From Mustelus asterias (lineage: Eukaryota), in contig NC_135815.1 of assembly GCF_964213995.1 (NCBI RefSeq), positions 75,392,001 through 75,456,000 on the forward strand: a stretch of 64,000 bases of DNA. Direction: 5' to 3'. The translations under genes were made by a program, and so were the position numbers. Every line of letters starts with the position of its first letter. The stretch's first letter is position 1. This document shows, in pieces, positions 1-64,000 of this stretch. Under the pieces are notes generated by a model. That model did not search any database. It was given only the letters and a program-made list of their open reading frames with translations, and had not been told where the DNA came from.

Positions 1-345
1 GAAAGATGGAGACTGAAGGGCGACCTGATAGAAGTTTATAAAATTATGAGGGGCAGAGATAGGGTTGGAAGCTTTTTCCCAGGGCAGAAATGACAATTAC
101 AAGGGGGCACAAGTTCAAGGTAAGGCAGTAAAGGTTCAGTGGAGATGTGCGGGGTAAGTTTTTTACACAGAGGGTAATGGGGGCCTGGAATGCACTGCCA
201 AGTGGGGTGGTTGAGGCAGACACATTAGCGACATTTAAGACTTATCTGGATAGACATATGAACAGGCGGTTGGTCTAGATAGGACAACGTGATCGGCGCA
301 GGTTTGGAGGGCCAAAGGACCTGTTCCTGTGCTGTACTGTTCTTT
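1..345 (+). mobile_element. 3' end of a CR1 LINE (ORF2 C-terminus and 3' UTR)
   Basis: RRWRLKGDLIEVYKIMRG motif, followed by the conserved CR1 terminal motif GGGCCAAAGGACCTGTTCCTGTGCTGTACTGTTCT. Confidence 0.85.
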
Positions 346-804
346 GAAGGGGACTTTCTTCTGTCCCTGGCCCCTCTCTGGAACTCGACTTTTGGAAACC
401 CACCCTGTCCCTTCTCTCTTTGGGACCCATCTCTTTCCCCTGCCTGGGACTTTTCTTCTCAATGGTGCACTGCTCCCAGTCACCTGAACCAGAGTTTTAG
501 CGCCCCTTTTCTTCTGGGCCCAATAAACAAAAAAAAGTACTTATCTGCATACACCCAGCCCACTTCCGGCCTGTGTATGTTCAAGAGCTCCGAGGTCCGT
601 CAGGCGTTCAACTTCCGAGATAGGTTTGATTTTCATAACCCTCTAAGATGTAGGCCATCGGGTCCTAGGAATTTGACAGCTTTTCATCCCTTACGTTTCT
701 CCGATACTTTTCCTCTGCTCATGTTAATTACTCTTACTTTCCTCCATTAGTCTCTTTCTGGTACATAACATGTATGTATCTTTTACTATGAAGAAAGAAA
801 CAAA

Positions 805-939
805 GGGTGCGATCTTATGGCCATTCACGCCACGCTCCTGCTGCAGCAAAGTCGGAAAATTTGGCACCTGGTCAAATCTTTGTTCACTGCAGCAGGATGG
901 GAAAATCCTGCCAGTGTGAATGGCCATAACATTCCAGCC
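805..939. mobile_element. Small MITE (PIF/Harbinger-like) inside a degenerate minus-strand CR1 fragment (~690-1535)
   Basis: Imperfect ~26-nt terminal inverted repeats (GGGTGCGATCTTATGGCCATTCACGC / GTGTGAATGGCCATAACATTCCAGCC), an internal inverted CTGCTGCAG/CTGCAGCAG pair, and AAA on both flanks. Confidence 0.6.
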
Positions 940-2309
940 AAAATATTTGTTCAATATCTCTGCATTCCTCATTGATGATTTCTTCTGTCTCTGCCTCTGA
1001 GGGCCCAACATTTACTTTAGTTATTCTCCTTTTTTAAATACTTATGCAGGCTCTTACAATCTGCTTTTATATTCCCGGCTTGTTTATACTCATTTACTCA
1101 TTCCCTTTTTATCAATCTTTTTGTTGCCCTTGCCCTTCTCTAAAGAAACTCCCAATCTTCAGGCTTACTATTGTTCTTTACAACATTGTAAGCCTCTTCC
1201 TTTCATCTAATACTAGATTTAACTTTACTAGTAAGCCATGGATAGATCTTTTTTGTTGAATTCTTTGTTTTTCAATGAAATGTATTTTTGTTGAACATTT
1301 TGAATTGTTTATTTAAATTTTTCTCCTTTTATTTACCGTCATTACCTTTTTAGTCTATTTACCCAATTAACATTTGCCAGCTCTCGCCTCATGCCTGTAT
1401 AATTGGCTTTAAGTTTAAGTTTCTTATTTGAGACTGGAGTATGTTGCCTTCAAAATTAATATGGAATTTAATTGTATAATGATTTTTTTCCATTAATGAA
1501 ATTATCTCATGACTTCCCTGTTCATCACAAGTTCCAAATGGAGAGAAAATTGTGAGCTGGGGGTCCAATTTTCCAGTGTGGGTTCCTTGCATGAGGTTTA
1601 AATTTAGAAGTGGAAAATATGTACTATTAATGACTTTTCCAATTTAACAATCATTAGTATTAAAGATAGATTTGCATAAACAAATAAATACCCCACAAGC
1701 TCTTTGTAATTAATCTTTTATAGTTTCCAAGATATGGATATAAAAAATATACTAATGCTGTAACACTGATTCAGAAGAAAAATTACTTCTTAATTACTGA
1801 AATAAACAAACACGTGACCAGAATAAAACTCCATTCTCAATAAACAATCTTTTTATTAATATTTTTTGTTAACAGCAGGAAAACAGCAATCCAGGGTGTT
1901 GCTGATCACTTGCATGTTCTAAAACTGAAATTCATTGTTATTGATCTTTTGCATGTATAAATGAGACAGTAGATTACATCAGGGCAAAACAGAACTTAGT
2001 GCTAGAGGTTCATCTGTTCTTATTTTTTAGTAAAATGATGCACTTAAAACCAACATGATGTACAAATCATTCAATTTCACCACTGCCATTCCTCCTTCCT
2101 GAATCTGTCCAGAAATCATGGGCAGCACAAGTCAGGAGGAAGCCATTTCCAGTGATAATTTGATGTTTATGTTATTCCTTAAACCTTTCAAATTCAAAAA
2201 ATCTTTGACCAAATGTTTGGTGAACTTTCCGAATGTCTCATTGTTTGGTTTCGATTTGTGGTTCTGTGAAGCATCTTGGGGTGTTTTCTAGGTTTCTTGG
2301 ATATTTAAA

Positions 2310-3145
2310 TGCAGGGCCACTCAGCTCCTGACTTCATTACAGCCTTAGCCCAAATATGGACAGATAAGGTGAGGGTGACTGCCCTTGACATCAAGACAGT
2401 ATTTGACCGTGTGTAGCATCAAGGAGCCCTAGCAAAACTGGAGTCAGTGGGAATCAGGGGAAAATTGTCAATTGGTTGGAGTCATACCTGGCACAAAGGA
2501 AGATGGCTGTTTGGCATTCAATCATTTAAATCGCAGGAAATCATTGCAAGATTTCCTAAGGGTAGAATCTGAGGCCCAACCATCACCAGTTGCTTTATCA
2601 ATGTCCTTGGATTAAAGCAAATTACTGCGGATGCTGGAATCTGAAACCAAAACCAGCTTTGACAAAGGGTCATCTGGACTCGCAACGTCAGCTCGTTTCT
2701 CTCCTTTCAGATGCTGCCAGATCTGCTGAGATTTTCAAGCATTTTCTCTTTTGGTTATCCATTACTTTCCCTCCATCATAAGGTCAGGAGTGGGGATGTT
2801 CGTTGATTGCACAATTTTCAGCACCATTCATGAATCCTCAGATACTGAAGCAGTCCATCCCCCAATGCAGCAAGAGCTGGATAAATCCAGACTTTGGCTG
2901 ACAGGTGCAAGCAACATTCTCACCACACAAATGCCAGAAAATGGCCTAACAAGAGAGAATCCAATGATCTCCCCTTGACGACATTCAATTGCACTATAAT
3001 CACTGAATGCCCCATTATCAACATTCTGAGGGTTACTATTAATCAGAAACTGAAGTGAAGCAGCCATATGAATGCTCCGGCTACAAGAGCAGGTCAGACA
3101 CCAGGAATTCTCCTGACTCCCAAAAACCTGTCCACCATCTACAAA
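2310..3145 (+). mobile_element. Degenerate LINE reverse transcriptase fragment (CR1/L2/Crack-group, same family as 27390-30190), interrupted by a PLE-derived insert
   Basis: Frames give VTALDIKTVFDRV*HQGALAKLESVGIRGK. Nucleotide sequence matches the reverse complement of ~27900-28520. Confidence 0.7.
2613..2756. mobile_element. Miniature PLE pseudo-LTR insertion (second PLE family) with 32-nt tail and degenerate hammerhead
   Basis: Tail TAAAGCAAATTACTGCGGATGCTGGAATCTGA, then an 8-nt arm AACCAAAA that is the inverse of the terminal TTTTGGTT. Hammerhead-like core at 2655-2693. Homologous to 9301-9432. Confidence 0.6.
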
Positions 3146-3495
3146 GCATTCTCTGCCCCTTCTGCTGGCCTACCTATGTTCTGTTGCTGTTAATTTGTAT
3201 CATCACTCCAAGTTGTGTATCATCAGCACATTTAAATTTTTTATTCTCTATTCCAATGTCCAAGTTATTGATATAAACGAAAAAAGCAGTAGTCTTAGCA
3301 CTGACAATTGGGGAACACTACTGTTGACCATCCTGCACCATGAAAAATAACCACTTTGCACAACTTGCTGATTCCTGTCCTTAAGCCAATTTTTGATCCA
3401 AGCTGACACCGCCTATTCCATGAGCCACAATTTTATTAATCAACCTTTTATGTGGTACTTTGTCAAATGCTTTCTTAACATCCACCTAGACAACA

Positions 3496-5655
3496 GGGGT
3501 GATTTTTGAGCCCGTACTCTCCTTGCACAAGATCGATGGCACATGCGTAAAATTTGGAGACACCCAGAAAACGCAATTCCCGCCGGCGAGTTTGAGTTCC
3601 GGTCTTCCAGGCTTCCCCTCCAGCAGGTGGCATGAAACACCCCACAGGATTCCATGAACCTCATTTTAATACATTACCATATCATTCATGGGCAACTCTC
3701 TCCAGAATTTCCCCCCCACTCGCTAGATATTCAGTGGGTGCCGGTGTGACATCATGCTGGTGCTATTTACAACAGGTCCACATAAGCATGAACCTGGCGA
3801 CCTCAGCTCCGAAGGGAATTTTGGAGGTGAGCACTCAGGCAGCCATCACCCTCCAGAATGTTCACTGTTCAGGGGGCACCGGAGAGGATCTCCTCTGTGT
3901 CCAGGGCTGGAGGTGTGTCGCTCACGGTGAGTTGGGTGTCAGATGGATTGGAGACACTTAGGGTCCTCTGGGGTGGAGGGCCCTAGGCTATACTCCTGCT
4001 GATTCTTTTCCTTTCAGGTTCCTGAAAGCCCCTGTGCTCCTCCATGGAATGGAGGGGAAGCTGAATTGAGATTCAGAAGCCCTACCATCCTCTGGCGCTG
4101 ATACTTGTGAATTCCCACCAGTGCCTGCACCATGCAGTTGAAGCACTGCACCTTGGTTCTCTCGCCCTTAGATATGGAGATCATGAGCTGAACCATGATG
4201 CTGACATCAGAGTTAATATCCTGTGTCAGGTCTCCACTGTGAACGCCAGCCTCATAGTGTTAACCTTGTTGCACTGAAGTGACGGCACCATCTCCTCAAG
4301 TAGAAGGCAATGGGACTCCTCCAGTTGACTTTGCAGTCCGAGGAGGGATACTGCCAACCCTTCCTGATATTCAGACTCTGCCTTTGTAGCTCCAACAGTT
4401 GTTGAATGACTGGACACAGGGCACATCATTGGCCCGGGGCTCAGAGTCCTTAGCTCCAGCATCCCTCCAAGTGCTGGTTCCCTGGGACATTTCTGCCTCC
4501 GCCTGCTGTAGATCTTCAGCTGTGAGGTGCTCACCCATGAGTGATCCAGAAGCCTGCCTACTTGGTGAACCCACCTAGTTGTGAGTATCTGTGGTGGTGC
4601 CAAGTGCAGGTAACAGCTGTGGCGCCTCTTCTGTGGTGGGTTGAAGAAGTTTCCCTTGGAGCTGTTTATGTCCAGTGGGTCCTGGGGATGTGAGGATTCT
4701 CCAGCCTGCTCAGCCTGCAAGAGAAGGGAGATGGCATTAATGCATTACAGGGGATAAAGGAAGGAATATTGATTACTCACTTGAGACTTGAGAAATGACA
4801 GTGTGTCTTGAGGATTCTCATGTTTGTCTGCTGCCGCCACTTCACCAGCAGCACAGGTACAGTCTTTCTCCACCCCAGCTAGCTCAAGCGCTTTATCCTC
4901 AAAACACATGAGGGATCTAAGCTCAAGGATGACTCCAGCTGGCTGCTCCAGCTTGACTCCAGCTGGCTGTACCTGCTCAGGTACTTGTTGGAGTTGAGTT
5001 TGTTTTGCAATGACACATAGGAGAGTGTAGGTGGGAGTGGTGAGATTGAAAATGGTGATGAGGTGTGGCAGTGGGAGCTGCAGTTTGAAGAGCATAGCAG
5101 CTACTGGGGGGAACATGGTGATTGTGGGAGGGCCTCATTACTGGTTTTGGCAACCCTCAAGGAGGCTGGGTGAGAGATAGCGTTGGAGTTGCAAGGGGAT
5201 CAGAGAGAGACTGGAGGTGGTTCACTTACCCGTGCTGAGCAAAGATTGTTCATCTCCTTCCAATACTACTGCCCCGTCCTCTTCTAGAGTGAGCCAGCAC
5301 TCAAGGGCTGCCACTGCATCCCAGGCGGTGGTGGATCCCACCTCTGTTACACTTCAGTCAGCATTCTGGTGAGGGCTCCCTCTGAAAAACGAGGTGCAGA
5401 CATCTTGTCTACCATCTCCTGGAACAGATCTGGAACAAGTTTTGGGGAAAACTGGAGAGCTGTTTATATGGAGCTCAGTTGTGGTGGGGCGGGCGAATCA
5501 GAGGGAACATGCTGCCAGTGCAGTGTGATTCTCATGGGCGTTAAAATTTTCATTAACGAGGCATAAGATTTGGTCCAAAATCACGTCAGCAGGAATCACT
5601 CCATTTTTTTTGCACTGGAACCAATACTCTGCCATATTTTGGTAAGATTCCACCC
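3496..5655 (-). mobile_element. Non-autonomous PIF/Harbinger element carrying a decayed, spliced Myb/SANT-like gene, inserted in a minus-strand CR1 (~3205-3495 and ~5656-6530)
   Basis: Termini GGGGTGATTTT / AAGATTCCACCC. Minus-strand exon 5403-5230 reads MSAPRFSEGALTRMLTEV*...AWDAVAA... and ends at a GTAAGT donor. A later exon has LELRSLMCFEDKALELAG. CR1 sequence resumes across the insertion. Confidence 0.65.
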
Positions 5656-7020
5656 AGCACCATTGCATTCCCTCCATCAATCTTTTCTGTTACATCATCA
5701 AAAATTTCAGTTTGATTAGTCAAGCACAATCTGCATTTAGAAATTTGTGCTGCCTCTCCTTAATTAACTCAAACCTCTCCCGGTGCAAGATGACTTTTTC
5801 TTGATTATTGTCTTTAAAAACTTATCCACCACTGGTGTTAAACTAACCTTACCTTTCTTGAACGAGGGTATCACATTTGTCACCACAATTCTCTGGTGGA
5901 TCTAGGGAAGAGCAGAAGATTATGGAAAATCCTTCTGCTATCTCCATCCCCACTTTCTTTAGCAACATGGAATGTAAGCCATTTGGATCAAGCAACTTTA
6001 CACTAAGCGTAGGTAACCTTTCTAGTTTCTCCTGCCTTTCAATTTTCCCTTCATTGCCTCTACCATCTCTGCTTCTACTTATATTTTTGTCAGCTTCCAC
6101 TTCCTTCAAAGTACCAGTTCAAAATACTCACCTTGTCCTGCACTTCTAATCATACATCACCCTTTTCAGCCCTTGCAGGACCCATTCTACCTCTAAGTAC
6201 CTACTTAATTATTTACATACTGGTCACAGATTTTTGGGTTCCTTTTTATGTTGGCTACCATTAAATTTTCATATTTACTTTTTGATAGTTCTATTTTCGT
6301 TTTCACTTCCTCTCTCAAATTGGATCTGAACTGGTTCTCACTTGAAGAATTCATTTGTCATGCATCATATTTTGTTTCATCATATTCTCCCTCCCCCTCA
6401 TCATGCAAGGTGTGATGGCTTTTGGCCCCCTATTTTTCACCCTTGTTGGAATATACATAGTAGATTCTAACTGCAGCATCTCCTCTTTAAAGATCATCCT
6501 TGTTTAGAGTTTTTCCTGTCAGTCATTGGCTCCATTTGTTGAAGTGGAAACTTTCCTGCTTCTTGACTGTGATAGAAAAACTCAACAAAGTTTGTTCAGA
6601 CAAAATAACAAGCCTTTATTTGCGAAAAGACTGCACGCAGTATATGGCTGAAACTTGAGGTCAGAGAGCAGTTGGTACAACTGCTGATTCTTCCACAAGT
6701 CCGCAATTACACAGAGAAACGGTTCAGTATTTATACATAATTATTATCAGTTTTCGTGACCAGAGCATATTCAGGAATTCGATTAGTAATAGAATCGTGA
6801 GCAATATCATTAATCAGGTTTTAACTTGCTGACCTCCCAGAACTCGTTGTCCCATTATTCATATCCTTATCTTGTCCTTTGATGTAACAGAAAAAGGACG
6901 GTGACTCCTTCATCTCTGACCTTATCTGGTCTTGGTCATACTGGCCTAGTCAATCTTAGTGCAGTCAGCGGGCTATGCCGAGGTTGTGAGTTTCAGCCTC
7001 ACCTGGAGCAGATATTTTGG

Positions 7021-7325
7021 AGCGGCACGTTGGCACAGAGGTTAGCACTGCTGCCTCATAGCACCAGGGACCCAGGTTCGATTCCCGGCTTGGGTCACTG
7101 TCTGTGAGGAGTCTGCACGTTCTCCCCGTGTTTGCGTGGGTTTCTTCCGGGTGCTCTGGTTTCCTCACGCAGTCCGAAAGACATGCTGATTAGGTGCATT
7201 GGCCGTGCTAAATTCTCCCTCAGTGCACTCGAACAGCTGCCCAAGTGGCGAGTAGGGGATTTTCGCAGTAACTTCATTGCAGTGTTAATGTAAATCTACT
7301 TGTGACACGAACAAATAAACTTTTT
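7021..7325 (+). mobile_element. tRNA-derived SINE
   Basis: A box TGGCACAGAGG, B box GGTTCGATTCC and an AT-rich tail AAATAAACTTT. Near-identical copies at 24570-24870 and 58322-58617. Confidence 0.9.
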
Positions 7326-8410
7326 TAAAAATTGAAAATTTAGAATTTCTGTTGGATTAAGTTATTTTGTATTTTACAAAAGACTTTTAACTTTTGTTCC
7401 AAAGTTATCAAAGTATATATCTGCTGTACAAATGATTGCACCCAGATGTAAAATTTCTTTGTACTTCCTTTACTGCTATGCAATCGATGAAATTCGAGAT
7501 TTACCATTCTGAAGCTACATTTTAAGTGACAATTTTATGTGCTCTGTGTACTACTGAAATGAAATCTACCAACTTATTTCAATGAAGAGTTGAATAAATA
7601 AATTTTGGATCCTCCAGTAATTAAAACTATCTTGCTAATGTAACTGTACTTTGAGTTAAATTTGAATCACAAAAAAAAAGTCAAAACAACAATCTATGGG
7701 TGCAGCTAGAACAATAGGTTAGATGAAAACTATTTTCAGGCAATGAACTGTCAATGCCTTAAACTAGTTTTCACAAATATCAAATCCATAAGAAAAGCTG
7801 ATTCAACTCTTCAATGCCTACAGAAAGCTTTGTTTTGCTCACTAATACTTTGGCAACTGTGGCTGTTGCAGAAAAAAATGGTTAACTCTTCAAGGATAAG
7901 AGTTGTTTGGTTATCAACTTATCAGGATGCAGTAGTAGAGCTTCATTGTATCATCAACAACAGTTCACACCCACCCTAAAAGACAAAAAAAACAGTTCAC
8001 ACCCATGTCATGTTAGGAAAACAATAGGCATAAAAACTGACAAATGTAGGATTTTGTTACACTTCAGTGTCTTCTTACAAAGCTGGGTGCATATTTAACT
8101 CAGATGTGTCTCTATTTTACACCTGCCTTTTGTAATCTAACACAAGTTGCAAAAAGTAAAGAATCTGATTCGGCCCAGGTGTACACCCATCTCCATACTA
8201 GTTAATGTGTGGTGAATTGTAAATTCAAAATTACAGTTAGAGGCATTTCACTTTCAGAGCACAGACTTCCAACAGGACAAATAGTTGATGGTGTGGCATT
8301 AAGCCAAGCAGCTTCATGAAGATTGAATCTCACTGTCAGTAACAACAATTATTGCACTTTTATATAATGCTTGTAATATAATAAAACATCTTAAGATGCT
8401 TCATGAGAAC

Positions 8411-8674
8411 TGTGATAACCCCCAGGGGTTATCCAAGTTGCATGAGGAATCACTGATTGACCTCCCTGTAGGACTCGCAGAATACAAGCTTCCTGATTGG
8501 CAATTAACTTACCAGGTGGAGCTCGTATATTGAGCCCTTTATAAAGCAGGCCCCTGAGTGAGTCCATTGTTATGTTGCCCTGGCTTGTGTTCACCACAGG
8601 CTTGTGGTTTTGCTTTTCTTTATTTTGTGCAATAAAGCACTGTTCCTTTACAGCTGACTCCGGGAGTTATAATA
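8411..8674 (+). mobile_element. Solo LTR (Gypsy-type), 264 bp
   Basis: Termini TGTGATAAC...GTTATAATA, 5-bp TSD AGAAC (8406-8410 / 8675-8679), internal TATAAA and AATAAA. Motifs resemble the LTR at 60301-60535. Confidence 0.75.
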
Positions 8675-9300
8675 AGAACAGATGTGTGAATAAATGACCC
8701 AGTGAAAGATAGAGGGGTTTGAACTTTGATCAGCGACTGTATTTTATGTGGGGACAGATAGTTCACCATCCCTGGAAACAAAGTCAGGTGGAAACTGACT
8801 CACTCCATGCAAACCCATCCTGCAACCATAATATGTTGCAAGCGGGCTAAATTGGTGGAAAGTGGGGCTTTTGCCCCTCAGTGGAGAGGAAGTCCCACCC
8901 TCAGGAGCTGCCGTCTAATTGGTTTGGTCAGCAGCTCTAGCAGCACTAAGAGCTCATTAGTGAACGCTGCCAGAACTAACCACGAAGGAAGCCCAATGGA
9001 TCCCAGGATACTGGGTGCAGAGGGTTAGGCCAGCTCAGGAAGGGAGGTTGGGAGTTGGTGGGTTTTGAGCGCAGGTGGGTAGTAAGAAAGGGAGGGTACT
9101 ACTTAGGCTGCTGCTTCCTGATGCACAAAGGGCAAATGTCTGAGAGTAGTACCCCCTTTATTCCTGCCCTTTTAAAAACCTCTATATAAAGTCAGCCTAC
9201 TCAGAGTTTTAAGATTGATTTACAACTTCACAAGAATAATGTATTATTATAAGTCATTCTCTGCACCAGTTTTCTTTTCTTTGGCTTGTTAACAAGCGTT

Positions 9301-9432
9301 GAACTTTGACGAAGGGTCATCCAGACTCTCAACGCTAGCTCTATTCTCTCTCCACAGATGCTGTCAGACCTGAAATTTTCAAGGATTTTTGAGGTTTTTT
9401 CAGATTCCAACATCTGCAGTAATTTGCTTTTA
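9301..9432 (+). mobile_element. PLE pseudo-LTR 3' end (second family) with degenerate hammerhead and tail
   Basis: GAACT-TTGACGA-A-GGGTC-atcca-GACTC-TCAA-CGCT-AGCTC, ending in TCAGATTCCAACATCTGCAGTAATTTGCTTT, which is the near reverse complement of the 2613 tail. Confidence 0.6.
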
Positions 9433-10870
9433 TTTTATATCAATTAACCCTTGATTATTTGCATATGGTGAGTGGGTTGCAAATTCTAGCGTCCACCCAC
9501 CTACTGTTATGGGGATGAGCTTTGAGGTGGGCGGGAAGGTGGCAGGCACCTATTTTATGATCCCCCCCCCGCCCCCCCCCCCCCCCAAACACAGAAAAGC
9601 TAGCAATATATAGGTGGAAAGTTTGTTCACAGACTATGTCGATTCTCCAGTGGGCGGACAGTGCCACTGCCCATACTGCCCATTACTTGTACGGCCCACA
9701 CATCATTCTCGATAATAATGCCATGCTGACCACCCAGGTAATAGCTTGCATTGCATTGCTGCGCAAACAAATTCTATACTCACCCCCCACCCCACCATCC
9801 ACAAGAGTTTTAAGGTTGCTTTACAACTTCACTTGTGTTAATACAAGTTATTCTCTCTGCATCAACCAGTTTTCTTTGTCCTGGATCAAGAATGGTATTT
9901 GAACTAGATTTCCTGCTATTCATGGCCATTAGACAAAAAATCCACTTCATGGATATCACAACAATTATATATATATATATTATATATATTGGCAATCTCT
10001 CGCAGCCTAACCAGCAGTTTTTAAAGGGACTGCTGAGGGCCACCATGTTAGTATTCTTTCATGAACAAAATGCATTTTCTCTCTTACTGTCTGTAATCAG
10101 TATTTTGCATGGAAAGAGGTGTGTGTGTCTTTTCTTATCCTTTATTCTAATTCAATGCAGAGCAAGCTTTTGAGTTTAAAATAAAGAGGTTGTTTATTCT
10201 CACATTTACCTCGAGTTAATGTGATGTCACACACTTGGTGCCATGCATGTACATACATATGCACACAGACACACTCTCACTGCATTTTTACAGATTATAT
10301 TAATTCTGTCTCATAGACAGTTTCTGGTCTCCCACATAGCAAGCTGGGCTCCCACATTGGTTTCCTGGATGGATGTGATGATTTAAAGTTGAAGTGAGGG
10401 TCTTGTAAAGTCAAGTCTTCACAGCAGATTGTGATGTTTCTTGCAGTCGAAAAAAGATATCTAAAAGGTTGGTTCTCAGGCGGACTTTGAAACTGGAACA
10501 GTTTAAGTACATTGAAACTAGCTACAAGTCATCAAGTAGCCAGAGTCTGGGTTTCAGTCTGGCTGACAACTGATGGTTCTTATGGATCTGCTGGATCCTG
10601 GGGTAATAAAGATGGGAGTCCCTGAAACCAGCTTCAATCACATTGCCACTGGGTCAACACTTATGAGGCCTACCCTGTCACTGATGCAACGGGAAGTTGA
10701 TAGTCACCTTTGTTTTTGATCTTCCCTTTTTTGTCCATGAAACATGGAAACAGGCAGTCTGGAAACTCCTTGTCTTTAGATGTTGGCCCATCCTTACACA
10801 ATGAGACACTGAGATATGTGAATTTCACAAATAGCTGTGAGGTCCCCTCAACTATGTCTACATTTAATTA

Positions 10871-11975
10871 TGATGTGGAGATGCCGGCGTTGGACTGGGG
10901 TAAACACAGTAAGAAGTTTAACAACACCAGGTTAAAGTCCAACAGGTTTATTTGGTAGCAAAAGCCACACAAGCTTTCGGAGCTGCAAGCCCCTTCAGGT
11001 GAGTGGGAATTCTGTTCACAAACAGAGCATATAAAGACACAAACTCAATTTACATGAATAATGGTTGGAATGCGAATACTTACAACTAATCAAGTCTTTA
11101 AGAAACAAAACAATGTGAGTGGAGAGAGCATCAAGACAGGCTAAAAAGATGTGTATTGTCTCCAGACAAGACAGCCAGTGAAACTCAGTGAAACTCTGTG
11201 GGGGTTACAAATAGTGTGCCATGAACCCAATATCCTGGTTGAGGCCGTCCTCGTGTGTGCGGAACTTGGCTATCAGTTTCTGCTCAGCGACTCTGCGCCG
11301 TCGTGTGTCGCGAAGGCCGCCTTGGAGAACGCTTAACCGAATATCAGAGGCCGAATGCCCGTGACCGCTGAAGTGCTCCCCAACAGGAAGAGAACAGTCT
11401 TGCCTGGTGATTGTCGAGCGGTGTTCATTCATCCGTATGCAGACGCTGCGACAATGGATGAATGAACACCGCTCGACAATCACCAGGCAAGACTGTTCTC
11501 TTCCTGTTGGGGAGCACTTCAGCGGTCACGGGCATTCGGCCTCTGATATTCGGGTAAGCGTTCTCCAAGGTGGCCTTCGCGACACACGACGGCGCAGAGT
11601 CGCTGAGCAGAAACTGATAGCCAAGTTCCGCACACACGAGGACGGCCTCAACCGGGATATTGGGTTCATGGCACACTATTTGTAACCCCCACAGAGTTTC
11701 ACTGGCTGTCTTGTCTGGAGACAATACACATCTTTTTAGCATGTCTTGATGCTCTCTCCACTCACATTGTTTTGTTTCTTAAAGACTTGATTAGTTGTAA
11801 GTATTCGCATTCCAACCATTATTCATGTAAATTGAGTTTGTGTCTTTATATGCTCTGTTTGTGAACAGAATTCCCACTCACCTGAAGAAGGGGCTTGCAG
11901 CTCCGAAAGCTTGTGTGGCTTTTGCTACCAAATAAACCTGTTGGACTTTAACCTGGTGTTGTTAAACTTCTTACT
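10871..11975. mobile_element. Penelope-like element, 5'-truncated, with inverted pseudo-LTRs forming a ~1.07-kb near-perfect palindrome
   Basis: 37-nt tail (10871-10907), arms 10908-11434 and 11456-11975, 21-nt spacer, TSD ACATTTAATTA (10860-10870 / 11976-11986). Both arms encode the GIY-YIG C-terminus (MNEHRSTITRQDCSLPVGEHF...EQKLIAKFRTHEDGLN). Confidence 0.93.
11879..11915 (+). ncRNA. Minimal type I hammerhead ribozyme motif in a PLE pseudo-LTR
   Basis: CAC-CTGAAGA-A-GGGGC-ttgca-GCTCC-GAAA-GCTT-GTG. Contains the core boxes CUGANGA and GAAA, a 5-bp stem II, stem I CAC/GTG, a palindromic AAGCTT stem III, and a predicted CUU cleavage triplet. Confidence 0.8.
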
Positions 11976-12147
11976 ACATTTAATTAGGCATTCACCAGAA
12001 ATTTGATACTGTCTGTCGTCCAAATGCCAAAAGTCACATGATTTGCAGCAGGCATCTTATCAGCCTGTTTGTACCCGATTTTAAAAATATTGACAAACTT
12101 CAAAATATGAATTTATATTCACTTACGGGATGTGGGTGTCATTGGTT

Positions 12148-13094
12148 GGTTTGATTTGATTTATTATTGTCACATGTATTAACATACAGTGAAAAGTATT
12201 GTTTTTGCGCGCTATACAGACGAGGCATACTGTTCATAGAGAAGGAAACGAGAGAGTGCAGAATGTAGTGTTACAGTCACAGCTAGGGTGTAGAGAAAGA
12301 TCAACTTAATGCGAGGTAGGTCCTTTCAAAGTCTGACAGAAGCAGGGAAGAAGCTGTTCTTGAATCGGTTGGCATGTGACCTCAGACTTTTGTATCTTTT
12401 TCCCAACTGAAGAAGGTGGAAGAGAGAATGTCCGGGGTGCGTGGGTCCTTAATTATGCTGGCTGCTTTGTCGAGGCAACGGGAAGTGTAAAGTCAATGGA
12501 TGGGAGGCTGGTTTGCGTAATGGATTGGGCTACATTCACAATGTTTTGTAGTTCCTTGCGATCTTGGGCAGAGCAGGAGCCATACCAAGCTGTGATACAA
12601 CCAGAAAGAATGCTTTCTATGGTGCATCTGTAAAGGTTGGTAAGAGTTGTAGCTGACATGCCAAATTTCCTTAGTCTTCTGAGAAAGTAGAGGTGTTGGT
12701 GGGCTTTCTTAACTATAGTGTCAGCATGGGGGGACCAGGACAGGTTGTAGGTGATCTGGATACCTAAACACTTGAAGCTCCTGACCTTTTCTACTTCGTC
12801 CCCGTTGGTGTACATAGGGGCATGTTCTCCTTTACGCGTCCTAAAGTCGATGACAATCTCCTTCATTTTGTTGACATTGAGGGAGAAATTATTGTTGCTG
12901 CATCAGTTCACCAGATTCTCTATCTCATTCCTGTACTCTGTCTCGTCATTGTTTGAGATCCGACCCACTCCGGCGGTGTTGTCAGCAAACTTGAAAATCG
13001 AACTGGAGGGGAATTTGGCCACACAGTTATAGGTGTATAAGGAGTATAATAGAGGGCTGAGAACACAGCCTTGTGGGGCACCGGTGTTGAGGAT
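12148..13094 (-). mobile_element. Rex1/Babar-type LINE, 5'-truncated (RT domain and 3' UTR)
   Basis: ILNTGAPQGCVLSPLLYSLYT...FKFADNT and KKAHQHLYFLRRLRKFG motifs, (AAATC)n-type tail, possible TSD TGGTT. Other 3' ends of the same family at ~25178-25420 and ~34365-34600. Confidence 0.85.
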
Positions 13095-13149
13095 GGTTAA
13101 GCCAACATGTCTGCTGTGAGCATGACATTTAAATAATACTTGCCTTAAT

Positions 13150-13700
13150 GTGGAACCAAGAGGTACAGGATGCTCTTGCCCTCTCCACATTAAGGCTACA
13201 GGCCACTACTTTTGGGTTAAGCAGCATTTCACTTGCACTTCCTTCAATTTTGGCTACTGTATTCACTGCTCCCAATGTGGTCCCCTCTACACTGGGGAAA
13301 CTAAACGCAGACTGGGTGACGTCTTTGCAGAGCACCTTTGCCCAGTCTGCAAGCATGATCCCTGCCTTCCTGTTGCTTGTCATTTTAAGTCAACACCTTG
13401 CTCTCATGTCCATCCTTGGCCCACTGCAATGCTCCAGTGGAGGAACAGCATCTCATCTTCTGATTATGCGCAGTCCAGCCCTCAAGACTCAACACTGAGT
13501 TCACGAATTTTAGACTGTAACCTTTCTCCTCCATCTTAAAACCTTTAACAAAATCCCTTACATTTATTGTCTCAATGCAATAACCCTCCCCCCCCCCCCC
13601 CCCCACACCAGGCCATCTGTCTTTTTTTTAAAGATTGTTGCAATCTCTCCCAGCTTCAGTTTAATATCTAACACATTTCTCCTGAACGTTAACTCTGATT
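13150..13700 (+). mobile_element. Degenerate PLE GIY-YIG endonuclease fragment (a different, older family)
   Basis: FTCTSFNFGYCIHCSQCGPLYTGETKRRLGDVFAEHL...LPVACHF. Confidence 0.75.
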
Positions 13701-13719
13701 TTAACCTAACATCTATCAT

Positions 13720-15005
13720 AGGGACAATGCTAAAGTCCACTATTAAAGGACATTATAAATATCAGGACATCTAGAAAATCATAATACAATCCGAGTGAAC
13801 ATGGTTTTGTGAAAGGGAAATCGTGTTTAACTAATTTATTAGAGTTCTTTCAGGGAGTAGCAAACAGATTTGATAAACGGAAAGTGTTGGATTTTCAACA
13901 GGCATTCGATAAGGTGCCATATCAAAGGTTGCTACACCAAATAAGAGCTCATGATGTAGGGGATAATATATTAGCATACATGAAGGATTGATTAGATAAC
14001 AGATAGCAGAGAGTTGAGATAAATGGGTCATTTTCAGGTTAGCAAGCTGTACCTAGTGACGTGCCACAGGGATCGGTGCTTGGTCCTCAACTATTTACAA
14101 TCTAATGACTTGGATGAATGGACCAGAAGAATGGTAGCTAGATAATGACACATAGGTAGGAAAGTAAGTTGATAAAGAGAACTAAAGAGTCTACAAAGGG
14201 ATATAGTTCAGTTAAGTGAGTGGACAAACATTTGTCAGATTGCATAGGAAAATGTGAACTGTCCACTTTGGAAGAATAGAAAAGCAGCATAATATTTAAA
14301 TGGAGAGAGACTGAAGAACTCTTAGCTAGAGGGATCTGGAGTGCCCTGATGATACATGAATCTTGAAAAGTTAGCATGCAATAAATGATCAGGAAGGCAG
14401 ATGGAATGTTGCAGTTTATTTCCAAGGAGAGTAGAATATAAAAGTAGGGTAATGTTGCTTTAGCTGTACAGGGCCCTGGTGAGATTCCATCTGGAGTACT
14501 GTGTAAAATTTTTGGTCTCTTCACTTAAAGGATTATAATTGCATTAGAAGCAGTCCAAGAAGGTTCACTCAACTGATTCCTTGGATAAAAGGTTATCTTA
14601 TGAGGAAAAGTTCAGCAGGTCGGGCCTATACCCATTGACATTTAGACGAGATGTGATCAATTCTGTGATATAAAATCCTGAGAGGACTTGGCAGGGTGGA
14701 TGCTTCAAGCATGTTTCACCTTGAAGGGGAGTCTAGAACTAGAGGACACCATTTTAAAAAATAGAGGTATCCCATTTAAGACAAAGGTGTGGAGAACCTT
14801 TTTTATAGGGTTGTTAATCTGTGGAATACTATTTCCCAGAGAGTTGAAGGTTGGGTCATTGAATATATTCAATGCTGAGTTAAATGGATGTTTGTTCAAT
14901 AAGAAAGTCGAGGGTTATGCAGGGCAGACAAAGTGTAGTTAAGGCCCCAATCAGATCAGCCACAATCTTATCAAATGGCTTAGTCCTGCTCCTAGTTTTT
15001 GTGTT
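13720..15005 (+). mobile_element. Degenerate CR1 LINE, RT domain to 3' end
   Basis: KGKSCLTNLLEFF, DFQQAFDKVPY and VPQGSVLGPQLF motifs, with many stops and frameshifts. Confidence 0.85.
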
Positions 15006-15556
15006 CTCTCCTGACACTCATGCCCCCAACAATCTCTCCACTCCCACCCACAATCTCTGTGTCACCCATTGTCTCTCATCCCACCCCCACACCCCCAACA
15101 TTTTCGGCTCCATCAGCACTAGACCTATCTGTCTTGTAGCTGCAACCTAGTGCCACAGGAGTTGCCATCTGATTGGCCACCAGTTTGCCAGTCTGGCTGG
15201 CTCCAAGGCAAGAAAAGGAAGGAAAAAATTAAAACATGCTTTGGAATTAAAATGCCGCACCATTCAGTGAACCCAACCTTCAAAGTTTCCCAACCATAAA
15301 TCCTTCCTCCCATTTCAAACTCATGCCTTGGTAAATGTTAAATGTGCCAAGAATGAGAAACTTGAATCTATTTTAGCAGTTTGCAATATAATGTGACTGA
15401 TGACAGTCCAGAAATTGACTCTTCTCAGTCTAATATACATTTTCAATTCCTGTGAAATTTACTTTATTTTATACCACCACTCTTAAACATATGTATAATT
15501 CAGATCTATGCACAGAATTGCATTGAACTGGACTGCTTAATATTCTATTCTCTGGT

Positions 15557-17816
15557 CATAGAGTCAGAGAGGTTTACAGCATGGAAACAGGCCCTTCGGC
15601 CCAACTTGTCCATGCCGCCCTTTTTTTTTAAGAAATCCCAAAGCTAATCCCAATTGCCCGCATTTGGCCCATATCCCTCTATACCCATTGTACCCATGTA
15701 ACTATCTAAATGCTTTTTAAAAGACAAAATTGTACCTGCCTCTACTACCACCTCTGGCAGCTTGTTCCAGACACTCTCCACCCTCTGTGAAAAAATTGCC
15801 CCTCTGGACACTTTTGTATCTCTCCCCTCAAACCTATGCCCTCTAGTTTTAGACTCCCCTACCTTTGGGAAAAGATATTGACTATCTAGCTGATCTGTGC
15901 CCCTCATTATTTTATAGACCTCTATAAGATCACCCCTCAGCCTCCTGTGCTCCAGAGAAAAAAGTCCCAGTCTATCCAGCCTCTCCTTATAACTCAATCC
16001 ACCAAGTCCGGGTAGCATCCTAGCAAATCTTTTCTGCACTCTTTCTAGTTTAATAATATCCTTTCTATAATAGGGTGACCAGAATTGCACACAGTATTCC
16101 AAGTGTGGCCTTACCAATGTCTTGTACAACTTTAACAAGACATCCCAACTCCAGTATTCAATGTTCTGACCAATGAAACCAAGCATGCCGAATGCCTTCT
16201 TCACCACTCTGTCCACCTGTGACTCCACTTTCAAGGAGCTATGAATCTGTACTCCTAGATCTCTTTGTTCTGTAACTCTCCCCAACGCCCTACCATTAAC
16301 TGAGTAAGTCCTGCCCTGGTTCAATCTACCAAAATGCATCACCTCGCATTTGTCTAAATTAAACTCCATCTGCCATTCGTCAGCCCACTGGCCCAATTGA
16401 TCAAGATCCCATTGTAATTGGAGATAACTTTCTTTGCTGTCCGCTCTGACACCAATCTTCGTGTCATCTGCAAACTTACTAACCATGCCTCCTATATTCT
16501 CATCCAAATCATTAATATAAATGACAAATAACAGTGGACCCAGCACTGATCCCTAAGGCACACCGCTGGTCACAGGCCTCCAGTTTGAAAAACAATTCTC
16601 TACAACCACCCTCTGGCTTCTGTCACGAAGCTAATTTTGTATCCATTTAGATACCTCGCCCTGGATCCTGTGAGATTTAACCTTATGCAACAACCTACCA
16701 TGCGGTACCTTGTCAAAGGCCTTGCTGAAGTCCATGTAGACAACATCAACTGTACTGCCCTCATCTACCTTCTTGGTTACCCCTTCAAAAAACTCAATCA
16801 AATTTGTGAGACATGATTTTCCACTCACAAAGCCATGCTGACTGTCCCTAATCAGTCCTTGCATCTATAAATGCCTGCAGATCCTGTCTCTCAAAATACC
16901 TTCCAACAATTTACCCACCACAGATGTGAGGCTCACTGGCCTGTAGTTCCCAGGCTTTTCCCTGCAGCCCTTTTTAAACAAAGGCACAACATTTGCCACT
17001 CACCAATCTTCAGGCACCTCACCCGTGACTATCGATGATTCAAATATCTCTGCTAGGGGACTCGCAATTTCCTCCCTAGCCTCCCATAATGTCCTGGGAT
17101 ACACTTCATCAGGTCCCAGGGATTTATCTACCTTGATGCGCATTAAGGCTTCCAGCACCTCCTTCTCTGTAATATGTACACTCCTCAAGACATCACTATT
17201 TAGTTCCCCAAGTTCCCTAACATCCATGCTTTTCTCAACAGTAAATACTGATGAGAAATATTCATTTAGGATCTCACCCATCTCTTGTGGATCCGCACAT
17301 AGATGACCTTGTTGATCCTTAAGAGGCCCTACTCTCTCCCTTGTTACTCTTTTGCCCTTTATGTATTTGTAGAAGCTCTTTGGATTCTCCTTTGCCTTAT
17401 CTGCCAAAACAATCTCATGTCTCCTTTTGCCCCCTGATTTCTCTCTTAACTCTACTCCTACACCCCCTATACTCTTCAAGAGATTCACTTGATCCCAGCT
17501 GCCTATGCACGTCATGTGCCTCTTTCTTCTTCTTGACCAGGACCTCAATATCCCGAGTCATCCAGGGTTCCCGACTTCTGCCAGCCTTGCCCTTCACTCT
17601 AAGAGGAATGTGTTTACCCTGAACCCTGGTTAACACACTTTTGAAAGCGTGCCACTTACCAGACATCCCTTTGCCTTCCCACAGACTCCCCCAATTAACT
17701 ATTGAAAGTTTCTGCCTGATACCATCAAATTTGGCCTTGCCCCAATTTAGAATTTTAACTTTTGGGCCAGACCTATCATTCTCCATAGCTATCTTAAAAC
17801 CAATAGAATTATGGTC
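15557..17816 (-). mobile_element. CR1 LINE ORF2, 3' part (outer element of a nested pair)
   Basis: ORFs 15644-16546, 16631-16864 and 17000-17786 contain SQHGFVSGKSCLTNL, DFSKAFDKVPH, KFADDTK and LVRPHLEYCVQFWSP. The 3' end carries the CR1 terminal motif and a CTCTATG-type repeat. Confidence 0.95.
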
Positions 17817-20800
17817 CCAGGCCGTGGAGAGGTCTGGGAAGGTTTTTTTTCTTTAAAAGTTACTTACCTTAGAGGATCGACCTCATTGTTCCACCGGAGC
17901 AAGCAGAGAGGGAGCGATTCATGTCAGGAGTGCTGAGGGTAAGAGATTGATTTTTTTTTAACCTTACTTTTTAGCGGAGTTTTTTTTTCAGTTAAACAGG
18001 AAACCAGAAGTAGGCCGCTGAGAGGCCTGGAAAGGTTTTTTGCCCAATAAATTTGAACGGGGAGGAAACCCGAGACTCTACACGTGTAGAGCCTCCCACC
18101 CTCCACCCTTCTCTAACCTAAAAAAAAGACTCGAGTGAGAGCAGGTAAGCTTTTTTTTTCTCTCTTTCGTTTCTTGGTAAAGGAAATTAGCAGGGATGTC
18201 AGTGCAGGCGGTGCAACGTTCCTCCTGCGGGATGTTTGAGGTGAGGGATACCAGTGTCCCGGCTGAGTACACCTGCAGGAAGTGCACCCAATTCCAGCTC
18301 CTTGAAGACCGTGTTAGGGATCTGGAGCTGGAACTGGATAAACTCAGGATCATTCGGGAGGCAGAGGCAGCTATAGATAGAAGCTACAGGGAGGTAGCTA
18401 CTCCTAGAAATGCTGATACGTGGGTGACGGCTAGAGGGGGTAAGAAGCAGTCAGAGCAGCGATCCCCTGGATCTCCTGTTTCTCTGTATAACAGGTATTC
18501 TGTTTTGGATACTGTTGGGGGGGGGGGGGAGGCAGGGGGGAACTTAACAGGGGTAAGCCATGGGGTACAGGTCTCTGGCACAGAGTCTGTCCTTGTTGCT
18601 CAGAAGGGAAGGGGGGGAGGAGTAGAGCATTAGTTATTGGGGACTCCATAGTTAGGGGGATAGATAGGAGATTCTGTGGGAACGAGAGGGACTCGCGGCT
18701 GGTGTGTTGCCTCCCAGGTGCCAGGGTCCATGATGTCTCGGATCGTGTTTTCGGGATCCTTAAGGGGGAGGGGGACCAGCCCCAAGTCGTGGTTCACATA
18801 GGCACCCAAGACATAGGTAGGAAAAGGGATGGGGATGTAAGGCAGAAATTCAGGGAGTTAGGGTGGAAGCTTAGGGCTAGAACAAACAGAGTTGTTATCT
18901 CTGGTTTGTTACCCGTGCCACGTGATAGTGAGGAGAGGAATAGGGAGAGAGAGCAATTGAACACGTGGCTACAGGGATGGTGCAGGAGGGAGGGATTCAG
19001 ATACCTGGACAATTGGGGCTCATTCTGGGGTAGGTGGGACCTCTACAAACGGGATGGTCTACACCTGAACCCGAGGGGTACCAATATCCTGGGGGGGAAA
19101 TTTGCTAATGCTCTTCGGGAGGGTTTAAACTAATTCAGCAGGAGGATGGGAACCTGAATTGTAGCTCCAGTGTACAGGAGGTTGAGAGTAGTGAGGTCAT
19201 GGATAAGGTTTCAACGTCGCAGGAGTGTACTGGCAGGCAGGAAGGTGGTTTGAAGTGTGTATACTTCAACGCCAGGAGCATCCGGAATAAGGTAGGTGAA
19301 CTTGCAGCATGGTTTGGTACCTGGGACTTCGATGTTGTGGCCATCTCGGAGACATGGATAGAGCAGGGACAGGAATGGTTGTTGCAGGTTCCGGGGTTTA
19401 GATGTTTCAGTAAGAGCAGGGAAGGTGGTAAAAGAGGTGGAGGTGTGGTATTGTTAGTCAAGGACAGTATTACGGTGGCAGAAAGGATGTTTGATGAGGA
19501 CTCGTCTATTGAAGTAGTATGGGCTGAGGTTCGAAACAGGAAAGGAGAGGTCACCCTGTTGGGAGTTTTCTACAGGCCTCCGAAAAGTTCCAGAGATGTA
19601 GAGGAAAGGATTGCAAAGATGATTCTGGATAGGAGTGAAAGTAACAGGGTAGTTGTTATGGGGGACTTCAACTTTACAAATATTGACTGGAAAAGCTATA
19701 GTTCGAGTACTTTAGATGGGTCAGTTTTTGTCCAATGTGTGCAGGAGGGTTTCCTGACACAGTATGTAGATAGGCCAAGAGGCGAGGCCACATTGGATTT
19801 GGTACTGGGTAATGAACCAGACCAGGTGTTAGATTTGGAGGTAGGTGAGCACTTTGGTGATAGTGACCACAATTCGGTTACGTTTACTTTAGCGATGGAA
19901 AGAGATAGGTATATACCGAAGGGCAAGAGTTATTGCTGGGGGAAAGGAAATTATGATGCGATTAGGTGAGATTTAGGATGCATAGGTTGGGGAAGGAAAT
20001 TGCAGGGGATGGGCACAATAGATAAGCTGCAGAGCTGGGCTGAGAGGTAGCAAATGGAGTTTAATGCGGAAAAGTGTGAGGTGATTCACTTTGGACGGAG
20101 TAACAGGAATATAGAGTACTGGGCTAATGGTAAGATACTTGGTAGTGTGGATGAACAGAGAGATCTCGGTGTCCATGTGCATAGATCCCTGACAGTGGCA
20201 CCCAGGTTGATAGGGTTGTTAAGAAGGCGTACCTCTTTATTGGTGGAGGGATTGAGTTTCGGAGCCATGAGGTCATGTTGCAGCTGTACAAAACTCTGGT
20301 GCGGCCGCACTTGGAGTATTGCGTACAGTTCTGGTCGCCGCATTATAGGAAGGATGTGGAAGCATTGGAAAGGGTGCAGAGGAGATTTACCAGGATGTTG
20401 CCTGGTATGGTGGGAAGGTCTTCTGAGGAAAGGCTGAGGGACTTGAGGTTGTTTTCGTTAGAGAGAAGGTTAAAAGGTGACTTAATAGAGGCATACAAGA
20501 TGATCAGAGGATTAGATAGGGTGGATAGTGAGAGACTTTTTTCCTCGAATGGTGATAGCTCGCACGAGGGGACGTAGCTTTAAATTGAGGGGTGATAGAT
20601 ATAGGACAGATGTCAGAGGTAGGTTCTTTACTCAGAGTAGTAAGGGCGTGGAATGCCCTGCCTGCAGCAGTAGTGGGCTTGCCAACATTAAGGGCATTTA
20701 AATGGTCATTGGATAAACATATGGATGATATTGGAATAGTGTAGGTTAGTTGGGCTTTTGATTGGTTTCACTGGTCGGCGCAACATTGAGGGCCGAAGGG

Positions 20801-20830
20801 CCTGTACTGCGCTGTAATGTTCTATGTTCT
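17817..20830 (+). mobile_element. CR1 LINE with 5' UTR, ORF1 (zinc finger, leucine zipper, SGNH esterase), APE endonuclease and an internally deleted RT
   Basis: ORF1 in two frames: SSCGMFEV...YTCRKCTQFQLLEDRVRDLELELDKL, then VIGDS, VHIGTQD and DGLHLNPRG (GDSL/SGNH blocks). ORF2 has YFNARSIRNK, VAISETW, GDFN and SDHNSV. It then jumps at ~20020 to QMEFNAEKCEVIHFG and ends in (TGTTCTA)2. Confidence 0.95.
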
Positions 20831-21405
20831 AAAGCGATCCCTCACTAACACTTCTGTCACCTGCCCTTCCTTATTTCCCAAGAGGAGGTCAAGTTTTGCC
20901 CCCTCTCTAGTCGGGCCATCCACATACTATGAGAAATTCCTCCTGAATACACTCAACAAATTTCTCTCCATCCAACCCTCTAATACTATGGCTGTCCCAG
21001 TCAATGTTGGGAAAGTTAAAATCTCTGACTATTACCACCCTATTTTTCTTGGAGCTATGTGTAATCTCCTTCCATATTTGCTCCTCAATTTCTCGCCGAC
21101 TATTTGGCGGCCTATAGTACAACCCTATCAAAGTGATTTCCCCCTTCTTATTTCTCAGTTCTACCCAGATAGACTCAGTGGCCGAACCCTCGGATATATC
21201 CCCTCTCAGTACGGCCATGATGCTTTCCCTAATCAAAAATGCAACTCCCCCTCCTCTCTTACCTCCTGTTCTATCTTTCCTTTCGCATCTGTATCCTGGA
21301 ACATTGAGCTGCCAGTCCTGTCCCTACCGTAGCCGTGTTTCAGTACTTGCTATAATATCCCAGTCCCATGTACACATCCATGCACTGAGTTCATCTGCTT
21401 TGCCC
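20831..21405 (-). mobile_element. CR1 LINE ORF2, 5' part (APE domain of the outer element that continues at 17816)
   Basis: GKADELSAW, IASTET, ESIWVELRNKKG, YYRPPNS and DFNFPNIDW motifs. Ends at GQVTEVLVRDRF and resumes with DHNSIGFKIAMEND below 17816. Confidence 0.9.
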
Positions 21406-23361
21406 TGGTCTGGAATTTCTGATCCAAGTATTACATTGATGAGCACTGCACTGATCATAGAAACATAGGATTTAGGAACAGGAGCAGACCATTCGGTCCT
21501 CAAAGTCTGTTCTGCCATTCAATAGGAACCTCTGCTGATCTTATTTCACTTTCCTGTCCAACTCCTAAAACACTTGACTCCTTTTATCTACCAAAAATCT
21601 GTCACAAATAAATTCAATACCACAGCCTCCACTGCTCTCTGGGGAAGTACATGTCCATTACTAATGACCCTCAAAGAAAAAAAATCTCATCTCAGTCTTA
21701 AACTCTCATTCTTGAACTGTGTCCCCTAGTTCTGATCTCCCCTACAAGTGAAAACATCCTCCTGATCAAATCCCCTCAAGATCTTATGGGCAGAATTTTA
21801 CATGTACTAGACAGGCAAGTGACTGACCTGGAAGCATGTGAAATAGCATGTGATGACATTGGACGCGCATCCTGACATCACCATACACTCACAGAGCAGA
21901 GGTGTGGATCAGCATGTGCCCTCCGACAATTATGCAGCCACTTGAAGGGATTTTCTCCCAATATATTACTTTGCCTGGGCAATTTTAAGCTTGTTGCACA
22001 GACAACACATGTAGGCTGACCAACCCTCTGCGCATGGGTCAGCTCAATTTGCATACCTGCAGATGGGTATAGTATGCTCAGCAGGGAGGACATGGTACAA
22101 AGGCCTGGTGCTCACAGGTATCACCCTTAGGCAGACACACAGGTTGATCAAGGTCTCAGTCCCGTCCCCAAATCTACCCAAATAAACAGGAGTGGAAAAA
22201 GCTGACCAGTGTCGTTCCAGAATTTATTTGCACTTTGAAGGATTAAATGGCCCTGAGATTCACTAGGTTCTGCTGATGTACAGTTCTAATTTGGGCAGAA
22301 CCTTGGCTAAACTCCGAGAGCATTTTTAGTTGTTTTCTCTGAGAGCTCTACAGATTTTTCTACTGGAGCTACAGCAATAGGTCAGGAGAACACCTGCAGA
22401 AATTCAGAGCACATTCTCTAAACAGGTAGTCTAGAGTCTGTGGTACACCTTAGAATTCACATTTTTAAATGCAAATTTTATTTTGTTCGGTGTCTGGTTA
22501 CATTTGTTTAAAATAATCGCTGAAGGAATATTTCAATATTTGAAGGCACGGAGTTGTTCATTTTGATTTTTGCAGTTTCTAGCAATCATAATTCAACAAT
22601 GCAATTTCTTAGAAACCTAACAGATTCAACTGTAATAAAATATACCTGAGCTATTCACATTGTGGTAAGCTTTGTGGTTTTTTAATTCATATGCAGGATG
22701 TGGTTGCTGGCAAGGCCAGCATTTCATGCCCATCCCAAGTTGCCCTTGAAAAAGTGGCAGTGAACCACTGCAGTCCATCTGGTGTAGGTACACCAGAATG
22801 TTGTTTGGGAGGGAGTACCAGGATTTTAATCCAGTGATAGTGAAGGAATGGCAACATATTTCCAAGTGAGGAGTAACTTGGAGAGGAACTTGCAGGTGGT
22901 AGTGTTCCAGGTGTCTGCTGCCCGTGTTCTTCTAGATGTTGGTGGTCATGAGATTGGAAAATGCTGTCTAAGGAGGCTTGGTGAGTTCCTGCAGTGCAAC
23001 TTGTAGATAGTACCAGCATTGTGCACTGTTCCCTGGTGGTGGAGGGAGTGAATGTTTTGTGGAAGGGGTGCCAATCGAGCAGACAGCTTTTGTCTTGGAT
23101 AGTTTCAATCTTCCTGAGTGTTGTTTGAGCTGCACTCAACCAGGCAAGTGGAGAGTATTCCATCACACTCCTGACTTGTGCCTTGTAGATGGTGGACAGG
23201 CTTTAGAGAGACAGGAGGTGAGTTACTCACCACAGGATTCCTAGCCTCTGAGCTGCAGTAGCCACAGTATTTATATGACTCATCCCATTCAGTTTCTAGT
23301 CAATGGTGACTCACTCACGGGATGTTGATATGGGGGATTCAGTGATGGTTAGATTCTCTCT

Positions 23362-23665
23362 TAGAATCCCTAGTGCAGAAAAAGGCCATTCAGCCTATTG
23401 AGTCTGCAACAACAACAATCCCACCCAGGTCCTATCCCCCATAACCCCACGTATTTACCCTACCAATCCCCTGACACTAAGGGGCAATTTAGCATGGCCA
23501 ATGAACCTAACCTGCAAATCTTTAAAGTGTGAGAGGAAGCCAGAGGAAACCCACGCAGACACATGGAGAATGTACAAACTCCACACAGTTACCCAAGGCC
23601 AAGATTGAAACTGGGTCCCTGGCACTGAGGCAGCAGTGCTAACCACTATGCCACCGTGCCACTCC
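23362..23665 (-). mobile_element. HE1-type tRNA-derived SINE with CR1-like 3' tail
   Basis: Minus strand begins GGCACGGTGGCATAGTGGTTAGCACTGCTGCC. The tail GGCTGAATGGCCT...CTGCACTAGGGATTCT resembles CR1 ends. Partial copies at ~30588-30780 (-), ~48360-48550 (-) and ~50835-51020 (+). Confidence 0.85.
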
Positions 23666-23925
23666 AAATTAGTTTCACGATCATCCTCAGCTTTTCAATT
23701 TCAGCTTTCATTTTAATTTTACCATCTGCCATGGTGGGATTTGAACCCAGATCCCTGGAGCATTTCATTGGGTCTCTAGATTACTAGTCCAATAACAATA
23801 CCACTATGCCACCACCTCCCTGAGTTCTCTTGTTCGAGATGTCATTGCCTGGTACTTATGCGGCATGGATGTTACTTGCCACTTGTTAGCCCAACCCTGG
23901 ATATTGCCCTGGTATGCTGTATTTG

Positions 23926-24073
23926 TGATGTGGAGATGCCGGCGTTGGACTGGGGTAAGCACAGTAAGAAGTCTCTCAACACCAGGTTAAAGTCCAACAG
24001 GTCCGAAAGCTTATGGTATTTGCTACCAAATAAACCTGTTGGACTTTAACCTGGTGTTGTGAGACTTCTTACT
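23926..24073. mobile_element. 148-bp miniature PLE hairpin insertion
   Basis: Same 37-nt tail as 10871 (one mismatch), 40-nt inverted arms (23963-24002 / 24034-24073, one mismatch), 12-bp TSD ATGCTGTATTTG (23914-23925 / 24074-24085). Confidence 0.92.
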
Positions 24074-24359
24074 ATGCTGTATTTGGACATGGACTGCTTC
24101 AGTATCTGAGGAGACATAAATGGTGTTGAACATTGTGTAATCATCACTGAACATTGCCACCTCTGACCTTATGATGGAGGGAAAGTCATTGTCCATCCAT
24201 GCATGCCAACTGTCTTTATATTGACAGGGAACTTTACAGAATTTGTGAGGTAGATTTTCAATTTGCTATCCAGGCTGTGAAACTGAAATCAATGGGAATA
24301 CAAAATCAAGGAGTTTATATAACAAGCGAATGACATTTCAAATGCATCCCATTTACTCC

Positions 24360-25045
24360 CTTCTTTCGTGGGACGTGGGCATTGTTGGCAGGGCCTGTAT
24401 CTGTTGCTCAAACATAATTGCCCTTGAACTAATGGCTTGTTAGGCCATTGCAGAGGGCAGTTAAGAGTCAACCAAATTGCTGTGGGTCTGGAGTCACATG
24501 TAGGCCAGACTGAGAAAGGATGACAGACTTCCTTCCCTCAAGGGCATTTGTGAACCAGATAGGTTTTTATGGCACAGTGGTTAGCACTGCTGTCTCACAG
24601 TGCCAGGGACCCAGGTTCGATTTCCGGCTTGGATCACTGTCTTTGAGGAGTTTGCACATTCTCCCTGTGTCAGTGGGTTTCCTCTGGGTGCTCTGGTTTC
24701 GTCCCACATTCCAGAAATGTGCAGGTTAGGTGAATTGGCCATGCTAAATTCTCCCTCCGTGTACCCGAACAGGTGGCGGAGTGTGGCGACTATGGAATTT
24801 TCACAGTAACTTTATTGCAGTGTGAATGTAAGCCTACTTGTGACTAATAAATAAAAACTTTAAATTTAAACTATGATAGTTTCATGGTCACCATTACTGA
24901 TACTAGCTTTATGTTCCGGATTTATTAATTGAATTTAAATTCTACCAGCTGCTATAGTGGGATTTGAACCCATGTCCCCAGGACATTAGCCTGGACCTCT
25001 GAATTACCAGTTCTGGAACATTACCACGACACCACTATCTCTCCC
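24360..25045 (-). mobile_element. tRNA-derived SINE with LINE-shared tail, interrupted by a second tRNA SINE (24570-24870, +)
   Basis: The outer part is homologous to the reverse complement of 54940-55280. The inner part has A/B boxes and matches 7021-7325. Confidence 0.8.
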
Positions 25046-25509
25046 TGACCATTGTTCACATTAATTTTATAAAATCATTAATATAAATCATCTTCTATGG
25101 GAAGGTGCTGTGCAAGGGGATTAAAACTCTGCGATATAAGAGGGTATGAATTCCTAATTTCATGGAAATAAGAATATTGATTTGATTTATTATTGTCACA
25201 TGTATTAACATACAGTGAAAAGTATTGTTCCTTGCGTGCTATGCAGACAAAACATACCGTTCATAGAGAAGGAGATGAGAGAATGCAGAATGTAGTGTTA
25301 CAGTCATAGCTAGGGTGTAGAGAAAGATCAACTTAATGCAAGGTAAGTCCATTCAAAAGTCTGACAGCAGCAGGGAAGAAGCTGTTCTTGAGTCGGTTGG
25401 GTCGTGACCTCAGACTTCTGTAACGCCGGCATCTCCACATCAGTGTTAATGTTATCCAGTGGGATAAGAATGAGACCAGAGGGAGCAGCTGCGGGGTAGG
25501 GGCTGACAG

Positions 25510-26580
25510 CCTGTGTATATGGAGGGCTTGTCCAGAGGAATGGCTTCTTTAATGTGTTTAGGATGGAAGCTGGAGAAGTGGAGCATCGTGAGGTTATCCG
25601 TGGGCTTGCGGTAAAGTGAAGTGCTGAGGTGACCGTCCTTGATGGAGATGCGTGTGTCCAAGAATGCAACCGATTCTGGAGAGTAGTCCATGGTGGGTCT
25701 GATGGTGGCATGGAACTTGTTGATGTCATCATATAGTTGTTTCAATGATTGTTCGCCATGAGTCCAAAGGAAGAAAATGTCATCGATGTGTCTAGTGCAT
25801 ATCATCGGTTGAAGGGCCTGTGCGGTGAAGAGACCTTGTTCGAACCTGTGCATAAAGATGTTGGCATATTGAGGTGCGAATTTGGTCTCCATGGCTGTTC
25901 TGTGTGTCTGGATGAAGAACTGGTTGTTGAAGGTGAAGACATTGTGGTCCAGGATGAAGCGGCTGAGTTGTAGAATTGCATCTGGAGATTGGCAGTTGTC
26001 GGCGTTGAGTACTGAGGCAGTTGCAGCAATGCCGTAGCCGTGGGGGATGCTGGTGTAGAGTGTTGAGACATCCATTGTGACGAGGAGTGCTCCTGGTTCA
26101 ACTGCTCCATGTGTGCTGAGTTTCTGTAGGAAGTCCGTAGTGTCACAACAGAAGCTGGAGGTTCTTTGTACAATGGGTTTCAAGATGCCCTCGACGTAGC
26201 CGGAGAGGTTCTCGCACAGGGTCCCATTGCCTGACATGTATGACCCAAGCACAATGCAACGCCATCTGTGCTCTCAAGACCAACCGCAACATTATCATCA
26301 AACCAGCCGACAAAGGAGGGGCCACTGTCATACTGAACAGAACGGTTTACTGCAAAGAAGTGTACCGACAACTGAACAACCAGGAACACTACAGATGGTT
26401 ACCCGCAGATCCGACCAAAGAACACACTCGTCAACTCAACAGACTGATCAAGACCTTTGACCCAGACCTTCAGAGCACCCTCCTTGCTCTCATCCCACGT
26501 TGGAGATTTCTACTGCCTCCCGAAGATACACAAGGCCAACACACCGGGCCGTCCCATCGTATCAGGCAATGGGACCCTGT
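25510..26580. mobile_element. PLE reverse transcriptase fragment with a 5' inversion
   Basis: Minus strand 26234-25510 has VTMDVSTLYTSIPH, TAMETKFAPQYANIFM, RHIDDIF and LYRKPTD. Plus strand 26240-26580 has IIIKPADKGGATVILN and FYCLPKIHKANTPGRPIVSGNGT. Confidence 0.9.
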
Positions 26581-27390
26581 CTGAGGTGAGTCTCTGCGCT
26601 GGTAGAAGGTGCTGGTGAATTTGTTGTTATCCTTGGACCTGAGGTCCAGGTGCTCTGAGGGGACAGAGGGAGGGCTGTGAGCCGGATGGTCCAGCGTTAT
26701 CTGATCCTGGAAGAGAAATGCCATGGGGTCAGCTGTTGAGAATAACAAGGGTATGGGAAATGATAGACTCACTTGAGAGAGGTAATTTGGATAAAGTGCA
26801 TTGGACACTCTCTTCCTTGGGGCATTCCGACTTTGCAAATAGCCACTGCCTGCTCACAGGCATCCCCCTCTCCTCAAAGGGGGTGAGGACGCCGAGCTCG
26901 GGCATGCTCCCGCTTGTATTTCCATGCTCCCTCTTGTTGTGGTCTCTCTTGTCCTATGAGGACACAACGAGGACATTGAGATGGTAGCCTGGCGGCTATG
27001 GGAGGGGCTTCACTGCTGGTGGCATGTGTGAGCACTGCAACCAGCCTATGAGAGGTAGTGATGGGGGTTGCTTGGGGGTTGTGGGGGGTGTTATAGGAGA
27101 TTCCGGTAGTTCAGGTATTTGAATGTTGCAAAGGTTTAAACTGAGATGACAGAGGTTAGGGATGGGAGTGATGCCAGGGCAAACAGGTGGGTACTCACCT
27201 TTGTAGCTCAGAGTAGGTCATTCAGCTTCTTTTGGCACTGAAGTGTGGTCCTCCTTGTGATGCTGTTGCAACTGATTGCCTCTGCCACCGCATCAGCCAT
27301 CAGATTGGCAGGTTGTCTCTTCCCTTGGAGGAGCCTTGGAAACCGGATGGTCGCCCTCTCCTCGGTGGCATCCAGCATCTGGCCAACGTC
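26581..27390 (-). mobile_element. Harbinger-type Myb/SANT-like gene relic, spliced
   Basis: AVAEAISCNSITRRTTLQCQKKLNDLL followed by a GTGAGT donor (27198-27193). The next exon has ELGVLTPFEERG. 66-nt intron at 26707-26772. Confidence 0.65.
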
Positions 27391-30190
27391 AGCATGGGTG
27401 TCGCTGGCTGACCAACATTTATTGCCCAACCTAGTTGCCCTTGAAGATGGTGGTGAGCCGCCGCCTTGAATCGCTGCAGTTCATGTGCTGTGGGTTGACC
27501 CACAATGCCATTAGGGAGGGAATTCCAGGATTTTGACCCAGCGACTGCAAAGGATTGGTGATATATTTCCAAGTCAGGACTGTGAGTGAATTGGAGGGGA
27601 GGTTGCAGGAGATGGTGTTTCCATGTACGTGCTGCCCTTGTCCTTCTAGATGGAAGTGGTTGTGGGTTTGGAAAGTGCTGTCTAAGGATCTTTGGTAAAT
27701 TGCTGTTGAACATCTTGTAGATAGTACACACTGCTGCTACTCGGTGCTAGAGGGATTAAATGTTTGTAGATGTGGTGCCAATCGAGTGGGCTGCTTTGTC
27801 CTCGATGGTGACAAGCTTCTTGAGTGTTGTTGGAGCTGCACCTGTCCAGGCAAGTGGGGAGTATTCCATCACACTCCTGACTTGTAGTTGGTGAAAAGGC
27901 TTCGGGGAGTGAGGAGGTGAGTTACTCGCCGCAATATTCCTAGCCTCTGACCTGCTCTTGTAGCCACTGTTTATGTAGTGAGTCAAATTGAGTTTCTGGT
28001 CAACAGTAACCCCAAGAATGTTGACGGTGGGGGATTCAGTGATGGTAACACCATTGAATGTCAAGGGGCGTAGTTAAAGTGTCTCTTTTTGGTGATAGTC
28101 ATTACCTGTCATTTGTGTGGTGTGAATGTTACTTGTCAGTGCAAGCCTGGATATTGTCCCAATCTTGTTGCATTTGAACATGGACTGCTTCAGTATCTGA
28201 GGAGTTGCAAATGGTGCTGAACATTGAGCAATCATCAGCGAACATCCCCACTTCTGACCTTTATGATGGAGGGAAGGTCATTGATGAAGCAGCTGAAGAT
28301 GGTTGGGCCTCGGACACTACCCTGCGGAACTCCTTCAACCAACCATCTTCCTATGTACCAGGCATGACTCAAACTAGTAGAAGTTTGCCCCCGATGCCCC
28401 AATATTGATTCCAGTTTTGCTAGGGCTCCTTGATGTCAAGGGCTGTCACTCTCACCTCACCTCTGGAATTCGGCTTATTCATCCATGTTTGAACCAAGGC
28501 TGTAATGAGGTCAGGAGCTGAGTGACCCTGGCAAAACTCAAATTGGGCATCACTGAGCAGCTTATTGCTGAGCAAGTGCTGCTTGATAGCACTGTTGATG
28601 ACCCCTTCCATCACTTTACTGATGATCAAGAGTAGACTGGGCGATAATTGGCTGGATTGGATTTGTCGTGCTTTTTGTATACAGGACATACCTGGGCAAT
28701 TTTCTACATTGTTGGGTAGATGCCAGTGTTGTAACTGTACTGGAAGAAGAGCTTAGCTAGGGGAACGGCAAGTTCTGGAGCACAAGTCTTCAGTACTATT
28801 GCCGGAATGTTATCAAGGCCCACTGCCTTTGCGGTATCCAGTGCCTCCAACCATTTCTTAATATTACGTGGAGTGAATCGAATTGGCTGGAGACTGGCAT
28901 CTGAAGTGCTGGGACCACTGGAGGCATAGATGGATCATCCACTCAGCACTTCTGGCTGAAGGTTGCTGCAAATGCTTCAGCCTTATCTTTTGCACTGATG
29001 TGATGGGCTCCTCCATCATTGAGGATGGGGATATTTTTGGAGCTGTCTCCTCCACCATTCATGACTGGATGTGGCAGGACTGCAGAGCTTAGATATGATC
29101 TGTTGGTTGTGGGATTGCTTATCTGTCTATCATTTTGTTTATGCCGTTTGGCATGCAAGTAGTCCTGTTTGGTAGCTTCACCACTTTGACACCTCATATT
29201 TTAGGTATGCCTGGTGCTGCTCCTGGCATGCCCTCCTGCACTCTCCATTGAACCAGGGTTGATCCCCTGGCTTGATGGTAATGGTTGAGTGGGGGATATG
29301 CCAGGCCATGAGATGCAGATTGTGCTGGAGTGCAGTTCCACTGCTGTTGATGGCCTACAGCGCTCATGGATGCCCAGTCTTGAGTTGCTAGATCTGTTCA
29401 AAGTCTGTCCCATTTAGGACAGTAATAGTGCCACACAAGATGGAGGTTATTCTCAATGTGAAGGCGGGACTGCGGTGGTCACTCTTACCGATACTGTCAT
29501 GGATCGATGCATCTGCAGCCCGCAGATTGGTAAGGGTGAGGTCAAGTCTGTTTTTCCCTTTTTTTTTGTTGGTTTCTTCACCACCTGCTGTAGATCCAAT
29601 CTAGCAGTTATATCCTTTCAGACCCAACCAGCTCAATCAGTAGCGCTGATGCCAAGCCACTCTTGGTGATGAACATTGAAATCCCCCACCCAGAGTACAT
29701 TTTGCACCCTTGCTACCCTCAGTGCTTCCTCCAAGTGTTGTTCAACATGGAGTACTGAAGGAGGACGGCATGTGGTAACCAGCAAGAGGTTTCCTTGGCC
29801 ATGTTTAATCTGAAGCGATGAGACTTCCTGAGGTCCGGAGTCGATGTTAAAGATTCCCAGGGCAACTCCCTCCCGACTGTATACCACTGTGCCACCCCCT
29901 CTGCTGGGTCTGTCCTGCCGGTGGGACAGGACATATCCAGGGATGGTAATGGTGGTGTCTGGGGCGTTATCTGTAAGATATGATTCCGTGAGAGTGACTA
30001 TGTCAGGCTGTTGCTTGACTAGTCTGTGAGCAGCTCTCCCAATTTTGGCACTAGCCCCCAGATGTTAGTAAGGAGGATTTTGCACGGTCGACAGGGCTGT
30101 TCGTTTTGCCGTTGTCTTTTCCAGTGCCTATGTCAATGCCAGGGGGTCCGTCCGGTTTCATTTCTTTATTGAGACTTGGTAGCAATTGGT
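27390..30190 (-). mobile_element. LINE (CR1/L2/Crack-group), APE to RT to 3' end, degenerate
   Basis: NVLWVGDFNVHHQEWLG (APE), ISKVMEGVIN...AQFEFCQGHSAPD...VTALDIK (RT), TVNILGVTVDQKL and QVRSVMEYSPLAW. Confidence 0.85.
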
Positions 30191-30503
30191 ACAACTGAGT
30201 GGCTTGCTAGGCCATTTCAGAGGGCAGTTGAGAGTCAACCAATTGCTGTGGCTCTGGAGTCACATGTAGGCCAGACCAGGTAAGGACAGCAGATTTCCTT
30301 CCCGAAAGGTCATTAATGAACCAGATAGGACAATCGACAATGGTTTCATGATCATCAGTAGACTCTTAATTCCAGATATCTTTTTTTACTGAATTCAAAT
30401 TCCACCATCTGCCATTTCAGGATTCGAACCTGGAACCCCAGAGCATTAGCTGAGTTTCTGGATTAATAGCCTAACGATAATACCACTAGGCCATCGCCTC
30501 CCC
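30190..30503 (-). mobile_element. tRNA-derived SINE, same family as 54940-55280
   Basis: Minus strand starts GGGAGGCGATGGCCTAGTGGTATTATCG and has B box GGTTCGAATCC. Confidence 0.8.
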
Positions 30504-30509
30504 ATAAAG

Positions 30510-32505
30510 GGGAGTAATGTAAAAAGGAAAAGATTTGTGAAGACAAAGTCCCTCACAGTCTGAAACAGGATAATTTATAAGAGAGAACATAGAAACATAG
30601 AAACCCTACAGTGCAGAAGGAGGCCATTCGGCCCATCGAGTCTGCACCGACCACAATCCCACCCAGGCCCTACCCCCACATATTTTACCCGCTAATCCCT
30701 CTAACCTACGCATCCCAGGACTCTAAGGGACATTTTTTTAACCTGGCCAATCAACCTAACCCGCACATCTTTGGACGGTGATTCCCTGAATTCCCGCTAA
30801 TTCCCTGAACATGGGGAGCTAGTGTAAATCCCGTCAGACTGATGTACTCCTGGCAGGGTGGGAGATTCAATCGGGACCTGAAAGTTCGCAATAATGAACT
30901 GCTAAGCATATTTAAAATACATTGAAAAAAGATTCAAATGACTTACCTGCCTTCCTGCCAGTTTCCAAAGGAAAAGGCAGAGCAATTAAAAATTACTTTA
31001 GTTCTGTCTTCATGGAGGAAGACACAAATAACTTCCCAGAAATGTTAGGGAAGGAGAAATTTAAGGAAATAATGGCCACGATTCTCCCAAAAGTGCTGAA
31101 TTGGCGGGAAAACTGTTCTAAATCCTGACTGTTTTGTCAGTTCAGCTTCTCACCTGAATCTCCGCACTCTGTGCATTGCAGAGGTCCCAGTCGTGAATAT
31201 CATTAAAAACCCAAGGGCGGGGCCTATTCACGCCAGAGTATGACAGTTCTGGAACTCTGCGCATGCATAGTGGCTCCGATCTGTCAGATTCCCCATTTGC
31301 TGGCCAGCTGAATCGCTGGCCAGCCCGGGACCCCGCAGTGCTGCCCCGCCAGCTCCCCAAGCAGTGGCGATTTTCCCCCCTAGCCCATCCCAATCACTGC
31401 GTTCCCTCCAGCCCCAACTGATCCTGTCTGCAGAGTGGCAGCAGGACCCCCACCTATCACCCCTAGGCCCTGCCCACAATAGGCCCCGCTCCCTTGGCAT
31501 AGCCCGATGCCTGGTGGGCAGTGCCAAGGGACACAGGCTGGCACTGCCAGGGTACCCATGCCCGGGGAGCACCCCCCCCCCCCCCCACTGCCCGACCCTC
31601 TGGGGGGCCCTGATTGCCCTCCTTCATTCCAGCGGGGTCTCCCGCTAATTCCCTGAACGTGGGGAGCTAGTGTAAACCCCGTCAGACTGATGTACTCCTG
31701 GCAGGGTGGGAGATTCAATCGGGACCTGAAAGTTCGCAATAATGAACTGCTAAGCATATTTAAAATACATTGAAAAAAGATTCAAATGACTTACCTGCCT
31801 TCCTGCCAGTTTCCAGCGTGATCTGATCGGCGACTGTTCACCGGCTCTGGGAGATGCGCATGCGTTCCCAGTGCAAATCCTGATACAAGGCTGGCGACGC
31901 GCATCTCCCACTGCGACCCGCCAGAAAGGTTGTGGGTCGCGATGAGAGAATCGCAGCCAATATTACCAAAAAAATTGCAGGAGAAATTAATGGGACTGAA
32001 AGCTAGGGCTTGATCTACATCCCAAGGTACTAAAGGAGGTGGCTATGGAAATAGTGGATGCATTGGTTGTCATCTTCCAAAATTCCATAGATTCTGAAAC
32101 CGTCCCAACAGATTGGAAGGTGGCAAATGTAACCCTGCTATTTAAAAAATAGAGGGAGAAAACCGGGAACTACAGACCCGTTAGCCTAACATCCATTGTA
32201 GGGAAAATGCTCGAGTCTATTACAAGGATGTGATAACAGGACACTTAGAAAGTATCAACGAGATTAGACAAAGTCATATGGATTTATGAAAGGGAAATGA
32301 TGTTTGACAAATCTACTGTAGCTTTTTGAGAACATAACTAGCAGAATAGATGAGGGTGAACCAGTGGATGTGGTATCTTTAGATTTTCAGGAAGTTTTTG
32401 GTAACATCCCACACAAGAGATTAACGTGCAAAATTTAAAGCACATGGAATTGGGGGTAATGTATTGGTATTGATTGGGAATTGGTAAGTAGATAGGAAAC
32501 AGAGT
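30510..32505 (+). mobile_element. Degenerate CR1 ORF2 fragment hosting two younger insertions
   Basis: NYFSSVFMEED, DWKVANVTLLFKK, GNYRPVSLTSIVGKMLES and GFMKGK motifs. Confidence 0.8.
31074..31958. mobile_element. PIF/Harbinger-type MITE, 885 bp
   Basis: TIRs GGCCACGATTCTC / GAGAATCGCAGCC, 3-bp TSD AAT (31071-31073 / 31959-31961), GC-rich interior. A related copy lies in the opposite orientation at ~56789-57715. Confidence 0.8.
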
Positions 32506-32509
32506 TACG

Positions 32510-33548
32510 CATCTACTTCCCATAACCTTTGACTACATAGTACATTATCCTTCGCTCCAGTCTGGCTTTACTGTTAATTATGTTAAGTGATGAAGATCTC
32601 ACTCTTTCCTGTGACTTTGTCAACACTGTCTCCATACAATGTTGTTGGAGCACTGTAGCTTCACTTCGGCTAAACTCGAATGCATTCATCTTACTGACAC
32701 TTGTACCCCTGGAGGATTGTGCCACTGCCATGTTGCTGGTAGCAGAGGATGGCTGCTGTGGTTTGGATCTGCAGCATTTCGCAAAGTGTTTACATGTCCT
32801 GCATTTGTTGCATCTTTTACCATATACAAAAACAAGCTGTTCGATGGGGCTAGCCCCTGCTGTAGTTGGAGCAGGGCGTCCCCTGTACTGCTAATATCTT
32901 GCTTTCCTGCCTAAGATTTCTGCTTTGTTTCTCAGATTGTTAAACTAAATCACTATATATATTCCACAAACTACTTGATCCCTGCTTAGGTCTTCAATAA
33001 GAGTTCCAAACGCACATTGCTTTGCTAACATTTTTCGAGTGGCCATGTCAGATTGTATTGACTCACGCTTTCTGGTTCATGGAATTGAATGCATGTCTAT
33101 CAAGGATTAGATTTTTACTGGGAGGCAAATGTTCTCAAATTGTTTCAGGATTATCTCGGGATCTTCTATTTTCCCCTCCGTCTGGAAGTCAAATGACTTG
33201 AATTATTCAAGACTTGGGCCTGCAAGGTTGAATAGGGTTAAGGCTTGTACCTTTATCACTTATCAAAGTGCAACACCACAGTAAATACACCGCTTCTTCC
33301 AGAACTTTTCAAAACTATCCATGTTTTCATTAAAGACGACTGGGTTGATGTGGTGAAGTCCTTGTGCCAAACTGCCAAATCCTGACACCATGAAAAATGT
33401 CCCCAAATCACGGACATCAAGGACTTACAACAAAGGTAATTTATTTCTAAGCGCAACAGCTACATACAGTACACATGCTGTGCCCGAGATCACAAAAATA
33501 ACTGCCGTGCTCCTACTACATGACTTATTGTGTCATCATGTTCCTACA
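32510..33548 (-). mobile_element. Gypsy LTR retrotransposon 5' relic (LTR, PBS, gag)
   Basis: Putative LTR 33548-33391 (TGTAGG...TTTTCA, contains AATAAA). PBS TGGTGTCAGGA (33390-33380) is complementary to a tRNA-Leu-type 3' end. Gag-like LDRHAFNSMNQ, CAFGTLIEDLSRDQVVCGI and CNKCRTCKHFAKCC. Confidence 0.65.
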
Positions 33549-33799
33549 TAACCAGTCAACAGAAGCTGTTTGTGTGACGTTCCTGAAAGTCAGTGCTATT
33601 TTGCCTGCATGTCTATTACGTTTTAGTCAGCCCTGTATAAAGCATACTTTGGACGCAGGATATAAATTTCCAGTGACAATCCCTCTATTCCCTCCTTATT
33701 AAGAGGATGAAAAAATTGAAGTTAAAATGGAAATTATTGAGCCATCACATACCTTTCAAACAAATATCACTCAAGGGTTTACAGAAAAAGAAGTTTTAG

Positions 33800-34352
33800 A
33801 ATTTCTAAAGATTGGTGCTTCGGAACGCTATGCTTTCCCTTAGATGTTATTGGAGAAAGATGCCAACTGCTGCCTGAAGATCTACAACACCTTTCCACCA
33901 GAGAATAAACCAAATCTGTACCAATATCTTGAATTTTTTGCAACTGGTTATTTCCAGGTAGCACCTGTTGATCATTACTACATAGTCAGGTAGCTGCTCA
34001 TCACTGTATCAAGATCATTGATACTCCATTCCGGAAAGCTGTACTATTTATATCATTTGCAGAAACAGAGCATGCTGGGTGATTTAACAAACTGGCAGGA
34101 TTCCACAGGTGCAAACAATTAATGAAATACATGGGTCACAGAGTTCCCATGGCAATCCCTTGAGGTTAACAAAAAATGCTTTAATTGTGTTAATGTCCAT
34201 TGCCAATTAACCTATCCTGTACATGAATATATGATATCCAGGAACTTGTGCAGATGCTTTCATCATTTGACAGTATACCATACCAGCCGTCTTGAGCCAG
34301 AGTTTTGTATCAAGATGGTCACTTAGTAATCAGTGTCTTCCTCTCTCTCATT
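33800..34352 (+). mobile_element. Highly decayed Harbinger (DDE_Tnp_4) transposase fragment
   Basis: Across frameshifts: LEFFATGYFQ, SQVAAHHCI and YPGTCADAFII, which correspond to HARBI1-family motifs ATGSFQ, SQ..VHRCI and YPGS.HDAFI. Confidence 0.55.
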
Positions 34353-36039
34353 CTCAGGCTTCATTTTGATTTGATTTATTATTGTCATATGTATTAGTAT
34401 ACAGTGAAAAATATTGTTTTTGTGCACTATACAGACAAAGCATACCAATCATAGAATACATGGGGAGAAGGAAAGGAGAGAGTGCAGGATATAGTATTAC
34501 AGTCATAGCTAGGGTGTAAAGAAAGATCAATACGGGGTAGGTCCATTCAAAAGTCTGATGGCAGCAGGGAAGAAGCTGTTCTTGAGTTGGTTGACACGTG
34601 TAATAATGCATTATTCGAGTTTAAAAGAGTTAGAATAAAGTTTGGAAACATAGAACGAGAGTAAAAGATTAGAATTCGAGGGCACAGCTTGCAAGAAGTT
34701 GCCACACTCCGGCGCCATCTTGAAAGGTGGTGGGCCATTCATCTCCACTTGCTTCATATTTCATCCTTCTGACTCTCCAATAACTCTCCCCAAAGTCGGT
34801 GTCTCTGATCTGATTTTGAAATAAAAGAGATGACATATCAGGGTTGGGGATGAAGTAGTGTCAGTTGAGAATCTGAATATACAGAAGATTCCACTCCGAA
34901 AGTGGTGGGGTGATTATTTGAGTGACCAGCCTCTACTTGCACGACGGCCCTTTGTATAATGCAGAAGAACTGTTTGCGCTTTCACCATTTTGCATTCCAT
35001 CTTGAAGAAATAATGATCGATTGCTGGCATTTCAGATAACGTTGCTATTATCTATGATGAATATTTCCAAGCCTTACCACCATTTTGTTGCCACCTTGCC
35101 TCCAGCTTTGGTATTTCCCATAGTCTCGAATCTGCCTGCATATGATTTACATGGCCCCAGCCCATGTGAACATGGCTTTCAGTGCTGGTGCTACTTCCCC
35201 AGTTGCATTTCTCCGATGTTGCTAATAAGCTGAAGTTTTCTCAAGTGAGAAGGCATAACTTTAGAAGCATGTGAGTAGTATGGACACATCATATGAGCAG
35301 ATGAATTCCATGATTACGAGAAAGATATTCCCTATAAATGAAATGTCCTTGAAGATGAGCAGAAACCATTATGTAAATTGTAAACAGTTGTTTTGTTTAA
35401 AGATGGTACAGCTGGAAATCAGGGAGTTAGCCCTTCTTCCTTCTGACTGCCCCCATCCGCAGGCTACTCAAGACATCTGAGCCTCACTACCGTTGAAAAA
35501 TGGATGGCTGCCACTTGCCTTTTAAAAGCTGCACCAGCAACCAACTCCCACCACTGGCAACTTAATGAAGTGTTGTATTATTGCTCCAAACAAACTGCAA
35601 ATGAAGGTGCCTAGAAGCAAAGGTGAGCAATTTAGTGACAGATTGTTATCCGCTGGTGTTCATCACATACTCTCCCTAATCTGCCAACAGAAGGAGAATC
35701 TGGCCCGTGGTGACCAGCGTTTGAGCGATGAATATGTCTTGGAGAAATGAACTTTGTCCAGCTGGAAAAGAGAAATCTCTGAGTAAAATAAAATAGTTAA
35801 GAGAATGTAAAATGTAAACTTGGTGCATTACTACCAATGGAATAGAGCAGGATGAGAAAACATAGATTTGAACTCTTAAAGGAATGTCAGGAAATTCTTT
35901 ACACAAAGAATAATCAATGGACAAAATAGATTTCCAGACAGTGCAGGAGGAAAACTTGGAATCTAATTATCTCTGAGGGATCATCGTCTTCTCTAGTCTA
36001 TTAAAAGACACAGCTGCAAAATTTCCACCAGTGTTCACC

Positions 36040-36975
36040 AGAAACATAGGAAGCATGGTTAGTAAGTTTACAGATGACACCAAGATTTGTGGCATAGTGG
36101 ACAGTGAAGAAGGCTATCTTGGATTGCAATGGGATCTTGATCAATTGGGCCAGTGGGATGACGAGTGGCAGATGGAGTTTAATTTAGATAAATGTGAGGT
36201 GATGCATTTTGGTAGATTGAACCAGGGCAGGACTTATTCAGTTAATGGTAGGGTGCTGGGGAGAGTTACAGAACAAAGAGACCTAGGGGTACAGGTTCAT
36301 AGCTCCTTGAAAGTGGAGTCACAGGTGGACAGAGTGGTGAAGAAGGCATTCAGCATGCTTGGTTTCATTGGTCAGAACATTGAATACAGAAGTTGGGATG
36401 TCTTGTTGAAGTTGTACAAGACATTGGTAAGGCCACACTTGGAATACTGTGTACAGCTCTGGTCACCCTATTATAGAAAGGATATTACTAAACTAGAAAG
36501 AGCGCAGAAAAGATTTACTAGGATGCTACCGGGACTTGATGGTTTGAGTTATAAGGAGAGGCTGGATAGACTGGGACTCTTTTCTCTGGAGCGTAGAAGG
36601 CTGAGGGGTGATCTTAGAGGTCTATAAAATAATGAGGGGGATAGATCAGCTAGAAAGTCAATATCTTTTCCCAAAAGTAGGAGAGTCTAAAACTAGCGGG
36701 CATAGGTTAAGGTAAGAGGGGAGAGATACAAAAGTGTCCACAGGGGCAATTTTTTCACAGAGGGTGTTGAGTGTCAGGAACAAGCTGCTAGAGGAGGGTA
36801 CAATTTTGTCTTTTTAAAAAGCGTTTGGACAGTTACATGGGTATGATGGGTATAGAGGGCTATGGGCCAAATGCGGGCAATTGGGACTAGCTTAGGGGTT
36901 TAAAAAAAAAAGGGCGGCTTGGACAAGTTGGGCTGAAGGGCCTGTTTCCATGCTGTAAACGTCTATGACTCTATA
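36040..36975 (+). mobile_element. 5'-truncated CR1 LINE, same subfamily as 15557-16520
   Basis: ORF 36031-36627 is nearly identical in protein to 15644-16546, and the 3' end CTGTAAACGTCTATGACTCTAT is nearly the same. Confidence 0.93.
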
Positions 36976-37097
36976 TATGTGCCACATTGCCATTATTTAT
37001 CCTTTTGTTTATTTGTTAAACAAAATAGCTTGGTAGTTAAAAATCCAAATTCTCATGTTGTGGTGTTCTACAATTTTTCAAAGACCAGAGAGGAATC

Positions 37098-37397
37098 TGT
37101 TAGAATGTAACAAATGATAACATTGGATCTGTTGTAGTGTGACCAATGGTAACATGCTGTAAGGGTCAGCTGACCCAGCAAACTATGTAACCAATGACAA
37201 AATGATGTGATGGTCAGCTGACCATACAGTATTAATAAGAAGCTGCTGGGGGTTGTGGGAGCTTGGAATGGTCTAGGGTGAGGTGCCAAGTGTTGTAATG
37301 AAATTTCTTTATTAAACCTTTATCTTTGATTTATAAGTTGGAATAAATCTTTTATTTTATTGCCTACAACTTAAGAGTTCCTTCTGGTGGATCAACA
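37098..37397 (+). mobile_element. Solo LTR, 300 bp
   Basis: TGTT...AACA termini, 5-bp TSD GAATC (37093-37097 / 37398-37402), internal repeated GGTCAGCTGACC palindrome and AATAAA. Confidence 0.75.
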
Positions 37398-40300
37398 GAA
37401 TCCTCTGGTGCCTTGGCATATATAACTAAATAAGTTTTTGTTCACTTTTTTGATCACATTACTGAATAGTATACCTATATACTAAATCATGTGAAGTCAG
37501 TGAGTTAGAAGTGATTAAAGATATTGGAGCTGAAAAATGCAATGTAAGATTAGAAAATACTCAATGTTAGCTTTGTTGAGAACATATAATGTATAATGAT
37601 TACTTTGCTGAACAAAAAATTTAATGTGACAAGGTGTAAAAACTGCATTTTTGTAGAATGGATATTCATTGCACAGTTTGTGTTCTCTTCCCACAATAGA
37701 AAACATTTGATTATATCATTGTTTTTTCTTCAGTATATCCAATGTGAACTTTTTCAAGTCAGGATATAAATGAGTTAGGTGTGGCATTTGCAAAACCCAT
37801 TTGAGTTGGAGGAAGAAAGACCTCCATTTGTAGCTTTGTTCTTTCATATTGTGAAAAAGCAGCAGTACTCTGATTCGAGTTTATATTGCAGAGTGCAGAA
37901 GTGAGTGTTTTACCTGTGATAAAGAAGTTTGGTCAAATTTTGCTCTCTCAGCTCGTGTCTAAATTGAAGCAAACCAATCATTTGAGTTTGTTACTTGTTC
38001 AGATTCAGTGGATCATCAAAAAGAGATCCACTCAGAAATAAAGATTGATCAGAGAGCTTTCTAGGCTCCAAGGTGGAATCAAGTTTCACTCAAGTCAAAA
38101 AAGACAGTTTCCTATTCAAGTACTAAAGAACCCTCAAGTGAGCTGCTTTGATCTGTACCTACAAGCTGTAAAAATATACCATACTTATAAACAGTTAGAA
38201 CCAGTGGAATTCTAACATTCCAGAGAATCTTTAAACCCACCAAGTAGGAAGTTACCTGAGCTCAATCGATGTTGCAACTGGGCTTCTCTACACCAGAAAC
38301 AATACCAGAAAAATGCTCAAAATATTGTTTTTGACAAAAGCATCAAATACGAAACATTGATCCATTCTCTCTGTAGATACTACCTGACTCGTTGAGCATT
38401 TCCAACATTTTTGCTTTGATTTTCAGTCTAATTTTTAAAATTATTCTTCCTCCCTAATTTGGACAGCAGTATGTATCTGAATGCACCTCCAGTGCCCCAA
38501 CAGTTTTTGATTGTATGATATCTTGAACTGGGCTTTTCTTTCCTCAATCATGTGGCCATTTCAGATATATTTAAAAAGATGAATGTAGAAACTTGTTTTT
38601 CCTTCAGGTGTAATTTCTAGTTAATACTACAAGGAAATAATAAACAGTACAGGATGTTCATAAGCATGAGATTTTCAAATAGATTCCTATTTTTTTATTT
38701 CTGTGACCTCCCATTCAAACAAACACACTGTATTATGTCACATTGGAGTATGATCTGTACTTTATTCTTTGACTAAGACCTGTGTACTTTATTCTTGACT
38801 AAGACCTGTGAACATGGAGCAAGATTTTATGCTTCCTTCAAGGGGGGGGGGGGGGTGTAAAATCAAATAGATGAGATTTTCACCATGAACCCCCCCTGCC
38901 CCACCCAAACCCAGGTGCAATTTCAGGCTTGGGTGGGCTTCACCTATTAAGGCACTTAAGATCCTTTCTCCTGCCCAGCCTCAATTATTAGGCTGACAGA
39001 AGTGGGAGCAGGTACGGATAGGATGGGAAACAGATCTTTTCTCCATCTTCGGTGGGAATTGTTGGGTGGGGCTCAATCTGAAGAGTTGGGACACCCTTCT
39101 GGGACCTTGGGGCTGTGAGCTTTCTCCCCCCCCCCCCCCCCCCCCCTCTCCAATGGCTATCTCTGATGCTTCCCCGCAACCAAAGCATTCCTTAACCCTC
39201 CTCCCCTGGGGACATATCTCCAATGATCCTGGGGCTTACTCCCAGACAGACCACTGAAGTATCACTTCTGGTCACTGCAGCACTGTGCCTGGCTGGGTTG
39301 GTGAGCTCTTGGCTGATCTGATTGACAGCTCTCCCGGGCAGGACCTCTTTGCAAGAATGGGTAGAAGTCCTGCCCACTATCAATCAATGCTCAAGTGAGT
39401 TTTAAAGCAGTGGGTTTCTGTGCCGATTGCACGCCATCCTTATAATTCGACCCATGACATATATAAAAGGAAAATTTACTGAACGCATTCCTAAAAAAAT
39501 CAGAAAAATTACCATGGAATGGTGAAATGTTTCATATATTAAAATGCATTTACAGATTCCCAAAACATTTAAGTAGAGCAGCATGTGAATATTATTTTCC
39601 TGCCAGAACCTTAGGTTAGGTTGTATAATGCAACATAAATAGACAACACTACAAAATATTTTGAACTAATTTAACATTGCTCTTGCTGCAGTGCTTCTTA
39701 AAATCTCTCAGCAAACTAGATAACAGTTACACTCTGACCTATGGGAGAAGAGAATGATTCAACAGGTTGCCCATTAACTTCTGAGACCTATCTTTGAATG
39801 CAGCTCAGATTAATGGAATAAACATTTCCTCTATCTGCTGGCTGCAAAGCTCCTTCCTGACCCACAGTTATTAAGGTCAATTATAGTGCCCCATCACTGC
39901 CCTAGCTAAGTCAGCACAGAAACAGGAATTGAACCTGGGCCCTCCCTAATCAGCATAGATCAAGTACTTGTCTTCCATGAGATTTTAATGTGAAGTACAA
40001 AATAAAATTGATCAGAAATTTGCTGTACAATATTATGAAATATGTACCTTGTGTTCTGAAAGATAAATCAAATAAAAAGGATCAAGATGGACAGTGATCT
40101 CATGTAATCTGACCTGTGTTTGGTGTCATATACATCTATACAGTGATGTAATTGTTGAGGTTTCCAAAGATGAGAGGGTTTCATTATCCATCACACAGAT
40201 TAAACCCAGAAGAACCTATTTGATTTAGTTTATGATTTTGTGATTAGTGTTTTGATATTTTCACAAAACCTGGTTCATGTCCACTTAGTTCGTCAATTTC

Positions 40301-41577
40301 TATCGTGATATTATTGACCAATAATTTTTAGTGAAGATCTATACAAGTTGGTACACAGGGTTTGCAGATGTGTTGGGTGGTGTACAAGATGTCAAAGTTG
40401 GCAAAGCAAATTCATTGGAAAAACCCAGCATTGGAAGGAGCAGACTATAGTGACATTCATTACTATCTATAATTCCAAGCACAAGTTGTTTTCAGTTTTT
40501 TTTCCCTACTAAGTGCAGTTAAAGAACATTAAAATCAAAAATGTATTACACTATTTCATAGTAGAGCAAAGTTACTTGGCTTTTGTGAGGTTACAAGCAC
40601 ATAAGCTTAATTTGGAGTTGGCTTTCTAGATCATTGAGTTTAGAAAACTAGGACGTAATACTTGGGGAATCTGTGTATCCTTTTGATTTCAAAACTCTGA
40701 CTATAAAACATCAAACTGAGATTGAATTGGGTCAAAGGTTATTATTTCTCGATATTTTGTGGTTTAGTAAATCCATTTTATCAATCATCCCTTCAGTACT
40801 GATTATATATTTGGGTAGATGTTGTGCTGCCCCTTTTTTAAGAGTCTAGTCACGTGTTTAGTTTGCGACATCATCGGCTGCTTCGTGAGCTGTTAGTCAG
40901 TCGACTCCAAGCCTTCATACAGCCTCCAACAACTTCTCAACCCATGTGTTGCAACTCCATATTCTTTTATCCTTACAAGTGCAACATAGACTCTAAGTCT
41001 ATCAGTATTGTATATGTTGTAAAGTCATAAATGGAGGGACCATCTCAAAGGCAGAATCCAGGGAATTGTAGCTATAATTAAATAAATACTAGCCTGACTG
41101 AGCTATTTTGGTTTGCAACAAATAGGAATTAAATATTCATTTAGATTTAATGATCTTATTGGTTGGCAATCTTAAAATATGCATGTTTACTTAAGTTACT
41201 GTACTTGATGTAGTTCAGGAAACCAGACAAACTTCAAATACTATCAACAGTCTTATTTAGATTCAAAATAATCAGTACCCTTCACTGAGTTAGTAGGTTT
41301 TTCTGTATCTATTTAGCAGCACTTTCTGTATCAATTTGAGTTGGCAGTTTTGCTGGTATAGTTAGCCAAATTATTTTATAATTAACGTTATGGTTTACAT
41401 TAACTAAATACTTCAAGTACTTTGGTCAAGTTCACTGCACAATTTGTACTATTTAGAGATTAAATTAGTTCCATTTACCGACTGGCACAACATATGAAAT
41501 CTCTCATGAAGCTCTGGAATGGTGAGATTGAGTCCCTTCCTTACTGAAATCAGAGACATTGCATAGAATTTTAACTC

Positions 41578-43008
41578 AGTAAGAGTTTTAACAACACCAG
41601 GTTAAAGTCCAACAGGTTTATTTGGCAGCAAATACCATAAGCTTTTGGAGCGCTGCTCCTTCGTCAGATGGAGTGGAAATGTGCTCTCAAACAGTGCACA
41701 GAGACACAAAATCAAGTTACAGAATACTGATTAGAATGTGAATCCCTACAACCAGCCAGGTCTTAAAGATACAGACAATGTGGGTGGAGGGAGCATTAAG
41801 CACAGGTTAAAGAGATGTGTATTGTCTCCAGACAGGACAGCCTGCAAGTCCAGGAGGCAAGCTGTGGGGGTTACTGATAATGTGACATAAATCCAACATC
41901 CTGGTTTAGGCCGTCCTCATGTGTGTGGAACTTGGCTATCAGTTTCTGCTCAGCGACTCTGCGCAGTCGTGTGTCGTGAAGGAGAGCGCTTACCTGAAGA
42001 TCCGAGGCTGAATGCCCGTGACTGCTGAAGTGCTCCTCCACAGGAAGAGAACAGTCTTGCCTGGTGATTGTCGAGCGGTGTTCATTCATCCGTTGTCGTA
42101 GCGTCTGCATGGTTTCCCCAATGTACCATGCCTCGGGGCATCCTTTCCTGCAGCGTATCAGGTAGACAACGTTGGCCGAGTTGCAAGAGTAGGTACCGTG
42201 TACCTGGTATATGGTGTTCTCACGTGAGATGATGGCATCCGTGTCGATGATCCGGCACATCTTGCAGAGGTTGCTGTGGCAGGGTTGTGTGGTGTCGTGG
42301 TCACTGTTCTCCTGAAGGCTGGGTCGTTTGCTGCGGACAATGGTCTGTTTGAGGTTGCGCGGTTGTTTGAAGGCAAGAAGTGGGGATGGCCTTGGCGAGA
42401 TGTTCGTCTTCATCAATGACACGTTGAAGGCTCTGGAAGAGATGCCATAGCTTCTCCGCTCCAGGAAGTACTGTACTGGACTGTCCCGTGTTTGTCTTCT
42501 GAGGAGGTTGGTGCGGTTTTTCGCTGTGGCGCGTCGGAACTGTTGATCGATGAGTCGAGCGCCATATCCTGTTCTTATGAGGGCATCTTTCAGCGTCTGG
42601 AGGTGTCTGTTGTGATCCTCCTCATCCGAGCAGATCCTGTGTATTCGGAGGGCTTGTCCGTAGGAAATGGCTTCTTTAACGTGTTTAGGGTGGAAGCTGG
42701 AGAAGTGGAGCATCATGAGGTTATCCGTGGGCAGAGACTCACTAACTGTCCTGGCTGGAGACAATACACATCTCTTTAACGTGTGCTTAACCCTCTCTCC
42801 ACTCACATTGTCTGTACCTTCAAGACTTAATTACCTGTAAAGACTCGCATTCCAACCATTATTTTGTAAATTGAGTTTGTCTTTATATGCCCTGTTTGTG
42901 AACACAACTCCCACTCACCTGATGAAGGAGCAGCACTCTGAAAGCTTGTGGCTTGTGCTACCAAATAAACCTGTTGGACTTTAACCTGGTGTTGTGAGAC
43001 TTCTTACT
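41578..43008 (-). mobile_element. Penelope-like element: RT C-terminus, GIY-YIG endonuclease and pseudo-LTR, with an inverted pseudo-LTR at the truncated 5' end
   Basis: ORF 41871-42806 has SSFHPKHVKEAISYGQALRIHRICS and NVVYLIRCRKGCPEAWYIGETMQTLRQRMNEHR. Termini AGTAAGAG...AACACCAGGTTAAAGTCCAACAGG and its inverse. Confidence 0.92.
42916..42950 (+). ncRNA. Minimal type I hammerhead ribozyme motif in a PLE pseudo-LTR
   Basis: CAC-CTGATGA-A-GGAG-cagca-CTCT-GAAA-GCTT-GTG, with intact core boxes. Confidence 0.78.
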
Positions 43009-43680
43009 GTACAGACAATTTCCCAGCTGATCACTTGCCAAGGCTGCCATCATTCTATCCATTTTGATACTTGATGAGGTCATTCATACAGAGCTCTCGC
43101 ATTTGCTGCAGTGGCTGGATTCGCCAGGGGCAGGGAGGAACTGACTGCACAAAAGAGGCAATCAAGGTGCCTTCACATCTTCCTTGACTATTTATCAATC
43201 AGAAAAAATACAACTAACATGTGATCAGGAAGGTTTTCATGCATGTTCTGCATGACAACCTGGAAGCTACCATAATTCCTTTGCTCTATACTCAAACTGG
43301 GATGTGCAAAAAGAGTGGAATTTTGGGCCTTGGATTTCACAATTGTAGATAGTGCAGCAGTAGGAGCTGGCACGGATTTGTGCTCCAGGGTACAGATAAG
43401 TAATTAGGTAAGATCAAACGGATCTGGAGAAGTAAAGGCTAGACCTCTGAATGAAACCTGAAGACAGTCAGGGGTTGGCTTGCAATCGAAGGACTGTTGT
43501 AGGTTGATAAAGGACATTATGGGGATCTGCAATGGAGTCAGGACCAGAACATTATAAAAGGTTCAATAGAGCTCCCTGATTTTTGTGCTCGAATTTTTAG
43601 GATGGCAGGGGAACAGTGGGGAACACATCCCTGCCTCTTCCAACAGCCTCGATGCCATATTACACTCTAATGAGCCTTGA

Positions 43681-44480
43681 TTGGCATTAGGTGGGATTTC
43701 TGCCCTCAGTCATGTCCCTTTGCGACTCCAGGCCTCGAGCAGAGACCTCTGCAGCATCCTCCAGTCCTCTGCACACAAGTGCATCCGTAAGGTGACAGAT
43801 GCCCTGTGCGCCTGGGCAGGCCACTACATGCACTTTAACCTGACCCAGGCCCAACAGGATGCCCGGGCTGCAGGCTTTGCCACCATCAACAGGATGCCCC
43901 ATGTGCAGGGGGCTATCGACAGAATGCACCTTGCCCTGTGGGCCCCATGGAATCCCTTTATTAATTGGAAGGGGTTCCACTCCCTTACCGTCCAGATTTT
44001 GTGTGACCACCTGCTGAACATCATGCAGATATGTGCACACAACCCAGGGAGCAAGCACGACGGCTACATCCTTAGGAGCTTGTGCATTCCCAGCGTCTTT
44101 GAGGACCACCCCAGACTGCAGGGAGGGCTCATGGACAAAGGCTGAGGTCATTGGTTGATGATGCCAGTGTGGAGGCCTGAGACCGAGGAGGCCACATGTT
44201 GCCATATGATCCGTCATCCAGCGGTCCACCGGGCTCTTGAAGATGTGATTCCGCTCCCTGGACCGCTTTGGCGGTGCACTACTGTACAGCTCCCTGAGGG
44301 TCTCCAGCATAGTGTTGGTCTGTTGTGTGCTCCACAACCTGGCGCAGCAGTGGGGAGACATCCTGGAGAAGGAAGAGGACAGTACAGACACCCTGCGAAG
44401 GACAAGGCCCAGGAGGACCCGGAGGATGGAGGACAGACGGCGAGGGAGGCTCTCATCATCGCAAGGTTCTCCCACTCGGT
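43681..44480 (+). mobile_element. Harbinger (HARBI1-like, DDE_Tnp_4) transposase pseudogene fragment
   Basis: SSAHKCIRKVTDAL, PHVQGAIDRMH, FINWKGFHSLTVQ, PGSKHDGYIL, LMDKG*, LKM*FRSLD and VCCVLHNLA motifs, with stops and frameshifts. Confidence 0.88.
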
Positions 44481-44966
44481 GGTGTGGGTTCCAGCAGCTA
44501 CAACCCCCTGCCAGTCTCTCAGGGCTGGAATTGAATCCTGACACTAAGGCAGTAGTGTTAACCCCATGGTGGTTTCAGGCAGCCCTGTAATAAACATCTG
44601 CATTCCTGCCTGTCAGCTGTGAAAATTTGGAAGTGGGCCTGGTCATTTTAACCTCCATGCTCCCTGGTCACCTGACAGGCTTTTATATCATTGCAGCACT
44701 CAATTTTGCCGCAGAGGTTTCGCACTTTCCCTTTCAGAAGCTACTAGTGTGAGAAGACTCTGTTGACGTCCTCTGGCAGAGAGAATATGTCAATTTCACC
44801 GGGAGGAGGGGTGGGGGGGGGGGGCAGTAGCAGCTCCATTCTGTACAACTGTGCACTCAATGTATGCACACAGCTTTGATTTGATGTCTCTGAGGCTTCC
44901 TAGACAGTTGAATTCTTTTGACATCCTCTCCATTCCAATTGATCCCTTTGAACTCCAACAAATTCA

Positions 44967-45122
44967 ATGTGCAGTGTTTTGAGAAAGATTCCACTGACAG
45001 CTCAATGGATTTCCATAATCTTCCAACCACCTGTGTTTATGTTCATGTGCAGTGTTTTGAGAAAGATTCCTTTGACAGCTTGATGGATTTCTATCATCCT
45101 CCAGCCACCTGTGTTTATGTTC
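44967..45122. repeat. Tandem duplication, 2 x 78 bp
   Basis: Units 44967-45044 and 45045-45122 both run ATGTGCAGTGTTTTGAGAAAGATTCC...CCACCTGTGTTTATGTTC, with a few substitutions. Confidence 0.9.
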
Positions 45123-48100
45123 ATTTTCCTTTATGCTTGAATGAATCTGAAGTACCCCAGTGATCCTGACTGCAAAGTTGACACTGATTGACAGCCTGTA
45201 GTTTCTTCAAAATGATTATGGTTTGCAAAAGAGGAAGTAATACCATTGGCTATCAATCAGGGGATAGGATGTGGGTGTCACTGGCAAGGCCAGCATTTGT
45301 TGCCCATTTCCAATTGCCCTTGAACTGAATGGCTTACCATACCATTTACAGAGGGCAATGTCCCCAGAGGATTAACCTGAGCCTCTGGATTACTAGTTCA
45401 ATGATGTTACAACAATGCCATTGTCTCCTTTGTACAACAGATTGAGCTGCTAACAAAGTAAACTGGGAATAGAGTTAATACTTTTAAAACACAGATCAAG
45501 TGTGGAAAGTTAAGGAAGTGTTAAGTAAATTAACTGAGGCTAGAAAGCTAAATGTTCAATGATTTATTCTTCAGGGGTTATTGAATTTTAAAATAAATAC
45601 ATTAATAAATAGCAATTTTCAGTATGTGATTAAAAGTGCATATATTAAAAAGTAAATAAAATTTAGAAAGAAGTAGGAAAATTAAACCGAATACCATAAC
45701 ATTTTCCAAAATTAATAAAATGAAAGTCATCTGATAATCACCATTTAGTATTAAAGATGAATCAATTATCTCTGGAACTAGAAAGATAATAACTCATGTA
45801 TTATAAAAATAAAGAGTTCTATACATGAATGCATGTAGCAGAAGAAATAAAACAAATGTGTTAGAAGCACAAACTCAGCCTAAAGGGTATGATGTAGCAG
45901 CATAGGCTGAGCATGAATGGGAGATAAATATTCCAGGCTATAGGATTGCAAGAAAGGACTGGGAAATTGCCTCTCTCCTTTCCCAATGTTGATTAAAAAC
46001 ATAACCACAACAGTGAAAAGAAAGTACTTCAGTCAGTGTGAACATGCAGTGGAAATGGTATAGGTAGAATAAAGGAACAGCAAAAGGATACAAGACAATG
46101 ATTGATAGAAGTTCTCTACAGACCTCAGGCACAATTCACCCAAATTGGAACTAAGTGCCCATGCCACTGGGAAAACAAAAGTGTTTCCCACTGGCGCTGG
46201 CAGCGTCTGTCAAATGGGATCCACCCACCTGAAAGATGCAAATGAACTAATCTCTGGGAACCTGCCGGCCAACCCCTCTGTGGGCGACCCAATCTCCGTG
46301 CTTGGAGACAGACCCCCTCCCCCTAAAAATGGAAATGGTGCTCCCCTGCTGACCAGGGGAGCACCACCAACCCCTCACCAAAGAGGGACATCCTTCGCCC
46401 CCCCCACCCATATATAACCAGTAACCACCCCCCTCCCCACAACACTCAGGTACAAGAGTGACCCGAGCTGACCCCCCCCCCCTCAACAAAATTATCTTAT
46501 GCCCCTTTTCAACTCACAGCAAAACCTTCATCTTGCTATGTGATGAGCTGCTACTGATGGCATGACTGTGGACCTCTTGCTTTCCACTCCTAGCCTTATT
46601 TCTCTTATGCCAATCTTCTCCCTTTGAGTTCCTGCTTTCACATACCAATTGCAGCCTGTCCTGCTACATTAATTCCAGGAGGAAGAAAAAGAGCAACAAC
46701 TCAGCACTAAAGAAAAGGCCCAATCACTTTATCTGACACTCTAAACCATCAACTCAGATACTAGAACCTATGGATCTTGGAGGCTAGTTTGAGTTGGGAT
46801 CAGTATGTGATGAGGTATCTGGGCATGAGTAGCCTGCAGTCAGGCCAAGGGTAAAAGATAGTTCATGTGTCAGCTCACTGGAGGGCTACAGAGGACTCAG
46901 ATGAGGACTTTGGTGGTGCAGCATCGTGACAGCACTGATGAACATGGACACAGATGTTAGGTGCATTGGATGGTCCATCAGACAGCCTCTTGTCAATGTT
47001 GAAGAGCATGTAAGAGCCTGGCCCCAACTTAGCAGAGGGCATGACATGGAAGTTGCCCTCTTCCCAGCCTCTGCTTCATTTCCCTGTCATCTTGCAGACA
47101 CAGATGCACTGTCACTACTTCTCCTACTTGTTGCAGCCTTTGTATGGACAGTTCATTGACTCTTCTGCCACCCAATGAGGATGTTGCACTATTCACTGGA
47201 AAATTTAGAACTCAGCACAAATCCTCCAGACATTTTATGATGGAAAAAGTTCAAAATTATAAGTTTACATGCAATTATGGTGCTTGTTGGCTCTTTAAAT
47301 AACATTTGTGAAATCCCATCATGCAGGTTCACGTTTGTCTTGTTCTCCTGAGTAAACAACAAACCTATTTGCTGTACATTTATTGTTCAAATTTGGAACC
47401 TTAATGTCATATCAGCTGGTTCAGCTGTGTGATGTCAGGTTTGCGCTGAATTAACATCATCTGATACGTGTATGGGATGCATCTGCATGAACTTTTAATC
47501 TCAAAAGATAGCACATGGGTCACACAAAGATGCTGGCATTGTGGACCACATTTGAAAAATGGTAGAACTGTGCACATCAAATTTGCAGCCATAATGTCCT
47601 AGAACCAATTAGACAATTTAGTGATGAGCAATGAACCAAAATTAATTATCTGACTAATTATAATAAGATTAAATTTGATAGCAGGTTTGAGCAGAAGAAA
47701 CAGGAGTCACAATCCTGTGCTGAGGTTGGGTACAGAACCTCAGCAAAAATACATTAGCTTTGGAGTGAGATTCATGAAAATTATACTATGGTTTAGAGGT
47801 TAAATTATGAGGACAGGATGCATAAACTTGATCTGTATCCTCTTTAGGATAGAAAATCGAAGGATGATCTAATTGAGGTGTTTAAGATTATTAAGGGATT
47901 CACTAGAGTAGGAAAATAAATTATTTTGGAACAAAGGAGTAAATCTTAGAATTAAGCCATTCAGGAATCAGGGAGCAATTTTTCACATGAAGAGCAGATA
48001 CGAGAATTTTCGACAGAGTGTGACAGATTATTTGGTAGTTTAAGGGATATGGATCAAATGTGAGTAAATGGAGTTGAGGTGTCGATGAACCATGATCTGA

Positions 48101-49328
48101 CTGATGGGCTGAATGGCCTGCTCCTGTTCTAATGTTCCATTTCATAATATTTTGTGCTTTAAATACTGGTCCAAAATATTCAGCGTCAACACTTTGTTAA
48201 TAGATTAGTCACCATGTGGCATCTTTTCAACATTAAATAGGTCCATTAAGTAGCTTTGCTCAAGGTGAGCAGGCACAAACATCTATTGAAAGGGCATTAC
48301 TATATCAGTCAGGATTTAATGTGGGCAATGAATGTCTTGCCCACCAGTTGGAGAACAGGTGAAATCAGAGTGCAGAAGAGGCCATTCGACTCATGGTGTC
48401 TGCACCGACTCTCTGATAGAGTATCTTACCCAAACCCTCTCCCTGTAACCTCACACATTTACCATGGCTAATTCATCTTGGGACCCTAAGGGGCAATTTA
48501 GTATAGCCAATCCACATAATTTACACACCTTTGGGAGGAAGCCGGAGCACCTCTAAGTTCTGCATCACTTTTCTCTGGGAGCCCGAAGCTATTCCATTTC
48601 AATGAGGCACTTACCTGAACAGCATTAGGGTTCACGTCCAATAAAGTCCGCAGAAAGCTCCACTCCCAAGAGCTGCTCCCTAATCAGAAGCCAGCAGTTC
48701 TCAAAGACAAGAAGCATCATAGGGAGTAGTGACCACTGCCAATATTAAAATGGATCCCTGGAGAGAGGTGAGTGTTGGCAGGGTGGGGGTTGCAGGGAGG
48801 GGAGGACAATGGTGAGGAGTGTGGTGGTGGCTGGAAGTAAAAGCAGGAGCATGGCCTGCAGATCCCCTTTCCTGATTCCAAAACTGTTGATTGTGCCCAG
48901 AGTGGCCATGAATGAGGGTGCTGGAGAACCTGACAGTGTTTGCTGGACAACCTCTCCAGGTGATGAGCCCCTTGGTTGAATACTTTTAGAGGTGGGATGA
49001 AGCCCATAAATGGCCACTCAATTGGTCTCCAGGCAGTATGGCTGAATACATGCCTTACCACCTGGACCTGATTAGAGAGAGGCAGGAGGCGGTATAAGGG
49101 TAGCAGGATCTCCACCACTTATCCTCTCTCCTAATCACACCCGCCCCCCCAAACTCACCTGGTGCAGGAGCATTATATTCCACTCACCATTTAATTTACT
49201 TTAAAAAACATAAGAAAGCAAGCATGTAGGAAATGTAACTCAAGAACAGATCCTATATTTGAGATTTTATTGGTTTTACTCATTGTTATGAGAAAACACA
49301 TCTTTAAGGGGTCATTGTTTTCTTGCAG

Positions 49329-49500
49329 GTGGAGATTGAGAAATTAGACTACCACCATTATCTGCCTCTGTTCTTTGATGGTCTCTGTGATACTACGCAC
49401 CCATATGACTTCTTTGCACGGCAGGGGATACATGACATGCTGGAACATGGTGGCATGAAGATTCTTCCCGTTATCCCTCAGCTAATCATCCCAATAAAAA
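49329..49500 (+). CDS. PACRG: Internal coding exon of Parkin co-regulated gene protein (probably equivalent to mammalian exon 3), 172 nt, starts in phase 0, ends in phase 1
   Basis: Translates to [57 protein letters not shown], which I recognise as the conserved PACRG core. Acceptor is ttgttttcttgcAG (AG at 49327-49328) and donor is GTaaga at 49501. Confidence 0.96.
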
Positions 49501-51984
49501 GTAAGATTCTGAATGTTAGAATTTTACATTTCCCTCATGTTAAAGGCATAGTATTTTTCTATGTGTACTCAGCAAAATTAGGGAAAAGGCTGCTTTGTGT
49601 GGCACTTGGGGGTCTGATAAATACAGTCAGACATGTCAGTACAAATTTTCTTCCAATAAACAAAACTTTTAATGTAAGGATCCCTCAGATAAATTATATT
49701 GAACGGTCATTGGGCATACAGCTTTAATAATTGCACTTAAAAATATTGCTTCCGATGTTTTTGTTTTATTTTCTTCTGTTTATTCCCAATAACACCATTT
49801 CCAGACTGAAAAGGTGTGACCCCAGACACTTCCAATTCTGACATGTTAGTGTCCACTAGGTGGTATGCAAGAGCAGCCTGGGTTAACTGGCACATTAATT
49901 GTGCCTCTGCATGTTGGGAAGTCTAAGACTTCCATTTGTCAATTCCCCCAAATTGTCCTGCCCAGATCAATAGCTCCCAGCCTGTGAGTCACAAGCATAA
50001 GCCCTCGTAGTTTCACTCAAGAAAGATTAAAGTCTTGCATCATCCCTTGTAATATTGCCAGGCAATGGGCAACCTAAATTATATTTGGAGCAGACTCTTG
50101 AGTTTCTGAAGCAAAATTACTTTATTTTCCTCTCTTTTGTGAGTATGTCCTCACAGGTGTGCTCCATTTGTATGTCACATTCATGTCTGACCCCAAATAC
50201 CTAAATAACTTTTCACTATCCTTGTAGGTGCCCATGGATCTCTTTGTTCTCTCTCTACACATAGATCCATGTATATATTTCTGATTCTCCTCTCTAATCC
50301 TCTGTATCTTTTTCTATCTCATGTTTCTCTTGCTTGGTTCTTTGCTATTTCTGTGGTTCTGATTCTATTATTGTGGCTGAAGTTCCCATGTATCTATCCC
50401 TCATTGTTAGCTGCTTTTCTTGTGTGTCTGAGCCTTTCTTTGATCTGTTGACTGTACCCACCATGGTCCCTCTGCTCAGTTAAAGCTGCTCCAAAGGCTG
50501 AAAAAGCAACGGTACGTTAAGTGTTGCCTTTTTCTTCATCCGATCAGAAGAAACAGGAGTGCTCCTCCAGGCTTCACAAGTAAAATCTCGATCTCTGCTG
50601 CTCCAGGTTCTTATCCCTTGAGACCACACCAAAACCATCTCCTGCCATTGAGCTTGCTGCTAGACATCTGCCTGCACTGGATTCAACTGACCTTTCACTG
50701 CTGATAGTCTGTCAGTTACCTCTTTTATTATTTTTTCAGCTGAGATGTGAAAAGAAGCCAAAGAGTTAAATTAGTCCAAATAAAGTTGACACTGACGATC
50801 CCTTTTCCATCCCGTGTCTCTTATGTCTGAACATGTGTGGGTTAGGTTGATTGGCCATGCTAAAATTGCCCCTTAGTGTCCTGGGATGTGTAGATTAGAG
50901 GGATTAGTGGGTAAAATATGTAGGGATATGGGGGTAGGGCCTGGGTGGGATTGTGGTCGGTGCAGACTCGATGGGCCGAATGGCCTCTTTCTGTACTGTA
51001 GGGTTTCTATGATTCTTCTATGATATCTATCTCTGTCAGTTAATAAGAAAGGCAACATAATGACACTATTTCCCCTGGGACAGCGAAGGCTAAAAATGTT
51101 TTAAATTAAACATTTTAAAACTGTATATGTTTGATAATGTGAATAAAGATGGGGAAAAAAAATTAATTTGTCCTGTTTTTTTGGCTGCAGGAGTTAGAAT
51201 TTATAGCCTGCCCCATAGGAGATAGGAAGCATGTAGATTTCTTGCTGTCATCTCACTTACCTGATTATATAATTGGATTGGGCACTCCCAAACTGGTGAC
51301 TGCCTCTGTGTCAGCAGGTAGCTGAGCAGCATTGTCTGAGAACGTGTGATGCAGCCAGCATCTTCTGAAAGGAAGGCAGTACCAAATTAAAGGAGGCTGT
51401 TGAATACCATGGCTGCAGTTCTAAACAAGGATAATAGACCACCAGGGTAAAGAGAGAACTCCAGGATTATGCATGGGAACTGGAGGCTTTAGTGGTGGAG
51501 TTGAACAGGTGGAGAGATGCCACAGGTTCCACAGAGGACCAGGAGGCCATGAAGGACCATTCTCAAGAAAGGCATTAAAACTGCAGGCCCCCTTTTTGGA
51601 GCCTTTGTGTGGACGGGCCATCAATTCCTCTGGTCTCATGGCAAGGATATAGCAACAATCTGCCAAATCGCAAAACACTCCACAGTACTTCCATGCAGTG
51701 TGCAATAGCAGAAATCCTTCAAATTCACTTTACCTCCAAGTTTGATGTCTGTCCCTCTAAATAATGTGATTGGTGGGCCCCTCTTGCAGCAGAACACAAT
51801 CTTTAGTGAATATTGTACAAATTCTTTGAATGGACATGTTTGATTCAAATTAGAACAATGGATGTCACACCAGCTGGTTGAGCTGTGTGACATCAGGGTA
51901 GCTTCAGTTCCACTACCTCAAGCACACGCAGGGGATGCCCCAAGTTTTTGCTCATTTCAAGAGCAGGCTGTGCTGGAAGGAATC

Positions 51985-53610
51985 ACAGAACTATAATAGT
52001 GCAGGAGGCGGCCATTCAGCCCATTGTGTCTGCACCGGCTCTCTGAAGGAGTGCTTCCCTTACAACCATTATCAAGCCTTCTCCCCGTAATCCTGCACAT
52101 TCTTCCTTTTCAGCTAAGTCTAATTTCCTTTTGAATGCTTTAATTGGATCTGCCTCCTCCAGGCAGTGGATTCCAGACCTTAATAATTCGCATCACTTTT
52201 TTGCTTCTTTTGCCAGTGACTTAAATCTGTGCCCTCATTCTCTATCTTTTCACAAGTGGGAACAGTTTCTTCCTATCTACTCTGTCCAGACTCCACATGA
52301 TTTTGAATACCTCTATCAAATCTCCTCTCAGCCTTCATTTATCCAAGGAAAATGTCCCAACTTCTCAATCTATCTTCATAACTGAAATTCTTCAACCCTG
52401 GAATCATTCCTGTGAACCTTTTCTGCACCCTCTCCAATGCCTTAATAATCCATCCTAAAACGTCGTGCACAGAACTGGATGCAATACTCCAGCTGAGGCC
52501 GACAAGTTCACACAAGTTCAACATAATCTCCTTGCTCTTGTATTCTCTGCCCCTAATTAGAAAACCGAGGATACAGTGTGCTTTGTTTACTGTTCTCTTA
52601 ACCTGTCCTGCCACCTTCAATAGCTTATCTAGGTCCCTCTGCTTCTGCACTCTTCCTAACAAAATTAATCTCTCCACATTTCTCTGCATTGAACTTTATC
52701 TGCCACCTGTCCACCCATTCTACCAACATGTCCATGTTCTTTTGAAATTCTAGTCTTGTTCATAGTTACAATGCTTCCAAGTTTTGCATCATCTAAAAAC
52801 TTTGAAATTGTGTCCTGTACACCAAGGTCTAGGTCATAAATATATATCAGGAGAAGTAATGTCCTAACACTATCCCTGAGAGCTCCACTACAAACCTTCC
52901 TCCGTCCCGAAAGACATCCATTAACCACTATTCTGTTTCCTGTCACTCAGTCAATTTCATGTCCATGTTGTTGCGACCCCTTTTATTCCATGAGCAATAA
53001 CTTTGTTCACAAATCTGGTGTGTGGCACTTTTTAAGTCCGTGTACACTACATCAACAGCATTGCCCACAACAGCCCTCTCTGTTAAAGCTTCAAAAAATT
53101 CCAGCAAGTTAGTTAAACATGATTTTCCCTGAAAACAAATCCATGCTGGCTTTCCTTAACTGACACTCATTTGTTCATGTGACTATTAATTTTGTTCCAG
53201 ATTATTGTTTCTAGAGGTTTTCCCACCACCAAAGTTAAACTGACTGGCCTGTAGTTGCTGGGCTTATCTTTACATCATTTTTTACAACTCACCAGTCCTC
53301 TGGCACTACCCCCGCAAGTCTAGAAGGACAGAAAAATGATGGCCAACGTCTGTGCGATTTCCACTCTCACTGCATCTCATCCAGTCCTGCTGTCTTATCA
53401 ACTTTTAAGTACATACAGCTTAGCCAATACCTCCTCTTTATTCATTTTAAATACTTCCAGTGCCTGAATTACCTCCTCTTGCACCAAGACCTAGGTAGCA
53501 TCTTCTTCCTTAATAAAGACAAATGCAAAGTACACATTTAATACCTCAGCTATGCCTTCTGCCTCCATGCATAAATTCCCTTTTTAGTCCCTAGTCAGCT
53601 CTACAACTCC
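51985..53610 (-). mobile_element. Degenerate CR1 LINE (RT to 3' end)
   Basis: ISKFLDDAKLG and KALERVQKRFTGMIPG motifs, and the terminal GGGCTGAATGGCC motif. Confidence 0.82.
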
Positions 53611-53629
53611 TTTTGCCACAATATTATTG

Positions 53630-56600
53630 GAAGATAGAGAATCAATGAATCATCTGCTAAATTTGAAGAACTGCTAAAATCTTTCAACTTTTATTTTAAT
53701 CTAAGAAGCAATAAAATTTTCAGAGCTAACTTTAACAAGCGTGTCCAGCAGCCAGGAGAGCCTGTTGATTCATTCATCAATGATCTGTACAGGATGGCAG
53801 AAGGTTGTGAGTATGGAGACCTAAAATCTAAACTCATCAGAATAGTGGACAATGCACTACTGACATCATGGTAGTAAAGGAAGATCTAACCCTGAAAAAG
53901 GCAATCCAGATAGTTTGTCAATCAGAACTCTGTGAGCAACACAGAACCGTTTTAAGGGGAGGAAGTAAAGTGTGGAGCAGAGGCCAAATCACGGTTCACC
54001 TAGTTAAGCAACAAAGACATAGGGACATTCCAGGCCAGGGAAAGCAAAATCGGAACTTTCCAGCAAAGTGGCCATGCCAATGCTGTGGAGCAAAGCGCTC
54101 CGACAGGCGAGATCATTGTCCTGCAATTTCAGCCCAATATTTTCAGTGCAACAAGTTTGGAGTCTATGGCAAACTGTGCAAGATAAAAACTCTAAAACAC
54201 AAAAAAGGCCCAAGATCATTCACAAAGTCAAGATTGCAAACTGTGAGATCAAAGATCTTGGTTTCTAATTTTGGAATGTGGACATTTCATTCTATGGCAT
54301 TGAACAAATTTTAAATTAGATACAGGAGCCTGTGCAATAGTCCTGTTGGACAAAAAGAAAACGTGGCTGAAAGATGTCCAGCTTTGAACAGATACACCAC
54401 TCTATGAGAACAGAGGAATCTGACTTCCGGTCATTGGCTTTTTAAAAAATTCATTCAATGGATGTGGGCTTTGCTGACTAGCCATCGTTTATTGCCCATC
54501 CAACTTTGCACTTGAAGTGGTAGTGAGTTACCTTTTTGAATTGGTGCAGTCTGGTTTAGCCACACCCACAATGCAGTTGAGGGGGGAGTTTCAGATATTT
54601 GACCTAGTGACAGTGAAGAAACGGTGATATATTTCCAAGTCAGGATGATGGGTAGCTTGGAGGGGAACTTCCATGTGGTGGTGTTCCCATGTAGTTGCTG
54701 CCCTTTTCCTTCTAGATGGTAGTGTTTATGGGTTTGGATGGTGCTGTCGGAGGAGCCTTGGTGGTTGCTGCAATACATCTTGTAAATGGCACCCACTGCT
54801 GCCACTGTATGTTTGTGGATGGAGTGCTTGTCCCGAATGGTGTCCAGCTTCTTCAGTATTGCTGGAGCTGCAATCATCCAGGCAAGTGGAGAATATTCCA
54901 TCACACTCATTTGTGCCTTGTAAGTGGTACAGACTTTGAGGGGGAGGCGATGGCCCAGTGGTATTATCGCAAGACTATTAATCAGCTAATATTCTGGGGA
55001 CCTGGGTTTGAATCCCGCCACAGCAGATGGTGGAATTTGAATTTAATAAAAATATCTAGAATTAAGAATCTACTGATGACCATGAAACCATCGTCGATTG
55101 TTGGAAAAAACCATCTGATTCACTAATGTCCTTCGGGGAAGGAAATCTGTCATCCTTACCTGGTCTGGTCTACTCCAGAGCCACAGAAATGTGGTTAACT
55201 CTCAACTGCCCTTGGGCAACTATGGATGGGTAATAAATGCTGGCCAGCCTGCGACACCCATGTCCCATGAATGAATAAAGGGTCAGGAGTTGAGTTACTC
55301 GCTGCAAGATTTCTAGCCTCTGATCTGTTCTCGTAGCCACAGTATTTTTATGACTATTTTAGTTCAGTTTCTAGTCAATGGTAACTCCCAGGATGTCAAC
55401 TGTGGGGAAATCAGCAATAGTAATGCCATTGAATGTCAAGGAGTGATGGTTAGATTCGGTCTTGTTAGAGATGATAATTGCCTGGCACTTGTGTGATGCA
55501 AATGTTACTTGCCACTTGTCAGCCCAAGCATGGATATTGTCCAGATCTTACTGCGTTCGAACAAGGACTGCTTCAATATCTGAGGAGTCATGAATCCCTA
55601 CCTCGAGGCATGATTTAGAAACCACTATATTATGACAGCAAACAAATCTTTGAATTGGTACAAGTTATCCATAACTAACCTTTTTCTCTCTTGAGCAGAG
55701 ATGCCTGTGTAGCCTTGGACCATCAAATCAGCAGAAAATATCAAGACAACCAATGTTGTTAATCATGTAGAAATGCAAGTTCTTGAGTATTCAAACGAAA
55801 AAAAATACCTTGACTGGGACTTCAGTTCTGAACTGTCTTCTCTCCTTGTGGAGCAGTTTGTCCATTCTTGCTATAGTTGCAAGAAACCTTCAATTTTCAG
55901 ACCAGCCAACCACTCAGAAGTTAACTATGATGCCTCCATCTGAGGTTGTAAAACAGAACGACCAGCAATCTGATGAGCCTCAACCTTTGGCTCTGACAAG
56001 GATACAGCAGGTCAACTACAACCACCAAACATCAGCCAGCATGCCGAAACCAGAAAAGATGGTAGCAGTCATTCATTGCGGACAGTGAAACACTGTGGTG
56101 AGTGTACCACTAAACCTCATTCATCACAAGAATGCTCATCTAATTCCATAGAGGACATCACCACAACCCACATGACAATGGAAAAAATGAAAGAAATGAC
56201 AAAGAGACGAATACAATGTTTGTCCACCCCACGAGTAAACAAGTTATGGTAGCAATGACCAGCCAGTGCAACAGCCAAAACATCCAAGTATACGGCTCAA
56301 CACAGAACAATGGAAGAAAAGGATTAAAACATATCCAGATGCCAGGACAACCTCCAAACCTATAGGAAGAACTAGCAGTGACAGAGCCTACCATCCTTCC
56401 AACAACAATACAAGAGGGGTATAGAAGGGTTATTAGACCTCCAGACAGCCAAAATCTTTGAATTCAACGAGTTGAAGTAGAGAGATGGGGTGGTAACATT
56501 GTAGTAATAACAATGTAAATGTGTGATAATAATAATGGAAGAACATACGGTAAACTATAATCACTGAAAATAAATTGGACAAAGGATTTGGAGGAGGTGT

Positions 56601-56780
56601 AGTATAAAGATCTAGCACATGTAGGGTTAATGTGTGACTGAGTACACTACCACCCGCACAAGTGATGTAAGAGGCATATGACCCATGCCCAGGGTGAGTT
56701 GACTGTTGGACAGAGCTATGTGTTTCAACAAAGATGGAGACAGTACCTATCTTGTACCCTTTACTGTATCTTGTATTGTG
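53630..56780 (+). mobile_element. Gypsy LTR retrotransposon relic (gag, zinc knuckle, protease, probable 3' LTR), interrupted by a LINE/SINE at ~54450-55590
   Basis: FNKRVQQPGEPVDSFINDLYRMAEGCEYG, LTLKKAIQI, CPAISAQYFQCNKFGVYGKLC and KLDTGA (aspartic protease). Purine-rich tract near 56477-56493. The 3' boundary is uncertain. Confidence 0.65.
54450..55590 (-). mobile_element. LINE 3' region (same family as 27390) containing a + strand tRNA SINE at 54940-55280
   Basis: SVMEYSPLAWMIAAPAILKKLDTIRDK. The SINE has A box TGGCCCAGTGG, B box GGTTTGAATCC and tail ...CCCATGAATGAATAAA. Confidence 0.8.
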
Positions 56781-56788
56781 AAAACCAT

Positions 56789-57715
56789 GGGGGCAATCTC
56801 CCAGCCTGCTGCGCTGCTCTAGCAGTGCAATGCGCCAGGAGACATTAGCGGAGGCTGTTTAGTGAGCTCCCCGCTAGGTGCCATGGCCTCTATGCATCTC
56901 CGGCTCCAAGATTTTTGGAGTAATCAGCTCTGCACCAATTTTCAGCGCGGAGCTGATTTAAATATGAATTGCAATGTCATTAGTGGGTCCGGGACTGAAG
57001 TCTCTGGGTCTGCTAGCCTCTCCCAGTGGAGTGGTTCCCTCCAGCAGGGTTTACAACAGCTCCCCACTAACGGGAAACAGGCAGCCAACCCCCCTGGAGC
57101 GAACAGAGGCCATGGAAGCCCCCCACAGGAGGTAAGGTAGGGTGCCCCCTGGGCAGTGCCAGCCTGGCAATGCCAGTCTGACCACCTGGCACTGCCAAAG
57201 GGACAAACTGGCAATGTCTTGGGGAAAACTGCCAATGCCCAGACACATTGGCACTGCCCAAGGGGCATTGGGCCCCTGGGGACCTGCTGCCACTCTGCAT
57301 TCTAGATCAGTGGCTGAGGGAGGGAGGGAAGGGGGTGATCAGACCGGCCATCTGGGTGGGGGGAACATTGAGGCTTGCCCAGAGAGGTCTGGTGTCAGAA
57401 GGGCAGCGATGCAGGGTCGTGGAGCTGGCCAGCAATTGAGCTGGCCAGCGATCAGGAGGCCGGCAGTGCAGGGCCACTCCGATCTCAGTGCTGACAGATC
57501 ACAGCATGCTAAAGCGCTATGCTGGCGGCATCTTTAGTGGAATAGGCCCCACTCGCTGATTTTCAGTGAGTCACGCGAGGGCACTCTGCAGTGCTCAGAG
57601 TGTGGTAGATTCATTCTGAAAATCACGTTTAAACTCCAGTTTTCATGTGAATTTGGCACTTGGAATTTTTTTCGGAGAATTCTCCCCCCCCCCCCCCCCC
57701 CCCCCCCCCCCCGCC
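56789..57715. mobile_element. PIF/Harbinger-type MITE related to 31074-31958
   Basis: Ends GGGGCAATCTCC / GGAGAATTCTCCCC. Shares GGCAGTGCC/GGCACTGCC internal motifs, and 57585-57680 resembles the reverse complement of 31080-31185. Confidence 0.6.
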
Positions 57716-58179
57716 AATATCTGCACAAACTGGATTTTTCTTTTAATATTTGGAAGGGTGATTTATTATTTGGACTCTTGCATTTTATTTACAAAACGGT
57801 CATAATTACACCTTTCGACTGGTGCGACAATGTATTTTCAAGTAACTCACCTGACCAGAATTGTGCATGAGGGGGAAGAACTGTTCACTTGTTCTTAATT
57901 GCAATCACTTTAATTGATGGGGAAAAAACTGGCAAAGGCTAGAGATGTACTGGAAATTGAGACAAGCTTTAAGTTTTGGACCTGTTGTTTTTGAAATCAG
58001 AGTAAGCCAAGAAGGAAGGCTGGCCTAACTCTCACTCTTCTTGCCTTGCCGGAAGTTGTGTGTGGTTATCACCAGTAGCCAGGGAATCCTTATTTGAGTG
58101 TAACTTGCCTGCATTTAGAACCTGAAAAATCATGACAAGAAAAATTGATCCAGCTCTATTTACAGAGTGGACAAGTCTG

Positions 58180-60535
58180 GTCTACACTCTTTGAAAGACA
58201 AGGTGCAAGTGATCAAAGGCACCGCAGCTCCCACATCCATCCAGGAGCTAAGATCATTTCTGGGGTTGGTAACCTATTACGGGAAAGTTATGTCCAAACT
58301 TGCCTCCATCCTGGCCCCATTATAAAGTTTATTTATTAGTGTCACAAGTAGGTTTACATTAACACTGCAATGAAATTACTATGAAAATCCCCTAGTTATT
58401 ACATTCCGGTGCCTGTTCGGGTACACTGAGGAGAATTTAGCATGGCCAATACACCTAACCAGCACTTTTGGACTGTGGGACGAAACCAGAGCACTCAGAG
58501 GAAACCCATGCAGATATGGGGAGAACATGCAGACTCCACACAGACAGTGACCCAAGCCAGGAATTGAACCCAGGTCTCTGACATTGTGAGGCAGCAGTGC
58601 TAACCACTGTGCCACCCACCAACTACTAACACTACACTACACCAATTACCAAAAAAGGATCGGCCTTCGAAGTGGGCTTCCAGCCAATCATTGGCTTTCC
58701 ATAAAGTAAAGCAAGTAAAGCAACAGCTTTCCTTGTAGAATGTTCTGGCATATTACTATCCCAGAAAGAACTACTACTGACCTGCGATGAATCCCCTTAT
58801 GGAATTGAAGTGGTATTGGCACATAGATGGCTAAACAGAGAGGAACGCCCAATTGCATTCGCTTCCAGGATCTTGGCTATTGGAGAATGCAAATATGCCC
58901 ACATTGAAAAAGAAAGGTTGATATTCGGGGTTAAGAAATTCCACCAGTGCCTGTATGGGTGAAAAGTCGTCATTATCACAAGCCACTACCATGATTGCTA
59001 AGGGAGGACAAGGCAGTGCTGCCATAGCATCGGCCCAAATCCAGCGATGGGCTTTATTACTGCCTGCCTACAATTATCGATTGGAACACTGTCCCGGAGG
59101 CCAAGTAGCCAACGCAGATGGGAAGAGTAGGCTACCATTAGCAGACACCCCGTCGATGGTATCCCCACTGGAAGACATGGTGATGACAATGAACATTTTG
59201 GAAACTCTCCCAGTGACAGCAAATAATACTCAGCTGTGGATGCAAAAAGACCCAGTCCTCATGAAATTGAAACAGCTTGTAATGACGGGGGAAACTAAAA
59301 AGGCCATTCCAGCCCGCGTTGCACCCATACTGGAGCCAGAGAGAGCAGCAGACCGTGGAAGATGGCATTCTCATATGGGGCTCCAGAGTTGTCATGCTAA
59401 GTCAGGGCCGCTGTCCCATCCTGGCCAAACTTTACCATGTTCACCCAGGAGTGATGAAAATGCTCGCAAGGAGCTTTGTCTGGTGGCCAGGGTACGAACA
59501 TGGCTGTGCTCGTGGGTCAGTATTGGCAATGCCAACAAAGGCAGAAGCTGTCACCAGCAGCTCCACTGTACCCTTGGGAATGGCTGGGAAGACTGTGGAT
59601 TCAGCTACACATTGAACCCATGAACAGACCAGGAATTTGATGATTTTATGAAGTCTAACAAAATTCGACACATTAAGACAGCACCATATCACCCATCGTC
59701 CAAAGGCCTGGAGGAAAGAGCAGTCCAAACATTGAAAACAGGTCTAACAGCCTGCAGCCTCCTTGGTTACCAAATGTCCAGATTAATCTTCGATTACAGG
59801 TCAGCTTCCCATGCAACTACCAGAATAATCCCAGCCGAGTTGCTCATGGGTAGATGACTCCACACCAGGTTGAGCCTGATCTTCTCAAACCTGGGGGAGC
59901 ATCGGTTTCCTACAAAGTCCGCGTGGGAGATACAGTCCTATGAAAATACTTAGACCATTTAAAAGGCGTTAAACCCAATGCCATGCCAGAACAATTTATA
60001 CCCAGCACATCGGGAGCCTTGGAAGAAATTCCAGGATCCACTGACTCCCGCTCTCTGTCTCTGGTCATTGGAACCTCAGAGTCCGAAATGGACACGACGG
60101 ACTCAGCCACCCCCTTGCCACTCAATGAAGAGAGTGAACCTGTGCCTTGAGGCTCAAGACGAAAGAGACAGGCTCTGGTCCGCTACATTATACATATTTC
60201 CGGCACAGAGCTGCAGGAACTATACTTGGCGTTGAAACAACACAAGAGGCTCTCAAGGCGAACGACCTGCCGAGGTTCCTCGGACCTAGAGGAGAAGGGA
60301 TGTAATGACTTTAACGAGATCCATAAGCTGAACCTGTTAGAATATGAGCTCCCTGGTTGAAGCAGTTAATGCTGTCCAACCCGGGAGCCCTGCAGAGGTA
60401 TATAATATGGAGTGTCCGTGTTATCAGCACTCAGGATGTATACTATGTTCTGGGAAGTATGTTCTGAGTATTATTAACTATTGTAAATAAAGCTGGATTT
60501 GGTGAAGGGACATCACCCTCATGGGAGTTATTTCA
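58180..60535 (+). mobile_element. Gypsy LTR retrotransposon 3' half (RT end, RNase H, integrase, PPT, 3' LTR), with a SINE inserted at 58322-58617
   Basis: QELRSFLGLVTYYGK, LTCDESPYGIEVVLAH, ERPIAFASRIL, IQRWALLL, NADGKSRLP and TAPYHPSSKGLEERAVQTLK. PPT AGAGGAGAAGGGA (60288-60300). LTR 60301-60535 runs TGTAAT...ATTTCA with TATATAA and AATAAA. Confidence 0.88.
58322..58617 (-). mobile_element. tRNA-derived SINE
   Basis: Reverse complement of the 7021-7325 family, with TGGCACAGTGG and GGTTCAATTCC boxes. Confidence 0.9.
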
Positions 60536-63500
60536 GACTCCAATGCATTGTCTGAGGGATTGTTGAATTGCTGGATATTCTGTCTTTCTTTTGAGATGTT
60601 AAACTAAGGCAACTGCTGCTTCTGTACAAACGATGTTGCCCTTTAACAGACTGCAATGTTTTAAATGCTACACCTGAACTGTATATTACCCCTTCACAGC
60701 AAAAGTAAACTAATGAAGGATAACTTTCTATCCTCCAAACTACCTTGCATGTTTATGAGGATTGAAAGGTGAAATTGTGGCAGAATCACTATCATTTCTC
60801 ATTGATGTATTATGAGGACAACGCATTTGCAATCCTGGCAATGAGAGAGAGTCCTGATCATGCAGTCAATTACATGCACCATTTGAAAAATTACTAGATA
60901 CCTGTAATCTGAATACTGGTGTTGAATATGTTTATTGACGTATCAAGCAAGGATTTTTATTTTGTAGGGACTACAGCTGGATTCGGAAAAATTATATTAC
61001 CACTTGATACCAACATTTGAATGGTTAAACTTTGAGGATAGCTTATGTAAACAAGTTTAGAAGTTTGATAAAGGGATTTGATAGAGTAGATAGGGAGAAC
61101 CATTTCCTTTAGTGGGGAAATCCAGAACAAGAAGGTATATAATCTTAAAATTACAATTAGGCTTTTTTAAAAACAAATTCAAGAAATATTTTTCACAGAA
61201 AGGACAGAAAAGAGTGGATTTGCAGGTGAGGAGAGCCTGTAAAGTTCCCTTGGTGGTCTCCCTGCCGTCCTCTTCCGACCTGTCCACAATTTTACAGGGG
61301 GCAGGTGAGGCCTAGGGAGGCCTGCCCATCCTTACCCCATTGCAACCTTTGTGGTCAATTAAAGGCCAGGTAAATTTTGAGACTAGTGGGAGGAGTTCAG
61401 GGGGAAGCCCAGCAAGTCACCCTGCTTAGATCTTGAGTGGGAAGGGAGGATGTTGCCTTCCCTCAAAGGCACCCTTTCTATATTGGGCATACCATTCCCC
61501 TACCCAGGCCTTCCTTCTGTGGGTGCTCCCTTCTCCTGACCTCTGTCAAAACTCACATCCCTCCGCCCTCTTCCCCTGCAGGGTCTCACAACCTTCCTAT
61601 CATGAACCCCCTCCTCCGCCCCTCCCCTCACTTATCAGGCCTTGGACTGAGAAGCTTTGGATTGCTTGTGGTCCCAGTCCTGGCCACGGCTGCCACTGGG
61701 ATTACAGATGGACTGGTAGCTCTCTGAGGTTGAACTTCCAATGAGTTAGGCATAGAAGTACTTTCACCAGCCAATTCATGCTCCGCAGAGTGTTAAACAG
61801 CTGTGGCTCCTGTGATCTGCAGGGATTTGTTCCTCACTGATTCTCCAGATGGCAAGCAGGAAAGCCCACCATCCAAAACATTCTGAACTCTCCAAAAAGG
61901 TTGTAAATGGTGTGTCAAATTTTCAAGACTGAAGTCACTAGATTTATGAAAACAAATAGAAAAAGGCAGGTAAATGGAGTTGCTACATTAATGAATCCTG
62001 ATCCAACTGAATGACAGAGCAGGTTCAATTACCTCCTTTTTTCCTATGTTCCTAAAAGTCAGTGCTGAAACAATATATTTATGTAGCTGCAAGCTGCTCT
62101 TTTCCATTAAGTTATTTGAAATCTAAACTTGAAATTCACATTGTAAAGTAATTACTACTTGTCACAAGTATTTACCCCCCCCTCCCTTTTGTGTTCATGC
62201 ACTTTTTTCACATAACTAATTTAATCTTACATATACAATAATTGATTTTCACATTTTACTGCACAATTCAGACTTTAATCTAAAATTAAACATATTTGGA
62301 AAATATTATGCTGAAAGTGGCAAATATTTTGTCTGGACATTTGTTTTAAACATTTTGTTCGATCAAAATATTATAAATAATATTTTAGGTTCGTGAAAGT
62401 ATTTTTCTGCATATGTTGAGGGATGATGGTGATGTTATTGAGTACCATTGCGAGGGAATAGATCGTTTCTTTTTTTCATTTTTAGCAACAGTATTGAATC
62501 AACCATTCTCAGATCCTGTACATGAGCCAGGTGCGAAGGAGCCCCCTTTATTTTGCCACAATATTGTACTTTTACGCTTGGTAATTTTCTCCGTTGCATT
62601 TTAAATAATGCTGACCCATGCTGCAGTACAGTTCCACGACTGTCGATCCTCACTGTTTAGGATGCAACATAAAGAATAACCAGTTGGGCGAAATACCAGT
62701 TCTTGGCCCCGCAAAAGAAAATTTCACACATACCTTGGAGGGCCTCGTGTATGTGTGGATCCACTTTAGCCTGATTGGAAACACTCACTCAGGCCCCACT
62801 TACAATTGACACCATAAGACCCCAATTTGCATAAATTCATTAAGCTTCTGCCTATTTTGGGTGGGTGCCTTTTCTGCCTGCAGCACTCCGCAAGTAAAAA
62901 TATGCAACGTTCAAAGAGTCAAACTAGAAGCAGGAAAATAATGTGTTCATTTTAAATTCCCCAGTCGCTCAGTTTCGTTTGGGCAGAGAATGTTAAAATG
63001 AACACTACAGTTTTGCAGCTTACATACAAAATTTAACAAGGTTTTCTTAGCTATAATTTTTACTGTGAATAAAATTATTTTCATTTTTAATATACTGTTT
63101 GAGAGATTTTATAGACAGATTTTATGATTTTTGCAAACTAACGTAGGAGATCTTAAAGTTATAAATATTTCATCCTAACACCATCCAGTACAGTTTGTTA
63201 CAAGTAAGTTACTGTTTTATTCATTGTTTCATCATTGAGATTATTGAAAAGGTCAGTAACCTATTGTACCAGCAATAATCAACGGAGTGTTTTCAAATGC
63301 ATACAGAAATGCTGCAATTTGCAACAAAATCCATTGTTTCAAAATGTAATGTATCTTTGTAATACTGGTGTTTGTATGTTTTGACGTCTTAAATGACAGC
63401 ATTGTTCAATGTATCAAGTATTTGTTCAAAGTTTAATCAGAATGTTTCTATGTAAGCTGTTCTCAAGCTAAGGAATTCAGTGGGAGGGCTGGATCGGAGG

Positions 63501-64000
63501 TGTTACTTGTAGAAAGACATTATACTTACCTTTAAACACAGCCAACTTGTTCCCAAAACAAAAGGTCATTTAGTCTATTATTCACAAAAGTGAGATTATT
63601 GTCAAACAAAAGCAACAGAAGATGTTTCATAAAGGCCATCGGTACAAAAGGGAATAATCATGTGTTGCCACACAGATATCTTAGGAGGCGATACGAAAAC
63701 TAGTTTGCATGTTAATGCTTTTGTTCGTCATTAATGGGGGCCTACAGAATTATTTGCAAACATTTGCCTCTTTGTCCAAAAAACTATGATTTCCAGAATT
63801 TATTCATTGAGCTGCCTTCAATGATTTCTTAGTAATAAGCTCAAAACATAGATGCCCAATTGTTTGATGAGAGAGTATCTGTTGTTGTGGAACACTGCGC
63901 ATTAGCACAGTTCCATTGGCCCTATGGTACATGCTGTGTTTTGGACGAAGCAGTGAGCAGTCTGCAAAATGAATAAATGAACTGTATTCTTGGGGGTTAG

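Follow-up and report, generated by a model that had tools for sequence, protein, structure and literature searches.

Minimal hammerhead ribozymes are known from the pLTRs of metazoan Penelope-like elements (PLEs), where they are of type I, have a loopless helix III with a palindromic 15.2-16.2 segment, carry one extra base between positions 9 and 10.1 together with a G10.1-C11.1 pair, and are scattered singly or as pairs on opposite strands (Cervera and De la Pena 2014, PMC4209133). In fishes they have been reported for Neptune, Poseidon and Xena elements (PMC4209133). These hammerheads barely cut in vitro, and in vitro insertion proceeds without need for them (PMC4209133, PMC8557442, PMC11167929). 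For the Anolis carolinensis Poseidon PLE, it has been shown that priming is internal, that both strands are nicked and extended, and that protein assists cleavage; no RNA reads were found at the hammerhead cut (Frangieh et al. 2024, PMC11167929). The wider question is what PLE hammerheads do.

The window analysed is a 64,000-nt stretch of the Mustelus asterias genome (GCF_964213995.1, NC_135815.1:75,392,001-75,456,000, forward strand; all positions are window-based). A first-pass annotation of this DNA had described seven related motifs, and we find all seven with the positions and letters it gave. A descriptor comprising the core, a helix II of at least 4 pairs, a palindromic 15.2-16.2 segment, UH and a helix I of at least 2 pairs identifies exactly two intact motifs in the window, both among the seven copies, with cores from 11882 and 42919, in agreement with the annotation. 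Applied beyond the window, as the annotation had suggested, the same descriptor finds 51 intact motifs in 1.2 Mb (regions sampled at fixed steps along contigs) and none when the sequence of these regions is reversed. This corresponds to an estimated ~156,000 intact motifs genome-wide, compared with ~9,000 reported for Xenopus tropicalis using different descriptors (PMC4209133). An Rfam scan of the window matched no hammerhead family at E values up to 1; identification therefore depends on the descriptor together with family evidence, for which copies were gathered from the animal's own genome by sequence patterns. Two miRNA-like Rfam matches in the window are the palindromes.

As the annotation proposed, the motif lies in a PLE pLTR and its features match the published minimal hammerheads (PMC4209133). 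The type I order and the CUGANGA / GAAA / UH core are fixed across 12 family-1 clusters except in one insertion; an extra A between 9 and 10.1 and the G10.1-C11.1 pair are present in 12/12 of these clusters and likewise in family 2. Helix III has no loop, and its palindromic 15.2-16.2 segment reads AGCU in family 1 and ACGU in family 2. Helix II spans 5-6 bp, as against 7-8 bp in Schistosoma (PMC4209133). The motif class is already in print (PMC4209133), and the shark families are further members of it; the parts of that text and supplement that were searched hold no shark entry, and the remainder, as well as Lunse, Weinberg and Breaker, may list shark motifs. Assignment to non-LTR retrozymes, which consist of tandem non-coding units each with a hammerhead, was rejected: neighbours within 4 kb are mainly head-to-head (111, versus 23 on the same strand), and no arrays occur among 341 copies.

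The claim of at least two PLE families also holds, in that both carry a C-terminal GIY-YIG-type endonuclease. A 915-aa open frame in one family-1 insertion matches RVT_1 (E 4e-10), and an ORF remnant in the window (41874..42731, minus strand) retains the RT thumb, a CxxxxCxxC linker and the GIY-YIG endonuclease (PF01541, E 8.7e-4, which falls short of the curated cut-off). Family 2 is represented by endonuclease fragments only, which share 27% identity (E 8e-7) with family 1; no RT was found for it, and neither of its two endonuclease fragments has a Pfam match. Inspection by eye shows that both families have a CX2-5CxxC linker joining RT and endonuclease, a feature that Neptune and Nematis elements share (PMC8557442) and that sets the shark element apart from Anolis Poseidon (PMC11167929). 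On these sequence features both families appear to be Neptune-type PLEs, the linker being common to Neptune and Nematis. Among named proteins, the nearest are uncharacterised ones of sharks and turtles. The annotation had credited one family with two pLTR variants; variants exist, but two is too low a number, since we count 12 flank-defined clusters of at least two copies.

An alignment in which the core was no better conserved than its flanks had been put forward as grounds for rejecting the ribozyme. Across the 12 family-1 clusters, defined on flank alone, 1/13 core columns is variable compared with 41/67 flank columns (p 4.6e-4). The sole variable core column, A6G, is found in 2/70 copies that are the two arms of one insertion, and a core-dead subfamily was accordingly rejected. 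Positions that are free in a hammerhead do vary, including N7 (C84/A65/T39/G1) and H17 (T112/A74/C28/G0), with position 17 never G in 214 copies. Family-1 stems are paired in 95.4% of cells, and 3/12 pairs have changed on both sides. Their covariation (0.172 vs 0.137) is reached by 0/500 shuffles, a control blind to relatedness; 28/500 reach the count of two-sided pairs taken by itself, and the changes amount to three events only. When partners are slid, pairing falls to 31-56%. The annotation's view that stems differ between copies while pairing is kept is thus right for source lineages, where covariation is real, and not for genomic copies. Inside subfamilies, core and flank decay at the same pace (8/919 vs 19/2340), which shows that copies decay neutrally after insertion.

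This decay is apparent in the window, where some of the proposed variants are products of CpG decay. The branch a copy of family 1 at 11879..11915 (plus strand) is an intact minimal hammerhead, with C3 at 11882, the extra A at 11889, helix II GGGGC/GCUCC, GAAA at 11905-11908 and a predicted cut at 11912/11913. Its mirror copy (10968..11001, minus strand) has a 3-nt core deletion and is predicted to be dead. The branch c copy at 42916..42950 (plus strand; predicted cut 42947/42948, putative start A 42913) keeps its core, and its short stem II, GGAG/CUCU, reflects two CpG-site changes relative to its subfamily rather than the covariation suggested for it; the 42905-42960 segment proposed as a cleavage substrate is a decayed copy. 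At 41635..41671 (minus strand, branch b) the stem I letters CCAU/AUGG and the AAAA are borne out, but the AAAA is a CpG-site change relative to the subfamily, with loss of G12, and not covariation; this copy is predicted to be dead. A 3′ half-motif of branch b remains at 24002-24016. The second family, reported at 2655-2693 and 9301-9341, is confirmed; its U3-A8 core had been overlooked. Neither of its window copies has an intact core. The plus-strand copy at 2655..2693, of family 2a, begins at helix I and has the core UUGACAA (U3 2659, A8 2664), C in place of A13 (2683) and a predicted cut at 2689/2690. The plus-strand copy at 9301..9433, 2b-like and with its own 3′ end, has a U3-G8 core, TCAA in place of GAAA and C at U16.1. 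Most of the seven motifs are thus decayed copies of a small self-cutting RNA, already known, that two very abundant PLE families carry, and the window copies are very probably inert.

Families 1 and 2 share core and geometry but have different stems. Among the matches listed, the U3-A8 core occurs in 74/76 family-2a copies and in 0/24 2b copies, of which 15/24 are C3-G8. A minority of 2b copies among those listed (3/24) are U3-G8, and may be intermediate between C3-G8 and U3-A8. The Cercyon PLEs of Schistosoma mansoni also show the two-sided 3-8 swap to U3-A8 in large numbers (PMC4209133); here, by contrast, the host is a vertebrate, a C3-G8 sister branch is present in the same genome, and there is the U3-G8 minority.

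The family-1 element comprises, in order, a TATA-like box, a start A, the hammerhead, AATAAA, the pLTR end, a 36-nt tail, ATG, the RT-endonuclease ORF and a pLTR. In the window, the TATA-like box begins at 11847 and the putative transcription start is A 11876 (11847..11876, plus strand), placed from sister copies: many copies begin at one A, preceded by an extra G, that lies 29 nt downstream of the TATA-like box, with the core following 6 nt later. A G precedes this A in 69/100 matches listed (both pattern sets), compared with 25/100 two bases further on; excluding arm-templated G and full-length point mutants, the extra G counts are 41/57 and 24/41 (p 1e-11, 5e-5). In full-length L1 and SVA, an extra 5′ G has been read as reverse-transcribed cap (PMC4859970), a reading we apply here to PLEs. 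Taken as a cap signature, the extra G implies that the ribozyme likely opens a 130-nt 5′ UTR, and the element's capped RNA likely has the hammerhead as its first 45 nt. Cap-site evidence from genomic PLE copies is new here: cap-site mapping of this kind was not found in the examined text of PMC11167929, nor an untemplated 5′ G read as cap for PLEs in the literature searched. Rotifer pLTRs have a putative TATA box and initiator (PMC8557442, PMC3846280). The extra G is absent at the start of family 2a (G22, C28, A29, T21). Branch b shows no start hot spot at that A (363 matches; ~60 of the 100 listed are full-length point mutants), and 7/63 of its core-containing copies nevertheless start nearby, so that its loss of the TATA box serves only by half as the clean control we had considered.

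The ATG lies ~95 nt past the predicted cut, and at 2 loci the ORF begins directly after the tail. Anolis Poseidon also has its hammerhead at the pLTR-ORF junction, but there the ORF starts inside the hammerhead (PMC11167929). Downstream of the motif, AATAAA (11931-11936) is followed by a possible poly(A) site near 11950 and then a GT-rich stretch (11931..11951, plus strand). AATAAA is present in 316/348 copies anchored downstream of it, and A-runs follow 11949/11951 in 4 contigs. Conservation is good at the downstream pLTR end too.

The window motifs had been called dispersed; seven are indeed present, but the five family-1 copies fall in only three head-to-head structures. Structure A (10871..11975) has arms that are 97-99% complementary, one bearing the 11879-11915 motif and the other its mirror at 10968-11001, with a tail on the left arm only and a 13-bp duplication (10858-10870 and 11974-11986). 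Structure C (23926..24073) is a short head-to-head insertion that holds the 3′ half-motif, again with a tail on the left arm and a 13-bp duplication (23913-23925 and 24073-24085). Structure B (41573..43010) joins a 5′-truncated PLE on the minus strand to an inverted pLTR of another branch, with arms 80% alike; neither tail nor target duplication was seen in it, an exception to the family rule. It prompted the idea that each insertion takes two RNAs of different branches, which is not the rule, as arms are of the same type in 71/76 typed pairs. Across the genome, 58/104 sampled copies lie in head-to-head pairs, the tail is on exactly one arm in 101/111 such pairs, and direct repeats of 11-18 bp flank 91/101 one-tail pairs (allowing one mismatch, and with no shuffled control). 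The 2 Mb examined contain no recognisable direct pLTR-ORF-pLTR copy. Complex EN+ PLE insertions likewise have an inverted 5′-truncated copy, a one-sided 30-40-bp tail and a target duplication (PMC8557442, PMC3846280), the duplication being 8-10 bp there and ~13 bp here, where more than half of sampled copies are paired. Two internal RT start sites defining the tail, nicking and extension of both target strands, and uncut RNA as the main template, all putative here, are features also of Anolis Poseidon (PMC11167929).

The genomic trace of cleavage is weak in these tests. In branch b, breakpoints do not peak at the cut (-4:12, -3:5, -2:10, -1/0:24 over two positions, +1:17, +2:3, +3:12, +4:15; among the 100 matches listed from which these were counted, deletions account for 2/100), and their density near the cut is ~1.6-2x that further upstream. 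A few branch a copies begin exactly at the cut. No poly(A)-to-cut junction occurs in the 2 Mb examined, one A-run match being something else. Dimer cleavage, which the annotation invoked, is a literature model; in folding models, the active dimer is predicted to lie 8-14 kcal/mol higher than the cofold minimum and to gain nothing over two monomers in 9/9 copies, and single copies fold no better than shuffles.

We think it probable that the motifs are fossils of selected minimal hammerheads from two Neptune-type PLE families, likely forming the first 45 nt of capped RNA and likely cutting only slowly, aided by a second copy and by the protein that the element encodes. Reverse transcription would start within the RNA, at the pLTR end and at the tail end, and would proceed on both strands of a 13-bp staggered cut, which would yield one-tailed head-to-head insertions. 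The many short motif-only copies would arise where priming falls in the 5′ UTR and synthesis continues as far as the cap, with uncut RNA as the template of most insertions. At somewhat less than even chances, occasional cutting at both motifs of one transcript releases end-matched unit RNAs, and 5′-to-3′ passage of the RT (or circularisation) then yields promoter-bearing copies, which would be the only ones to found new lineages. Such a role would explain why the core is conserved even though in vitro insertion needs no cleavage.

We also weighed other roles for the motif. It could act as a brake, a cut 35 nt after the cap decapping the mRNA and limiting RT production, so that braked lineages outlast others; the motif does sit between the putative cap site and the ATG, and protein-assisted cleavage (PMC11167929) would supply negative feedback. 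We consider this unlikely, given that hundreds of thousands of copies show little restraint and that the branch a copies starting exactly at the cut suggest copying of cut RNA rather than its destruction alone. We hold equally low expectations of a fold kept for RNA pairing, protein binding or translation start and never cutting in vivo, a use in keeping with the lack of a sharp cut-site peak in branch b, the weak dimer energies, the other functions left open in PMC4209133 and the lack of RNA reads at the cut in PMC11167929. A non-catalytic fold sits less easily with the two-sided 3-8 swap in family 2a or the exclusion of G from position 17, both rules of the catalytic fold, and the related Anolis motif cuts with protein (PMC11167929).

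Another reading would be that conservation is incidental, through overlap with promoter or RT-binding signals or as a passenger, with paired changes arising by chance. The core begins 6 nt after the putative start, where promoter elements lie, the downstream pLTR end shares its conservation, independent changes are few, and PLE clades without canonical hammerheads thrive (PMC8557442). This reading is already weakened, and we give it very little credence: N7, loop II and H17 vary within the stretch while core bases stay, the two families agree in core and geometry but not in stems, and pairing drops with slid partners. Scarcely credible, too, is action of the window copies themselves as ribozymes on host RNA. 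Two of their cores are intact, but core sites decay neutrally within subfamilies, no other intact core lies on the same strand within 31 kb to serve as partner, and in a read-through transcript of structure A the motif would base-pair with the mirror arm.

For the selected hammerhead that we favour, a more speculative extension, which we rate as doubtful, likens the pLTR to a retroviral LTR whose repeated region contains a ribozyme: a TATA box would be followed by the cap site, then by the hammerhead, the poly(A) signal and internal RT starts, and the genome would keep every RNA end (capped, cut and poly(A)-to-cut). If true, this would provide a genomic record of in vivo PLE hammerhead cleavage and of the 5′-to-3′ template jump that rebuilds full elements. 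The genome holds ~150,000 dated outcomes and an ORF that is nearly whole; its C3-G8 and U3-A8 sister branches form a natural pair, the putative cap site is six bases before the core, and exact coordinates are now given for testing the start, the cut ends and protein-assisted cleavage. In family 2a, the start hot spot follows an acceptor-like pyrimidine tract. The family-2 copy at the left of the window belongs to a short insertion (2613..2751) in which an inverted tail end is joined to the motif, within an older LINE fragment.

All seven minimal type I hammerhead motifs assigned to the window by the first-pass annotation are present as described, and the two cores it called intact also satisfied our descriptor. 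We sampled 120 regions of 10 kb at regular intervals along 15 contigs of the genome (C1-C15); the descriptor found 51 intact motifs there and none in a reversed-sequence control of the same regions, which extrapolates to ~156,000 in 3.68 Gb (95% interval 116,000-206,000). Exact matches number 142,431 for a 33-base anchor lying 3′ of the family-1 motif and 24,245 for a family-2 anchor, with 0 for each in reversed controls. An Rfam search of the window returned no hammerhead match. Another repeat carries CUGAUGA, GAAAC and GUC in hammerhead-like order (55073-55100, +; 30331-30358, -), but just 4 bases occupy the helix II place, and several of 16 further copies in 1.2 Mb lack the core.

The family-1 carrier is the pseudo-LTR (pLTR) of a Penelope-like element (PLE). 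An ORF remnant in the window gives a GIY-YIG match under the curated cut-off, and an insertion at locus L103 comprises a 13-bp duplication, an inverted arm with tail (the 36-nt stretch between pLTR end and ATG), a 915-aa open frame matching RVT_1 (E 4e-10) and a pLTR. The closest named proteins are uncharacterised shark proteins (81-94% identity), and at two family-1 loci an ATG directly follows the tail. Family 2 is preceded in 3 loci by endonuclease fragments with 27% identity to family 1; no family-2 RT was seen. Both families have a cysteine linker, described in PMC8557442 as a feature of Neptune and Nematis. A third family-1 remnant in the window (25422-26420), without a hammerhead, joins a tail end (25422-25442, +) to an RT fragment (25452 onward, -) and adjoins another repeat at 25176-25406. 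Contigs of three other organisms (runs X1, X2 and X4) share the pLTR of 11780-11975 with motifs like those of family-1 branches c and d; the differences listed fall mostly at N7, helix and loop II, H17 and CpG sites.

To compare lineages, we clustered copies on flank alone; 128 of 341 extended far enough upstream, of which 107 formed 12 clusters and 21 singletons were excluded. Across the clusters, 1 of 13 core columns varies versus 41 of 67 flank columns (p 4.6e-4). The sole variable core column reflects both arms of one insertion (2 of 70). There, A6G and a loop change are private to L100:4800-4885 (+) and its mirror near L100:2950-3035 (-); the change would reflect either two rounds of copying from a core-mutant RNA or conversion of one arm by its partner. 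Variation is free at N7 and H17, and H17 is G in 0 of 214. Within clusters of at least four copies, by contrast, non-CpG differences are as frequent in the core (8/919) as in the flank (19/2340; p 0.83), with 15/223 at CpG core sites. Because core and flank differ at like rates, copies decay neutrally after insertion; selection operates on source lineages. CpG decay accounts for the unusual stems of the 42916 copy and for AAAA in the copy at 41635. Pairing was assessed in 37 copies picked blind to the motif, 31 of them distinct; 34 came from unselected regions and 3 from the window. In these, 95.4% of cells are paired and two-sided changes occur at helix I pair 1 and helix II pairs 3 and 4, a total of three also reached in 28 of 500 shuffles, which disregard relatedness.

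Head-to-head pairs hold 58 of 104 copies in unselected regions. Over all loci, the tail is on a single arm in 101 of 111 such pairs, a direct repeat of 11-18 bp (up to one mismatch; no shuffled control) accompanies 91 of these 101, and both arms belong to one type in 71 of the 76 pairs that could be typed. The window insertions at 10871-11975 and 23926-24073 follow this pattern. That at 41573-43010 is the exception, one of 5 mixed pairs among the 76: its arms represent two different branches (80%) and it has neither tail nor duplication, through either two insertions joined by deletion or a two-template event. The head-to-head, one-tailed pattern is already published (PMC8557442, PMC3846280), and the one-tailed palindromes probably arise by internal twin priming, with reverse transcription started at two internal positions once both strands are nicked (cf. 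PMC11167929). At L106, L098, L202 and L085, family-1 ends lie immediately within family-2 pLTRs, a short way beyond the hammerhead; one family may preferentially target the other.

Where the RNA begins can be approached through 5′ truncation. Of 268 family-1 copies, 167 reach no further than 150 nt upstream of the anchor, and among them 29 have their first base 33-36 nt 5′ of the predicted cut; starts between -39 and -31 number 3/61 in branch a, 7/63 in b, 7/46 in c and 17/31 in d. The A located six bases 5′ of C3 is the first base of 2,236 copies from branches c/d and of 966 from branch a. A G precedes this A in 69 of the 100 matches listed in each search, versus 25 of 100 listed for a comparison start two bases later. 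After removal by eye of copies whose G is supplied by the opposite arm (28 and 45) and of full-length point mutants (15 and 14), G remains in 41/57 (c/d) and 24/41 (a), versus 28% expected. An extra 5′ G is a recognised cap trace in L1 and SVA (PMC4859970); our literature search found no paper on such traces in PLE copies. Since the start A lies 29 nt downstream of a TATA-like box, the motif is likely to stand at the head of a 5′ UTR of ~130 nt, and the A itself is probably the cap site. Counting against this reading, branch b yields just 363 matches at that A, mainly point mutants. Family 2a shows starts within 2-6 nt of the core, 30 nt below TATAAA, in 31 of the 46 copies that contain the core (a set that includes mirror arms and loci chosen for an intact motif), but here the lack of a G excess and a preceding acceptor-like tract again speak against a cap site. 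D. virilis Penelope has an intron at the corresponding place (PMC4209133; PMC2377424).

Genomic traces of cleavage are weak. For branch b together with its register-mates, 1,537 matches have breakpoints from -4 to +4 of the cut, in a flat profile with no peak. Their density, ~156 per position versus 98 at -17 to -4, is a 1.6-fold raw excess (~2-fold after rough correction) that pausing at the helix I base would also produce. In branch a, three arms of two insertions, a small number, start exactly at the cut, with one start each at -4, -5 (a deletion), -6, -7 and -10; another 10 rows at 0 were discarded because the filter had picked up branch-c copies. Contigs of run X17 gave 7 listed junctions with intervening letters; in 4 of them, sequence ending at 11949 or 11951, 13-15 nt below AATAAA, is followed by 9-10 A-rich letters and then continues precisely at 11913. 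These four may represent one to four events, strand not given, and the genomic loci examined contained no such junction. We lean slightly towards cleavage of some template RNAs.

In 9 of 9 copies the active dimer is predicted to be less stable than the cofold minimum, by 8-14 kcal/mol, in line with the protein need reported in PMC11167929. Cleavage is probably slow and assisted; a rival reading of the same fold is that it is non-catalytic. We propose that cleavage would serve rare products that regain a promoter, matched RNA ends permitting either circle formation or a template jump. The circle was suggested in PMC4209133; our addition is that selection would see only promoter-regaining products. 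Were the start A capped, the ribozyme could instead be a decapping brake, while the contrast between core and flank columns might, on another account, be incidental conservation.

The motif class, the U3-A8 swap and inverted structures are already known, the swap from Schistosoma in the one report we found on it (PMC4209133). We found no paper on shark PLE hammerheads, although PMC5785218 and supplementary lists, outside our search, may include such motifs; a 2026 retrozyme preprint (10.64898/2026.07.22.740005) covers one chondrichthyan. With positions 3, 7 and 8 free, the family-2 pattern has 4,186 matches. Among the 100 listed, 76 have the background of branch 2a (74 U3-A8, 2 C3-A8) and 24 that of its sister 2b (15 C3-G8, 5 C3-A8, 3 U3-G8, 1 G3-G8). 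The window copy at 2655 is a 2a motif that has lost A13, and in the family-2 copy at 9301 several bases of the core are gone. In family 2, two pyrimidine tracts that end in AG and resemble splice acceptors (2694-2712 and family-2 loci) sit just 5′ of the hammerhead and just 3′ of it, the latter followed by ATG.

Among other repeats in the window are LINE pieces, comprising an ORF1 of SGNH/GDSL esterase type, then an apurinic-type endonuclease (18492-19969, +), and two RT fragments 92% alike (15644-16552, -; 35977-36627, +). The open frame at 58922-59623 (+) has no Pfam match; by eye we take it to resemble a Gypsy-type pol fragment. A 176-bp direct repeat, 99% identical, occurs at 30792-30967 and 31640-31815, 848 bp apart.

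Follow-up and report, generated by a model that had tools for sequence, protein, structure and literature searches.

The window considered here, that is, the entire 64-kb stretch of Mustelus asterias DNA, which is without any N, carries a Penelope-like element (PLE) whose whole insertion is a 1.07-kb palindrome, and, 37,343 nt downstream of it, a coding exon of PACRG (Table 1). The exon matches the Pfam family ParcG at E=6e-24, and its 57 codons show no difference from the PACRG of Scyliorhinus, Cetorhinus, and Mustelus. No further PACRG exon was found in the window, either by tblastn with 11 cartilaginous-fish PACRG proteins or by an HMM search of 3281 six-frame peptides. An initial reading of this DNA from its letters alone (the sequence-only reading) had placed the palindrome inside a PACRG intron; the downstream exon of such an intron is present at 49329-49500, no upstream exon lies in the window, and we infer that the palindrome sits in the intron preceding this exon, which would then be longer than 49 kb.

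Table 1. Features of the palindromic insertion and other landmarks of the window
Feature	Position	Strand
Left target-site duplication (TSD), 11 nt (13 with the 2 bases common to the element end)	10860-10870	+
PLE tail, 37 nt, at this end only	10871-10907	-
Left arm, tailed cDNA; last 76 endonuclease codons, 3' region, and pLTR; minus-strand sense	10908-11436	-
Left-arm hammerhead motif, catalytic core broken by 3-nt deletion; missed by the core pattern	10965-11006	-
10-nt tandem duplication, left arm only; 10-nt bulge in the predicted RNA hairpin	11177-11196	+
Unpaired 17-nt loop; coding sequence of the element that runs on from the tail-less arm	11437-11453	+
Endonuclease GIY-YIG, C-terminal 82 codons; 5'-truncated, lacking the GIY-YIG motif and the entire RT	11437-11685	+
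Right arm, tail-less cDNA, 539 nt including the loop; + sense = PACRG strand	11454-11975	+
Donor-like site at 11553/11554, right arm	11545-11562	+
Minimal type I hammerhead motif, full core, 6-bp stem II, palindromic helix III remnant	11874-11918	+
Right TSD	11976-11986	+
Second, independent head-to-head insertion	23914-24085	.
Third head-to-head structure: minus arm 1154 nt with full endonuclease domain, plus arm 277 nt	41578-43008	.
PACRG coding exon, 172 nt, AG/GT ends	49329-49500	+

The 11-mer ACATTTAATTA has two occurrences on the + strand of the window, and these are the copies of the TSD at either edge of the insertion. The TSD can be read as 11-13 nt in length because two bases are common to the target and the element end. 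Local alignment yields a left arm of 527 nt (10908-11434) and a right arm of 520 nt (11456-11975) with 21 nt between them; the arms differ by four substitutions (11336/11554, 11319/11571, 11236/11654, and 11139/11741) and by two indels on the left-arm side, namely the 10-nt tandem duplication and a gap of 3 nt. These values reproduce the arm lengths, gap, few substitutions, and indels that had been claimed, and the one-sided 37-nt tail and the 11-bp TSD of the same account were both located; the inverted arms, the tail on one side, and the one TSD around both likewise uphold its view of a single PLE insertion. A refinement comes from position 11455, which is T here and C in the related copy at 41578-42731, i.e., a CpG change: once this is recognized, the arms reach two bases further inward, the loop is 17 nt, and the total of arm substitutions becomes five. 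The palindrome is far beyond chance. Among 200 first-order Markov simulations of the element, the longest inverted exact match was 20 nt (mean 10.5), against perfect inverted runs of up to 146 nt in the real element, while identical 11-mers 1000-1200 nt apart arise by chance at a rate of 8e-7 per position-offset cell.

The copy is a dead, 5'-truncated insertion of an EN+ Penelope-like retrotransposon. The 82 amino acids of the right arm are 80% identical to the C-terminus of P0121, a shark RT-EN protein that represents 54 member sequences, which confirms, for the C-terminus, the earlier claim that the arms hold a GIY-YIG region; the RT is wholly absent because the copy is 5'-truncated, and Pfam returns no family for either arm peptide. 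The related copy at 41874-42830 matches PF01541 at E=8.7e-4 and 20 bits, under the cut-off of 22.6, and used as a query, that at 41578-42731 retrieves 13 longer proteins, 11 of which are named shark models. P0121 (Heptranchias perlo), P0122 (Mustelus asterias), and P0123 (Scyliorhinus torazame) belong to the same family as the palindrome, with 71-78% identity to the 41.9-42.7 kb copy and 80% to the palindrome's 82 aa; they are near full length, whereas the palindrome retains the last 82 codons only. RVT_1 is found in all four homologs (above the cut-off in three) and the DKG motif in 3/3, so that the family shows the EN+ PLE order, with the RT ahead of the EN in a single ORF. Between the GIY and YIG half-motifs, the related 41.9-kb copy and the three homologs scanned have two Cys, in accord with the CCHH motif of EN+ PLEs; they also have a CX2-5CxxC linker motif, which lies upstream of the palindrome's truncation point. 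Such a motif in the RT-EN linker is the mark of the Neptune and Nematis clades, and Neptune is, of these two, the one reported in fishes. The linker motif and the known presence of Neptune in fishes thus point to the palindrome being the 3' end of a shark Neptune-type PLE. A MITE or fold-back DNA transposon is ruled out by the polar tail and the retroelement ORF fragment. The 37-nt tail had no match among bacterial and archaeal genome contigs. Five of the 13 protein matches (P0126, P0128, P0129, P0130, and P0133) are shark models of host genes—NOXP20-like, septin 5a, XRCC5, PPP1R12A-like, and USP8—with pieces of this PLE endonuclease, P0133 agreeing at 97% with 39 aa at the start of the right arm; these pieces may be either exonisation or annotation error.

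As a motif, the right-arm sequence corresponds to a minimal type I hammerhead: the core boxes, the extra base between 9 and 10.1, G10.1-C11.1, and the palindromic 15.2-16.2 are all present, in keeping with the layout of metazoan PLEs described in PMC4209133. The left-arm core is incomplete through the 3-nt deletion, which falls in the first core box. Across four copies, 31 of the 32 cells of stems I and II are paired, with one pair showing a two-sided change; this pairing is no better than that of shuffles (136/500 reach the same with four sequences). Rfam at the gathering score gave no match across the 64-kb window, and none of six single-strand folds of hammerhead and tail beat shuffles (z -0.94 to 0.43), so that claims of structure depend on the motif and the pairing pattern.

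A self-comparison (BLAST) of the window provided an inventory of further copies, among them two more head-to-head structures of the same family, by which the head-to-head form can be seen as a habit of the family. The one at 23914-24085 has a TSD of 12-13 nt, a tail of 37 nt, arms of 40 nt, and a spacer of 31-33 nt coming from the tail-less arm; its tail (23926-23962) differs from that of the palindrome at 1/37 positions. The one at 41578-43008 is without a tail, and a TSD search with offsets up to 40 nt recovered only 6-7 nt matches of element sequence. Its arms are 18% divergent, one of the differences being a two-sided change in stem I of the hammerhead, and hence are not from one RNA and may not be from one event: a single event may have drawn on two RNA templates, or a deletion may have brought two insertions together. 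The arms of the palindrome are 88-93% identical to the other copies in the window and have family-private indels that are common to both arms and absent from those copies. In addition, a same-family RT fragment at 25422-26585, with an internal inversion at 26237/26240, has the terminal 21 nt of the tail ahead of it on the + strand, and an older divergent PLE endonuclease relic lies at 13126-13539 (+), with ~31% identity to P0121/P0124 over 57-70 aa.

The center of the palindrome has a definite polarity. The spacer is the element's own coding sequence, running on without a break from the tail-less arm, and compared with the related copy, the junction at 11436/11437 is blunt, with no common and no added bases. 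At 23.9 kb, the spacer is likewise part of the tail-less arm, with one common base at the junction. If the two halves are read as cDNAs primed from each TSD, their lengths are 559 and 539 nt in the palindrome (559 being 566 minus the duplication plus the deletion) and 76-77 and 71-72 nt at 23.9 kb. Both tailed copies accordingly combine a spacer on the tail-less arm with near-equal cDNAs. The + strand begins at the RNA tail end and the minus strand exactly 37 nt in, and all six arm ends of the three structures halt at one internal position or continue into the tail. Had the tailed strand simply folded back, the loop would sit on the tailed arm; it does so in neither of the two tailed copies, and this origin is excluded for them. 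The literature consulted, which was largely open-access, yielded no report of shark PLE palindromes or of spacer polarity, which figures or supplements may show. Two lesser observations concern the ends. At 10871-10950 (minus), the internal start site falls in the loop of a 9-bp stem with its 3' side in the tail, and this stem is present in both tailed copies, with a stability not above that of shuffles. Also, target and tail-less element end have 1-2 bases in common (10858-10859/11974-11975 and 23913/24073), which faintly suggests that primer and template paired at the internal start.

The anatomy of the palindrome, its family, the polarity of its spacer, and its recurrence are matters of observation. 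The palindrome was made at integration, and for the route we lean toward priming from both target strands. The endonuclease would nick the two strands of an AT-rich target at points 11-13 nt from each other, and each 3'-OH would prime reverse transcription, one strand at the tail-end RNA site and the other at a second fixed site lying 37 nt deeper. Both cDNAs would halt after ~540-560 nt, the tail-less one extending 17 nt further, and they would be joined end to end without homology, with fill-in giving the TSD. Priming from both strands is favored by the single TSD that encloses both arms, by starts that are 37 nt apart with every arm end obeying one internal position, by the spacer polarity and near-equal cDNAs in 2/2 tailed copies, and by a junction microhomology of 0 and 1 nt. 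It also has a biochemical precedent in the Poseidon PLE protein of a lizard, which cleaves and extends both target strands, favors AT-rich DNA, and starts reverse transcription at two sites delimiting the tail (PMC11167929). The same precedent weakens the case, as the element is of the Poseidon clade and its start sites in vitro showed no difference from one strand to the other, and the later steps are unvalidated there. It is further weakened by the small number of tailed copies (n=2, the palindrome itself being one of them), by the third structure with its unequal and divergent arms (1154 versus 277 nt) and neither tail nor TSD, and by the 4-bp mini-hairpin (-2.4 kcal/mol) in the loop, which would suit snap-back priming.

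More tentatively, priming from both strands may be given a specific form, in which a dimeric RT-EN would prime from each nicked strand at a fixed position of its own on the RNA, the two positions being separated by 37 nt, and its RTs would proceed in step and stop together. The spacer would then always be that of the tail-less arm, its length being 37 nt less the lag (in these copies, 17 and 31-33 nt). Were this so, a single step would explain why PLEs have both a tail and an inverted structure, self-folding dsRNA would be the default product of truncated insertions, and the place of Penelope among the most edited repeats of lizard and frog would be accounted for.

The same spacer polarity and short loops would result if the tail-less cDNA had folded upon itself and copied itself, with a short tailed cDNA from the other strand finishing the end. 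This is possible but doubtful. Self-priming is the published reading of palindromic PLE junctions (PMC3846280), and both the mini-hairpin within the 17-nt loop and arms that are 99% alike would fit it; however, in-register complementarity at the junction amounts to 0 nt here and 1 nt at 23.9 kb, and a second priming event is still required for the tail. Self-copying also leaves unexplained why the spacer plus the length difference equals the tail length and why both spacers are under 37 nt, and it cannot yield arms from two subfamilies, as at 41.6-43.0 kb. That third structure fits neither single-RNA version of the mechanism. The third structure may have come from two independent insertions in opposite orientation joined by deletion, given its divergent arms and the TSD not found there, but such joining, or homogenization by conversion, is most improbable for the palindrome with its single exact TSD at both outer ends, its family-private indels common to both arms, and the recurrence of this layout, with a separate TSD, at 23.9 kb. 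A fold-back artefact of sequencing or assembly, although long inverted repeats do trouble assemblies (PMC8557442), is just as improbable in view of the unique flanks with a TSD on both sides in a window free of N, the one-sided tail matched by that of another copy, and seven differences spread over both arms, three of them at CpG.

In its general plan the palindrome conforms to what is known of PLEs. Inverted truncated copies with a one-sided tail of 30-40 nt are a published layout (PMC8557442), and insertions with 9-10 bp TSDs and palindromic junctions have been described (PMC3846280); the corresponding marks here are the one-sided tail of 37 nt and TSDs of 11-13 nt and, at 23.9 kb, 12-13 nt. 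A close parallel is with Pen2/Pen2a of Adineta vaga, which share with it the head-to-head inverted 5'-truncated copy and the palindromic junction and, in the scheme of PMC8557442, the tail of 30-40 nt at one end and a TSD of ~9-13 bp. Unlike in Pen2/Pen2a, the shark arms are almost equally truncated, which renders the whole insertion palindromic. Anolis Poseidon PAc (PMC11167929) resembles the shark element, as read here, in that two RT starts delimit a tail downstream of the hammerhead, the target is AT-rich, and both strands are nicked and extended, as seen in vitro for PAc and proposed for the shark element. It differs in clade, PAc being of Penelope/Poseidon and the shark family having the extra Cys linker motif of Neptune/Nematis. 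The main text of PMC11167929 accounts for the tail and offers no derivation of the inverted structure.

A parallel might also be struck with the twin priming of L1, wherein both target strands prime reverse transcription and an inversion arises inside one TSD. There, the second primer lands far upstream by microhomology and the pieces do not overlap; in the shark element, the second start would have a set position, at 37 nt from the other, and the pieces duplicate each other. Thus, the palindrome is ruled out as a member of the L1 type, its arms duplicating the same 520 nt, though the two may work alike.

Polarization by related copies and homologs assigns two derived substitutions and both indels to the left arm and three substitutions to the right arm, with one substitution polarized by CpG logic only and one left-arm change, also found in the 41.6-kb copy, read as parallel CpG decay. 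Three of the five substitutions are CpG transitions, and there are ~20 CpGs per arm. Private changes on both arms, with this share at CpG, indicate that both arms were methylated, are real, and have persisted; CpG decay in both arms also argues against an artefact, which would not show it. Recent gene conversion is ruled out by the private changes on both arms. The divergence of the arms is 0.96% (95% CI 0.3-2.2%). At the mutation rate of the epaulette shark, 7e-10 per generation with a CI of 1.4-14.1e-10 (PMC10587355), this corresponds to an age of 6.9 million generations, or 3.0 million from non-CpG sites, and 1.5-3.4 million at the upper rate—figures that assume arms identical at insertion, are upper bounds if the templates differed, and rest on a rate from another shark. 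The palindrome is therefore young only in comparison with the other copies: the earlier description of it as young holds relative to copies 7-12% away and fails before five substitutions and two indels accumulated over ~1.5-7 million generations.

The same account noted that long palindromes with short spacers are unstable and form cruciforms, which is not borne out here. In yeast, there is a sharp spacer transition at 8-9 bp, with fork arrest and Mre11 attack declining above 8-bp spacers, though 12-bp ones still break (PMC8053094, PMC7999016). The spacer here is beyond that transition and the arm differences have not been homogenized. Cruciform instability as a demonstrated property is ruled out, no central deletion having been seen; instability of the palindrome is possible and not evident.

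A + strand transcript of the palindrome is predicted to fold at -1057.9 kcal/mol into a hairpin of 517 bp, close to the ~520-bp dsRNA that had been proposed for a PACRG-sense transcript. The predicted paired runs are 85, 146, 36, 150, and 100 bp, interrupted by two mismatches and two bulges, and the hairpin contains 282 adenosines. If, as we infer, PACRG transcription crosses the palindrome, the hairpin would probably be A-to-I edited, and the edited hairpin would be degraded with the intron. The proposal of an ADAR substrate is made plausible by precedents of editing: Penelope is massively edited in lizard, and the brain of the elephant shark has 200,171 hyper-edited sites (PMC5625713); in X. 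tropicalis, no families are edited more than Penelope and Harbinger (PMC10636886). The Harbinger of Xenopus and the Penelope of lizard and X. tropicalis are, like the shark copy, self-folding repeats with a short loop and are strong ADAR targets (PMC5625713, PMC10636886); the shark hairpin is predicted at 517 bp versus 200 bp for Harbinger.

A host function or siRNA output of the hairpin is unlikely. An intronic hairpin is nuclear, and editing would weaken it. Still somewhat less probable is a functional source of endo-siRNAs that silences the PLE family in trans, even though the predicted duplex is long and near-perfect, its arms agree at 88-93% with the window's other copies, and siRNAs map to inverted Penelope regions in transgenic D. 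melanogaster (PMC3681739). This precedent is from flies, mouse cells dice long dsRNA poorly (PMC6391682), and nothing marks the palindrome as selected, it being one of three head-to-head copies in 64 kb.

According to the fold model, the hairpin would bury both the right-arm hammerhead and the donor-like site at 11553/11554. Three of the eight shark models examined exit the PLE frame at the codon of this site, and it is from these proteins only that splicing there may be surmised. The donor-like site is in PACRG sense, and the left-arm change at 11336 removes the equivalent minus-strand site. This substitution is one of only two true mismatches of the hairpin and faces the donor's first base.

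The inverted-pLTR layout of PLEs is already published and recurs twice more in the window. The locus itself is of little weight, as it is probably one of very many such relics, an extrapolation only from three in 64 kb. How PLEs form tandem and inverted structures is a stated open question (PMC8557442), for which the palindrome offers a clean specimen. Spacer polarity together with near-equal cDNA lengths makes a simple rule on which thousands of junctions in shark genomes could decide; if true, this rule would tie the integration chemistry of PLEs to how much dsRNA and editing vertebrate introns carry.

Other repeats also occupy the window. A relic of a DDE_Tnp_4 (Harbinger-like) transposase at 43681-44145 is matched by Pfam at E=6.6e-5, under the cut-off. 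Long LINE-like ORF pieces, which we take to be CR1-like, lie on both strands at 15558-21470 and 35977-36974, with RT and endonuclease motifs recognizable by eye; 15558-16498 and 36043-36974, oppositely oriented and separated by 20 kb, share 90% identity. Finally, a direct repeat of 176 nt is found at 30792-30967 and 31640-31815, its units being 98.9% identical and 848 nt apart.
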